Source: Malacoraja senta
Taxonomy: Eukaryota
Direction: 5' to 3'
Assembly (NCBI GenBank): GCA_038087875.1
Contig: CM075989.1
Span: forward strand, 24,182,001 to 24,246,000
Length of the DNA stretch: 64,000 nt
Shown: positions 1-64,000 of the stretch, piece by piece
Numbering within the stretch: the stretch's first letter is position 1
Layout of the letters: each line of letters starts with the position of its first letter
The notes under the pieces: generated by a model
Databases searched by the model: none
Seen by the model: the letters and a program-made list of their open reading frames with translations, nothing else
What the model was told of the DNA's origin: nothing
Position numbers and translations under genes: made by a program

Positions 1-1976
1 ACTACCAAAAGAGTGAGCTATTAACGATTAACTTACCGGCTAAGCAGCTCCCTCGCTCTTTAACCTCATTCAAAAGGGCAGAGGATGGGTTTCGCTATCT
101 CGGCGTTTTTATCACAATACCCTTATCTGATATGTTCCGCACAAACTTTTTGCCTCTGGTTGAGAAAGCCGAAAAAGATTTTGACCGCTGGTCAGTTTTA
201 CCGCTATCCCTCGTGGGCCGGATAAATCTGGTTAAGATGGTTGTCCTACCCAAATTCCTGTATCTTTTCCAGCATGTCCCCATACTTATCACTAAATCTT
301 TTTTTGATAAATTAGATAGGACAATATCTAAATTTTTATGGGGTAGCAAACCGGTCAGAATCCGAAAGGCGATACTGCAGTCGCCTAAGAGTGATGGCGG
401 TTTGGCCCTCTCTGATTTTAGGCGATACTACTGGGCAGCTAACTTGCAAAAACTCCTGTATTGGATGAATGATGATTGCAAGCACCCACCGATCTGGGTA
501 CATATGGAAAAGGCGAGTTCACGTCTCCCGTTGCGGTCTGTCCTATGCTCCCAACTCCCCCTTTCTATAACATCTGTGGGTGCAGGCCCAATTGTGTCCC
601 TTTCGCTCAAGATATGGAGTCAATTTAGGAAAAACCTCGGTTTACAGGGTTCTTCCATCTTGACCCCACTGCTTAAATGTCACATCTTTAAACCTTCAAG
701 TATAGACCACGCATTTAAAACCTGGCATAGCAATGGCATCAGTAGTATCAAAAACCTATATAAGGATGGCATCTTCTCATCTTTCGTGGAGCTCTCGTCT
801 AACTACAACCTCCCAAACTCCCACCTTTTTCGTTTTTTCCAGATTAGGGATTTTGTGAAGAAGACATTTCCCTACTTCCCAAATCGCCCTCCTGAAACCC
901 TGACTGATATCATCTTAGCTTTAGACCCCAACCGGAAGAAATGCATCTCTATTTTGTATAATTTGCTAGGGTCGGTTTTATTGAAACCTCATACCTCATT
1001 AAAAGCTGCGTGGGAGGGAGAGCTGAATACGAAATTAACAGACCAGCAATGGGACTCTGCCTTGGATTTGATCCACTCTTCTTCCATATGTGCTCGTCAT
1101 GGCCTAATCCAATGCAAAGTCCTTTACAAAGTCCACTACACAAATGCAAGATTAGCTAGAATGTACCCAGCTGTCAATGGCACCTGCAACAGATGTAGTC
1201 AATCTCCTGCCAACCATAGCCACATGTTTTGGTCTTGCCCTAAGCTAACAGCCTTTTGGAGGAGTGTTTTCGAATTGATAAGCAGAGCTTACGACCAGAC
1301 TATTCTCCCAAATCCAATGTCAGCTATTTTCGGTACCCCTCCCAGTACCAACCTCTCTGTTGCGGTGAAACGGGTCCTAGCTTTTACAACCTTGTTAGCC
1401 CGGAGACTGATCTTGCTTAGTTGGAGGCTTACCTGTCCCCCGACACACGGCCGTTGGATTAAGGAGGTGCTTTACAATCTGAAACTTGAAAAACTCAGGT
1501 TCTCTCTCAAAGGTTCTACCAAGACATTCCTAGATACATGGAACCCTTTCTTTGAACTGGTTAACTCTCTTAACTTGTCCCCGGACTCGGAAGAGGACTG
1601 AGTGTTCTCCATCATCGTTTTGTTCTACAGCAGCTGCTTTCCCCTTAATCCCCCCCTCCCCACAATTATTTATTTAAATATATATATATATATTTAATTT
1701 TTATTTATTTATTTATTTTTTCCTCTTTATTTTTATATAGCACATTTTGTTTCGTTTATTCTACCATTTGTGTGTGGATGTGTACGTATGTGAGTGTTGT
1801 TTGTCCCCGTTTGGCTCCGACCTGACTTGGGTGGGTTGAAGGTGGGTAAGGGTAAGGGTTTTGAGGATCGCTTACATACTGTTGTACAATTATGCCTTGA
1901 CTGTTACTGTCTGTTATTATTGTATGTATGTAAATTGCTGTGAAATTCAAATAAAAAGATTTAAATCATAAAAAAA
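1..1976 (+). mobile_element. L1/Tx1-clade LINE, 3' part (ORF2 C-terminus, 3' UTR, A-tail); extends off the left edge
   Basis: Frame open from 3 to 1601, RT-end motifs KSE and FRYLGV, GRINLVKMVVLPKFLYLFQ, GGLAL, and C-terminal CCHC (CNRC..HMFWSC). AATAAA at about 1950 and A-tail at 1970-1976. Confidence 0.93.
3..1601 (+). CDS. L1-type ORF2 C-terminal portion (end of RT to zinc knuckle), uninterrupted
   Basis: The 132..1601 ORF continues without a stop to the window start (YQKSELLTIN...FRYLGVFIT). Confidence 0.85.
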   Translation, partial: YQKSELLTINLPAKQLPRSLTSFKRAEDGFRYLGVFITIPLSDMFRTNFLPLVEKAEKDFDRWSVLPLSLVGRINLVKMVVLPKFLYLFQHVPILITKSFFDKLDRTISKFLWGSKPVRIRKAILQSPKSDGGLALSDFRRYYWAANLQKLLYWMNDDCKHPPIWVHMEKASSRLPLRSVLCSQLPLSITSVGAGPIVSLSLKIWSQFRKNLGLQGSSILTPLLKCHIFKPSSIDHAFKTWHSNGISSIKNLYKDGIFSSFVELSSNYNLPNSHLFRFFQIRDFVKKTFPYFPNRPPETLTDIILALDPNRKKCISILYNLLGSVLLKPHTSLKAAWEGELNTKLTDQQWDSALDLIHSSSICARHGLIQCKVLYKVHYTNARLARMYPAVNGTCNRCSQSPANHSHMFWSCPKLTAFWRSVFELISRAYDQTILPNPMSAIFGTPPSTNLSVAVKRVLAFTTLLARRLILLSWRLTCPPTHGRWIKEVLYNLKLEKLRFSLKGSTKTFLDTWNPFFELVNSLNLSPDSEED

Positions 1977-2885
1977 GTTATGGCCATTTTCATACTCGGA
2001 AATTAGCATTTTGTTCCCTATTGTTTTTCCATTGACTGTGATCGAGGACAGTCAAAAACCCATAACTTTCTTAAAAATTAAGAGAACTGAAAGAAATTTT
2101 CAGTTATTATAGATTGAAGCATTCTGAAACAAATATGAAACAATCTTACTTAGATGACATGAAATTAAAGCATATAATTAGTTAGTTACCTAATTGTAGC
2201 TAATTACAAAATTCAATTACTAGATCTAAACATCTATCAATTTCTTAAGAATAGATTAACATTTTTAAATAGCCTAAGTGTCCAAATAACATTCACACAA
2301 GAATTCACAATATAACATAATTTTTTAATCTCATGGTCATGGATTTACACGCCAAATGGAAGGAATTGAATGTTTAATACCTGTAAATTAATGGCCATTT
2401 AAATCATCTTGCGAGTGGGGTTTTCTGGAACGCGATCATTTGGAACGTTGATTTGCGGTGAATTTAACCCCGTATTGGCATGAAAAATTCTGCCGTTAGT
2501 TCGGGGAAAAGAATCACCGTTTCGCATTAAAAAATATTAATTAAAGGCTTCTTAAGAAGCACTTTTATACAAAAAATGAACTACTTTCGTTTACCTGTCC
2601 CGTGTGTGAAATCCGTCCCCGTTGTCGGCGTTGACGGCTTTCGAAGCTGATCTTAAAATAACTCCAGCGCTGACATTGTCGATCGAATAAAAATAAAAAA
2701 TACACAAAACGCCCGTAGGAACGATTTTTCAGCAAACACTTGTACTCCAACGAAATATAATACAGGACAAGGTAGGAGAAACCCGCGTTTTAACCCCGCC
2801 CCCCCCCCCTTAAAGGCGCCAAAATCGCGCACATGGCCAGTGGCAGAATTGCAGTGCCGCTGAAGGTAAGTATTGTAACATACCT
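1977..2885. mobile_element. Putative non-autonomous DNA transposon arm, interrupted on the left by the L1
   Basis: AT-rich then CpG-rich block ending sharply in GAAGGTAAGTATTGTAACATACCT, directly against CR1 sequence. The partner end is not in the window. Confidence 0.45.
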
Positions 2886-2886
2886 A

Positions 2887-3115
2887 ATAAGAGGGGATCT
2901 TATAGAAACATATAAAATTATTAAGGGAAGGACACGCTAGATGCAGGTAACATGTTCCCGATGTTAGGGGAGTCCAGAACCCGGGCCCACAGTTTAAGAA
3001 TAAGGGGTAGGCAATTTAGAACTGAGTTGAGGAAAAACTTTTTCACACAGAGTTGTGAATTTGTGGAATTCTCGGCCTCAGAAGGCAGTGGAGGCCAATT
3101 CACTGGATGCATTCA
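2887..3115 (+). mobile_element. CR1-clade LINE 3' fragment
   Basis: RGDLIETYKI..MFPMLGESRTRAHSLRIRGRQFRTELRKNFFTQ. Confidence 0.88.
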
Positions 3116-3116
3116 A

Positions 3117-3395
3117 AAGCTTGTTCCATACACCCACCATCCTTTGAGTGAAAACGTTACCCCTCAGATTCCTATTAAATCTTTTTTCCCTGCACCTTAA
3201 ACCTATGTGCTCTGGGTTCACCTACTCTGGGCAAGAGACTGTGTGCATCTACCCGATCTATTCCTGTCATGATTTTGTACACCTCTATAAGATCTCCCCT
3301 TATGCTCCTGCACTCCAAGGAATAGAGACCCAGCCTTCTCAACCTCTCCCTGTAACTCACACCTCTAGTCCTGGCAACATCCTTGTGATCATTTT
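3117..3395 (-). mobile_element. CR1-clade LINE fragment in opposite orientation to the previous one
   Basis: MSYRERLRRLGLYSLECRSIRGDLIEVYKIMTGIDRVDA. Confidence 0.88.
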
Positions 3396-3834
3396 TTGAA
3401 ACTTCTTTATATTATTTTTTTAACTACATTATATTGAACTACTGCAATCTTGACATTGATCAAAAAAGTTAAATATGTGGTGACTTTGATTGGATACTTT
3501 TATTACTTTGCCTTAAAAATGTGGAAGTAAATCTGTGATGAAAGCTGTGCAACGTTTCTTTTTACATAAGTGCTTGGAATTCAGATCGGATGTAAATTCA
3601 TATCGTTAAGCACTATTAATTCCTACATGATAAATCACCATGTCATTTTGGCTTTGGTTCAGAAAGTCTTGGCGTAGTGGAAGGTAATTTAATTTTCTAA
3701 ATAATTTATTCTTCTGCACAGGTGATCAATTTAGGATAGGTTTTGCAGTGACCACTTTACTGGAAGGTGGATTGAGATCACTGTGCACACACTTATAAGG
3801 AACTGATCCTAGTTGATCGTGGACTGGCATGATG

Positions 3835-4006
3835 TATGTAAGAAGGAACTGCAGATGCTGGTTTACACTGAAGATAGACACAAAATGCTGGAGTAACTCA
3901 GCGGGACAGGCAGCATCTCTGGAGAACATGGACTGGTGACGTCACCCAATCCTTCTCTACAGAGATGCTGCCTGTCCCACTGAGTTACTCCAGCATTTTG
4001 TGTCTA
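3835..4006. mobile_element. PLE-derived short foldback unit
   Basis: gaaggaactgcagatgctgg arm followed by an inverted arm; flanking repeat tggactggc at 3820-3828 and 4007-4015. Confidence 0.7.
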
Positions 4007-4364
4007 TGGACTGGCGTGGGTCAGTTTGGAAAGTTCACGAGAAGCAAAACCAAGAAAAAGTTGCATTGGTAGCATGCTAGGCACATCCTCTAAACATTCC
4101 AGGGAGACTTACAGGCAATAGAGTACTTTCAAAGCCTTGCAACATGAGCAAATGCCAGAGAGACTTCATGCACAGCACAATGACCAGGAATGTGATTAAT
4201 GATCAGATAATCTGTCAGCTGATGTAGATGGAGACCAGGGTCCACGCGAGGAGTGAGAGCGGAGAAGCAAGTGATGTGAATATGGTGGGGCAAAGGGTTC
4301 TAGGGACCATAGTCATTGCAAACTAAAAATATTATGTAGTAGACCAAATAAGTTAGGAAGTTTG

Positions 4365-4594
4365 GCAAAAATGCTGGAGAAACTCAGCAGGTGAGGCAGC
4401 ATCTATGGAGCGAAGGAAATAGGCAATGTTTCGGGTCGAAACCCTTCTTCAAGAAGGTCTGAAGGTCTGAAGAAGGGTTTTGGCCCGAAACGTTGCCTAT
4501 TTCCTTCGCTCCATAGATGCTGTCTCACCTGCTGAGTTTCTCCAGCATTTTTGTCTACCTTTGATTTTCCAGCATCTGCAGTTCCTTCTTAAAC
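4365..4594. mobile_element. PLE-derived foldback unit (subtype B) with hammerhead-like core and 15-bp TSD
   Basis: TSD aagttaggaagtttg at 4350-4364 and 4595-4609; inverted arms; CTGAAGA..GAAACGTT at 4467-4494. Confidence 0.8.
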
Positions 4595-4924
4595 AAGTTA
4601 GGAAGTTTGTTGAAATGTTGGTGTTCATTGCCAGGAGTATGGAACATGACAGTCAGGAAGCCTTGGTCAGACTCCACCTGGAACTTTGCATGTATTTCTA
4701 GTCTCTGGATGGTAGGGAAGTTGTGAATGCATTGGAAGCAGTGCACTAGATGGATGCCTGTGATCAAGGAGATGAAGCTGAAGATGTGTTCAGCCCATGG
4801 GAACATGGAAGGATGAGAGGTGATCTCTTTAAAACATATACAGTACATTCTGAAGAGGAACTGACAGGGTGGATGCCTAGTGTGGTTTCCCCTAGGAGGG
4901 TTATCGAGGACTCATGGTAATTTC

Positions 4925-5100
4925 ATAAGTTCATAAGTGATAGGAGCATAATTAGGCCATTCGGCCCATCAAGTCTACTCCACCATTCAATCATGGCTGA
5001 TCTATCTCTCCATCTTAACCCCATTCTCCTGCCTTCTCCTCCAAACCTCTGACACCCGTACTAATCAAGAATCTATTTATCTCTGCCTTAAAAAGACCCA
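4925..5100 (-). mobile_element. CR1 3' tail
   Basis: ggccattcggcccatc...tcatggctgatct; reverse frame FKAEINRFLISTGVRG..EKAGEWG. Confidence 0.8.
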
Positions 5101-6335
5101 TTTCTGCCGTAAACAGAAATTCTTCATCACCATAGGTTGCAAGCTTGGTCTTCATCCGTGTTGCAGCTTCAATGGGGCCGATCTCAGCGAAGGCAAATAT
5201 TAAATTAGGCTGTAGTAGACTGGGACCCAAATCCACAGATTTCTGATGCTGTGGCAAAGATGCTTCAAGTGAGGCACGACGAAAATGCTTCCAAAATAGT
5301 TCATTTAGCGACCGCATTCATACATCATGGGCAGTAGAGCTGGAAAAGGGTAGTGTAATGTTTCTGTCAATCGGTATAATACGGAACACGTAACACTGAA
5401 TGACTTGTACGAGCAGAGTTTCAGTGGCATGTGCCCAATGAAAACAGCAAGCTTCCTTCTGAATGACAGACTGGCGTTGTGAAAGTGTTGATTTAGATTG
5501 TGTCATTCAACAGTGTAATTAAAGAGTAGACAAAAACCTCTGATGCATGGAATAAAGATGGACTTCAGTCGATGGGCCAGACTGCATCACACAAGGGAAG
5601 CAGCTCCTTGGGAAATTGCTGCTGCTAACTGCTGGCAGTGTGGGGGAAACACAGATCTCCCTGGACTTGCTGCTTTTCTAACTACTTCTGCTGCTGAACT
5701 ATAACCCTCTACCCCCTCCCCCCCCCCACCCTGCCACCGACCGGCCTATCAAAAAGCACAAGGACAAATACAATCCACCCGTCTTTCCTCATTTGCTTGA
5801 AAGCAACAAATTATTCTGCATACAAATAATGTTTGGTGTATACAATGACATTTATAATGGGATAATGAATCAAATCTGGAATAAAGTCAGAATAATTGGG
5901 ATAAAACTCTGTTTCAGATTGTTGAACCTGACTGGTGTTCTGAATTACACCTTTAGCTTTTCCATTCACGTTTCTGTTTGTGTTTACCGAGTAGTTGAAT
6001 GAGCAGAGTTCCTCCTTCACCCCCCCCCCCCCACCCACCTCCAAGCTTACCGCATGAGTTCACTATAGATTTGAAAGTGCATGTGAGTAACTTTGTTGAC
6101 AGCTGTCCCTGGAAGAGAAGGCAAATGCCTTTATCAATGGCGAAGCAAAGAACTCATGAAATTCAAGACAATGAGTATGGATAATAAAATAACTTAAACT
6201 GCAATAGAAATCATTGGCAAAGATTAGCAGCAAGTTTCAGTTTGAAAACAATACTGGGTAAATCAGTCAGAGTTGCTACACGTTTATGTCAGATGACAAT
6301 ATATTTAACTCATTAGAGTATAATAACTTAAATTT

Positions 6336-6615
6336 TGTCACAAAGTACTTGAGTAACTCAGCGGGTCAGGCAGCATCTGTGGAGAACATGGATATGTGAC
6401 GTTTCACAGAGTGCTGGAGTAACTCAGCGGGTCAGGCAGCATCTGTGGAGAACATGGATAGGTGACGTTTTGGGTCGGAACCCTTCGTCAGACTTGGATT
6501 CCATCCTGAAACGTCACCTATTCTTTTCTCTGGAGATGCTGCCTGACCCGTTGAGTTACTCCAGCATTCTGTGTCTATCTTCGGTATTAACCAGCATCTC
6601 GAAATTTCTTCCTAC
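6336..6615. mobile_element. PLE-derived foldback with two 66-bp units
   Basis: Two units plus an inverted arm; imperfect TSD ataactta(a/c)attt at 6323-6335 and 6616-6628. Confidence 0.75.
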
Positions 6616-7512
6616 ATAACTTACATTTCTTTAGCTTCTTAAACTGCAGAGAAATCTCCCTCGGTATTCTGCCAAGGAATAATTAAAAATAAACCAACTT
6701 GCAGCTGCAGTAGGTGCCCATTAGTGCTATTGGGCATCGCGGTGAAAGCAGAACACTTGCAGAAGACCATTTATGGAGAAAGCAAGCAGACAGTAGTTGC
6801 ATTTTGTACATGTACAACTTGTTGGCTATACTCGTGTGTACAATAAAGCTGTGGTGCCCAGTGCTTATAACCAAGGAATGCCTCACTAGAGAACTTTTAA
6901 GGGCTGCGTTTCACCCTGTTAATTTTAACAATAAAAGTCAATGTGTATAAACAGCAGCTAAACTGCATAGAAACTCATCAGAAGTGATCAGTACATGTTT
7001 AGTGTTGCTCTGAGGATTGATTCTGTGCTGTAATGGTTTTAAGAGGGCCAATATAATTTGGTCAGAGAGATCTCAAACCTTCTGAACTATCGCGCAATGT
7101 TGGAGATACCATAAAGGGATTTTTATTCACCTGGTGGTGATGTTCTTTCATTTTGCTTTCTTCATTCCTCTCCCAACATTTCCTACAACGGCTTCTAACC
7201 ACCCACCTACTCTTCATCTTCTGGCAATCTCATCCCACTGTATTTTATCGATCCTTACAATCAAATGTCTCCGATCTTACCTTCTTTTCTCTCTTGAAGC
7301 AACCATTCCCTTTCACCCATTATTATTGGTGATGCTTCATAAACCCTCACACACTCATTTATTTTCTAAATTGATCCTCCTAACTATTTCAATGCATGCC
7401 TGGTAATATTTCCTCAAAACCCTTTTTGCTTGGGAAATATTTTTGTCCATCTTCATCAACCTTTTCATTTATTTTTGTTGTAAAGTCGATCATGAAAATT
7501 TGATGAACGTAT

Positions 7513-7558
7513 TGAACGGGTCTGAAGAAGGGTCTCGACCCGAAACGTCACCCATTCA
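7513..7558 (+). ncRNA. Minimal type I hammerhead ribozyme motif (best-paired copy)
   Basis: Helix I tgaacgggt/acccattca (8 of 9 pairs), core CTGAAGA, extra A, stem II GGGT-CTCG-ACCC, GAAA, palindromic ACGT, GTC cleavage triplet ending at 7549. Confidence 0.7.
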
Positions 7559-9169
7559 TTCTCTCCAATGTCCCGCTGAGTTACTCCAGCACTTTGGTGT
7601 ATAACCAGCATCTGCAGTTCCTTCCTCCAATCAATCAATCAAAACTTTATTGTCATTCAGAAATACATCAGTAAATGCAATTCTAAACAAAATTTCGTTG
7701 CATCTGGCTCCCCGTGCAACACAAAAATAACAGGAGGATAAAATGAATAAAAATTACATTAAAATTACGTGCAGCGCATGGAATTATGCAACCATGAGCC
7801 TATATGCCAGTACTGACTTTAGGTTGGAAGAAAGGTCATTGATGAAGGAGCTGAAGATGCACATAGATTATGAATGTTTAAAAATTAGAACGTTATACTT
7901 TTTTACAAAAGGGAATATGGGAGTTTTTAAGCAGTTTGTATTGCTTCATGTAGTGCACTCAATAAAAACTCTCAAATCAGTACAATATCAGTACCCCAGG
8001 TAATATTGTTCCATCTTTACTTCCATTATCTTTTTCTTCTCTAAGTTCCTGGACGTTGGTTAAATGAAGGAGCTCCAGCAAAAGTGGTGAGAACCAACCA
8101 GATATCTACTGGCTCTCAAACGCCACGAAAAAGTCGTACACACTTAATGTGCCATGCTTTCCTTCCAGATTAATTTCCTCATTTCCAACTTGTTTTGGCC
8201 CATAGGCACACTCCATACGCATGATGAAAAGTACTCCAGAGATAATAATACATACCTAAAGCTAAAAAAAGACAGCTTCATCATTGCTGATGGATGTGAG
8301 GTTCCTGATTCGGCACAGTTTGCCGTGCCAAACTGCGAAGGGTTTCAACAAGCTTGCAGTGTAAGAGGCGATTGGAAGTAACTAGGGTGTTTGATGTTGT
8401 TCCAGTAGGTTTGTGATGAGAGTGGATAAGAGACTTTGATCTTCATGCCAAAATGTGGAATGACCAGATTAAGCACTTTTGGTGTTTCATACAAAAACTT
8501 TGTAGAACTAAATCGTAATTTATTCAGTTTATCTAAATGCACAATTTCGTGAGAGAATCCAAACTATTTTCAATTTTGAAAGGACATATTTTAGTTGTTT
8601 GATCGCTTGTACCATTTCCGACCAGGACTATCCCCCTGTATATGATTAATTTCTATTTACTCATCCAAAGAAGAAAGGAAATTAAGTTTGGTAATCGACA
8701 GTTCTCTCTATTGAATTCAAAAATGTATAAATAATGCATTCTTAGAAGGATAATTAGTGCATGTTTTCAAACTTAATTCACATTAATAATGTCACAACTA
8801 TGCATGTTTCTAATGGTGTCAAATCTGTGCATAATTCATGCTCTCAGAGAACTGTTAAAAGCAAAAGAACTCCGGATTTGAGAAAGGTGAAACAGAACCG
8901 GAGGCTGCTGGAAATGCTCAGGATGGCAGTTAGCGTCTGTGGAGCGAGCAAGGAATGAATGTTTCAGCTCGTTGATCTTTGGTAGATTATATCAGTAGGT
9001 TTTGTTTATTGAAAGTGTTACTTTTGGCCAGCCAAATCTAAGAGCTAGATCAAATATTAACTTGATCACAGCTGGCTGCTTGATAACAAATGCAATCTGT
9101 AGATTTCATTTCCTCCAATACACCTGACTTATTTTGGAACCTGTTTAGATCTTCCTTAGAGCTTGGGAC

Positions 9170-9459
9170 GGCACGGTGGCGCAGCGGTAGAGTTGCTGCC
9201 CGACAGCGCCAGAGACCCGGGTTCAATCCTGACTACGGGTGCTGACTGTGCGGAGTTTGCACGTTCTCCCTGTGACTGCGTGGGTTTTCTCCGGGTGCTC
9301 TGGTTTCCTCTCGTATTCCAAAGATGAGCAGGTTTGTGGGTTAATTGGCTTCTGTAAATTGCCCCTAGTGTGTTTTAGTGTGTGGGTGATGAGTGGTCAG
9401 CGTGGTCTCGGTAGGCCGAAGAACCTGTTCCCACACTGTATCTTTAAACTAAACTAAAC
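9170..9459 (+). mobile_element. tRNA-derived V-SINE (HE1-like)
   Basis: A box tggcgcagcgg, B box ggttcaatcc, V-domain tgcgtgggttttctccgggtgctctggtttcct, CR1-like 3' end and (AAACT)n tail. Confidence 0.85.
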
Positions 9460-9944
9460 TTAGAGCTTTAGAAATTGATTAGGTCAGCACCTTTGCTATC
9501 TTGCCCAATCTTCAACTGGCTTATTTTTGGTGCTGTAGTCAATAGATAAAGCAATTCAAACCGGAATTTCTGTTACATGTAGTCTTTCCTATGAACCAAA
9601 CTTCCTGATAACCTCTGGCCTGTCATTGAACTTCATGACCAGACTGGTTAATCTCTCTATAACGTGCCCTTTGTTTCCCCCCTTGGATATCTGTTTTCTA
9701 ATCCTGACCTCTAGTGTCAGTTCATTGTCAATGGGGATATTTGTTAACCTACATCACATTTTGGCAACTTTCATCCTTAACCCTTCAGGTCCCATGTTCA
9801 ACCTCTTGCTTTGAACTTTTGATCATTTCTACTAATATTTCAACGTTTACCTGGTAATACAATCTTGAATTTGTGCTTTTGTTAAGTAGATCAAAGAGTT
9901 GCTGAAATGTCTTCTTCATAAATGAGTCCTTCATTGTCAAAACG

Positions 9945-10083
9945 TCCCCTCCCCTCCCCCCCAATCTTTGCGCATCCCCAATCCTTTCCATTCATCACTT
10001 TAATTTCATGTACTTTGTGTTCTATGACTGTTGGCAGATCAATTTCCCTCCTTGGATTAATAAAGTTCTATCGTATCGTATCG
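9945..10083 (+). mobile_element. LINE 3' tail with (TATCG)n end
   Basis: aataaagttctatcgtatcgtatcg; a reverse copy lies at about 16467-16606. Confidence 0.6.
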
Positions 10084-10429
10084 TTTAAAACCCTTCAGTC
10101 AGATGTGGTAAATTTCTTTATTGAATGGAATTTATTGAAGGGCCGAATGACCTGCTCCTGCACCTATTGTCTATTGACTTTCAAGACCATGGTGTATACA
10201 ATAAACTAATGCAAATCTGACCCTGACTGCTGGTGCTGTGCATGAGACATGGTCACCACGTGGACTACCTCCAGATGCTCCGATTCCCTCCCGCATTGCA
10301 AAGATATGCAAGTTGGTTTGTTAATTGGCTGCTACAAATTGTCCTTCGTGGGTAGAATTGGTGGAATTTGGTGGGTGAGAGGAGATTGGTGGGACTGGGA
10401 GAGAAAATGATGTGATTATTGTGGAGGAG

Positions 10430-10850
10430 ACCCTGCTTCGCAGAATGGAGGACTTCCGTTATTGGGAGAGGTTAGATAGGCTGGGTTTGTTCTCCTTTAG
10501 GGGTGACCTGACGGAAGTATAGAAGGTTTATGGTAGGACAGATAGTCGAAATTCTTTCCCCACTGTGTGGGTTTCAAAATCAAAAGCATATCGGTTTAAT
10601 TAAGAGGAATGAGCTTTCAAGGGGATCTGAGCGGTAATTATTTTACTCGTTGTGGTTGATATAAAGAAGTTGCCGCCAGGGAATGGGTTGGAGTCTGATA
10701 TACTGACGACATTTAAGAGGCATTTAACCAGACTCTTGAGCAGTCAAGCCACAGCAGGATACATTTCTAATGTGGACAAATGGGTTTAGTTTAGATAGCT
10801 ATAGCCAGTACATATTGTATTAGCATGTCCGTGGTGGGCCAAAGAGCTGT
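10430..10850 (+). mobile_element. Old, diverged CR1 3' fragment
   Basis: gagaggttagataggctgggtttgttctcc..ggggtgacctga..catttaagaggcattta. Confidence 0.7.
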
Positions 10851-11572
10851 CCAACTGAAATAGTTGCCTGATGATCATATGGACTTGATAGTCGTGGTTG
10901 CGCCACTAGTAACCATTGAATGAAGCAGTGGAAATGGGGTTAATGCAGGAAAACATCAGTCGTGGACCTACTCAATGTTGATGCAAGCACAAGAGGCTGA
11001 GTGGCCGACCTTCTCTTGTTTGTTTGTCTCTATGTTAGTATTGACCAGAGGTTTGAGTGCATGGGGGTGCAGTCATCACCTCGCCGATGCAGTGAAGGTG
11101 GCTGACGTATGTGCATCAAATTGCTTTAGGATTTGAAAAGATGTTCGTGATCAATGGTTTGTTTATTGTCACATGTACCAGGTACAGTGAAATACATGTT
11201 TTGCACACAGATCCGCCAGACTATCCCCGTACATAAACACAATTGCACCAGTTAGTGTAGTATGCACGGAACAACCCAGCAAGTCCCCAGGCAAGAGTCC
11301 ACAGGCAAGAGTCCACTTGCAACCCACTGAGTCCATATGCAAGATTCACCATTTGGTGATTGTCGAGGTGATAACATCCATGGCTGTGAGGACTGGCACA
11401 CAACTCGAGTTGGGTCTTAGAGCGGTTGGGTGATGATACACGCTGCAAGCCCAGTGAAAGGTGGAGAAGGGCCTTAAACTGCAGGACATGGTTCCATCAA
11501 GACATAAACTCACATTTCCAAGCCAGTTTTGATCGTTAAACTGCTTCATACACTACTCCTGTCTTGAGATAC

Positions 11573-11792
11573 ACAGAGTGCTGGAGTAACTCAGCGGGTC
11601 AGGCAGCATCTGTGGAGAACATGGATAGGTGACATTTCACAGAGTGCTGGAGTAACTCAGCGGGTCAGGCAGCATCTGTGGAGAACATGGATAGGTGACG
11701 TTTCACAGAGTGCTGGAGTAACTCAGTGGGTCAGGCAGCATCTGTGGAGAACATGGATAGGTGACGTTCCGGGTCGAGACCCTGAGTCAGAC
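11573..11792 (-). repeat. Three 66-bp PLE-derived tandem units plus a degenerate hammerhead core
   Basis: Period 66 (agagtg at 11575, 11641, 11707). Confidence 0.85.
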
Positions 11793-12506
11793 TTGCCTGG
11801 CATGTTTACAACTGCCTCCATTTACACTCTCTTGACAAGAGCAACATGTTTTTTTCTCTCCCAAAACCTGTCGCCCCGGCCCTTCACTGTACCTCATTGT
11901 TATTGCTGATAGGAGCGAGATTTCCCCCGTACAATACCACGTTTTGCACAGAAGCTGCGTCCACATTAAGATTCATTCACAGTAACCCTGTGTAAGTAGC
12001 AAGAGATCAGAGCCTGCGGTTTACTTGATGTGTTCCATTCAAGGTGGAGCTTTGCCCAGTGAACCAGAGGCACAGTCTTTACACGAGTATCAATTAGAAC
12101 TGCCTGTTAAATGGTTTCATAGACCAAGAGCATTTGTGCTGTATATTTAACGTTATAACAAGCTCCTCTTTGTAACATCATGTTCTCCACCACACTTAAT
12201 CTACTTATTCAACTAGATGAGTTTAAAAGATGTTTGTTTTCATGAGATCAATGGCTTATTGGAGCCAAGACGCACATTCTTAATTATCCTAGAATGTATT
12301 AAGCACCTATGTCATGGTTATAAATCTATGAGGCAAAGAGAAAGGCATTTGATTTATTTGAATAATCCTGCTTGTAAATTCTCATATTGGAAGCATGATG
12401 TTCATGATTCATGGATGGGACCACAATTATTAAATTGGTTTGTGCCAATGTTATCCTTGATTTAGCTATAATATTTTATTGCCTGGAGAGCTGTGAAGCA
12501 GATTAT

Positions 12507-12604
12507 GAGTCTGAAGAAGGGTGTTGACCCAAAACGTCACCTATTCCTTTCTCTCCAGAGATGCCGCCTGACCCGCTGAGTTACTCCAGCATTTTGTGTC
12601 TATC
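12507..12604 (+). mobile_element. PLE-derived unit with mutated hammerhead (GAAA to AAAA)
   Basis: ctgaagaagggtgttgacccaaaacgtcacc. Confidence 0.7.
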
Positions 12605-12764
12605 AGCGCTTTGCTGTTGTATGGTTAAAATCTTGGCGCCCCCTCTAAAGAAGCTATCTTTAATCTGACTTTATCGTGCACTAAATGTTGTACCCTTTAT
12701 CCTGTGTCTGTGCGCCGCGGGCAGCTTGATTGTAATCATGTATAGTGTTTTCGCTGACTGGGTA

Positions 12765-13272
12765 GACAATAGACAATAGGTGCAGGGGTAGGCCATTCGG
12801 CCCTTCGAGCCAGCACCACCATTCAATGTGATCATGGCTGATCATCCCCAATCAGTACCCCGTTCCTGCCTTCTCCCCATATCCCCCTGACTCCGCTATC
12901 TTTAAGAGCCCTATCTAGCTCTCTCTTGAAAGTGCCCAGAGAACCGGCCTCTACCGCCCTCTGAGGCAGAGAATTCCACAGACTCACAACTCTCTGTGAG
13001 AAAAAGTGTTTCCTCGTCTCCGTTCTAAATGGCTTACCCCTTATTCTTAAACTGTGGGCCCTGGTTCTGGACTTCCCCAACATCGGGAACATGTTTCCTG
13101 CCTCTAGCGTGTCCAAACCCTTAATAATCTTATATGTTTCAATGAGATACCCTCTCATCCTTCTAAACTCCAGAGTATACAAGCCCAGCCACTCCATTCT
13201 CTCAGCATATGACAGTCCCGCCATCTCGGGGATTAACCTTGTAAACCTACGCTGCATTCCCTCAATAGCAAG
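12765..13272 (-). mobile_element. CR1 3' fragment with tail
   Basis: ORF 12832..13287 (QRRFTRLIPEMAGLSYAERMEWLGLYTLEFRRMRG); agacaat repeat tail. Confidence 0.92.
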
Positions 13273-15223
13273 AGTAGCACGCAACAAAAAAGCTATTCAT
13301 TGTAGCTCGGAACACTCGAAACTAAATAATGGGGATGCCTTCATAAGCATTTGAAAATGCATGGAGCATCAAAAGAAGGAAGCTATCTTCTGAAAAGTCA
13401 GGGGTGGACATTAAGTGTGGGTATTGACCACATCTCATGTACAAGTACAACAGATGTGAGTTGTGGTGGACTGGATACAGGGGGTGAAATAAAATTCTGG
13501 AATAACTCATCAAGTCAGGCAGCATCTCTAGAGATACAACAGAGAGGGAATGTGTCAGTCTCGAAGACTTCCATTGTTCTCTTGGTTGCAGAGGGAAGGC
13601 AAATGGTAAAAGTATACCTTCAGAAAGAAGATTGATAAATAATTTTGCTCATTTTTTTGGTTGAAAATCCAGAATGATTGAAATATATTACCAGCAATAA
13701 AACCTCTTGGATCTTGCATGAATTGGAACAGTAGTGCTCTATCAAACTTGTAGCTTTTCCCCAGATGCGTGGGAATAATAAGAAGCATAATGTTCACGAG
13801 AGGACCAGGAGAGAGGTAGCTTGTATTTCTGTGTCCCTCCAGTACCCCCACTTTTGTAATTGGTTTGTCTACGACTGGAAAGTTTTTGTCTATTTGCTGG
13901 TAGACATTTTACCTCTTCTCAACCTGGATGTGCCTGTCCAAATGTAGGAAGGAATAGGACAAGTTGTTACTGGATATCCAGGAGATTGGAAATCTATTTA
14001 AAAAGTAATTCAACACTCACTAAATTCTCTGCTAAAATTGCCACCAGTGTCAGCAGAGGTTGCTGTAAGTAGGTTTAAGTTGGAAGCTAATTGTATTGTT
14101 TGAACGTCTGCGGGGAGCGATGGTCCTAACCTGACTTGATTCTCAGCCTGTTTCACTAATGCGCATGCCAAGTTACCAAGAAAAGAAAATATCACCAGAT
14201 TCTTGAAAATAAAATTGTTAATTGTTAACTTGCGTACAATCCTGACACCTTTATAATAATGTCCACATGTGTGGCTTTGATTTGGGTTATTTTTAGTAGT
14301 GGGAATTTTGACCCTTAGCCAAGTTTGTGGGTGGACAAACTCTGTGTGACCCACGCCACATTAATTTCACAGTGGTTTTGCCTCAGTAGTAACATGTGCA
14401 AAATTTATATGTTCCTTTTATGAGCAATTCTGATGAGAAACTTGGATGGATGATGGTTGGAACAAAGCAATGGTCAACAATTTATTTTGTAATTCTGGGA
14501 GTAATTGAGGTGACAGTTGAAGGAATGCATCAATAATATTCAATTTGTCTCACAACGAACCTTTCATTCCATTTATTAACTTGTAGCCCCGCTATGGTGA
14601 GTAGGGTTTGTATATGTTGGTAGTGCACCAAGTTCTCTGCAAAAAATTATATTTATTTATTCAATCGGTTGAAGGTGCCAAAGAAGATGAAATCCTCAAT
14701 CTAAACATCGAAGAATGGCTTGTAGTTAGTTTATAGGGGTATTTAGTTTGTATTCATTATATCGAATGGCTAAAAAATATAAGCGTTGGCCGAAAAAAGA
14801 CAATAAAAGCAAAGTATTTTGTGAAATTAAATCTAATACCGAAGAGAAGGGTGAGCAAGGTGAAATATGTAGTGTGGTAAAAGCATGCGGCTGTAAAATA
14901 AAACTTGGAGGAAATTAGAAAACAAACACATTTTTATTGGATTTAAAGAAAAATTGAATGCAGTCATTGTGATGGCCGTAAACGGAAGAGGGTTACACAC
15001 AATAGCCACCAGTTGGAAGAATTCACAATTGTTGACTGGAACCCCAACTCCACAAAGTAAAGTAGCAGATATTGTGGCACTTTATGAAGAACCCATTTAC
15101 TGAAAAATATCAATCTCAATACATGTGCAGATGTATAAATGGCTTGATTTTCTCAGGTAGTGGTGGCCATGGGGAATATTGTACCACCACACAATGCATT
15201 AAATATGATGCATTCATGATAAA

Positions 15224-15930
15224 CTAGACCAAGTGGGACCCATTGGGCCCCGTTCCCCTCACGCAATATTCCACCACTCACCCGCTCCCCCAACGCAACC
15301 CGTTTCCACACTCACCCGTTCCCCTAACGCAACCCGTTCCCCAACGCAATATTCCACCACTCACTCATAGCCCCCAACTGCGCAGGCGCGGCTCATTTCC
15401 CCTCATCCCCCAACACTCCCTCCCCATCCTCTTCACGCTCCCTTTTCTATCCCCTCTCCTCCACTCCCTCCCTCCCTCCATAACCCCTCTCCCCTCCCTA
15501 CCCCCTTGACGTCATTGTGAGGTGGAAGCTGCTTTTATGAGAATTGCTCATAAAAGGAACATATAAATTTTGCACATGTTACTACTGAGGCAAAACCACT
15601 GTGAAATTAATGTGGCGTGGGTCACTCAGTCACTTTAATGTAATTGAGATCCCATCGTGATGTCATTGTGGGGTGGAGCACTGCTCACGGGCAGTTTATG
15701 TAAATGAGATCCCATGTTGATGTCATAGCAGCTAACTGCCACTGCAAGTTCAAGTGATTTTTCTCAAAGTGGGGTTTTGTAAAGTAAAAAATGTGAATAA
15801 CTTGTAAAATATAACATCAATCTGAACAAAGCTTGATAAAAACACACCAATGGACAATTGTGGTCCAAAAATTGTAGCGCTATCGTGTACTGTTTTGGCG
15901 TTGTTCTGGGAGCACATGGGCACACACGCA
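15224..15930 (-). mobile_element. Non-autonomous Helitron-like element
   Basis: On the minus strand it ends GGGGCCCAATGGGTCCC (hairpin)-ACTTGGT-CTAG|T, the canonical Helitron 3' end. Contains internal short tandem repeats; the 5' TC end is not resolved. Confidence 0.65.
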
Positions 15931-16213
15931 GAATCAGCATGTTTCCATACTGTATCTTTCAATCAATCAGCAAATTTACTATTTCAACCAAGGGCGTGTG
16001 ATCATGACAGAGATTTAAACAATCTTGCAGCTTTTCATGTGATAGGAGTAGGATTAGGCCATTCGGCCCATCAAGTCTACTCCGCCATCCAATCATGGCT
16101 GATCTATCTCTCCCTCCTAACCCCATTCTCCTGTCTTCTCCCAATAACCTCTTTTATATTGGGTGCTTGGAATTCCTCCATTTTCTCAACTCAGAGATTG
16201 GATGAATTACTGT

Positions 16214-16386
16214 TTAAGAAGGAACTGCAGATGCTGGAAAATCGAAGGTAGACAAAAATGCTGGAGAAACTCAGCGGGTGAGGCAGCATCTATGGAGCGA
16301 AGGAAATAGGCAATGTTTCGGGTCGAGGCGCTTCTGTCTGAAGAAACGTTGCCTATTTCCTTCGCTCCATAGATGCTGCCTCACCC
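16214..16386. mobile_element. PLE-derived foldback (subtype B) with 14-bp TSD
   Basis: TSD ggatgaattactgt at 16200-16213 and 16387-16400. Confidence 0.8.
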
Positions 16387-17193
16387 GGATGAATTACTGT
16401 ACTTAGTTATAGTGTTGTGCAGAACGGAAACAGGCCCTTCTGCCCAACGTGCCCTTGCCGACCAAGATACAATACGATGTAACTTTATTTATCCCAGGAG
16501 GGAAATTGATCTGCCAACAGTCATAAACACATAATACATGAAACATGAAATTAAAGTGACGAGTGGAAAGGATTGGGGATGTGCAAAGATTGGGGAGGGG
16601 GGGGGAGTCATACTCCAGTTATGCTAGTCCCACCTGCCCACGTTTGGCCCATATCGCTCTAAATCTTTCCTACCCAAGTTCCTGCCCTAATGCTGATGTC
16701 CTGCCACTGGGCATGTTCATGTTGTCCCCAAAGATTTTCTGTAAATGGAGACGTCACGATTTCTGCTAAATTGGACCTGAAAGGCACTCGGATACTTAAG
16801 CAAGTTGTAAATACCTTGGACTGCAGAAATGTGGTTCCTGGTTTACTGTTTTGGAGGCTTGATGAGTCATCTGGTGTTGACGCAGTAAACATTTTTGAAT
16901 TATGAGGTGACATTTCTCGGCAATCTAATTGATTTTCTGAGAGTGGACCGTTGGCAGCTGTGTGTGTGTTGTGCTCTTGCTGTAGCTGGACCACTGAAAA
17001 ATCATCAGCAAGTGGGTGACTGAGAGAGACTTGCAGATAATCATTCACATTGATGAAGTTTAACTCTAAACCTCCCCCTTCTTCAACAATTATCATCCAT
17101 GCATCACCATCGTGTATCTTTGGAGAGAGTCCAAACTTAAAGGCCACCGTCCACTGCCTCATCCACTGCTCCTTCTGTACTACTGTGTGGGTC

Positions 17194-17465
17194 AGCACAG
17201 TGGCGCAGCGGTAGAGCAGGAGCAGAGACCCGGGTTCGATCCCGACTACGGGTGCTGTCTGTACAGAGTTTGCACGTTCTCCCTGTGACTGCGTGGGTTT
17301 ACTCCGGGTGCTCCAGTTTCCTCCCACACTCCAAAAACGTACAGGTTTGTAGTTTAATTGGCTTAGTATAATTGTAAATTGTTCCAAGTGTGCGTAGGAT
17401 AGTGCTCGTGTGCGAGGTTGGCACGGACTAGGTGGGCCGAAGGGCCTGTTTCCGCGCTGTATCGA
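17194..17465 (+). mobile_element. V-SINE
   Basis: A/B boxes, V-domain and gggccgaagggcctgtttcc 3' end. Confidence 0.85.
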
Positions 17466-18149
17466 AAGGAAAGTCTAGCATTAAAGGAATGGAAACATGC
17501 TTTGAGAAGAGAGAAGGTATTACTCGCAGACATAACAAACTGCACCAGCTACGGTGAAGTGTCCAAACCGGCCATTCATCTATTGGGTATGTTTGTTTGA
17601 GCTGAAAGGGAATGGTTTCTCAGCCAGATGATGAAAGTACCTGGGCATCATGATAATCTGTTATCACAGCTGCACCACGAGTTTAAACTATAATTCTCTA
17701 AATAAGCACCAGAGAGACCTTATTTTGAGGGCAGTCTCGATGCTTTCATTTATATGGAATGACCCGCACTCAAAAATAACAATCGATGAAACAAAAACCT
17801 CTGCAGACGTCGGAAATCTGAAATAAAAACAGAAAGTGTTGGGCCTGGAAAGGAAGGCGGAGTTTATGTTTAATTTCTCTCTCCGCAGATGCCGTCTGGC
17901 TGCTGAATGGTTTCTGCATTTTCTGTCTTTAACTCAAAAGTAGACACTGTCCAGCTTCAACCCTTCCTCTGTCAACTCCATGTTTCAAATGCTTGCACGC
18001 TCGATGGATTAAGTGCGGCTTCTTATTTGTTATTGACGTGCACCGAAGTACGGTGAAAAGCTTTGTTTTGCATGCTGTCCAAGCAAATCAGATAATACTA
18101 TAACGATACATAATGAGGCCATACTGACATGCAATAGGTACAGAAAATG

Positions 18150-18340
18150 GACGATAGTTTCTTCCCAGCTGTTATCAGGCAACTGAACCACCCTCTCACC
18201 AACTAGAGAGCAGTCCTGAGCTACCATCTACCTCATTAGAGACCCACGGAACTATCTTTAATTGGACTTTACTGGACGTTATTGTGCAAGATTCCCTTTC
18301 TCCTGTCTCTGAACACTGTGGATGGCTTGATTGTAATCAT
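18150..18340 (+). mobile_element. Rex1/Babar-like LINE 3' fragment
   Basis: gatagtttcttcccagctgttatcaggcaactgaac (DSFFPAVIRQLN). Confidence 0.75.
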
Positions 18341-18927
18341 ATCTTGACACAACAAGCTGGAGTAACTCAATGGGTCAGATGGCATCTCTGGATTGTGTTT
18401 TAGAACGTACAAACTCCGTACAGGCAGCATCTGCAGACGGGATCGAACCTGGGTCCCTGGTGCTGTAAGGCAGCAACGCTACCGCTGTGCCACCCTACAA
18501 AAGAAAGGAAGCTCTCTGCATCTTCAGAAGCACTTGTTAGCCCGACGAGTGTGTCCAGTTCAGGATGTGAAGCTGGAAGAGAATTGCAAAGATAAACTGG
18601 AATGGTTACTGGAAGGAGAGACCTCAGTGATAAGAGTGCAGAGAGCAGAGGGATGTTAAATATGACGGAGTGGGTGCGAGGAGAAGCTGATTCCCTTCGT
18701 GATAATAGCTACAAAATGTTGGAGTAACTTAGCGGGATCGGCAGCATCTCTGGAGAGAAGTGATAAGTTCCCCTAGCGATAAGTTCGCCAACTCAAAGAT
18801 ACAGATTTGATGGAATAAATAAATGAATTTGAAGACAGGTGAGCTATTTTGTTACAACTGAATCCATTGATGGAGCAGGCAGTAACTACAGATTTTAATA
18901 ACTAAAACTAATCTTAATAACTAACGG

Positions 18928-19232
18928 TGGCACGGTGGCGCAGCGGTAAAGTTGTTGCCTCACAGCGTCAGAGATCCGGGTTAGATCCTGACTACGGGCG
19001 CTGTCTGTATGGAATTTAAGCTCTCCCTGTGACCCCGTGGGTTTTCTCCGGGTGCTCCGGTTTCCTTCCACACTCCAAAGACGTGCAGGTTTGTAGGTTA
19101 ATTGGCTTGGTATAAATGTAATTTGTCCTTAGTGTGTAGGATAGTGTTGATGTACGGGGATCGCTGGTCGACGCGGACACGTCGGTCGAAGGGCCTGTTT
19201 CCGTGCTGTATCTCTAAACGAAACGAAACAAA
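18928..19232 (+). mobile_element. V-SINE
   Basis: Full-length copy with (AAACG)n tail. Confidence 0.85.
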
Positions 19233-19357
19233 TATTGAGGACGTCTCCCCGTGTTCCCTTTAAACACACGGAGTCCCCCATCCCCTCCGGTCCTTTGGGG
19301 CGTCCAGCGCCCAATTCCCAAACTCTCCGAGACCAGCGTGTTCCCATTTTCCAAGTT

Positions 19358-19456
19358 CCCTCTGATGAAGGGTCTCGACCCGAAACGTCACCGATTCCTT
19401 CTCTCCAGAGATGCTGCCTGTCCCGCTGAGTTACTCCAGCATTTTGTGTCTATCTT
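19358..19456 (+). mobile_element. PLE-derived unit with CTGATGA hammerhead core
   Basis: ctgatga-a-gggtctcgaccc-gaaa-cgtc at 19362-19389. Confidence 0.75.
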
Positions 19457-19854
19457 CCCTTTAAACCTACTGGCAGATTGGAAAGTGTATATTATACCAG
19501 TGTAACCTCTCAAAGAAAGGGATTTAAATGTGCTTTGGGGGATTAATCGGAATAACATTCAATGGTCCTGACAATTCTGTGTCGGAACACCACAATGCCC
19601 GGAGGGTACAGGATTACCACAGCTTTATGGTGGTAGCTTTCGAAAGCCAGAAGTGGATTACCTTTGGCTCTGACTATGATTCTGATCTATGTTCACGTTG
19701 CTCCTCTATAAAACCATCTGTAATGGGTTTTGTAAACAAGCACTTGCAGACAAATCAAACCAACACAACCAAGCACTGAGTTTGTTAAGCATCTAGAATG
19801 GACTATCTACCCTATCAAACCTCTGCCCTCGCCTATATCCACCTACCGAAAATG

Positions 19855-20390
19855 TAAGATGGACACAAAATGCTGGAGTAACTCAGCGGGTCAGGCAGCA
19901 TCTCTGGAGAGAAGAAATAGATGACGTTTCAGGTCGAGGCCCTTCAGTCTGAAGAAGGGTCTTGACCCGAAACGTCACCTATTCCCTTTTTGCTGGAGAT
20001 GCTGCCAGACCCGTTGTTACTCCAGCATTTTGTCTATTGTCAGTGTAAACCAGCATCTGCAGTTCCTTCCTACACATATTACCTGTCATGTTTTGTCCTG
20101 CCTCTCTCTTCTTTCAGCTTTCTCCCCCCCACCCCCACCACCTACAATCGGTCTGAATAAGGGTTTCAATCCGAAACATCGCCTTTTTTTTAGAGGTACT
20201 GCCTAACCCGTTGAGTTACTCCAGCACTTTGTGTCTTTTTGTGTAATAACCAACATCTGCAGTTCCTTCTTTCTAGAAGGGACCAGAGCTGACCCCATCC
20301 ATTCTCTGCACAGAAGGTGCCTGAACCACTGAGTTACTCCTGCACTTTGAGTTTCACTCAAGATTCAAGTATCTGCATTTCCTTGTGTCG
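19855..20390. mobile_element. Cluster of PLE-derived units (foldback plus two diverged copies)
   Basis: Intact core at about 19949-19976 and a degenerate core at about 20153. Confidence 0.75.
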
Positions 20391-20809
20391 AGGCCTTCAA
20401 GGGTTCTACTGTGTGAAATATTTCATGCACCACTGGTCTCTTTATAGGAGTTGACAATAGCACTGAATAAACCTTTACCTTACATTTCCCTATCCACTAT
20501 TCTAGCAATGGAGGAAGTAATCGATTTCTATAGAGTGAATGCCTAGTTTAAATTAGCAGACACAAGGATGCTGGAGGATTCTGCTAAATATTCACCCAGG
20601 TAAATTCTAAACCAACATTTGTATTTAACTGAGCTTAATTCCAGAGCTAAGATCTAAGTCTGGTTTCAACCACTAACAGAGCACTGAAACCCTCCTTGAT
20701 GAAGTTGCAGATGTCGACTTTTGTAAATGTCATCAAACTGTTGGGCAGCACGGACTCCTCATTGACGTGCTACGGCCAAAAACCAAATCAAGCGGTACCT
20801 TTGGGAAAG

Positions 20810-21485
20810 AAGGTAGATACAAATTCTGGAGAAACTCAGCGGGTGAGGCAGCATCTATGGAGCGAAGGAAATAGGTGACGTTTTGGGTCGAGACCCTTCT
20901 TCAGACTGATGGGGGGGGGGGGGGAAGAAGAAAGGAAGAGGCAGAGACAGTGGGCTGTGGGAGAGCTGGGAAGGGGAGAGGAAAGAGGGAGAAAGCAAGG
21001 ACCAAAGATCCTATAGCAAGCAAGATAGATCACTCGATGAAAAAGACGTAGTACGGTCATGGGCAGATTCATGGGTAATTTTCGGCCCCATTTCCGTAAC
21101 CGGCTTCCGTCTCCGCACCAAAGATCCCATAGCGGAGCAAAGATAACTAGTGCGGTGATGGAAGCCGGTTACGGAAACATCCTCGTAAAAATAAAAGTTC
21201 TTTGGTAAAAATCTTCTCCTCATTTTCAGAATTATAATTTATTAACACAAACTGTTCCCCCGCAACGTTGATTACACTGTGGGTCGGGTTACTGAAATGG
21301 ATGAAAAAAAGGCCCACGTTCGCTCCGTTGCGTACTACACGTCAGCCCATTGCATTTAGAAGGCGTGGTCTATCTTGCTCCGCTATAGGATCTTGGCAAG
21401 GAATACCTGAAATTAGAGGTCAATGTTCATATCGCTGGGTGTAAACTGCCCAAGCGAAATATGAGGTGTTGTTCCTCCAATTTAC
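20810..21485 (-). mobile_element. Penelope-like element 3' fragment interrupted by a MITE
   Basis: Terminal repeat with hammerhead-like motif at 20875-20905; 21405-21485 encodes the GIY-YIG tail (KLEEQHLIFRLGSLHPAI..NID). Confidence 0.8.
21003..21395. mobile_element. MITE with about 33-bp imperfect TIRs and 8-bp TSD (P-element- or hAT-like)
   Basis: Ends CAAAGATCCTATAGC.. and ..GCTATAGGATCTTG; TSD gcaaggac at 20995-21002 and gcaaggaa at 21396-21403. Confidence 0.85.
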
Positions 21486-21845
21486 GGTGGGAAAAAAGTT
21501 ATTTGGGAAAGAAGTTCTTTCTCCAAAGCGATTTCATTGAGAGACTGCACTTGGAAATGTGAGGATCGGAGAAGATCTTGTTCGCTTCTGCTGGAAAGTA
21601 GCACATTTAGATGCAATGACACAATACCCTGAAGGAAGAGGATGGTGGTCATAAATGAGGTGGTAAATTGAAACATAAAATATAAATTGTGTTTTAAAAC
21701 TCTCCAGTTTTCACAACAGTTTTAGGAGCCATGGTTATGGGTGGAGATGTTGGATTATTGCAATGGTCAGTGTCATTTACATGTTCCTCTTGTGAAGAGC
21801 AATCAAGAGCAATTATACAACAAGAGATAGACTCAATGAGATAAA

Positions 21846-22283
21846 GTCATAGAGTGACACGGTGTAGAAACAGGCCCCTTGGCCCAACTTGCCCACACCG
21901 GCCAACAATGTCCCAGCTACACTAGGCCCACCTGCTGCGCTTGGCCCATATACCTCCAAACCTGTCCTATCCATAACTATTTCTTAAATGATGGATAGTC
22001 CCATCCTCAACTACCTCCTCTGGCAGCTTGTTCCACACACCCACCACCCTTTGTGTGAAAAAGTTACCCCTCGGATTCCAATTAAATCTTTTCCCCTTCA
22101 CATTGAACCTATGTCCTCTGGACCTCGATTCCCCTACTCTGGGCAAGAGACTCTGTGCATCTACCCGATCTATTCCTCTCATGATTTTGTACACCTCTAT
22201 AAGATCATCCTTCACCCTCCTGCCCTCCAAGGAATAGAGAGAGACCCAGCCTACTCAACCTCTCCCTGTAGCTCACACCCTTG
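21846..22283 (-). mobile_element. CR1 3' fragment
   Basis: DLIEVYKIMRGIDRVDAQSLLPRVGESRSRGHRF..FFTQRVVGVWNKLP. Confidence 0.92.
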
Positions 22284-22932
22284 GTGCCCTTGCGCTTGCA
22301 TTTTAAAACAATGGAGATGAATCTCAGGGTTACCTCTTTGGTGCTTTGAACGCTGAATGAATGTGAGCTCTCAAAAAATGTTGATAATGTGAATGGAATG
22401 TATTTGTGGCAGCTCCAGTGTCTGTGAGTTCCCTTGGTGCCTGTTTAGAGGGAAGGAAACCAAATGATTCATGGTGCCAGTGGCCAGCCCTACCCGGATG
22501 GCTTTCTTTACTGAAGGTTTTATTCCATTCTCAGAGGCACAATGCAGCTTTACTGTGTTCTCTTCCACCAACTAAAGTTACCATGATATTTTCTATAAAC
22601 CTTTCACATGTTTTCCTGTATGTCACCGTTAACCAGCCCTAGTCATCGCCACCTAATTGTGCGTGCTTCCAGCCATTTACTTTGGCTCTCCGGAGTCTTG
22701 ATTTCCTTGCAAAGTTTCACTGAGTTGTTTTGTTAGGCAACTGTTTGGTGAAGCACTGAATTATATGCCTTTAATTTTGGGAAACTTACATCTGGTTTCA
22801 TGTTCATACCAGTTATTTTATGAAGAGAACGTCAGTTTTTTTTAAGACTGAGCCACAGACATTTACTAAATGTGTCCCAATTGTCTTGGATGCGCAGATT
22901 TCTACAAATGGGGGTTGCAGTACGAAGACCCT

Positions 22933-23875
22933 TTTTAGTTTAGTTTAGTTTATTGTCACGTGTACCGAGGTACAGTGAAAAGCTTTTTGTTGCGTCCTGC
23001 ACAGTCAGCAGAAAGACAAGAGTCAAGAGTGTTTTATTGTCATGTGTCCCAGATAGGACAATGAAATTCTTGCTTGCTGCAGCACAACGGAATATGTAAT
23101 CATAGTAGATAACGTGAGAAAAAACAGTTCAGTGTGTGTACACACATGCACACATACCCAATAAATAAACAAATATAGTGCAATAATAATAATAGTCTGT
23201 TGTAGTTCAGAGCTTATTTGTTGTGGTGTTTAATAGCCTGATGGCTGTAGGGAAGAAACTGTTCCTGAACCTGGACGTTACAGTTTTCAGGCTCCTCTAC
23301 CTTCTTCCTGATGGCAGTGGTGAAATTAGTGTGTGGCCAGGATGGTGTGGGTCTTTGATAATGTTGCCTGCCTTTTTGATACATGATTACAATCAAGCCG
23401 TCCACAGTATACAGATACAGGATAAAGGGAATAATGTTCAGTGTAAGATAGAGTCCGATTAAAGATAGTCTGAGGGTCTCCAATGTGGTAGATGGGAGTT
23501 CAGGACCGCTCGTTAGTTGGTGATAGGATGGCTCAGTTACTTGATAGCAGCCGGGAAGAAACTGTCCTTGAATCTGTATGTGTGCGTTTTCACACTTCTG
23601 TACCCCTTGCCCGATGGGAGAGGGGAGAAGAGTGAGTGACCGGGGTGAGAATGGTCCTTGATTTTGCTGGTGGACTTGCTGAGGCAGCTTGCGGTGTAGA
23701 TGGAGTCAATGGAAAGGAGGTTGGTTTGTGTTTCCTCTCCCTACATCAGTCTGAAGAAGGGTTTCGGCCCGAAACGTTGCCTATTTCCTTCGCTCCATAG
23801 ATGCTGCCTCACCCGCTGTGTTTCTCCAGCACTTTTGTCTACCAATGATTTGCGTGATGGTCTGGACTGCATCCA
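22933..23875 (-). mobile_element. Rex1/Babar-like 3' fragment containing a second Rex1 (about 23019-23378) and a PLE unit (about 23732-23843)
   Basis: (TTTAG)n tail; reverse-frame homology of type DPHHPGH..LLPSGRR.RSLKT..SRFRNSFFP; outer copy resumes at atacatgattacaatc. Confidence 0.8.
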
Positions 23876-24279
23876 ATTATGTGTTTTTATATCCAGTGGA
23901 ATAATAATTGTCGCATGACAGTGCTCGAAAGATATTTTCTCCTGATACAAATCTGCATGAAGATGGCGGAAGATCTAACAGGAAATATATTGGGGCGTTT
24001 ACCAGATATGCCACTGTTAATGTAGACATTGACCTGCAAGATTACAAGTGGTTGCCATGAACACAAGATTTGAAACAGAAAGATGAAGGCATGTCCTTGT
24101 TGTGAAAGTCCTTTGAGTATTTGTTTCCTAATTACAAAAGCTGAGAAGTAGGGATGTTAATTATGTTGAGAACATTGTAAAAATATTGTCGGTTAAATGT
24201 TTTCACCATTACCTGTTGAACAATTGAAGGTGGGAAGAGGCATATTCAGGTAGGAACACCTGCCACGGCAACAACAAGT

Positions 24280-24580
24280 GTGAAAACGCACACCTCCAGA
24301 TTCAGGGAGTTTCTTCCCAGCTGCTATCAGGCAACTGAACCATCCTATTAGCAACTACAGAGTGGTCCTGAGCTACCATCTATCGCCTTGGAGACCCCAG
24401 AGCTATCTTTAATCGACCTTAATGGGCTTTATCTTGCAATAATTGCTAAACCCTTCATCCTGTATCTGTACTGTGGAAGGCTTGATTGGAATCATGTCTA
24501 GTCTTGTCGCTGACTGGACAGCACGCAACAGAAAGCTTTTCACTGTACCTCTGTACCTCGTGCAATAATAATCTAAACTT
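24280..24580 (+). mobile_element. Rex1/Babar-like 3' fragment
   Basis: gaaaacgcacacctccagattcaggga..tttcttcccagctgctatcaggcaactgaac. Confidence 0.75.
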
Positions 24581-25799
24581 GTATCAATGTGCCATTTTTA
24601 ATGAAGTCCAACATTTATAGGTCTTCTTTGAATTATTAAACAGGGATCACAGTCGCACAACGCAGAAATAGGCTTTGAGGCGATTTCAGTCCACGCCAGG
24701 GAGGGTGAGGAGATGGAGGGATTTGTAAAAACATAGCAACAAGGAACACCAGATGCTAGTTAATACTCAAAAGGACACAAAGTGCTTGAGTAAAACTCAG
24801 CAGGATAGGCAACATCTGTGGACAGCATGATTAGGTGACGCTTTTGGGTCATGACCCTTCAGACTAATTGCAGAGAGGGAGAAGAAAGCTGGAAGAGGGG
24901 AGAGAGGCAGGCCAAAGTGTGGTAGGTAATAGGTGGACACAGGCGAGGGGGGGCTTTGATAGGCAGATGGGTGGAACAAAGGGCAGAGATAAAAGCAGAA
25001 CCAAGTTTGATCAGTTGAAGATGAGTATTTATCGGTGAGCCAGAGTGCCTTGGCAAATATGTGAAGGATGGGCCAGTGGGATTTGTTGCAATGTGGCCAA
25101 GATTACCAAAGAAAACATATCATCTAAAGGAAAATATTTGCTAACATTGGTGATCTCAGGATGTCCCAATGGACCTTGTAGAGTTTTGGGTACTTATGAA
25201 GCGTTGTAACCATTGTAGTGCATAGAGGTAAATGGACATTTTACTGGCATTGACTCTTTGTAAACGCAAGTTCCTTCTTTAAATAGCAAGTACAAAATAT
25301 ATCTTGAGTCATTTATGTTTTTCCAGAGCAAATGGTTTGAATCAATAATATTTTAAGCCAATGGCTTAGATGCTGCAGTTCACAATAGTGAAGGAACTTT
25401 GGCAGGGATTAGAAGAACAATCCAACTTTGATCGTATGTGTGCTTTTATGGAATCTCTTGAAATTACCAAAGCTAACTTTTATCAAAGTGCTTGAACAAA
25501 AAAAGACACTGTGTGTATTGTGTAAAGTGCCAGCTGGAACTGCATCTATAAAATCCAAACATTGGGATCGAGAATTGCCAACCATAAAATATTCTGTCAA
25601 CAAAATGATTCAAACTAGGACACCACAGAGCTCAAAGTCTATACAATGGCTTACCATTTGATTTGATGATACGCTTCAACGATGACTTCTTATATCATAT
25701 TGTTTTCCATTGTTCTATCTTATTCCGCTGTCAATCTTCCCACCCCCTCTTCCCAAGAATGTAGACTCATGCACTTTTACAAATCATGATAGAGGGTTT

Positions 25800-26380
25800 C
25801 ATAAGTCATGGGAGCAGAAGTAGGCCATTTGGCCCATCGATTCTACTCCACCATTTAATCATGGCTGACCTAACTTTCCCTTTCAATCCCATTCTCCTGA
25901 CCTCCCCATGACCCTTAACACCCTTACTAATCAAGTATCTGTCAATCCCCACCTTAAAAAACCCCACTGACTTGGCCTTCACAGCCATCTGTGGCAAAGA
26001 ATTCCACAGATTCACCACCCTCTGGCTAAAGAAATGCATCCTCATCTCCCTTCTAAAGGTATGTTCTTTTATTGTGAGGCTGTGACCTCTGGTCCTAGAC
26101 TCAGCCACAAGTGGAAACATCCTCTCCACATCCACACTATCCAGGCCTTTCTCTAATCAGTAAGTTTCCCCCTCATTCTTCTAAACTCCAGTGTTTAGAG
26201 GCCCGGTGCCATTGAATGCTAATCATACGTTGACCCTATCATCCGCAGGATCATTCTTTTAAACCTCTTCTGGACCCTCTCCAACGCCAGCTCATCTCTT
26301 CAGATTTGGGGTCCAAGATTGGTCACAATACTCCAAAAGCAGACTGACCAGTGCCTTATGATGCCTCAGTATTACATCTG
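25800..26380 (-). mobile_element. CR1 3' fragment
   Basis: MDVERMFPLVAESRTRGHSL..FFSQRVVNLWNSLPQ. Confidence 0.9.
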
Positions 26381-26838
26381 TGTTTGGACGTACTCGGGCA
26401 TCACCAGGGTAAAGCAACATCTGTAAATGTGTGACACTGCCCTTCGTGCAATTAGCAGCGGGAATCCTGATGTGTTCTTCTTCCCTGTCCTAAAACGCTG
26501 ATGATAAATCTAATTATGTTGCCTGTGGTGTTGCCATGTCAGGCCTGTGGATTTAATAAAATATATATCACACTCCCAAAAATATAGTCACATGATGCAG
26601 ATGCTGGAACCTGAAGAAAAGCACAAAGTACTGGAGTAACTCAATGGATCAGGCAGCAACTGTGGAGAGAAAGGGTAAGCGACGTTTCAGGTCGGGACAA
26701 TTCTTCACTGATGGACTGGGGGAGAGGAAGAGAGGCCGGGGAAGGGCAAAGTCTGGCAAGTGATAGGTGGATACAAGTGGGGAGGGTGGGGGTAATTGGC
26801 AGATGGGTGATTGGTAAACTGAAGGAGGGTCCTAACCT

Positions 26839-27165
26839 GAAACGTCACCTATCACTTGCTCCACAGATGCTGCCTGACCCGCTGAGTTACTCCAGCACTC
26901 TGTGAAACGTCATTTATCCATGTTCTCCACAGATGCTGCCTGACCCACTGAGTTACTCCAGCATGCTGTGAAACGTCACCTATCCATGTTCTCCACTGAT
27001 GCTGCCTGACCCGCTGAGTTACTCCAGCACTCTGTGAAACGTCACCTATCCATGTTCTCCAGAGATGCTGCCTGACCCACTGAGTTACTCCAGCACTCTG
27101 TGAAACGTCACCTATCCATGTTCTCCAGAGATGCAGCCTGACCCACTGAGTTACTCCAGCACTTT
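26839..27165 (+). repeat. Five 66-bp PLE-derived tandem units
   Basis: gaaacgtc at 26839, 26904, 26970, 27036, 27102. Confidence 0.9.
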
Positions 27166-27858
27166 GCGTTTACCAAACATACAAGTTGTGTGTTGACTCC
27201 TAATTTAGAACTTAACCTAAATGAGAACAAAACGCCAGCAGACTTCAAGTGGTCAAGCCTCTTCGATGGAGACAAAAGATGTTTGTCAATGTTTCAGGAC
27301 AAGAGCTTGATCACGTTTTGCTTCCACAGGCAGTGCTTGACCTGCTATGCTCTGCAACATCAGGAGTTTGTGTTTCGATTCCAACATCTGCAATCTCTTT
27401 CATCTTTCTATTTTAAGAATAATTCTGGCTTTCTCAATTGCATCTGAAACTTATAAACCAGAAGCAATCTGTTGGCAGGGCCGAGGACAAGGATCACAGC
27501 CCTTGGCTCCATTAATTGGACATATTAATCTTGCTTCATTTCTCTTAACATATCATTGAAGGACAAATGTCATTGTCAGTTTTCTATAAGAAATATGACA
27601 AGCATAAATTAGTCTGAGAATATTTTTAGATGGCGAGAGTGGCATGGAAATGATGTGATGCGTAGGAAATATTTACTTTAAATACATTGCCAGCTGATCT
27701 TTTAATACAATTCTCGGGATGGTTGATGCATTGACTGCTGTGCCACAATCTACCATCTCTACAATGCCAGGATAAACTGGATGCACAGAGTCTCTTGCCA
27801 GAGTAGGTGAATCAAGGACCAGAGGACATAGGTTCAAGGTGAAGGGGAAAAGATTTTT

Positions 27859-28200
27859 CACAGCCTCACAGCACCAGGGACCCGGGTTCAATCTTAACTC
27901 CGGGTGCTGTCTGTATGGAGTTTGTACGTTCTCCCTGTGACCGCATGGTTTTCTCCAGGTGCTCCGGTTTCCTCCCACACTCCAAAGATATACAGGTTTG
28001 TAAGATAATTGGCTTTGGTAAAGATTGTAAATTCAGTTTATCAGTTTAGTTTATTGTCACGTATACCGAGGTAGAGTGAAAACCTTTAAAATTGTCCCGA
28101 GAGTGTAGGATGATGTTAGTGTTCGGAGGAGTGATCGCTGGTCGGCGCAGACTCAGTGGGCCGAAGGGCCTGTTTCTCTGCCGTATCTCTAAAGTCCAAA
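27859..28200 (+). mobile_element. V-SINE, preceded by a CR1 piece (about 27770-27856) and interrupted by a Rex1 tail
   Basis: V-domain; gtttattgtcacgtataccgagg insert at about 28035-28090. Confidence 0.75.
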
Positions 28201-28822
28201 GTCAAAGCAGGTTCACATTCCGTCTGCACCGGGTAGCTAATGATGGAAGCCAGCATGGGACTGTTGACAGACGCCACACTGCATTCTGTTCAAATGATGA
28301 AACATGGGAACATTTCCCTTTCATGTCCGTCTATTTTAAGTTTTGACCTTGAATTAATCCACGAGGATCTCTTCCACCTTATTTTAAGAAGAGGAAAATG
28401 TTTCATAAAAGCATTTGTATTGGCACCTGGGCGTGTAAACAGAACAAGTAGACGGGTGAATGGTTGACATGGTTGTATTATTAACCAACGGCATGAGTCC
28501 TCTTGTTCTGCTTTTGTGGCTCATTTTCCTAGAATAACGCAAATAGTGTTTTGTAAAGCTTTCAGAAGCTTTACAATCTGGAGGAGATGGATTTGATGAA
28601 TTGTGAACCTTGCCAAGGCTGGGGTGTGGTGACGTATCTGTCATCACATCAAATGCAGGGAAGAAAATGGAACGGGCTGCAACATGTGGGACGTCACAAG
28701 CAACTTTATTTTAATATCGTCAAAACAGTGATGAAGTTATGGTAGGCCAGAAGGAATTTCTATTACAAGAGAGAGTCAAGGTGAGAATATAGTTTCAAAA
28801 CAATTCTAGATAGTTCCGAGGG

Positions 28823-29117
28823 TGGCATAGTGGCACAGCGGTAGAGTTGCTGCCTTCTAGCGCAAGAGACCCAGGTTTGATCTTGATTAAAGTTGCTGTC
28901 CATGCGGAGTTTGCACGTTCTCCCTGTGACCACGTGGTTTTTCTCCAGGTGCTCAGGTTTCCTCCCACACTCCAGTGTGGGTTTGTAGATTAATTGGCTT
29001 CTGTAAAACTCCCTCTTGTCCGTTTGATCGAGTTATTGTACAAGGTGATTGCTGGTCAGTGTGGACTCGATGGGCCGAAGGGCCTGTTGTCATGCTGTGT
29101 CTCTAAACTCAACTAAA
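28823..29117 (+). mobile_element. V-SINE
   Basis: A box, V-domain and 3' tail. Confidence 0.8.
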
Positions 29118-29377
29118 TTGATTTGCACACAACCAGCACAAAGTCCTTAAATGAGGTGCACTGTAATAGAGATTAAATCTTTAGCACTAGAAGATACTTT
29201 GAGCACTTTAAAGTTCGAAGGTGATTGTAAGTTTTCAGCTGATGGGACATTCTGGCTTGCTTTACGCTGCATATGAAACAAATGTAGTTTATATTCTTTT
29301 TAGATCTCCAGTCTGGAGAATACAAATGTCATCTCGACAATGACCAACCCAGCCAAGCATGAGGTTTTAGTGGTGTG

Positions 29378-29795
29378 GAGGAAGGTACTGCAGAAGCTGG
29401 TTTACACCCAAGATAGACCCAAAACGCTGGAGTAACTCAGCGGGCCAGGCAGCAACTTTGGAGAAAAGATATAGGTGACGTATCTGGTCGAGATCCCACC
29501 TCAGACTCTGGAGAAGGGTCTCGACCCGAAAAGTCACCAATTTCTTTCCTCCAGAGATGCTGCCTGTCCCGCTGAGTTACTCCAGCATTTTGTTGTCTTT
29601 CTTCGGTTTAAACCAGCATCTGCTACAGTTCCTTCCTACACAGAGTTTTTAATATTTAAGATGCTGGAAAAATCGAAGGTAGACAAAAATGCTGGAGAAA
29701 CTCAGCGGGTGAGGCAGCATCTATGGAGCGAAGGAACAGGTGACTATTTCCTTCACTCCATAGATGCTGCCTCACCTGCCGATTTTTGTCTACCG
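29378..29795. mobile_element. Two adjacent PLE-derived foldbacks (subtypes A and B)
   Basis: Inverted arms at 29378-29642 and 29657-29795. Confidence 0.75.
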
Positions 29796-30422
29796 CAGGG
29801 TTTTTAATAGGTCGGTTCCTGCAACATGATTGAGTCCTGTGGTGGAAATCTAATCTAACTAACGGATTTATATTTGCATCAAATAGCGGAAATCCTTCTG
29901 GACATTCTTTCCCCTGGTCTCCCAGTGGCATCACAGAGAAGGATGTAGACCCTTAACTTGCAGCAAAGGAAAGGATTGAAGGATTGGAAACAGCAGCCAC
30001 AAACAACGTCAGGCCCACAGACACTTTGCAGGGCAACCCCATAAATTAAGGACAAACACTAGGCTTGTCCCATCAATCTCTTTGCCTCTGTTGAGTCAAA
30101 AAAGTGGAATGCATGAATTAGAAATCATAACACGACACCAGAGTTTGTGCGATGTTCTGTTTTTACACAAAAATTGAACATCCACTCGAACCACTGTTGT
30201 AAAATGTAACAGCAGCTAAGTCTTGTTATAATGGATGTTTGTAAGTCCCATTAATCACCTCCCAGGAAGTGTGTAGGAGTCAGTTATGTGTTACATGAGG
30301 AAAAGACACATTTCAGAAGATAAACTTTGTTTATTTGTAGGTTTGGCCTGCACTCAAAGTCAACGTTATTTTCAGTTTAATTTCCCTGCTTGCAGCAGAG
30401 TGGCGCAAGCATTACAAAGTGG

Positions 30423-31053
30423 AGGAAGGAACTGCAGATGCTGCTTTACACCGAAGATAGACACAAAATGCTGGAGGAACTCAGCGGGACAGGCAGCATC
30501 TCTGGAGAGAAGGAATGGGTGATGTTTCGGGTCAAGACCCTTCTTCAGACTCATGTCAGGGGAGAGGCAGTTACATAGATAAGGAAGTGTATAGATAAGG
30601 AAGTGTGAGGTGTGAAAACAGGACAAAGGGAATGCAGATCAAGGAAAATGTAGAGTAGATCATTGTTCCATTAGATGAGTCCGAAGAAGGGTCTCGACCC
30701 GAAACATTACCCATTCTTTCTCTCCAAAGTCACTGCCTGTCCCGCTGAGTTACTCCAGCATTTTGTGTCCATCTTCGATTTAGACCAGCATCTGCAGTTC
30801 CTTCCTAAACATAGAGCATTGTTAGTTGGGAGAAGGTAACAACAAACAGGGAGGGGATGGAGAGAGAGGGAAAGCAAGGGCTACTTTGAGTTTGAGAAGT
30901 CAATGTTCGTACCGATGGGGTGTAAGCTGCCCAAGTGAAATATAAGGTGCTGTTCCTCCAATTTGCGCCGGGCCTCACTCTGACAACGGAGGAGGCCCAG
31001 GACAGAAAGGCCAGTGTGGGAATGGGAGGGGGAGTTAAAGTGTTTAGCAACCA
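30423..31053 (-). mobile_element. Penelope-like element 3' fragment with a nested PLE unit (about 30668-30810)
   Basis: Reverse frame LSVLGLLRCQSEARRKLEEQHLIFHLGSLHPIGTNIDFSN (GIY-YIG tail); imperfect TSD taga(t/g)cattgtt. Confidence 0.8.
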
Positions 31054-31631
31054 GTTAGAATGTGTATTCAGCACTGTAGAGTTGTAGCAGTACTACAGTG
31101 AAGCCTTGGGCTGAAGGTGGCCCTTGCCCATAGAACAAGCCGCGCCTTCTCACTGGATTGATGACCAATCCTGCTAATTGCACTCATATGCTGGGCTTTG
31201 AGGAGTCTCCAAGAATGTAGCTGGCAGCGAACCACTTAATAGGTATGATTTGAAATGTTTTTAATATTTTTCCAGATTGCTAAGTAAATGCCTTTTACAC
31301 CCCAAGCAAACTGAATCATAGTTCTCAATATATTTTTTCAGATGTAACATTTGGTCATTTAAAATTGGGTTAAGCCAATAATAATAGCCAGACGCTGTGG
31401 TTTGAAACATTCGTGTTCTATGAAAAACCTATTTTCAGCAGTATTAATTAAATGTTTTCATTTGTAAATTAAACCAAACCATTCACGCAATACTTAACAT
31501 GGGTCTAACTATCTGTCCTGAAAACTATCCTCCAGAGATGCTGCCTGTCCCACTGAGTTACTCCAGTATTTTGTGTCTATCTTCACTATCGTTTACACTC
31601 TGGGTTGGTCATTAGTTATCTCTCAAAAGGT

Positions 31632-31882
31632 CACAAAGTGCTGGAGTAACTCAGCGGGTCAGGCAGCATCTGTGGAGAACATGGATAGGTGACGTTTCAC
31701 AGAGTGCTGGAGTAACTCAGCGGGTCAGGCAGCATCTGTGGAGAACATGGATGGGTGACGTTTCACAGAGTGCTGGAGTAACTCAGCGGGTCAGGCAGCA
31801 TCTGTGGAGAACATGGATAGGTGACGTTTCACAGAGTGCTGGAGTAACTCAGCGGGTCAGGCAGCATCTGTGGAGAACATGG
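31632..31882 (-). repeat. About four 66-bp PLE-derived tandem units
   Basis: Near-identical repeats of cagagtgctggagtaactcagcgggtcaggcagcatctgtggagaacatggataggtgacgtttca. Confidence 0.9.
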
Positions 31883-32171
31883 GTTGGGACCTCCCTGGTT
31901 TGCCGTTGGGTGGTAAATTAGTTACGTTTAGTTTATAGCCACGCGTACCGAGTGAAACGTTTGTGTTAACCAGTCAGCAGAAAGACTATACATGATTACA
32001 ACCGAGCTGCCCACAGTAATGGCCTTCCAGAAACTTGTCTCAGTTTGACCAATTGGGTGGCAAAGGAGGACCACAGCCAGATACTTTAATGGTTAATAAG
32101 TTGAGGGACAATGTGTAATAAACGAGACTGGAAACTGAGGCACCCTTTGATCTGTTTCACTATAGCTTAGA

Positions 32172-32470
32172 GTTTAGTTCAGAGATACAGCCTGGAAGCA
32201 GGCCCATTGGCCCATCGAGTCCATGCCGACCATCGATCACCCGTTCAAACTAGTTTTTTCCTACATACTGGGGACAATATTTACAGAAGCCAATTAACCT
32301 ACAAACCTGTACGTCTTTGGAATATGGGAGGAAACTGGAGCACCCAGAGAAAACCCACGTGGTCACAAGGAGAACGTACAAACTCCGCACAGACAGCACC
32401 CGTGGCCAGGATTGGACCCAGGTAAATGTCACTGAAAGGCAGCAGGTCTATCGCTGCCACAGTGCCACCC
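32172..32470 (-). mobile_element. V-SINE
   Basis: Reverse complement of the 9170 copy. Confidence 0.8.
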
Positions 32471-34209
32471 TATAGTTTCTCGTTCCCTAGACCAGTGTTT
32501 AAATTGACTGTTCAATCATTGAATGAATGCATTCTGGTGGGATTACCAAGACTGTGAGTTGCCTGTAATCAGATGAGACAGTGGGGGACTCGACTTTGAG
32601 CTTCCAACAGTTTGTTCGAATCGTCACCACAGAGCAACATGTCTCCAACTCCAAATCAAATTGCGATACTAATTTATTTTGCTTGCTCATCACATTGAGG
32701 CTGTTGTAGGTAGTTTTGTTTTCTAACCTGCTCTAACCCTGGAGGCAAAATATGGAATCCATTAAATGGAATCCAGGGATTAGTGAGTCATTAAAGAGGC
32801 AGTAAGGTCTGAGTGTAGTTATTTGCATGCAGGCAGAATGATTGCTTATGAAAACTTTTAGTGACGGCGTATAGAATCTGCTAAAAGCAGCAATAATATT
32901 TTTGTTAATTGTAATCTGGTGAACGTTAAATCCACGACAAATTATGAAGAACTAAAGGAAACTTTTGGGGTTAATGTGAGCTCCTGTTAGAAGTTTACCA
33001 TTTGCCTCCCAGCAGAAATCCCAGCATGTTATTGATTTGTGGAGTTGCAGCCAGGATTGCCGTGTGTGTGTGTATTTAGCCGTTCCTATAGCCTCACATC
33101 ATTTAGTGCATTGGTTCATTTTGTCACGGTGCCAGTGAAGCCAATGTCACTCCAGGCCGTTTGATGGCGTGCAGGTGTGGAGTGGACGCCCTGCTGGGAA
33201 ACGCAACCAGCAACATCGAAAGCCTTTTTAATTAAATGCGCGAGAATTGCAGCCTTTTTATAAAATCTAACGATTTAGTACAAATCAAAACGTCAACACG
33301 GAAAACGGCGGACAGCGAAGGGGGGGAAAACACTGGGATCTGTTCTGATTTCCAGACTGAAGTGGGTGAATGTTAAAGCCCTCTCTATAAACACCATGCT
33401 CGATGGCGAGGGTTAGAGAGGCTGCGCTGGTGACCTTGGGAGGATCTGCCAGCATTTACCTGAGGCACTGGATCTTTCAACCATTAGCAGTTGAAGGGAT
33501 ATGTTCTTTGTTCTAGGACTTGAGAGCGATTTAGAAATTGGCTCAAGCCCTCACTTTAAGTCCAGTTCATGTCTAAATCTCCATTTACGTTACAGATGTG
33601 AACCAGGTGTTGTTTTTTTTCCAATATCTCCATTTTTGTTTACGGTCGGGCAGATTTTGGCAACCCCCGCTAACAACTGCCCAGACATAGGACTTCTTTT
33701 GAAGGCTGAGTTCATAACCATTTTCCTTCCGTAGACCTTTGGCAATGAGTATGATCTTAGCGTAGTTTGTTGTCACGTGTACCGAGGTACAGTGGAAGGC
33801 TTTTGTTAAAGCAAATCTTCTTCCTTGTGTCCGGCCATCTTCTATTTCACGTCTTTCCGGTCGGTCAGTGACGGTTGACGGTCGGTGGTTGCAGAATTGG
33901 CTACATCAGTCAGTCACTGTGGTACAGTTTCTGTCGTCAGCATTGCCCGGGACGCGCCACGTGGAGGCTTCTGCTTGCATCCCGTTAAAGCAAGTAATGT
34001 TGTATGGAAACCTGTAAGACCAAACCTCATACTGTTGAGCAAAAGTCTCAGTTTCTGAATGGGCTGAATGAAGCAGCAGTTCCATGGACAGGAGACATGG
34101 ACAATATCTATTCATTCAAGGGAGGGGAATGGACAGATGATGTTTTGGCTTGTGGGACTATTCTTCAATCTGATGAAGGTCCTTCAAACTGCAGGAGTCT
34201 CAAACCAAA

Positions 34210-34830
34210 ACATAGAAACATAGAAAACAGGTGCAGGAGTAGGCCATTTGGCCCTTCGAGCCTGCACCGCCATTCAATATGATCATGGCTGATCATCCAA
34301 CTCAGTATCTTGTACCTGCTTTCTCTCCATACCCCCTGATCCCTTTAGCCACAAGGGCCACATCTAACTCCCTCTTAAATATAGCCAATGAACTGGCCTC
34401 AACTACATTCTGTGGCAGAGAATTCCAGAGATTCACCACTCTCTGTGTTAAAAATGTTTTTCTCATCTCGGTCCTAAAAGACTTCCCCCTTATCCTTAAA
34501 CTATGACCCCTTGTTCTGGACTTCCCCAACATCAGGAACAATCTTCCTGCATCTAGCCTGTCCAACCCCTTAAGAATTTTGTAAATTTCTATAAGATCCC
34601 CCCTCAATCTTCTAAATTCTAGTGAGTACAAGCCGAGTCCATCCAGTCTTTCTTCATATGAAAGTCCTGACATCCCAGGAATCAGTCTGGTGAACCTTCT
34701 CTGCACTCCCTCTTTGGCAAGAATGTCTTTCCTCAGATTAGGAGACCAAAACTGTACGCAATACTCCAGGTGTGGTCTCACCAAGACCCTGTACAACTGC
34801 AGTAGAACCTCCCTGCTCCTATACTCAAAA
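34210..34830 (-). mobile_element. CR1 3' fragment
   Basis: EYRSREVLLQLYRVLVRPHLEYCVQFWSP..QRRFTRLIPG; catagaaa tail. Confidence 0.93.
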
Positions 34831-35278
34831 CACTGTCCATTTCCCTCCACAGATGCTGACTTTCTGAGTTCCTCCAGCGCTTTGTAGATGCTCAAATCAG
34901 AACAAAATACAATTTATTGTGCCTCTATTTGTTTATTGTTTGCGGTGGCGTTTTTATAGGTCCATGTTGTGAGATAATACCACATCGTGTGAAGAAGTCT
35001 TTGCCACCTCATAAGTTTAACAGTCAGGTTGCTTGAGGTGATGGCTCCGTGTTATACAAATGGGATGTCGTTGGTAATCTGTACAAAGTATTGTTTTCAG
35101 TCTGAGTTCTTTAAAAGGGTGTTTGGCAAGTCTTTGTTTATGAATAAAATATTTAAGGATTATATGAGTGCACCTCCAATAAGTCCAGGAAGCAGAGCCA
35201 AAGAGCAGAGTTTGCAGTTTTACACTGCAATGTGAAGTATGTTGGCCTAAATCTTTGGCTTATGTGATTTCAATCAAG

Positions 35279-35545
35279 TGGCACAGTGGTGCAGCGGTAG
35301 AGTTGCTGCCTCACAGCGCCAGAGACCCAGGTTCGATCCTGTCTACGGGTGCTGTCTGTACGGAGTTTGTAATTTCTCCCCGTGACTGCGTGGGTTTTCC
35401 CCGGGTGCTCCAGTTTCCTCCCACACTCCAAAGACGTGCTGGTTTGTAGGTTAATTGGCTTCCGTAAAAATTGTCCCCGGTGTGTAGGTGAGTGCTAGTG
35501 TATGGGGATCGCTGGTCGGCACGGACTCAGCGGGCCGAAGGGCCA
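35279..35545 (+). mobile_element. V-SINE
   Basis: A/B boxes and V-domain. Confidence 0.85.
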
Positions 35546-35832
35546 TGTGTTTAATTGTTTGGTGTATTTTTTTTATTGTGTTTTCTCTTTGATATTATGT
35601 GAATTATTTTTTATCATTCCTTTATTAATCTTTCAATGTGAAATATATACATAGCCCTTTAGGGACAGAACTCTGGGAGTGTCGTCAGGTGTGTAAAGGG
35701 TGGCAGAGTGATGCAGCAAGACGGGCTATGGGCTTCAAAGGTTCCACACCCTGGCTTCAGTCCTGACCTCCGGTGCTGTCTGTGTCCAGTATGCATCGTT
35801 TTTCTGTAACTCTGTAGGTTTCTCCCTGATGA

Positions 35833-36216
35833 AACATAGACACATAGATAATAGGTGCAGGAGTAGGCCATTCAGCCCTTCGAGCCAGCACCGCCATTCA
35901 ATACCCTCTTCCTGCTTTCTCCCCATATCTCTTGATTCCTTTAGCCCTAAGAACTAAATCTAACTCTCCCTTGAAAGCATCCAGTGAATCGGCCTCCACT
36001 GCTTTCCGTGGCAGAGAATTCCACAAATTCACAACTCTCAGGGTGAAAAGTCTTTCCTCATCTCAGTCCTAAATGGCCTACGCGTTCTTCTTAAACTGTG
36101 ACCCCTGGTTCTGGACTCCCCCAACATCGGGAATTTTTTCCTGCATCTAGCCTGTCCAATCCGTTACGAATTTTATATGTTTCTCTAAGATCCCCTCTCA
36201 TTCTTCTACATTCCAG
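35833..36216 (-). mobile_element. CR1 3' fragment inserted in a diverged V-SINE
   Basis: CR1 tail homology; SINE head at 35701-35830 resumes at about 36216. Confidence 0.8.
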
Positions 36217-36310
36217 ATGCTCCCGTATCATCCCACATGTATACTAGTCGCTAGGTTAATTGGCTGCTGTTTGTGTGCAAGTGAAGAGTGAACCCTTGGA
36301 GGAGTTGCTG

Positions 36311-36775
36311 AGGTTCGGCAACTTGAGTGCCCTGGAGAGGAAAAGACTACAAAAAGTAGTAAACACTGCCCAGTCCATCATCGGCTCTGACCTCCCTTCC
36401 ATCGAGGGGATCTACCACAGTCGCTGCCTCAAAAAGGCTGGCAGCATCATCAAGGACCCACACCATCCTGGCCACACACTCATCTCCCTACTACCTTCAG
36501 GTAGAAGGTACAGGAGCCTGAAGACTGCAACGACCAGGTTCAGGAACAGCTACTTCCCCACAGCCATCAGGCTATTAAACCTGGCTCGGACATAACACTG
36601 AACTTTACTAGCCAATACTGTTATTTGCACTTTATCAGTATATTGACCATTGTGTATATATTTATAGAATGCCTTGTAGTAAATGCCTACTATGTTCTGT
36701 TGTGCTCAAGCAAAGCAAGAATTTCATTGTCCTACCAGGGACACATGACAATAAACTCACTTGACTTGACTTGAC
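36311..36775 (+). mobile_element. Rex1/Babar-like LINE 3' fragment
   Basis: FGNLSALERKRLQKVVNTAQSIIG..RCLKKAGSIIKDPHHPGH..LLPSGRRYRS..RFRNSYFPTAIRLLN; (ACTTG)n tail. Confidence 0.9.
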
Positions 36776-36987
36776 GTGCGTGCGGAGAATAACATGAGAT
36801 TAGGATCAACATTTGCTTGCTGGTCTGCGTGGACTCTCAGCCTATGTTCCCAGGGTGGAGGTGTCCAACACTAGGGGGCAGAGCTACAAAGTGAGAGGAG
36901 GCAAGTTTAATGGAGACGGACGTTTGAAATCAAATCCCCTTAATCAGAATAACCTGCCAAATGCCGTTGATTCTGAACATCCCTGAT

Positions 36988-37355
36988 GACAATAGACAAT
37001 AGACAATAGGTGCAGGAGTAGGCCATTCGGCCCTTCGAGCCAGCACCGCCATTCAATGTGATCATGGCTGATCATCCCCAATCAGTACCCCGTTCCTGCC
37101 TTCTCCCCATATCCCCCTGACTCCGCTATCTTTAAGAGCCATATCTAGCTCTCTCTTGAAAGTATCCAGAGAACTGGCCTCCACATATCTCTTGATTCCA
37201 CAGACTCACAACTCTGTGTGAGAAAAAGTGTTTCCTCGTCTCTGTTCTAAATGACTTACCCCTTATTCTTCAACTGTGGCCCCTGGTTCTGGACTCCCCC
37301 AACATCGGGAACATCTTTCCTGCCTCTAGCGTGTCCAAGCCCTTAATAATCTTAT
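36988..37355 (-). mobile_element. CR1 3' fragment
   Basis: Nearly the same sequence as 12765-13130. Confidence 0.9.
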
Positions 37356-37974
37356 TCTTAATCTTAGTCAAACACATCAACGATTAAAAATAGTTTAAAA
37401 GAGCTTTAATCATTTTGGGCAGTTTAGTTTATTGTCACGTGTACCGAGGTACAGTGAAAAGCTTTTGTTGCGTGCGAACCAGTTAAAGAAAATACTGTAC
37501 ATGAATACCAATGAAAGATTCATGAAAACTTGACAGTGACATTTTTTGCTTGCATACCTTGTCAAGGTATACGATAGTTGCCCATGAAAGAGGCTTACAA
37601 AGTCACAAATCCCAATCGATCCGTCCCTGATGTGAAATGAAGGGTGACATAGATCTGTAGATCTGTCAGGTTATCTGTGGGATCGGGTGTGCCAGCATCA
37701 CCCCCCCCCCCCCCCCCCCTCTTCCCGCTTATCTTTGACATCCAGAAGTTAGTGTATTGCGACAGGTTGGTACCAAACCCACTGGTGAAGAGAAACTGGC
37801 TACATGCTTTCTGTGGAACTGGCCATCAATGCAAAGCAATGTTGGATCACTGAATGTAAAACCAAGTGCAGAAAGTAAATTTCAACGGGATGGGGAAAAA
37901 AGGATTAATTGAAAAGAGAAAAATTGGATTGGGCAAACTAACCGGTAGTTTAATTTTAGTTTTACTAACTTTTA

Positions 37975-38270
37975 CTTTAGTTTAGAGATACAGCGCAGAA
38001 ACAGGCTCTTCGGCCCATCGAGTCCGCATCGACCAACACTCACCCGTACACTAGCACTATCCTACACGCGCACACTAGGGTGAAATTACAATTTTACCAA
38101 AGCCAATTAACCTGGGAGTGTGGGAGGAAACCAGAGCACCCGGAGAAAACCCACTCAGGTCACGGGGAGAATGTAAAAACTCCATACAGACAGCACCCGT
38201 TGTCAGGATTGAACCTGGGTCCCTGTAAGGAAGCTGTACGAAAACAACTCGACCGCTGCGCCACCATGCC
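37975..38270 (-). mobile_element. V-SINE
   Basis: Reverse copy. Confidence 0.8.
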
Positions 38271-39179
38271 ATCCCCAAAGTTGAAGGAAGGATTTAATTT
38301 TTTTTTAAATAATCTCCAACAATAATTAAAATTTGAGTTAATGAGACTTCAGTTTTTTGAAAGGCAACATTAGATGCCAGGAAGATTAGTCGGCCACTAT
38401 TTCAGATCTCCCAGATCATTAAACACGTGTTTAAGCTGGAATGGACAACCCATAAATTTCTCGTAATTTTGATCCATAACTGAATTAAGAACAGGAACTT
38501 TCTTTCAATGTATTTCAAAGAGAAGCCAGATGGCATAATGTCATTCTTGGAATGGTATTGAAGGAACATTGCATCTGGGACCAAAACGTTCCGATTTTTG
38601 CATTTAATTTCACATGCACTATAGCCAAAGGTTATGATCTAATTTCCACAAGAAAAAAAACCCATGATTCGGTATATAAAGTCCAAGGCAAGTATTGAAA
38701 GGCTGCCAGTGGGAGGTTAGAGTGTAGTTGTTCATGTCTTGTGTCTAGGTCAAAGACCAGCAGTACACTGTCATCTGATCTCCATGGAGTAGAATGATTG
38801 GAATATTTGGCAGTAAATTCACACCAGCCAGTGGTAGATATAAATACCAATGTGTGAAACATAAAAAAGCAACATTTTGGTTCTGGAGGCACAGATATTT
38901 AGGGTAAAGCAGGCATATAAATCATGTATCTATACACTGTAAATGGATAGATTGTAATCATGTTTTGTCTTTCTGGTGACTGGTTAGCACGCAACAAAAA
39001 GCTTTTCACTGTACCTCGTTCCACGTGACAATAAACTAAACTGAAGCTGATAAATCGCACGTGGCTGGGTGCCTTTGAAGAAATGTTGGCAATATGATTG
39101 AAGCCTTGTAGTAATTTGAAACATTGAAAGGAGCCAAGGAGTAGCAACAGCAGAGTATATTGAGCAATATGAATATTGT

Positions 39180-39460
39180 ACAGTGGTGCAGCGGTAGAGT
39201 TGCTGCCTCACAGCGCCAGAGACCCGGTTTGATCCTGACCTAACCGTCTGTATGGAGTTTAACGTTCTCCCTGTGACTGCGTGGGTTTTCTCCAAGTGCT
39301 CTGGTTTCCTCCCACACTCCAAAGACGTGTTAATTGGCTTCAGTAAAGTTGTAAATTGTCCCTAACGCGTCGGGTAGTGCTAGTGCGCGAGGCTCGCCTG
39401 TCGGTGCGGACTCAGTGGGTCGGCAGGGCCTGTTTCCACGCTGTATCTCTAAAGTCTAAA
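39180..39460 (+). mobile_element. V-SINE
   Basis: A box, V-domain and tail. Confidence 0.82.
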
Positions 39461-39689
39461 GGCTGTGTGCTAAAGTCCTATACAGTTGGGTGGGGAGGTG
39501 CAGGATGGTGACATACTCCCACCTCAAGAGGGACAGTTTAATTTATTGTCACATGTGCCGAGGTACAGTGAAAAGCTTTTAGTCGCGCGCTAACCAGTCA
39601 GCGGAAAGGCAGTACTTGAGCAGCAGGATGTGTAACTTGAAAGGGGTCACGGAAGCGTTGGTGTTTGAAACCCTTCTCATTAACACGAG

Positions 39690-39805
39690 ATTTACCAGAG
39701 CCACTTGATGACTTCTTTGGTCAAATCCTGCCTTGACATCAAGGGTGGCCACTGTCACCACGCCTCTGAATTCATCTCCTTCATCCATGTTTAGCCACTG
39801 TGACA
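39690..39805 (-). mobile_element. Ancient LINE RT remnant
   Basis: FRGVVTVATLDVKAGFDQRSHQVAL resembles the CR1/L2-type RT motif ALDIKAAFDRVWH. Confidence 0.55.
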
Positions 39806-40807
39806 AGTAATTACTTCTAGTTTACAGTTGTTGCCAAATGTAGGTCTTTTCTCTCCAAGTAGCATATTTGAAAGTCACATGGTCTTTAGCGATGGTAGGC
39901 AAAAATGCTGGAGAAACTCAGCGGGTGAGGCAGCATCTATGGAGCGAAGGAATAGGTGACGTTTCAGGTCGAGACCCTTCTCCAGACTGATGGTGTCTTA
40001 AACAGCCAACACAATTATGCCCATGCCATATTACACCACACATGATATGGTGGAACATTTTTCTCATTGTGTATAATGTCATAAAATGGTGAAAAATATA
40101 CAAGTGAAGTGGACAGGGTTAAACCATTCATAAATATCTCAGGATATTAACGTCTGGGAAACCTTTAGACTGGAAGGAGCTATTCTATTGAGAAATATGG
40201 AATAGACCCCTGTCAGGAATGATTAACAGCACAAACACACTTGAGAAGAGCGTGTGCATGTAATTAGTATTTATTGTTGAGGATTATATTGATAAGTCCA
40301 GACAAGGATGAAAAACGATATACGCAAAATGAGCATTTGGATCATTGGATGTCGAGAGATCAAAACCATCAGTAGTGAATAATTGTGGGTTGCAAAGAAG
40401 GATTTTTAAATTAAATTTACCTCTGAAAATTCAGTAATTTTGAGTAAGACCATATGAAATGGATCAGGTTATTCCTCACTGAAAAGCTCTCTTACTGGAA
40501 AATTTATTAGCCTGACATTGAAGGGAATGTTTAAGTGCGGGCCCACGGAGAATTACCTGGCACATTCCAAGAGCAGAGCAGAGAACGGCAGGCACGGTGC
40601 CAGCGGCTTTTCCACCCGCTCCCGTTCCTCGAGCAAGCCAGGTACCTTGTCGTGGCCGAAGCGATCCGTTACATCAAAACGGACAACTAATGTCATGAGG
40701 CCTGGTTGTTTCACATGAAGGGTATTTTAAGCAAAGCACAAAGTGCTGGAGTAACCCAATGCATCAAGCAGCATTTGTGGAGGGAATAGATGTGACGTTT
40801 TGGGTCA

Positions 40808-41045
40808 TAAGGGATAGGAGAAGAATTAAGCCATTCAGCCCATTATGTCTATTCCGTCATTCAATCATGGCTGATCTATCTCTCCCCCCCAACCCCATTC
40901 TCCCGCCTTCTCCCCATAAACTCTGACACCCATTCTAATCAAGAATCTATCTATCTCTGCCTAAAAAATATCCACTGACTTGGCCTCCACAGATTTCTGT
41001 GGCAAAGAATTCCACAGAATCATCACCCTCTGACTAAAGAAATTT
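40808..41045 (-). mobile_element. CR1 3' tail
   Basis: tcaatcatggctgatctatc..ttggcctccac..gaattccacaga. Confidence 0.85.
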
Positions 41046-41407
41046 TCCGAAAAGAAGGAATGTAGAGGAAGGGATGTAGGTGGAATGTAGATGAAAATTA
41101 ATTTCCCTCCTGGGATAAATAAAGTTCTACCGTACCGTTAGGGGAAAGTGGGGGGCGGGATAGTGGGAAATGTTGGTGTACAACGAGGGCGTTGGTGTAG
41201 GAGAGAGAGAGAGAGAGCCTGTCCATTCCCTCCACAGATGCTGCCTGACCCGTTGAGTTACTCCAGCACTCTGTGTTTTGCTGAAGATTCCAGCATCTGC
41301 AGTTCTCTCCGTATTACCTGGGTGGGGGTGGGTGGGGGGGATTTGTTCTCTTTGGTCGGGTTAATTGCAAGCTTCAACGACATTATGTTTACTTTCTCAT
41401 TTTGCAG

Positions 41408-41535
41408 ATGTCAAGGATCACGCGCTCGGATGAGGACCAGGACACTGGCTGGGACGCATGGGGGTCCTGGAGCGACTGTTCCAGGACCTGTGGCGGAGGG
41501 GCCTCCTATTCCCTCCGTCGATGCTTAAACGGCAG
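41408..41535 (+). CDS. ADAMTSL3: ADAMTS-like (punctin) internal coding exon, N-terminal part of TSR1
   Basis: Polypyrimidine tract and ttttgcag acceptor, AG|GTGAGA donor, 128 nt. Translates as [42 protein letters not shown](R), which closely matches my recollection of ADAMTSL3 ([43 protein letters not shown]). RSDED, WSDC and LxGR favour ADAMTSL3 over ADAMTSL1. Confidence 0.9.
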
Positions 41536-41603
41536 GTGAGAGAAGAATCGTTAAACCTGACGTTTTAAATAAAGTCTCTTCGTGCCTTTCACAAAGTTTC
41601 ACA

Positions 41604-41905
41604 TGAAAACGCACACCTTCAGATTCAGGGACAGTTTCTTCCCAGCTGTTATCTGGCAACTGAATCATCCTACCACAACTAGGGAGCAGTGCTGGACTAT
41701 TATCTACCTCTTTGATGACCCTCAGACAGTCCTGGATCACACTTTGCTGGCTTTACCATGCACTAAACGTTATTCCCTTATCTTGTATCTGTACACTGTA
41801 AATGGCTCGATTGTAATCATGTATTGTCTTTCTGCTGACTGGTTAGCACGCAACAAAATATTTTCACTGTACTTTCGGTACATGCGACAATAAACGAAAC
41901 TGAAA
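41604..41905 (+). mobile_element. Rex1/Babar-like 3' fragment starting about 70 bp downstream of the exon
   Basis: KTHTFRFRDSFFPAVIWQLN; caataaacgaaactga tail. Confidence 0.8.
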
Positions 41906-41986
41906 ACTGCATGTTCATAAGTTCTAGGAGCAGAATAAGGCCATTCTCTCCATCAAATACAATGGAGCCTGCCTCACCATGCCCTA

Positions 41987-43090
41987 GTAGACAAAAGTGC
42001 TGGAGAAACTCAGCGGGTGCGGCAGCATCTATGGAGCGAAGGAAATAGGCAAAGTTTCGGGCCGAAACCCTTCTTCAGACCTCACCGTGCCCTGGTATGG
42101 AAATCCAGGACATCCGAGATGTCCTCCTTCTTTAGGGAACGGGGGTTCCCCTCTTCCATCATTGATGAGGCCCTCACTCGTATCTCCTCGGTATCCCGCA
42201 GCTCCACCCTTGCTCCCCCGAGTCCCCCTAGTCCTCATCTTCCACCCCATCAGCCGTCGCTTACAACACATAATCCTCCAACATTTCTGCCACCTCCAAC
42301 AGGATCCCACCACTAGCCACATTTTCCCATCTCCACCCCTTTCCGCAGAGACCGTTCCCTCCGCAATTCCTTGGTTAACTCATCCCTTCCCACCCAATCC
42401 AACCCCTCCCCAGGTACCTTCCCCTGCAACCGCAGAAGATGCAACACCTGATGTTATACCTCCTCCCTCGACTCTGTCCAGGGACCCCGACTGTCCTTTC
42501 AGGTTAGGCAGAGGTTCACCTGCACCTCCTCCAACCTACATCGGCGAGACCAAACACAGATCGTTTCGCGGAACACCTTCGCTCAGCCCGTGTGATCTCC
42601 CGGTTGCTAAACACTTTAATTCTCCTTCCCATTCCCACACAGACATTTCTGTCCTCGGTCTCCTCCATTGTCAGAGTGAGGCTAAACACAAATTGGAGGG
42701 ACAGCATCTCATATTTCACTTGGGCAGCTTACAGCCCAGTGGTATGAATATTGATTTCTCTAACTTCAGGAAGCCCCGGCATTCCCTCTCTCTCTATCCC
42801 TCCCCCACCCAAGTCGCACCAGCTTCTCGTTTTCACCCAACAAACAGCTAACAACGGCCTGTTTCCTTTATCATCGTTACTTTTTTACATATCTTTCATT
42901 CATTGTTCTTTATCTCTCTGCATCATCGCCCATATCTCTCATTTCCCTTTTCCCTAACCAGTCTAAAGAAGGGTCTCGACCCGAAGCGTCACCCATTCCT
43001 TCTCTCCAGAGATGCTGCCTGGCCCGCTGAGTTACTCCAGCTTTTTGTGTCTATCTTCGGTTAAATCAGCATCTGCAGTCCCTTCCTGCA
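41987..43090 (+). mobile_element. Penelope-like element, 5'-truncated and frameshifted, probably Neptune-type
   Basis: RT tail (SEMSSFFRERGFPSSIIDEALTR), Cys linker (GTFPCNRRRCNT), GIY-YIG pieces (YIGETK; PVAKHFNSPSHS..LGSLQPSGMN). Inverted terminal repeat at the 5' end (41987-42080) and direct terminal repeat at 42960-43090. Confidence 0.88.
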
Positions 43091-43097
43091 CATTAAT

Positions 43098-43270
43098 TGA
43101 CTTGGCCTCCACATCCTTCTGTGGCAATGAATTCCACCCTTTGACTAAAGAAATTCCTCCTCAACTCCTTCCTAAAGGTACGTTCTTTTATTGTGAGGAT
43201 ATGGCCTCTGGTCCTAGATTCTCCCACTAGCGGAAACATCCTCTCCATAGTCACTTTATCTCGGCCATTC
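43098..43270 (-). mobile_element. CR1 fragment
   Basis: MERMFPLVGESRTRGH..RRNFFSQRV. Confidence 0.8.
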
Positions 43271-43279
43271 ACTAAGAAG

Positions 43280-43588
43280 GGCAGCATGGTGGTGCAGCGG
43301 TAGAGTTGCTGCTTTACAGTGTCAGAGACGTGGGTTAGATCCTGACTACAGGTGTTGTCTGTATGGAGTTTATTCTCCCAGTGACCGCGTGGGTATTTGA
43401 CCGGTTGCTCCGGTTTCCTCCCACATCCCAACGACGTGCAGGTTTGTAGGTGAATTGGCTTCTGTAAATTGCCCTGAGTGTGTAGAATGTGAAAGTGGGG
43501 TAGAGCTAGTGAACAGGTGATCGATGGCCGGCGTGGACCTTGTGGACCGAAGGGCCTGTTTCCATGATGTATTTCTAGAATCAAAATT
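43280..43588 (+). mobile_element. V-SINE
   Basis: A/B boxes and V-domain. Confidence 0.82.
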
Positions 43589-43839
43589 AATACTTTGGTT
43601 TAAATAGCTGAGGGGAAGGTCACTGATTAGTCAGGGTCATGTTGATGGGCCGATTGGCCTAGACTTGCTTCTATTTACCTATGTTACAAAAAACGGAATT
43701 AAACTAACATAGGTAGGGATAATTTCTAGAAACCTGCACGCTGGTATTAGTACTTCTGAGAAGCCGCAGGCAGCAACAAATTATTTCTGAGTCCGATCCT
43801 AGTCAGAGGGTTTTTGTCGAATGGCCTTAACAACCCCTT

Positions 43840-44085
43840 AAAGTGGATGTAAAATATCCCATGGCACCGATTCAACACTGGATAGTAATCACTCTGCCAA
43901 AGTCACGAAAACAGTTGAACTAATCGTAGCCACATTGCTTTTTGTGGGATGTTGGTTTGTACAAATTGGCCACTCTCTCCAGCCTTGCCACAGTGATTAT
44001 ACATTCAAGATAATACTTGCTGTAAAATGCTTTGACGTGTGCCAGGGTTGTAAAGGGTGGGATATAAATACAAGTCTGTTTTCCT
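43840..44085 (+). mobile_element. Deu-SINE (SacSINE1/AmnSINE1-like) remnant
   Basis: gtggatgtaaaatatcccatggcac; cacattgctttttgtgggat..caaattggc; gctgtaaaatgctttg..gatataaatacaagtct. Matched to the family from memory. Confidence 0.65.
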
Positions 44086-44307
44086 ATTTCCTCAGCGTGA
44101 CTTGGTTCAAAGAGAAAATGAAATATTTGTACTTTAGCCTTCTTCCTGCTGTTCGATGTTGTGGGAGTGAGGCCAATTGACCAATGCAGATACATCAACA
44201 TTTATCAAACTCACAGAACTGTGTGCATTGGAGTTTGCTTACAATGGACGGACCAAGCTCAATCTTTCTGTCCAGCGTGCCAAGTGGTCCATTCAAGTAC
44301 TTGGGAC

Positions 44308-44740
44308 TTTAGAGATACAGCACGGAAACAGGCCCTTCGGCCCACCTAGTCCGCACCGTCCAGCGATCCCCACACACTAACAATGTCCTGCACACTAGGA
44401 ACAATTCACGATTTTTTTTTTACCAAAGCCTATTAACCTGCAAACCAGCCGGAAGATGCTGGTTTATGCCAAAGATAAACACAAAATGTTGGAGTAACTC
44501 AGCAGGTCAGGCAGCATCTCTGGAGAAAAGGAATGGGTGATGTTTCAGGTCAGAACCCTTCTTCAGACAACCTGCAATCCTGTACGTCTATGGAGTGTGG
44601 GAGGAAACCGGAGCACCCGGAGAAAACCCACGCGGTCACAGGGAGAACGTAAAACTCCGTACAGACAGCACCCGTAGTCGGGATCGAACCCAGGTCTCTG
44701 GTGCTGTGAGGCAGCAACTCTACCGCTGCGCCACCGTGAC
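44308..44740 (-). mobile_element. V-SINE interrupted by a PLE unit (44447-44568)
   Basis: TSD aacctgcaa(a/t)cc at 44435-44446 and 44569-44580. Confidence 0.82.
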
Positions 44741-45405
44741 GGCCCCAAAGGAGAGAAACTTTGAATATTTTGAAACTAAATGGGTCTAAACAGCAAGCTT
44801 TAATGCTCATCTCTTCAATGCTTACATTTCGCAATATTCTATTTTACAAATCAGATTATGTCGATTAGCAAGCGGAGCGTTCATCCATTTGTAAATCCCA
44901 GAAGGTTTACTATGGGGTTCAGGTTTATTATTGTCACGTGTGTCGAGGTACAGTCAAGCTGCCGTGATGGTAAAATAAGCAAAATAAACCCCAGTGGAGA
45001 CCCATGGTAGAGTTTAAATTGCTTCGACTTACAAACTAGGAAAGTAATCCATGAACATTTGTGAAATTGGCATCCAGTTAACTGAAGTTCCAGATGAACA
45101 CATGCCTGAAGCTTTGTAAATGTTCCATTTGCTCCCCTTTTAGTAACATCACATTCAAATCTATAATATTCTCTAATTATGTAATTGATTGAACAGAGCT
45201 AATTTGCTGCACTTTGCACCGAGAAAATAGCTCAAAGTTTTGAGGTAAATGAGATAATTATTCAGTGTGAAATATAGCTATTGGCTTCATCCAGTCAGGA
45301 ACTAACGAATGATTCTTCTTTTATCTGATCCACATCCATTCCTGACCTCCTCCTAAACATTGATTCCCTGCTTCCTAAACTCTATAACTCACTCACTAAT
45401 GAATT

Positions 45406-45538
45406 CAGTCTGAAGAAGGGTCTCGACCCGAAACGTCACCCATTCCTTCTCTCCAGAGATGCTGCCTGCCCCGCTGAGTTACTCCAGCATTTTGTGTCTA
45501 TCTTTGATGTAAACCAGCATCTGCAGTTCTTTCCTACA
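45406..45538 (+). mobile_element. Solo 133-bp PLE-derived hammerhead unit with 12-bp TSD
   Basis: TSD cactaatgaatt at 45394-45405 and 45539-45550; intact core at 45410-45437. Confidence 0.85.
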
Positions 45539-45659
45539 CACTAATGAATTGTCTATTATAGTGCTGAGGTGCAATGATCCAAAGAGATCGCTTTTACTCA
45601 GAAGAGCAAGCAACGTGTGTGGGCTTAACATCAGGAAACATCTTTGGAAAGACAAACAG

Positions 45660-45795
45660 TTAGTTTTAATTTAGAGATACAGCGTGGAAACAGGGTGAAC
45701 GTGCAAACTCCAGACAGACAGAATCCATAGTCAGGATTGAACCTGGGTCTCTGGCGCTGTAAGGCAGCAACTCTACCGCTGCGCCACCGTGCCGC
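45660..45795 (-). mobile_element. Internally deleted V-SINE
   Basis: Head and tail joined directly. Confidence 0.7.
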
Positions 45796-45850
45796 ACAAA
45801 GTTTCAGGTCGTAGATACAAAGAACTGCACTTGGTGGTTAATACATGATG

Positions 45851-45985
45851 GAGTATCTCAGCGGGTCAGGCAGCATCTGTGGAGAACATGGATAGGTGAT
45901 GTTTCACAGAGTGCTGGAGTAACTCAGCGGGTCAGGCAGCATCTCTGGAGAACATGGATAGGTGACGTTTCACAGAGTGCTGGAG
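45851..45985 (-). repeat. Two 66-bp PLE-derived units
   Basis: Same unit as the other arrays. Confidence 0.8.
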
Positions 45986-46628
45986 GAACCTGGGGACCTT
46001 GCTGGAGTGGGGGCTGGTGTGCTGCTTGCAGGAGGTCCACTTGCCACCACTCAGATGCCAACGAGGAGATGCAGGAAGGGTGAGGTAGATGGGGAACACA
46101 AACTCTTCATGATCCTTGGTCATTTTCGAGGTCCGTTTTTGGAGTCTGTGGGTGGAATGATATCTGGAAGCCATGTGTGGATAAGGCAGCTGCTTCTGCG
46201 GGTGACATCTGCTGTATCCCAGCCAAATCCATTCCACGTGAAACACATTATACGACCAAGGAGCCAACGCTACTTTCAAACATTCTGCCAGCAGGATGAC
46301 TAATGAGCAAGCACCAGAAAATGCTCCGTCATATGAACCCTATAATCACCAGCAGCCTGTTACCACACTTAGCCCGACTTGTATGGACATTCAGAAAGCT
46401 CCTGGCACGAGAGCAAACAGCAGAGACAAATTAGTCAGGGAGAGAGGAATGTGAGGAGAATTAGTCGAGCTCATGCACAGTGTTACAGAACTCTAACCAT
46501 GGCAATAATTGGTGTCATTTTGAGAATTAATGACGCAGCAATTATGGTAATTTCCCTGGGTCAGTGTGGAAGATGAGAGGACCTCTGTTAGGTTCCCCTC
46601 TCCATCAGGAAGTCTTGGACCTTTTCCA

Positions 46629-47012
46629 GACACTGCACCAAGTCCCTGCACCGTCCCTGCACCCAGTTCCTGCACCAAATCCCTGCACCGTCCATGCACC
46701 GTTCCTGCACCCAGTCCCTGCACCGTCCCTGCACCCAGTTCCTGCACCAAATCCCTCCACCGTCCCTGCACCGTCCATGCACCGTCCATGCACCGTTCCT
46801 CCACCGTCCCTGCACCCAGTTCCTGCACCGTCCATGCACCGTTCCTCCACCGTCCCTGCACCCAGTTCCTCCACCGTCCCTGCACCGTCCCTGCACCGTC
46901 CATGCACCGTTCCTGCACCGTTCCTGCACCCAGTCCCTGCACCGTTCCTGCACCGTTCCTGCACCAAGTCCCTGCATCGTCCCTGCACCGTCCCTGCACC
47001 AAGTCCCTGCAA
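46629..47012. repeat. Minisatellite of 11-13 bp variant units (TGCACCGTCCC, TGCACCCAGTTCC)
   Basis: About 30 units; explains the six overlapping repetitive ORFs. Confidence 0.95.
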
Positions 47013-47084
47013 ATCTCAGGCATTTATTAGGTCTTACCAGAGAGAGAGAGTGAGAAAGGGGTCGACTATACTGATCTCAAGTAT

Positions 47085-47370
47085 AGTTTAGTTTAGAGAT
47101 ACAGCGCGGAAACAGGCCCTTCGGCCCACCTAGTCCACGCCAACCAGCGATCCCCGCACATCAACACTACCCCATACACACTTGGGACAATTTACAATTT
47201 AACCTAAGCCAATTAACCTGCAAACCTGTACGTCTTTGGAGGAAACCGGAGCACCCAGAGAAAACCCACACAGGTCACGGGGGGAACGTACAAACTCTGT
47301 ACACACAGGATTGAATCTGGGTCTCTGGCGCTGTAAGGCAGCAACTCGACCACTGCACCACCGTGCCGCC
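47085..47370 (-). mobile_element. V-SINE
   Basis: Reverse copy. Confidence 0.82.
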
Positions 47371-47520
47371 CAAACACAAGAAGGAAAATTCAAGACTGGA
47401 GATAATGCTAGGTCTTTCTTCCCAAAGTAAATACTGGTGCCTAACATCAATGATTAAATCATTAAACTATTAAACTTTTTTTTTCTTGAGTCGGAAGAAG
47501 GGTCCCAACTCAAGATGTCG

Positions 47521-47690
47521 TCTATCCATTCCCATCACAGATGCTGCCTGACCCGCTGAGTGTGTCCCTTCCCTCCACACTTGCTGCCTGACCCGCTGAG
47601 TGTCCATTCCCTCCACAGATGCTGCCTGACCCGCTGAGTCTGTCCATTCCCTCCACAGATGCTGCCTGACCCGCTGAGTTCCGCCAGCAC
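47521..47690 (+). repeat. Four tandem units of about 39-40 bp derived from the PLE terminal repeat
   Basis: tgtccattccctccacagatgctgcctgacccgctgag repeated. Confidence 0.85.
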
Positions 47691-48039
47691 CTTTGTTTTG
47701 CTCCTTCATTCCCAGTTCTCACGCAGGGCCTTCAACTTGGAATGTTAACCCTGATGCTTTCTCTGCAGATGCTGCCTGACCTGCCGACTGTTTTCAACAT
47801 TTTCTATTTTTAGTCCATTAAATGTGTGATTTAAATGATAAACAGCATTATGACTGAAGTGGTTTCTTCAATACTGTTGAGTTTTTAATTTTTGGAGCAC
47901 ATGGTATTCACTGTCATGAAATGATGTTCTTGTCAAAAGTGATAGTAGAATCAGGCCATTCGGCCCATCAGGTCTACTCTGCCATTCTATCTCTCCCCCC
48001 TAACCCCATTCTCCTGCCTTCTCCCCATTGCCATTGACA

Positions 48040-48320
48040 AAATGGTGCAGCCGGTAGAGCCTGAGACCCGGGTTCAATCCTGACCTTGGGTGCTGTCGGC
48101 ACGGAGTTTGCACGTTCTCCCTGTGACCACGTGGGTTTCTTCCGGGTGCTATGGTTTCCTTCCACATCCCAAAGACGGGCGGGTTTGTGGGTTCATTGGC
48201 CTCTGTAAACTGCCCCTAATGTGACAAAGTGGGACAACATAGAACTGGTGTGAACGAGTGTTTGATGGTCGGTGTGGACTCGGTGGGCCGAAGGGCCTGT
48301 TTCCATGCTGTATCTATCAA
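48040..48320 (+). mobile_element. V-SINE, preceded by a CR1 tail (about 47940-48027)
   Basis: B box, V-domain and tail. Confidence 0.8.
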
Positions 48321-49673
48321 TTAATAAATCCCATGAGACAGAAGATTTTAGTTTCCATAAATTAGAACCCAGCTTGTTGGATACATTGTTCACTCCACTT
48401 GTCACAGTCCATGACTCTGACTAAGATGAATAAGTGAGTCCTTGGTAAATCACGCAGCAAAAACATCCTTAGACAAGCCTCTAACGATGTTTCTGTGGAG
48501 GGAAACAGACACGGACAAAGTTTCGGAATGGTCCAGACCCAAAGTATCGCCCGTCCATTCCCTCCACAGATGCTGCCTGTACCGCTGAGTTCTTCCAGCA
48601 GTTTGTATTTTGCTCAAGTTCCAGCATCTGCAGTTCCTTCAGTCTCGAACAATGTTTGTTCGATTCCAAACCCCGTTCATCACATGCAACTGGAAGAGTT
48701 TTGAAACCTGGACATGCGTGCGGACAAAATAGTGCCAAATGTATCAGGATGTTTCAACGACAACTTGGTCACTTAATTCAATTCATTTATGTCTAATTTA
48801 ACACTTGCCAGTAATGGAGAGGTCCCCTCTGTATTTGTCTGGGTTTTACATTTGTTACACTAGGTTTACAGAGCATTATTGTACTTGGTTTGATGTGAAC
48901 TCTGGGCTTCACATTTCCTTGCTTCTAAAACTAGGTATGTGTTGTAAGTATTTTAGCATGAAAGGACCACTTGCCTAATGAGTAACACGAACAGTGGGTT
49001 CTTGTGTAATAGACTATTTAACAGAAAGGGGCAGATTATTCATCATTGAACAGTCTGGATATTTTTTCAAACAAAGTTCTTCTTAAAAGATGGACAATGG
49101 TTACACAACAAACCTGTAACTCATATATTCCATCGCATGCTCATCTTGGCTGCTTAACTCTTGATAATAGATTTATTTTTGGAAAAGACATTAGCAGAGA
49201 AGAGAGTTTTATTTTGCTTGTGAACATTTGATTATGATAGTTGTAGGAAATATTTAAACAAACTTATGCTTGGTCTTTGAAGGTTGACCTATGTTTGTGC
49301 GTGCACTGTGGGGCTTCACTCAATGACTAGTTTCATTATACCTAAACCCTGGCAGGTATTTTCTACTAATGTTTTGACAGGTGAAGTAAAATTTCGCTTG
49401 ATTCAGAACCAGAGCTAAAGCCCTTGTCAAAAATGATTTAATTTGCTTCACTAAGCTTATGATCTTGGCTGAAGACCCAAATTTGTTAGTCGTGAAGAGC
49501 GTTTTAAATTGATCAGGGATTAATAGATTTTGACCATTGAACGCTTCCTTTGTTTAATCGGGCACCTATGATAATTCACTTTATAATGGGAGCTTTTGTG
49601 AAGCATTTCATCAGTTTTGTTTTATGTTAAAACCTGCTCTTTACATCAGTGTTTTTTATTTGTTCTCTCTTAG

Positions 49674-49719
49674 GCGTTGTGAAGGGAAAAACATTAGATA
49701 CAGAACCTGCAGCAATGTG
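49674..49719 (+). CDS. ADAMTSL3: ADAMTS-like next coding exon, C-terminal part of TSR1
   Basis: ttctctcttag acceptor, GTG|GTAAGT donor, 46 nt. Phase-compatible with the previous exon: (R)RCEGKNIRYRTCSNV, matching the ADAMTSL1/3 CEGxNIRYxTCSN motif. Confidence 0.9.
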
Positions 49720-49734
49720 GTAAGTTCTGAATTA

Positions 49735-50579
49735 TTTCTAATTTTTTTAATTTTTTTTTTTTTTAATTTTTATTTATTAGAAGTACATTACATTACAACC
49801 AATTACATTAGTACTCGTCACGTATATCTTATTACAATTAATGTACTCTGTCATTTTTTACACTAATAGAAGGGAAAGGATGAGATTGAGAGAAAGGAGA
49901 AAGTGAAGGAAAATAGTGAAGGTGTAAAAACGTGAAAACAAGAAAGAACAAAGACCCTGTAAGAAAGAAATTTAAAAAAAGAATTAAGAGATAGACCCTA
50001 AAGAAGAAGAAGAAAGGGAAAGAGGGAAAAGAGACAAACAAATACTTTATTATAAGCATCACGCAAATGGGACATACCAACTCTCCAGCTTTCATCCCCC
50101 TTTACCTGACCTCAATTTTTTTTTTTAAAGTACTTTTGCACCCTATACTTGTAATAATTCTATAACTGCAGACCACGTCAGGTGGAAGTGATCTGGTTTA
50201 CCTGCCAGGAGGAGTCTTATCTCTTCTAGGTGTAATGTTTCAAACATATTTGAAATCCACATGTTTATAGTTGGTATTGGAGCGTTTTTCCAGAATTTTA
50301 GGATTAACTTTTTTCCAGTTATTAACCCGTAATCTATTAATTTCTTTTGAAACACATTTAGTTCTGGACTATCTTCCGTTGTTCCGAAGATAATCCATTC
50401 TGCTTTAGGTATCAGTTTTATTTTAAATAATTTTGTAAAGATTTCAAAAATTTCAATCCAAAATTTTTGAATTTTTGTACAGAAAACAAATGAGTGCGCT
50501 ATAGTAGCTTCTTGGGATTGACATTTATCACAAATGGATGATACATTTGGGAACATTTTATTAATTTTAGTTTTGAATT
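49735..50579 (-). mobile_element. 5'-truncated L1-clade LINE (second family) with 14-bp TSD
   Basis: ORF2 C-terminus INKMFPNVSSICDKCQSQEATIAHSFVFC..; T-tract at 49742-49764; TSD taagttctgaatta at 49721-49734 and 50580-50593. Confidence 0.92.
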
Positions 50580-50889
50580 TAAGTTCTGAATTAAAAAGCA
50601 TCTGATGAACAATCACATGTGGATTACCGTTATTCTGTTGTGTTCCTCGTGCAGCGGGAGAATTTACACTGAGCTAGTGGACTTGCTTCTTATGCATTTT
50701 TGTTTAGAGCTCATGATGACATTTATCAATAAAATATTATTTTCCCGTCTCATATAACACGAACAGACTACTGATAGTTTGATCTTTTTTAACCGGTACT
50801 CTGAAATTATACAAGTGAAGAGAGGCACAAAATGCTGGAGTAATTCAGCGTGGAAAGGCAGCATCTCTGGAGAGAAGGAATGGGTGACG

Positions 50890-51212
50890 GGGAAGTCCAG
50901 GACAAGGGGTCACAGCTTAAGGATAAGGGGGAAATCCTTTAAGACCGAGATGAGGAAAAACTTTTTCACACAGAGAGTGGTGAATCTCTGGAACTCTCTG
51001 CCACAGAGGGTAGTTGAGGCCAGTTCATTGGCTATATTTAAGAGGGAGTTAGATGTGGCCCTTGTGGCTAAAGGGATCAGGGGGTATGGAGAGAAGGCAG
51101 GTACGGGATACTGAGTTGGATGATCAGCCATGATCATATTGAATGGCGGTGCAGGCTCGAAGGGCCGAATGGCCTACTCCTGCACCTATTTTCTATGTAT
51201 CTATGTATCTAT
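50890..51212 (+). mobile_element. CR1 3' fragment inserted in a PLE foldback (about 50826-51350)
   Basis: GKSRTRGHSLRIRGKSFKTEMRKNFFTQRVVNLWNSLPQ; flanking repeat gtgacg at 50884-50889 and 51213-51218. Confidence 0.9.
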
Positions 51213-52119
51213 GTGACGTTTCAGGTCAAGCCCGTTCTTCACCCGAAACGTCACCCATTCCTTCTCTCCAGAGATACTGCCCGTCCCGCTGAGTTACTCC
51301 AGCATTTAGTGTCTCTCTTTGGTTTAAACCAGCATCTGTAGTTCCTTCCGACACGACAAAGTGAAGTAGCTGGTTGTTAAAAATACATTATCAGATGGTT
51401 TGAAGGAAGCACAATGGTATTGAGAAGCGGTGTTATAGGGAGTGCTGCTACCACACATTGCCACGTTCATGTCTGTGTTCATCTTCTCTCTGTGACCTTG
51501 TGTTTCGCCTGGGTGTTCCCATTCGCAGTTTAGTTCATTGTCACATGTACCGAGGTACAATGAAAAGCCACATCCTCATGATGCGGTGGTGGGTAGGTTA
51601 GTTGGCCACTGTACACTGGAGGTGGGTGCGAGGGGATTTAGGGTGGTGTTGAAGGACAGGGGAGGGAAATGGGTAACAGTAAAAATAACTGGGGTGTGGG
51701 GGTGGATGGATTTGATGGCCAGAGCTTCTATGTCATAAAGAAGTCTCAGAAAATGACGAGTTTGTTTATTTGTGTTCATCTGGGTGATAGATGACACTCC
51801 CAGAAGAGGAACACTTTCTGGCTTTGGACATGCATCATGAGGATATAAAGTTTACTTTAGTTTATCGCTATTGCCTCATCTACTGAGACACGGTTAAAAG
51901 CCTTTTTATTGCGTGCTATCCAGTCAAAGAAGAGTCTCAACATGGTGACAATAAAGTCATCCACTGTGTACAGGTAAAGGATAAAGGGGACAGCATTTGG
52001 TGCAAGATAGTCCAATTTATGGGAGTTCAAAGTTTTCCAAGGAGGTAGATGGGAGGTGAGGACCTGATGAGAGGACGGTTCAGTTGTCTGATAACAGCTG
52101 TGAAGAAACTGTCCCTAAA

Positions 52120-52573
52120 AAGGTACCGATGTCAGGACTTGGTAAAGGGGGATGAAAGGTGGCGAGCTGGTATATCCCTTTTGGTAAAGGGGGGTGAAAG
52201 GTGGCGAGTTGGTATATCCCTTTTGGTAAAGGGCGATGAAAGGTGGCGAGTTGGTATATCCCTTTTGCGCGATGTTCAGAATAGAGTATCTGTTTTTCTC
52301 TTTTTTCTTCTTTCTCTTTTTTCTTTCCTAGGGTCTATCTCTTAATCTCCTTTCTCTAATTTCTCGTCTACAGGGTCTTTCTTCTTTCCTTTTGACACGC
52401 TTTTACACTAACACTATTTTCTTTCACTTTCTCTTTCTTCTCAATTTAAACCTTTTTTTAATAGCTTTAAAAAATGAAGGAGTACATTAAATGTAATAAG
52501 ATATATGTGGTGTGCATTAATGTAATTGATTGTAATTTAATGTACTTCTAATAAATAAAAAATAAATAAAAAA
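52120..52573 (+). mobile_element. L1 3' UTR fragment (same family as 49735-50579) inserted in a Rex1 fragment
   Basis: 17-bp TSD aagaaactgtccctaaa at 52103-52119 and 52574-52590; A-rich tail; three 42-bp repeats at 52141-52266. Confidence 0.85.
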
Positions 52574-52931
52574 AAGAAACTGTCCCTAAATCTGGAGGTA
52601 TGCAGTTTCAAACTTCTGTATCTTTGCCTGACCGGGGAAGAGGGAGTGACCAGGGTGAGACCGGCTATTTATAATTTATATTGTTGTATTATTCAAGGCT
52701 TCTTGGTGATTACCAAAGATTACTGAACAATCATATCTATCCAGAACTGCTTGGTATAATATGATTGCAGAGAGATGATAGACCTTTGAAAATACAACAC
52801 TTGCTATGCGAAGTTCTACTCCACAAAGGTTTAGGAGGAACCAGAATCACCAAGGCAAAGTGGTAAAATATTAAAAATAAAAAAACATGGTTTCCCCCCT
52901 TGTGCCAAAGATGGCTCCTTCACCCCCAGTT

Positions 52932-53195
52932 GAGTCTGAAGAAGGGTCTCGACCCGAAACGTCACATATCCATGTTCTCCAGTGATGCTGCTTGACCCGC
53001 TGAGTTACTCCAGCATTCTGTGAAACGTCACCTATCCATGTTCTCCACAGATGCTGCTTGACCCGCTGAGTTACTCCAGCATTCTGTGAAACGTCACCTA
53101 TCCATGTTCTCCACAGATGCTGCCTGACCCGCTGAGTTACGCCAGCACTGTGTCCTTTTATGTATTAACCAGCATCTGCGGTTCCTTGTTTCTAC
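52932..53195 (+). mobile_element. PLE unit with an intact hammerhead core followed by three 66-bp units
   Basis: CTGAAGA at 52936; gaaacgtc at 52956, 53022, 53088. Confidence 0.85.
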
Positions 53196-53849
53196 GTTTC
53201 AACATTAAGAAACCATTGTCTTTAGTCAGGAGCAAGGAGACGAGGCAGTGAAAGACCAGTTGAGGAGGGGAGTTTGGAGTGGGGAGATCTGAGAAGAACG
53301 TTGTGGGCCCTGTTTGAGTGTTATTCATTAGTGAAACCCACAGCTGCCGTAGCTAAACTTTACCTGTCATTGTGTGTGCTTTGCTGTGTTATCCCATGTG
53401 GAAATCTATTGGCAATCCCTGCAACACTCATGAATGGAACCGTACATTATATAAGCCATGGATACATTGTTTGCTGGAGCAGGCTATTAGGACTGATTCC
53501 GTATCAGCTATCAGTGGTGAATTATAGAGGGGGGCGCCAGTCCTCAATGTTACAAGGCATCACACATTATATGTGTGCATGGTTCTGTGTGCTCACCTCT
53601 CAATGCTGTGACCAACATCAACAAGATAAGATTCCGATCCCTGAGTGTACAGTGAGTTTGGCAGGAACGGCACTGCTCTCCCCGTGGTGGCAATGGCACA
53701 ATGTCTACTTGTTGAGGCCGTCTTTTGTTGCAGCACGTTTTGATGTAAATAAAAGATAATTCTCTCCCTATCCTCTGGGAGTGATCATGATCCAACCATG
53801 CAGCTAGAGCTGGCATTTACAGATGTTCTTTCAGGATGTAATCTCATCA

Positions 53850-54392
53850 CTGGCACAGCGGTAGGGTTGCTGCTTCATAGCGCATTAGACATGGGTTCGA
53901 TCCTGACTACGGGTGCTGTCTGTATGGAGTTTGCACGTTGTCCCTGTGACCACGTGGGTTTCCTCCAGATGTTTTGGTTTCCTCTCACATCCCAAAGATG
54001 TGCAAGTTTGCCGGTTAATTGGCTTCTGTAAATTGTCCCTAGAGTGCATAGAAACATAGAAACTAGGTGCAGGAAGAGGCCATTCAGCCCTTCGAGCCAG
54101 CACCGCCATTCATTGTGATCATGGCTGATCGTCCCCTATCAATAACCCATGCCTGCCTTCTCCCCATATCCCTTGACTCCACTAGCCCCTAGAGCTCTAT
54201 CTAACTCTCTCTTAAATCCATCCAGTGACTTGGCCTCCACTGCCCTCTGTGGCAGGGAATTCCATAAATTCACAACTCTCTGGGTGAAAACATTTTTTCT
54301 CAAAACAGTGCAGGATAGAACTAGTATGTGGGTGATCATTGGTTGGCGTGGACTAGGTGGGTGTTTCCACGCTGTAGATCTAAACTAAATTA
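53850..54392 (+). mobile_element. V-SINE interrupted by an antisense CR1 tail (54047-54302)
   Basis: SINE resumes at gtgcaggatagaactag. Confidence 0.82.
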
Positions 54393-54399
54393 AACACAG

Positions 54400-54809
54400 G
54401 AGACGCCAAAGTTTCCTGTCCTTGGCATTGGTATCCCAGCTTAAAGAAGGCAAGCGTAAAAGAGGCGGACAAAAGAAGAGATTCAAAGTCACCTTAAAAG
54501 CCAGCATGAAGAAATGTGAAATCGACATCGACAATTGGGAAACCAATGCCAAGGACAGGAAACTCTGGCGAACCTTCGTCCAAGAAGGAACAGCGACCTT
54601 CGAAGCCAAGAGAGCAGAATTAGATGAAAAGAGAAGAAAACGGAAAGAGAGGCAGCAACAACCAAAGCCCGATCTGCCGTCTGGAATTACCTGTCCTGAA
54701 TGTCGAAGAACTTTCAAAGCCAGGATTGGACAGAAGCCACATGAGAGTCCATAAAAACAACAGAACGTAGACCATAATCCTCGACCTCGAGGGATAGCCA
54801 CGACGACTC
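54400..54809 (+). mobile_element. RTE-clade LINE 3' fragment
   Basis: QLKEGKRKRGGQKKRFKVTLKASMKKCEIDIDNWETNAKDRKLWR..TCPECRRTFKARIG; acgacgac tail. Confidence 0.88.
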
Positions 54810-55489
54810 GAAACGTCACCCATTCCTTCTCTCCAGAGATGCTGCCTGTCCCGCTGAGTTACTCCAGCTTTTTGTGTCTATGTTCGGTGTAATCCAGCAT
54901 CTGCAGTTCCTTCCTACACATTAAATCTGTGTTCTGCACATCATTGACTCATTGATGAAATGTGTTTGGATCCAAAGATGTTTCTATCTGAATGGGAAAA
55001 AAACCTATTCATTTTTATTTGAATTATCTATCGTATTATTACCTTCTGAATAGAGTTTGAAAGCAATAAGGGTGGTGATGAAAGGAGGATTTAGTTGTCC
55101 GGAGGGGGTAGGGGGGGGGTGGGGGAGGTATTTATGACAAAGAAGTGTAAAGACAGCATTTCCCAGTCAAAGTGCGATTGAGCTCGTTACTAACAGAAAT
55201 AAAATGGTGCTAAACACTGAAGACTTTGGTCTTAATCATTCAAGCTCCTTTGGGTTTAGAGTGCATGCGTGAGTTCTTAATGTGAACATTGCCAGGAATA
55301 TAAATGAGTGTTAGAGAAACAGGGGGAGCTGCTAGAGTGGGTACAACGTGTTTTTATCTCAGTCCCTGCAACGTGTGTGCACACATCATGAATATATATC
55401 CATAATAAAACATCATAAATAGATGATGGATGTTTACAGTCACCACACTGGTCATGAGGGTTGTGTCTGCGTACAACCCTGCCCAGAAA

Positions 55490-55773
55490 ATAAGGGGAGA
55501 GAGAGCAGAGGGAGAGGGGGGGGGGCAGAGAGAGAGAGAGGGGGGAGTGGGAGCAGGGAGAGAGGGGGGAACAGGGAGAGAGGGGGGAACAGGGAGAGAG
55601 AGAGTGAAAGGAGGGGGTGAGTGGGGGGAGGGGTGAGTGGGGGGAGGGGGAGTGGGAGGGGGGAGTGGGAGAGGTAGTGGGAGGGATGGGAGGGGGGAGT
55701 GGGAGATGGGGAGTGGAAGTAGGAGAGGTAGTGGAAGGGTGGTGACTGGGGGTTGGGGTTAGGAGGGGGGAGA
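55490..55773 (+). repeat. G-rich, purine-rich low-complexity tract
   Basis: Many G3-G8 runs and (GA)n. Confidence 0.9.
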
Positions 55774-56114
55774 GATAACATTGCTTTTGCTTTCACTATA
55801 CCTCTCACTTTCTTTCCAGTTTAAAACTAATTTCTATTTTTTTGGTCTGGAGAAAGGCTACTGACCTGTAAAGTCAACTTTCTTCACTCTCCATAGTGGC
55901 TGCTTGACCCACTGGGTATTTCGAGCAATGTCTGTATTTATTTCTGATTTCCGGCATCTGCATTATGTTATTTTTGAACATCGGACCAATCAGCTTGGCA
56001 TTTACGGTGTGGGGTTTTCTTGGCTGAGACAGTCACTCGTCTAATTGTGATATGTGTATTGTTGGCAAAGCCAGCATTTATTGATCAACTCAATGCCTCT
56101 TGAGGAGATGTGTT

Positions 56115-56370
56115 TGAAGGAACTGCAGATGCTGGTTTACACCAAAGATAGACACAAAAAGCTGGAGTAACTCAGCGGGACAGGCAGCATCTCTGGAGAG
56201 AAGGAATGGGTGACGTTTCAGGTCGAGACCCTTCTTCAGACTGAAGACGGGTCTCAACCAGAAACGTTACCCATTCCTTATATCAAGACATGCTACCTGT
56301 CCTGCTGAGTTACTCCAGCACTTTGTGTCTATCTTTGGTTTAAACCAGCATCTGCAGTTCCTTCCCACAC
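56115..56370. mobile_element. Near-complete PLE foldback (subtype A)
   Basis: Arms centred on cttcagactgaag, with hammerhead-like cores on both strands. Confidence 0.85.
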
Positions 56371-56754
56371 AATACATTTCCAGGGCTGTGCAGAATGAAG
56401 AACAAAATGGGATTTGTTGACTAGCCTTTCCAGTTTGCTGGCAAAGGCACAAGAAGCCTCTGGGCTGGGTGATGATGTGGGTCTCTGAACATAACAGTTG
56501 CTGAGTGAAGGCCAGCCAATGTCCACCAGTACAGCAGGTTTCATGGAATACACAGCTGGCTCATTTTACCACTTGGTCTGTGGGTTTTGATGGTTGTCAT
56601 GGTTGGTTGGGGCCCAGCAACAAGGCCAGCCATTCCCCTGTCTGCACTTTGGTCACTAAAGCAGTTGTGCTATCTCTTTACGTTTTACAGTGTCTGTCCG
56701 ATATCCTGCATGGACCAGCACGCATGGTACTTCATGCAAACAGAACAGACTCAA

Positions 56755-57295
56755 GGGTGACACGGTGGTGTAGCGGTAGAGTTGCTGCCTCACAGCGCCA
56801 GGGACCTGGGTTCCATCCTGCGGTGGGTGCTGTGTGTTTGGAGTTTGTACGTTCTCCCTGTGACCCGCGTGGGTTTTCACCAGTGCTTAGGTTTCCTCCC
56901 ACACTCCAAAGACGTGCAGGTTTGCAGGTCATTCGGCCCACCGAGCCTGCGCCGACCAGCGATCTCCACACATTTATACCAAGCCAAATAACTTACAAAC
57001 CTGTACGTCTTTGGAGTGTGGGAGGAAACCGAAGATCTCGGAGAAAACCCACGCAGGTCACGGGGAGAACGTACAAACTCCGTACAGACAACACCCGTAG
57101 TCAGGATCGAACCCGGCGTCTCTGGCGCTGTAAGGCGGCAACTCTACCGTAGCGCTACCGTGCTGCCCACCGTGAAGCTTCTGTACATTGTCCCCAGTTG
57201 TGGGATAGAGCTAGTGTACGGGGTGATCGCTGGTCAACACAGACTCGGTGGGCTGAAGGGCATATTCCCACGCTGTATCTCTAAAGTTTAAAGTA
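56755..57295. mobile_element. V-SINE (+) containing an inverted V-SINE (56930-57172)
   Basis: + head at 56755-56929, - copy, then + tail resumes at about 57176. Confidence 0.82.
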
Positions 57296-57699
57296 AATTC
57301 TAAAGGCAGATATCATTATCTGATATTTTAATGCATCTCCAGAAGGTAGACCATTATATATACATCCATGGCAGGCAAAAGTCACAAAAGCAAAACAAAG
57401 TATTTTTTAATTTGCTGTCTGTTTTTGTTATTCGCACACAAAACCAGGGGCTGCTCCCTCCCGCACCCCATCTATTTTACAGCGTACCATTTCTCGGTGA
57501 ACATGCGTGATCTGTTACTCAAATTCTCAGAAGTTCTGCAACTTTTTTGGGACTTTAAAAAGAGTTCTTGTGTTTAAATCCACAAGTTAATTCGAAAACA
57601 TTCCAAAACTCCTGGGAGAACTCCTAAATCATTTCCTAATTTCCAAGAAGCAAATTGGATTAATAAGGACTTACATGGCCAAGAAAGATATGGACACTG

Positions 57700-58103
57700 A
57701 GAGAACATAGAACAGGGCAGGAACCGGTCCTTCAGCCCACAGTATCTGTGCCAAATATGATGCCAAACTAAACTAATCCCATCTGCCCACACATGATCCA
57801 TACTGTTCCATCCCCTGCATAACCTTGTGCCAATTAAAAAACCTCTTAAATGCCATCATCATATCTATTTCCCACACCGCCCTGTCAATGCATTCTAGAG
57901 AGTAAAAACCTACCCCTCGCATCTTCTCAAAACTATCCCCCTCTCGCCTAATGTCCTCCGGTATCTGACATTTCCACCCTGGGGACGAGGTTTCTGACCA
58001 TCTGTCTGTCTGTGCCTCTCATCATTTAGTAAACGTCTATCAAATCTCTCCTCAGCTCCTGGAACTCCAGAGAAAATGATCCATGTTTGTCCAATCTCTC
58101 CCA
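57700..58103 (-). mobile_element. Diverged CR1 3' fragment; continues at about 58876-59080 after the Rex1 insertion
   Basis: CR1 tail homology; upstream piece has VDIV.FDKVPHARLV.KIKMHGI.G. Confidence 0.75.
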
Positions 58104-58111
58104 TTAAGTGA

Positions 58112-58875
58112 TCAGTTCAGTTCAGTTTTATTTGTCATATGTAGGTTAACACAGGGTCAACGGTACAATGAAATGTGTTTGACAAGACAACGGGTCACCT
58201 CAGCAATGATATTACAAGGATAAAAATAAGATAAGATAAGATAAAAGTGACATTGGTAGGTAAAAGACAATAATAAATAAAATAATCAACATATATAATG
58301 TGTTTATGAGTTCAGAAGCCTGATGGCATGATGATAAAAACTGTTCTTAAGACTGGTGGTGCGTGCAGCCCTGCTCCTGTATCGTCTGCCTGACGGTAAC
58401 AAGGAGAACAGTCTGGGTGCTGGGTGGCTGTGGTCCTTGATGAAGCCGTGTGCCTTCCGCAGGCACCGCCTGTGGAAAATGTCCTGAATGGCCGGGAGAC
58501 AGTTGCCAGTGATGTGCTGTGCCGCCTTCACCACTCTGTGTAGTGATTTGCGGCTGTGGGCAGAACAGTTCCCGTACCAGACTGTGATGCAGCCCATCAG
58601 CAGACTCTCGATGGTGCAACTGTAGACGTTTGTGAGGATGCTGGCATTCATGCCAAACTTCCTCAGTCTTCTCAGGAAAAAGAGCCGCTGGCGGGCTTTC
58701 TTAGTTATTGTGTCCGTGTGCAGTGTCCAAGAGAGGTCCTCAGTGATGTGCACACCGAGGAACTTGAAGCTGCTGACCCTTTCAACCTCAGCATCACTGA
58801 TGTGGATGGGGAGGTGTCCACTCCCCTGCTGTCTCCTGTAGTCCACGATCATCTCTTTAGTTTTGCTGACATTGA
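58112..58875 (-). mobile_element. Rex1/Babar LINE 3' fragment
   Basis: LNVSKTKEMIVDYRR..FKFLGVHITEDLSW..KKARQRLFFLRRLRKF..CITVWYGNC..AIRLLNS; (AACTG)n tail. Confidence 0.93.
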
Positions 58876-59282
58876 GAGACATCCCCTCTCATCCAGGCAA
58901 CATCCTTGTAAACTTCTGCACCCTGTCCAATCCAAACTACCGAGTCACCAAGGATCCCATGCATCTTAATCTTCAGAACCAGCCTAGCATGAGGGACCTT
59001 GTCAAATGTAACAATATCCACTGGCCTCCCATTATTCATCACCTTCGCAAACAACTCAGTCAAGTTTGTACATCCTCTAACTCCAAGCACTATTCAAGGT
59101 TTCAACATTTCAAGGTCAGTTTATTGTCACATGTGTCATTTAAGGCCGAGTGAAATTCCAATTACCTCCTTCATCCTCAAGTCATCTTATCCTCCCTTTT
59201 TTTTTAATGAATGTATGAAAATGCTTGGGATTCTTCAGGACATACTTTATCTTCCTACCTGTGTGATTGTACCAATGTGGGA

Positions 59283-59638
59283 AAATCTTATAGAGATGTA
59301 CAAAATCATGAGAGGAATAGATCAGGTAGATGCACAGAGTCTCTTGCCCAGAGTAGGGGAATCGAGGACCAGAGGTCACAAGATTAAAGTGAAGTGGAAA
59401 ATATTTAATAGGAATCTGAGGGGTAACATTTTCACCCAGAGGATGGTGGGTGTATGGAACAAGCTGCCAGAGGAGGTAGTTAAGGCTGGGACTATACCAG
59501 CATTTAAGAAACAGGTACATGGATCAGACAGATTTGGAGGGATATGGACCAAATGCAGGCAGGTGGGACTAGTGTAGCTGGGACATGTTGGCCGGATGGG
59601 CAGGTTGGGACAAAGGACTGTATCACTCTATGTCTCTA
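59283..59638 (+). mobile_element. CR1 3' fragment
   Basis: LIEMYKIMRGIDQVDAQSLLPRVGESRTRGH. Confidence 0.9.
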
Positions 59639-60764
59639 TCCCCTCACTGAATGTCCTGAGCCTACTTTGCAACATCCTTGATCTTGACATCAAGGGGTGG
59701 CAACACAGTGTAGCTTTACTGCCTCAGTCAAGTCAAGTTTATTTGTCACATACACATACGAGATGTGCAGTGAAATGAAAAGTGGCAATGCTCACGGACT
59801 TTGTGCAAAAAACAAACAACAAACTTCAACAGAATGGAAGAATAGAATCACATATTCTTTTACATATTAAATATTGTGGGCGGAAGGAAAAAGGGGAAAA
59901 AAACAGGGGGAAAAAATCAACAGCAATTTTTAAAAACCAGTAAAGTGGTCCAGTAGAGTTAGTCCCTGGTGAGATAGAAGTTTACAGTCCTAATGGCCTC
60001 TGGGAAGAAACTCCTTCTCAACCTCTCTGTCCGTAGTGCCCCTCTCACCTTAGCTCGCCTAGATCAGCCCAACCCTGCTGTTCAACAGAGCCTGTCATGG
60101 TGCCACTGTGCTTGAAAGTTATTTACAAAGTATTAGCCTAATTCTTAAAGTTTTAAACTTTTTATTATTATGTCGTCCGAATAACCTTTTGTCAGAATGA
60201 CGACTGATTCTGATACCGTTGTTTAAATTCATGAAAGAATGGGCAAGGTAAATATTAGCAGACTGTTTTCAAGTGACTGGTGGCCACAAAACACGAGACG
60301 TAAGATTAACTGAAAAGAACAGAGAACAGAACAAAAGAAGGTATTTGGTGGTCTGGGCAATGTACTATTGAAGTTAGAGTCAGCATTAGAGAATACATTT
60401 ACAACAACACAAGAGATGATTTGGTTCATCAGGTTCATTCTGGCTGAAAATTGAAAGGTAAAAATCCCAGAAGTTGCCAATGGATGGGTGTGGGGAGGAT
60501 GTCACCTGTTAGTTTAGTTCAGTTTACTATTCTCACATGTACCCAGGTACAGTGAAAAGCTTTTATGTTGCCTGCCATCCAGTCAAAGAGATTATACATG
60601 AATAAAAGCAAGCCATGTACAGATACAGAAAAAGGATTAAATGTGCAAGGTTTAAAGTAAACATATAACATTGATGTCCGATAGTCTGATTAAAGAAAGT
60701 GCAAAGGTTTCCAATGAGGTAGATGGGAGAAACCAAGATCCATTTTTGTTTTTAAAGATACTTA

Positions 60765-61655
60765 CTACTGGAGTAACTCAGCGGGTCAGGCAGCATCTGT
60801 GGAGAACATGGATACTTGACGTTTCACAGAGTACTGGAGTAACTCAGCGGGTCAGGCAGCATCTGTGGAGAACATGGATAAGAACATGGATAGGTGACGT
60901 TTCACAGAGTGCTGGAGTAACTCAGCGGGTCAGGCAGCATCTGTGGAGAACATGGATAGGTGACGTTTCACAGAGTGCTGGAGTAACTCAGCGGGTCAGG
61001 CAGCATCTGTGGAGAACATGGATAGGTGACGTTTCACAGAGTGCTGGAGTAACTCAGCGGGTCAGGCAGCATCTGTGGAGCGAAGGAAATGGGCAACCTT
61101 TCGGGCCGAAACCCTGAAGGAAATAGGCAACGTTTCGGGCCGAAACCCGGAAGGGTTTCGGGCCGAAACGTTGCCTATTTCCTTCGCTCCATAGATGCTG
61201 CCGGAACATGGATAGGTGACGTTTTACAGAGTGCTGGAGTAACTCAGCGGGTCAGGCAGCATCTGTGGAGAACATGGATAGGTGGCGTTTCACAGAGTGC
61301 TGGAGTAACTCAGCGGGTCAGGCAGCATCTGTGGAGAACATGGATAGGTGGCGTTTCACAGAGTGCTGGAGTAACTCAGCGGGTCAGGCAGCATCTGTGG
61401 AGAACATGGATAGGTGGCGTTTTGAGTCAAAACCAGTCTCGATGCTGCCTGAACCTCTGTGTGTGGCAATGAATTCCACAGATTCACCACCATTGTCAGC
61501 TGAAACTTCACAGCCACTTCAGAGATAGAAAAAGACAAAGTGCTGGAGTAACTCAGTGGCTCAGGCAGCATCGAGACTGGTCTTGACCCAAAACGTCACC
61601 TATCCATGTTCTCCACAGATGCTCCCTGACCCGCTGAGTTACTCCTGCACTCTGT
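60765..61655. repeat. Largest 66-bp unit array (about 8 units) with an embedded subtype-B foldback (61080-61203) and a downstream inverted arm (61560-61655)
   Basis: Directly visible repeats. Confidence 0.9.
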
Positions 61656-61929
61656 GTCCTTCAAACATTGCCTGACCACCTGGGTGTCGCAGCAGATTTT
61701 GTTTTTATTTTAATCAGTTCATTGTCGGTTTGTGCTGGCAGTTTTTTCCACAAGACATATCCTCGAAATCTTTTCTCCTTAAGATTCACCTTCCCCAGTT
61801 TATTATCTAATTATCTATAAGAAATATTACTTTATATCAATTTTAATATTTAGAGTCATAGTTTTTCATTGTCCTATCTGGGCCACGTGACAATAAACTC
61901 TCTTGACTTGACTTGACTTGACTAGTTTA

Positions 61930-62112
61930 ATACAGTGTGGAAACATGCCCTTCGGCCCAACTTGCCCACACTGGCCAACAATGTCCCAGCTACCCTAGTC
62001 CCACTTGCCTGTGCTTGGTCCATATCCCTCCACACCTGTCCTATCCATGTACCTGTCTAACTGTTTCTTAAACGATGGGATAGTCCCAGCCTCAACTACC
62101 TCCTCTGGCAGC
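61930..62112 (-). mobile_element. CR1 3' tail
   Basis: Homologous to 21846-22030. Confidence 0.8.
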
Positions 62113-63257
62113 TTTTTACTGTAATCAAATGTATTTCTGGTGAGACTTTCTCGACATTTCAGAGGATACTTGAGTATGCAGTGGCACTCACTTCACTTGC
62201 TGACCTGATGAATATAGTTGGGAGAGGCATCTTGTCCATGAACAAGACCCTATCTCCGTGAAGCCCAGGTCATAACAATTGCATGGTGTTTATTTCATCT
62301 GTACAGACTATTCCCCATCTCCCACAGGCAGGCTTCTCATCAGAGGTGTTTATCACACTTAGAGCTGGTCCAAGATATATTAATGAGCCTCGGGCTTAGA
62401 AGTCACAGTTGATTTACTGGTCTCAGCATTGGGCAGTTGTGATTCATGCCTTGCTTACTTTACACCTCATCAAAGAGTCCCGGCTCTAGAATCAACTGCT
62501 TTGCAGATAAGTCATGAGAAAACCATGCATTCAAAAATAGTTTTCGTAATGGACTTATTTAATGATTTGTGGGTTTTTATGGGTTGTCGGCATTGGATAT
62601 ATTGTGCCAGAGGCTTTTGTCTTCGAAGTGAACAATAAACAGGTGTGCAAACAGATAGAACAGTCAGTCGTACAGAGCAGTACGTGTGGCAGTGAGCAGT
62701 GTATCTCCCTGATGTTGAAAGCTAGAGCGGACCTCATGTGGACGGTTTATGTCAGCGTGAGGGTTGGTGGCAGAGGTATTTACGACAACTATCACAACAT
62801 TTAAACAACATTTGGACAGGGACATGGTTAGTAATACGGGCCAAATTCAGGCAGGTTGGACTAGTGTAGATGGAGTATGTTGGTCGGTGTGGGCAACTTG
62901 GGCCGAAGGGCCTGTTTCCACACTGTATCACTCTATGACTCTGTCGTTTTATAACAACATCTGGTAACACAGGAGCAGGTCCAATTCTTTTAAATTTCAT
63001 TTTAAAATTGAAATAAAAAATAAATATCTTTGCTCCAAGATGATTGTTAGGAAAAGCCTGGTCATTTTTCTCAGCTGTGTCTTTTATTGAAATAAATAAC
63101 TTAAATGGATACAGCAGAGAGACACCACCCATGTGTGATGAAAGGATGAAGGTGTCCCGGTTACTGGCTATGTCCCCTTGTCCGAGTACTAATGAAGGGT
63201 GTGTAGGTGGAGTGTGCCATGCACTGGTCTACTGATCCCAGCTGGAAGGTTGCAGGA

Positions 63258-63635
63258 GTGAACTGCAGGTGCTGGTTTACACCGAAGATAGGCACAAAAT
63301 GCTGGAGTAACTCAGCGGGACAGGCAGCATCTCTGGAGAGAAGGAATGGGTGAAGTTTCGGGTCGAGACCCATCTTCAGACTGAGAGTCAGGGGAGAGGG
63401 AAACTAGAGATGTGGGAGAGTTTCAAAGAGAATGAAAAGGTCAGATCAAAGCAGACGATGATCAAGGAAATGTAGAATGGTTGTTCAAGAAGAAACTGCA
63501 GATGCTGGAAAATCGAAGGTACACAAAAATGCTGGAGAAACTCAGCGGGTGCAGCAGCATCTATGGAGCGAAGGAAATAGGCAACGTTTCAGGCCGAATG
63601 TAGAATGGTTCATTGTTGGCTGAAGGGAAGGTGAC
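63258..63635 (-). mobile_element. PLE 3' fragment with a nested subtype-B unit (63483-63596)
   Basis: 14-bp TSD aatgtagaatggtt at 63469-63482 and 63597-63610. Confidence 0.8.
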
Positions 63636-64000
63636 TGTGAAAGTAGTCGGGGAACGGCTGTTGTTGGAGAAAGTGGAGTACGTCATGATCTCCAGTGACT
63701 GGGCAGTCTCAGACTGGTGTCCAATCACTCTCTCCATCACACTACGTTGAGTGAAGCTAGTTCAGGTTTTCAATGACACATGTGTTACTGCTAAATAACA
63801 TATTTCCTTTTACAAATATTATGTCACTTTGTTGTCTTTTAGAATTTACTTTTTCCATTAAACAAGGTAGGCTGGAGAGTTTCATGAGACAGAAGTGCAT
63901 CGAGATGTTTAAATACTTTCATCAATTTAAGGTTGAAGGTTGAAGTAGTTCATCAATGTCTCCTGAATCCAGAGATGTACGTCGCCCTTCAAGTGAACGC

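What the first reader, a model, noticed from the sequence alone, without database searches (positions are those of the whole stretch)
4365..63635. Mobile family of short hammerhead-ribozyme-bearing, Penelope-derived units (retrozyme-like) across the window
Seen: about 20 intact or degenerate CTGA(A/T)GA-A-stemII-GAAA-CG-T(C/T) motifs on both strands (intact at 4467, 7522, 19362, 19949, 23751, 45410, 52936). They sit in 110-280 bp units that match the terminal repeat of the PLE at 41987-43090. Several units have their own TSDs (15 bp at 4350/4595, 14 bp at 16200/16387, 12 bp at 45394/45539, 14 bp at 63469/63597). Known: PLEs carry minimal type I hammerheads with a palindromic helix III that are thought to act as dimers, and metazoan retrozymes are related non-autonomous RNAs. 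Inference: a high-copy non-autonomous ribozyme retroelement family mobilised in trans by the PLE RT and GIY-YIG nuclease. Caveat: helix I is weak in most copies.
Basis: partly seen in the sequence, partly recalled or inferred. Interest (0 to 1): 0.8.

Follow-up and report, generated by a model that had tools for sequence, protein, structure and literature searches.

The report
Hammerhead-bearing tail ends of Penelope elements
The short repeats with a self-cutting-RNA (hammerhead) motif scattered through this window are the last 100-140 bases of Penelope-type jumping genes, a known arrangement present here in tens of thousands of copies, and they are likely by-products of the elements' own copying enzyme rather than an independent ribozyme parasite.

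Summary
The window has 14 exact CTGAWGA...GAAAC motifs against 1.0 expected, 26 copies within 5 substitutions, 8 of them formally intact, and all four reported target-site duplications are exact. The units are the 3' end of Penelope-like elements (PLEs). In full-length genomic copies the order is ORF, about 120 nt of 3'UTR, hammerhead, about 98 nt, then a 37-nt tail. The genome holds PLE frames open for over 1,000 residues. The window holds only degraded C-terminal endonuclease remnants.

Minimal dimer-type hammerheads in PLE terminal repeats, solo copies and opposite-strand pairs are in print (Cervera and De la Pena 2014). This scan noted the same kind in at least 31 other genomes.

The retrozyme-like reading is only partly supported:
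- The window has no tandem arrays of complete hammerheads.
- Solo, inverted and PLE-attached copies intermix on a tree.
- Array junctions elsewhere in the genome are one-off events.

Beyond the known picture:
- 72% of 152 copies end within a few bases of the hammerhead's first nucleotide, not at its cleavage site.
- Two of seven multimer arrays have unit boundaries exactly at the predicted cleavage site.

No RNA ends were seen in oligo-dT reads. Verdict: new member of a known kind.

The parts
3834..4007 (.). Head-to-head pair of units, both truncated inside the hammerhead (unit positions 27-135 on -, 27-95 on +); forms a long hairpin
   Evidence: BLAST with unit 45407-45545; sub-threshold hairpin hits in Rfam
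4350..4609 (.). One insertion made of two head-to-head units (4368-4451 on -, short form; 4465-4594 on +, long form with intact hammerhead at 4467), flanked by the 15-bp TSD AAGTTAGGAAGTTTG
6339..6616 (.). Unit on - with a degenerate hammerhead (6491) and two 66-bp internal repeats, abutting an inverted partner on + (6505-6616)
7520..7629 (+). Solo unit with intact hammerhead (7522), internal deletion downstream
11571..11793 (-). Unit with degenerate hammerhead (11790) followed by 66-bp repeats (3.0 copies)
12508..12604 (+). Short-form solo unit, hammerhead with G12 changed (GAAAC to AAAAC)
16200..16400 (.). Hairpin-like insertion (long arm on - 16206-16335, short arm on + 16343-16398) flanked by the 14-bp TSD GGATGAATTACTGT
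19361..19467 (+). Short-form solo unit, intact hammerhead (19362, CUGAUGA form)
19856..20269 (.). Head-to-head pair (19856-19945 on -, 19946-20076 on + with intact hammerhead 19949), followed by a further + copy (20151-20269) that keeps PLE 3'UTR upstream
20810..20907 (-). Short-form unit continuous with C-rich PLE 3'UTR upstream (attached class)
23748..23849 (+). Short-form unit of the young sequence type (stem II GGGU/GCCC, UUCG loop, GUU site), intact hammerhead 23751
26596..27172 (.). Two diverging degenerate units (26708 on -, 26819 on +); the + one carries five 66-bp repeats
29373..29785 (.). Head-to-head pair of long-form units meeting at 29507, followed by a further hairpin of unit parts (29659-29785)
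30419..31052 (.). Unit on - (30419-30551), unit on + (30678-30811) and a 200-bp remnant of the PLE endonuclease coding region on - (30849-31052; tblastn 31051-30890)
31530..31882 (-). 66-bp repeat array (3.8 copies) of unit positions 24-90, no CUGANGA box
39902..39988 (-). Short-form solo unit, A6 of the core changed (CUGGAGA)
41988..42080 (-). Inverted short-form unit placed head-to-head against the truncated PLE
42082..43097 (+). 5'-truncated, degraded PLE 3' part. Linker and GIY-YIG remnant in frame 42098-42770, stop at 42849, 3'UTR, hammerhead 42963-42990 (two core changes), tail to about 43090.
   Evidence: (38% identity to a shark GIY-YIG protein, E 6e-34)
44454..44568 (-). Solo unit, helix III palindrome lost (ACAU)
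45394..45550 (+). Long-form solo unit 45406-45538 with intact hammerhead (45410), flanked by the 12-bp TSD CACTAATGAATT; the insert starts at CAGT
45845..45989 (-). 66-bp repeat array (2.1 copies) of unit positions 24-90
52933..53187 (+). Unit with intact hammerhead (52936), 2.9 copies of the 66-bp repeat and a tail
54804..54924 (+). Long-form unit truncated inside stem II (unit positions 18-138)
56109..56374 (.). Head-to-head pair of long-form units; the two CUGAAGA boxes are 1 nt apart (56239 on -, intact; 56241 on +)
60768..61434 (-). Two 66-bp repeat arrays (4.6 and 3.3 copies) with a short perfect hairpin of stem II sequence between them (61121-61178)
63251..63431 (-). Long-form unit continuous with about 47 nt of PLE 3'UTR (attached class)
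63469..63610 (-). Unit truncated inside stem II (positions 17-122), flanked by the 14-bp TSD AATGTAGAATGGTT

Best explanation
The units are the 3'-terminal 100-140 bases of Penelope-like retrotransposons, carrying the minimal hammerhead motif that these elements keep in their terminal repeat. They were likely made when the PLE reverse transcriptase started at one of two fixed sites near the RNA 3' end and stopped, or ran off the template, just 5' of the hammerhead.

Shown:
- In full-length genomic copies the order is ORF, about 120 nt of 3'UTR, hammerhead, about 98 nt to the short end, then a 37-nt tail that is also the first 37 nt of the next element body.
- Copies end at either the short end or the tail end.
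- Copies carry TSDs of 10-21 bp.
- Head-to-head pairs share one TSD.

Inferred:
- Priming from both cut DNA strands gives the head-to-head pairs.
- The pile-up of 5' ends at the first hammerhead nucleotide likely marks a 5' end of the template RNA. A transcription start in the terminal repeat is the likeliest source; stalling of the enzyme is the alternative.
- The short copies lack upstream promoter sequence and are probably dead on arrival.
- The hammerhead is likely kept by selection in master elements. It cuts at least sometimes in vivo, but cut RNA is rarely the template for dispersed copies.
For: PLE identity:
- The window frame 41991-42848 aligns to a shark GIY-YIG protein (E 6e-34).
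- An endonuclease probe finds 80,074 first-look candidates in the genome, with the hammerhead about 200 bp downstream in 10 of the 11 loci outside the window.
- The RT part of one locus matches proteins carrying RVT_1, DUF8422, HTH_animal and GIY-YIG (E down to 7e-92; 161 proteins at E <= 1e-10).
- An N-terminal probe finds frames open for up to 1,233 residues.

Anatomy:
- L081 has a hammerhead at 1223, tail end at 1349, open frame 1350-5048, and the next hammerhead at 5167.
- L079 is a head-to-tail tandem with period 3,891.

3' ends are bimodal, at unit positions about 90-99 and about 125-138. This matches the two adjacent internal RT start sites and the tail shown for an Anolis PLE (PMC11167929, passages).

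5' ends:
- Of 152 copies in 464 kb, 43 continue into PLE 3'UTR, 48 abut an inverted copy and 61 abut unrelated DNA.
- Of the first 30 genomic hits of the young variant, 13 are attached, 3 inverted and 14 solo. Nine of the 14 solo copies have exact TSDs of 10-21 bp.
- Those inserts start at C3 of CUGAAGA, or carry 1-6 extra bases or a re-copied GAAGAAGGG before it.

No separate lineage: see the tree and cross-table. The 66-bp-array type is also found attached to PLE 3'UTR.

Constraint in masters: across six sequence types with unalignable 3'UTRs, the 34-nt hammerhead block differs at 3 positions only (loop, U-A to U-G, H17 C to U).

Cleavage footprint: two of seven multimer arrays (L196, L199) have unit boundaries at GUU|ACC to the nucleotide. 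Each junction is unique to its array.

Known biology fits:
- Minimal hammerheads in PLE repeats, an extra base between A9 and G10.1, palindromic 15.2-16.2, pairs on opposite strands and mostly solo truncated copies (PMC4209133, text read).
- Inverted 5'-truncated copies and a 30-40-bp tail (PMC8557442, passages).
- A transcription start in the upstream terminal repeat (PMC6765202, passage).
Against: - Among dispersed copies the catalytic core is no better kept than the downstream 38 nt: 86.6% against 87.7% at the least biased cut-off.
- Stem II shows no covariation: 93.1% paired against 92.7% in shuffles, and 2 compensatory cells against 0.96.
- Helix I has only 2 conserved pairs.
- Dispersed copies do not start at the cleavage site. 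Only 12 of 297 matches have 5' ends at unit positions 29-36. None of 60 hammerhead-less copies starts exactly at A1.1.
- A fixed transcription start at the hammerhead edge is not backed by full-length copies. In the six usable of 23 surveyed, the upstream repeat starts at reference positions 302, 393, 513, 648, 684 or at or before 103. C3 is at 664.
- Labels on the tree are slightly clustered: 20 of 500 shuffles reach the observed value. Some re-mobilisation of short copies is therefore not excluded.
- Self-cleavage was not assayed.
Confidence: 0.8

Rival explanations
1. The short units are an independent, high-copy, non-autonomous ribozyme retroelement family, retrozyme-like or SINE-like. They would be transcribed on their own, processed by the hammerhead, perhaps circularised, and mobilised in trans by the PLE enzyme.
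For: - The units keep the whole stretch from the hammerhead to the RT start sites and have their own TSDs.
- A sharp 5' end at the hammerhead edge could mark a discrete small RNA.
- Elsewhere in the genome there are head-to-tail arrays of 219-384-bp units, each with a complete hammerhead. The largest has 13 exact motifs. Four of seven arrays are flanked by direct repeats of 7-14 bp.
- Animal retrozymes have been argued to derive from PLE terminal repeats (bioRxiv 10.64898/2026.07.22.740005, abstract and Results part 1).
Against: - The window has no array with two consecutive complete hammerheads. Only 4 of 155 motifs have a same-strand neighbour within 400 bp.
- The 66-bp arrays lack the 5' half of the ribozyme.
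- Short and PLE-attached copies intermix in the two commonest sequence types.
- The four array junctions tested occur in one array each, with 11, 4, 3 and 13 hits. The arrays are single events, not spreading families.
- Solo copies lack any helix I 5' strand.
- 97% of RNA reads run on into unlike flanks, and there is no pile-up of ends.
Confidence: 0.12
2. The motif is conserved but is not a working ribozyme in this family. It would be kept as part of the structured RNA module that the PLE protein binds or needs for starting reverse transcription. The hammerhead-like core would then be an inherited relic.
For: - Helix I is 2 bp and there is no helix III in cis.
- Copies do not begin at the cleavage site.
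- The RNA reads show no ends there.
- In the predicted fold of the unit, the 5' strand of the motif pairs with the tail (z -2.1).
- In the Anolis PLE, catalytic mutants did not affect insertion in vitro, and no reads began or ended at the cut site (PMC11167929, passages).
- Metazoan PLE hammerheads cleaved poorly in vitro (PMC4209133, text).
Against: - All eleven core nucleotides, the ACGU palindrome and an allowed H17 are invariant across six sequence types whose neighbouring 3'UTRs cannot be aligned.
- Two independent arrays have unit boundaries exactly at the predicted scissile bond.
- The Anolis motif does cleave with protein present (PMC11167929, passage).
Confidence: 0.25
3. The hairpin-shaped units are miniature inverted-repeat DNA transposons (MITEs) or microRNA precursor genes.
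For: Several units are near-perfect long hairpins. They score below threshold against plant and animal miRNA precursor families, for example MIR1507 at 43.8 bits against a gathering score of 73. They are flanked by direct repeats.
Against: - Each arm is a copy of the PLE 3' end and ends outward at the PLE short end or tail end.
- The arms can differ in length and type of end.
- The direct repeats are 12-15 bp and variable, not the fixed 2-10 bp of DNA transposon families.
- Single-arm copies are more common.
- The Rfam scores lie far below the curated cut-offs, and the hits occur on both strands.
Confidence: 0.01

Closest known systems
Minimal hammerheads in the terminal repeats of metazoan Penelope-like elements (Cervera and De la Pena 2014, PMC4209133)
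   Same: - Type I order of elements and a CUGANGA box.
- One unpaired base between A9 and G10.1, and a G10.1-C11.1 pair.
- GAAA followed directly by a palindromic C-G (ACGU) with no loop III, so helix III can only form between two copies.
- Short helix I.
- Located in the PLE terminal repeat.
- Thousands of mostly solo copies, plus pairs on opposite strands.
   Different: - Stem II is 4 bp with a CUCG or UUCG tetraloop, rather than the 6-8 bp reported for Schistosoma and Drosophila.
- The main text of that paper names no cartilaginous fish; its supplements were not read.
- The copy number here is far higher: 13,276 and 19,101 exact hits for two core variants.
Poseidon-type PLE of Anolis carolinensis, PAc (Frangieh et al. 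2024, PMC11167929)
   Same: - Terminal repeat - ORF - terminal repeat order, with the hammerhead just upstream of the ORF.
- Insertions end at two adjacent internal sites, which gives the tail.
- The genomic and RNA data suggest uncut RNA is the main template.
   Different: - Here the ORF opens after the tail rather than inside stem II.
- The clade of this family (Poseidon, Neptune or other) was not determined.
- No biochemistry was done here.
Animal non-LTR retrozymes (Cervera and De la Pena 2020, PMC7229834; Li, Clavereau and Pollet 2026, bioRxiv 10.64898/2026.07.22.740005)
   Same: - Non-coding, type I hammerhead.
- Sequence kinship with PLE terminal repeats.
- Elsewhere in this genome there are 219-384-bp head-to-tail arrays with a hammerhead in each unit.
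   Different: - The window's units are dispersed single copies or head-to-head pairs, not tandem repeats.
- Its hammerhead is the minimal form, not the canonical one with loop-loop contacts.
- The arrays found in the genome have junctions unique to one locus each.
- No circular RNA was shown.
Sm-alpha / Sj-alpha SINE-like hammerhead elements of Schistosoma. These are named in the review PMC6765202 (passage and reference list); details are recalled.
   Same: Short, very abundant, hammerhead-bearing retroposed repeats in an animal genome that also holds PLEs.
   Different: Those elements are described as having their own promoter and a canonical hammerhead. No promoter was identified here, and the units are the PLE's own 3' end.

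Membership tests
Penelope-like element, canonical EN+ type | Reverse transcriptase of the PLE/TERT-related kind followed by a C-terminal GIY-YIG endonuclease in one ORF | tested here: met
   This holds for genomic copies, not for the window.
- The RT fragment L014:3415-4275 matches 161 proteins at E <= 1e-10, most with RVT_1 + DUF8422 + HTH_animal and many with GIY-YIG.
- Single degraded frames give only sub-threshold Pfam hits: RVT_1 at E 0.004, GIY-YIG at E 0.0003-0.009.
- Open frames reach 1,233 residues.
- The window holds only C-terminal remnants. Its 286-residue frame has no Pfam hit.
Penelope-like element, canonical EN+ type | Pseudo-LTRs from partial tandem insertion, frequent 5' truncation, an inverted 5'-truncated copy at the 5' side, and a 30-40-bp tail | tested here: met
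   - Tandem and partial-tandem copies, and a 37-nt tail equal to the start of the body.
- Variable repeat starts.
- 48 of 152 copies abut an inverted copy.
- N-terminal probe 6,565 against endonuclease probe 80,074 first-look candidates.
- Features as defined in PMC8557442 (passages).
Penelope-like element, canonical EN+ type | Assignment to a named clade (Penelope/Poseidon, Neptune, Nematis, Hydra) | not tested
   No phylogeny with reference RTs was made. An earlier scan note on another shark-like genome names Neptune; this was not checked.
Hammerhead ribozyme, minimal type I (PLE min-HHR) | Conserved core C3 U4 G5 A6 N7 G8 A9 ... G12 A13 A14, with A15.1-U16.1 and an H17 that is not G | tested here: met
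   Met in 8 of 26 window copies and 73 of 152 sampled copies. Invariant across six sequence types.
Hammerhead ribozyme, minimal type I (PLE min-HHR) | Stem II supported by covariation | tested here: inconclusive
   The 4-bp stem is present. Among 152 copies, pairing is 93.1% against 92.7% in shuffles, with 2 compensatory cells against 0.96. Between sequence types there is only a one-sided U-A to U-G change.
Hammerhead ribozyme, minimal type I (PLE min-HHR) | Helix III formed between two copies through a palindromic 15.2-16.2 (dimer) | tested here: met
   ACGU follows GAA directly in 110 of 152 copies. It is the commonest element lost (42 copies), mostly by CpG decay. That a dimer actually forms was not tested; a cofold script crashed.
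Hammerhead ribozyme, minimal type I (PLE min-HHR) | Helix I of several base pairs | tested here: not met
   Only G-U upstream and A-C downstream can pair (2 bp) in every sequence type. Solo copies have no upstream strand at all.
Hammerhead ribozyme, minimal type I (PLE min-HHR) | Site-specific self-cleavage after H17 | not testable with these tools
   The only evidence is indirect. Two of seven genomic arrays have unit boundaries at GUU|ACC. Oligo-dT reads show no pile-up of RNA ends.
Rfam hammerhead families (types I, II, III, HH9, HH10) | Score at or above the family's gathering threshold | tested here: not met
   No hammerhead hit in the window at the gathering threshold or at E up to 10.
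Animal non-LTR retrozyme | Head-to-tail tandem repeats of 150-450 bp, each unit with a complete type I hammerhead | tested here: not met
   - Window: none. The eight 66-bp arrays lack the CUGANGA box and stem II.
- Elsewhere in the genome, five of seven arrays examined meet it. The two of those five whose junctions were tested are unique to one locus each.
Animal non-LTR retrozyme | Expression as unit-length linear and circular RNA | tested here: inconclusive
   Only oligo-dT and single-cell libraries of a coded organism could be laid. Reads cover the unit on both strands, 97% run on into unlike flanks, and no ends pile up. Such libraries lose small non-polyadenylated and circular RNA.

The most novel reading that the evidence does not exclude
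The genome records the RNA ends used by a Penelope reverse transcriptase. Most short copies and head-to-head pairs end at the very first nucleotide of the hammerhead. This would mark a discrete template 5' end created at the ribozyme's edge. Rare multimer insertions, built by end-to-end template jumping, have unit boundaries exactly at the scissile bond. They would be the first genomic footprints that a minimal PLE hammerhead cuts in vivo. If so, the ribozyme and the neighbouring start site define a set of short leader RNAs that the enzyme copies far more often than the full element. The long-open question of what the PLE hammerhead is for then becomes testable from genome sequence alone.
Probability: 0.3. 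Interest if true: 0.6.

Novelty: new member of a known kind. Interest (0 to 1): 0.3.

Why it matters
As stated, the finding is ordinary. Hammerheads in Penelope terminal repeats and their flood of truncated copies have been known since 2014, and this scan met them in at least 31 other genomes.

What could matter is the mechanism. The role of the PLE hammerhead and the way PLEs build tandem, inverted and tailed insertions are still unresolved (PMC11167929, PMC8557442).

This genome has a young family with near-identical copies, intact TSDs and open frames. That lets the ends of thousands of insertion events be read to the nucleotide.

The pile-up of 5' ends at the hammerhead edge, the lack of ends at the cleavage site in single copies, and the cleavage-site boundaries in two multimer arrays are concrete, checkable statements about which RNAs the enzyme copies.

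Tried and rejected
- **Rfam.** No hammerhead family matched at the gathering threshold or at E up to 10. Only miRNA-like hairpin scores far below threshold, from head-to-head pairs.
- **Pfam on 17 window frames.** Nothing for the PLE remnant.
- **PDB sequence search with the RT fragment.** 0 hits.
- **Protein Atlas.** RT/HTH_animal clusters, used only as a lead.
- **First set of endonuclease-probe loci (L002-L018).** No clean repeat-ORF-repeat copy. Full-length copies came only with an N-terminal probe.
- **The 66-bp-array type as a separate non-autonomous lineage.** None of 10 sampled copies was PLE-attached. Rejected because at least 7 of 30 further loci are attached to PLE 3'UTR.
- **A fixed transcription start at the hammerhead edge that would also define full-length copies.** Not backed. 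Only 6 of 23 surveyed 5' regions matched the reference, and their repeats start at varied places.
- **Pol III A/B boxes and a splice acceptor ((Y)n-CAG just before the motif).** Looked at by eye only. No convincing boxes or 5' splice site, and no upstream exon of high agreement in the RNA loose ends (agreement 0.37-0.57).
- **RNA.** No RNA holder listed by the run index. Raw oligo-dT and single-cell reads of a coded organism were laid once on window:42650-43200.
- **A dimer cofold script.** Crashed without output.
- **Lunse, Weinberg and Breaker (RNA Biol).** Not held. It is known to me only from the reference list of PMC6765202 and from recall.
- **Literature searches for this family in cartilaginous fishes.** 'hammerhead ribozyme' + Penelope + elasmobranch gave 0 papers. 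Penelope-like + shark + ribozyme gave 1 review. Penelope + Chondrichthyes + transposable elements + SINE gave 7 papers, none describing it by title or abstract.
- **Repbase and Dfam.** Could not be consulted.

Full report

Yes. The pattern CTGAWGA-N6-36-GAAAC occurs 14 times on both strands. A hundred dinucleotide-preserving shuffles give a mean of 1.00, with at most 5. One of the 14 (52064) is unrelated.

Allowing up to five substitutions to CTGAAGAAGGGTCTCGACCCGAAAC gives 26 copies.

BLAST with one real copy (45407-45545) finds 77 matching stretches in the window.

All four reported target-site duplications are exact, at 15, 14, 12 and 14 bp.

Rfam finds no hammerhead family, even at E up to 10. 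This is expected for a motif with no helix III of its own.

**2. What the motif is**

Read 5' to 3', the unit is:

(C)AGU - CUGAAGA - A - GGGU[CUCG]ACCC - GAAA - C G U C | ACC...

- There is one unpaired A between A9 and G10.1.
- Stem II is 4 bp with a tetraloop.
- A15.1-C15.2-G16.2-U16.1 forms the palindrome ACGU with no loop, so helix III can only form between two molecules.
- The predicted cut is after GUC, or after GUU in the young variant.
- Helix I has two conserved pairs.

These are the features of the minimal hammerheads described in the terminal repeats of metazoan Penelope-like elements. That description includes the extra base, the palindromic 15.2-16.2 positions, pairs of motifs on opposite strands, and the statement that most motifs are single and probably belong to truncated PLEs (PMC4209133; I read parts 1 and 2 of the text).

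**3. What the units are**

- an inverted unit (41988-42080);
- a 5'-truncated, degraded PLE 3' part (42082-43097).

The frame 41991-42848 has no Pfam hit. It does align to a shark GIY-YIG protein at 38% identity (E 6e-34), with a gap over the first half of the nuclease motif. tblastn with full-length relatives shows that the window holds only residues of about 655-902 of a 904-residue protein (42098-42770), plus a 54-residue remnant (31051-30890). It holds no RT.

*The genome.* The assembly is 1.94 Gb. The window lies at C13:24182001-24246000.
- The endonuclease fragment finds 80,074 first-look candidates. The hammerhead lies about 200 bp downstream in 10 of the 11 loci outside the window.
- An RT fragment from one locus matches 161 proteins at E <= 1e-10. 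The best are from sharks, at 65% identity. Their precomputed domains are RVT_1, DUF8422 and HTH_animal, often with GIY-YIG, in proteins of about 800-930 residues. This is the canonical EN+ PLE architecture.
- A 150-residue N-terminal probe taken from one of those shark proteins finds 6,565 candidates, many with frames open for 800-1,233 residues.

*Full-length anatomy*:
- The ORF stop is followed by about 120 nt of pyrimidine-rich 3'UTR, then the hammerhead.
- About 98 nt after the start of the hammerhead lies the short end (...GTGTACCTT).
- A 37-nt stretch follows (CGATTTTCCAGCATCTGCAGTTCCTTCTTTAACAC). It is also the first 37 nt of the next element body, and the ORF opens right after it.
- L079 is a head-to-tail tandem with period 3,891.
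- L081 and L080 have a partial upstream copy, that is, a pseudo-LTR.
- Insertions end either at the short end or after the 37-nt tail.

This is the published PLE insertion anatomy (PMC8557442, passages). It also matches the two adjacent internal reverse-transcription start sites shown for the Anolis element (PMC11167929, abstract and passages).

So the window's units are the last 100-140 bases of PLEs.

**4. Abundance and age**
- The 31-mer of the common core variant has 13,276 exact hits. The 28-mer of the young variant (stem II GGGU/GCCC, UUCG loop, GUU) has 19,101. Reversed controls give 0.
- In the window only 2 of the 26 copies carry the exact 31-mer. The total is therefore likely above 10^5. 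This is an extrapolation from one window.
- Copies of the young variant are 97-99% alike. The window's copies are mostly older. The commonest loss is the CpG inside ACGU.

**5. Where copies begin and end**

I sampled the window plus forty 10-kb stretches of contig 1. The stretches were centred on exact hits, so the index copies are young by choice. This gave 155 motifs, 152 of them analysable.

*Upstream sequence*:

| Class | Copies |
|---|---|
| Continue into PLE 3'UTR | 43 |
| Abut an inverted copy | 48 |
| Abut unrelated DNA (solo) | 61 |

- Twelve of the 61 solo copies have an exact direct repeat of 9 bp or more that ends 10 to 0 bases before the motif. The same holds for 10 of 758 shuffled pairings.
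- The 5' ends of BLAST matches peak at unit positions 0-4 (101 of 297). A second peak at 24 (42) comes from the 66-bp repeats.
- There is no peak at the cleavage site: 12 of 297 fall at positions 29-36. This count overstates the first peak, because other sequence types cannot align upstream.
- The 3' ends fall at positions 90-99 and 125-138.

*The first 30 genomic hits of the young variant*:
- 13 are attached, 3 inverted and 14 solo.
- Nine of the 14 solo copies have exact TSDs of 10-21 bp.
- The inserts start at C3 of CUGAAGA in three loci.
- In six loci they carry 1-6 extra bases or a re-copied GAAGAAGGG before C3.

That is how reverse transcriptases behave at the end of a template. This is an inference, not a demonstration.

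*Head-to-head pairs.* The two CUGAAGA boxes often lie 1-4 nt apart. The pair shares one TSD, as at 4350/4595. The arms can end differently, one short and one long. This fits priming from both cut strands, as seen in vitro for the Anolis enzyme (PMC11167929, passage).

**6. Are the short units a lineage of their own?**

Probably not.
- On a tree of the 93-nt unit, with flanks left out, the three classes change 64 times against 70.7 +/- 3.5 in 500 shuffles. Twenty shuffles reach the observed value. Clustering is therefore weak.
- The two commonest sequence types hold all three classes.
- The type with 66-bp repeats had no attached copy in the sample (0 of 10). However, at least 7 of 30 further loci are attached to PLE 3'UTR.

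**7. Is the hammerhead under selection, and does it cut?**

*Dispersed copies decay neutrally.*
- Core 86.6% against downstream flank 87.7%, at the least biased cut-off (186 of 252 anchored copies).
- No covariation in stem II.

It says nothing about the masters.

*Across lineages the motif is conserved.* Six sequence types have 3'UTRs that cannot be aligned. Across them the 34-nt block from AGUC to the cut site differs at three positions only, all compatible with the fold. Downstream blocks (GATGCTGC, CCGCTGAGTTNCTCCAGC) are also conserved. They probably belong to the module that the enzyme recognises.

*RNA.* No RNA holder was listed by the run index. Raw oligo-dT and single-cell reads of a coded organism, laid on window:42650-43200 at 88% likeness, gave about 40,000 reads per run over the unit.
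- In the two oligo-dT runs both orientations were about equal; the single-cell run leaned to one orientation.
- 97% of reads in the two oligo-dT runs (85% in the single-cell run) ran on into unlike flanks.
- No place had many molecules beginning or ending.

That is what passive co-transcription of dispersed copies looks like. Such libraries would miss small or circular RNA.

**8. Multimer arrays elsewhere in the genome**

A 32-base word from the start of the element body has 388 hits. Many lie in head-to-tail arrays with short periods. I mapped seven arrays onto one genomic tandem copy. On that copy C3 is at 364, the first base after the cut at 392, the short end near 459 and the tail end at 490.

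| Array | Period (bp) | Unit span on reference | Note |
|---|---|---|---|
| L193 | 254 | 328-583 | complete hammerhead in each unit |
| L194 | about 295 | 360-647 | run of A at one junction |
| L195 | 275 | 306-586 | complete hammerhead in each unit |
| L196 | 165 | 391/392-556 | no hammerhead core |
| L197 | 219 | 363/364-583 | complete hammerhead in each unit |
| L199 | 138 | 392-536 | 11 units, no hammerhead core |
| L200 | 384 | 235-626 | 13 exact hammerheads |

- Two independent arrays (L196, L199) begin their unit exactly at the predicted scissile bond.
- Two (L194, L197) begin at the hammerhead's first nucleotide.
- Four arrays are flanked by direct repeats of 7-14 bp.
- The right-hand end of three arrays is the canonical tail end, of two the short end, and of two close to one of these.
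- The four junction words I tested occur only in their own array, with 11, 4, 3 and 13 hits.

I read these arrays as single insertion events of multimeric cDNA, made by repeated jumps from the 5' end of one short RNA to another. The unit boundaries would then record RNA 5' ends.

On that reading the hammerhead does cut in vivo at least sometimes. The hammerhead edge would also be a real RNA end. With two of seven arrays the support is suggestive, not strong. Single copies that start exactly at the cut site were not found: 0 of 60 hammerhead-less copies.

**9. What remains open**

Why the 5' ends pile up at C3 is not settled.
- A transcription start in the terminal repeat is known for Drosophila Penelope (PMC6765202, passage). 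The conserved TCAGTC resembles an initiator; this resemblance is recalled, not tested.
- In six full-length copies the upstream repeat starts at varied places. Templates reaching further upstream therefore also exist.
- Stalling of the enzyme at the edge of the structured module is the alternative.
- In the predicted fold, the motif's 5' strand pairs with the tail (z -2.1; 7 of 200 shuffles fold as well).

**10. Comparison and novelty**

The closest known system is the minimal hammerhead of metazoan PLE terminal repeats. Membership is met on core, position, palindromic helix III and PLE anatomy. It is not met on helix I length or on any Rfam model.

The window's units are not retrozymes as that family is defined. 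The genome does hold one-off retrozyme-like arrays. This agrees with the recent proposal that animal retrozymes derive from PLE repeats (bioRxiv 10.64898/2026.07.22.740005; I read the abstract, Results part 1 and passages).

My searches found no paper describing this family in cartilaginous fishes. I could not consult Repbase, Dfam or the papers' supplements.

Earlier notes of this scan report the same kind in at least 31 other genomes. One is a cartilaginous-fish case whose copy ends also suggested that the RNA is copied uncut.

**Verdict:** a real, very abundant, new member of a known kind, with a mechanistic footnote worth a census.

Noticed in passing
window 33890-33994 (-): Sub-threshold match to the CPEB3/HDV-like ribozyme families: 23.4 bits against a gathering score of 35 (E 0.086), with an overlapping HDV-F-prausnitzii match at 22.9 bits. 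HDV-like ribozymes sit at the 5' ends of some non-LTR retrotransposons. Whether this one heads a LINE was not examined.
   Followed up: no
window 3-1598 (+), 50146-50673 (-), 58307-58888 (-): Open frames with weak zf-RVT hits (E 2e-5 and 7e-5) and an ALKBH8_N-like hit (E 2e-12). These are probably remnants of LINE-type retrotransposons unrelated to the PLE family.
   Followed up: no
window 4387-4533, 16274-16389, 29700-29783, 61121-61178, 31543-31664: Head-to-head unit pairs form near-perfect hairpins of 50-70 bp. They score against miRNA precursor families on both strands, far below threshold. If transcribed they would be good substrates for small-RNA pathways.
   Followed up: partly
window 46633-47011: Minisatellite with an 11-bp period (GTCCCTGCACC, about 32 copies) that leaves all six frames open over about 500 bp.
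   Followed up: no
window 47525-47679: 40-bp tandem repeat (3.9 copies) built from an inner part of the PLE unit (...CCACAGATGCTGCCTGACCCGCTGAG). This is a second kind of internal array, beside the 66-bp one.
   Followed up: no
window 52139-52267: 42-bp tandem repeat, 3.1 copies at 95% identity, unrelated to the PLE unit.
   Followed up: no
L042 7433-7495 (-) and L022 4245-4300 (+): Two hammerhead cores in direct tandem only 38 and 31 nt apart. The first is cut short a few bases after its GUC and runs straight into the next CAGU-CUGAAGA. This could be a template slip at the motif.
   Followed up: no
L194 (G000:C1:247043400-247045200), junction near 808-818: One unit junction of a 3-unit array holds a run of 11 A plus CC between the body sequence and CAGUCUGAAGA. 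This would fit a short polyadenylated RNA that starts at the hammerhead edge. No AATAAA was seen upstream by eye.
   Followed up: partly
L124, L119, L121, L126, L129 and window 61082-61154: The same small palindrome of stem II sequence (...GGGCCGAAACCC-GGAA-GGGTTTCGGGCC...) recurs at several loci next to 66-bp arrays. It seems to be an inherited part of that sequence type.
   Followed up: no
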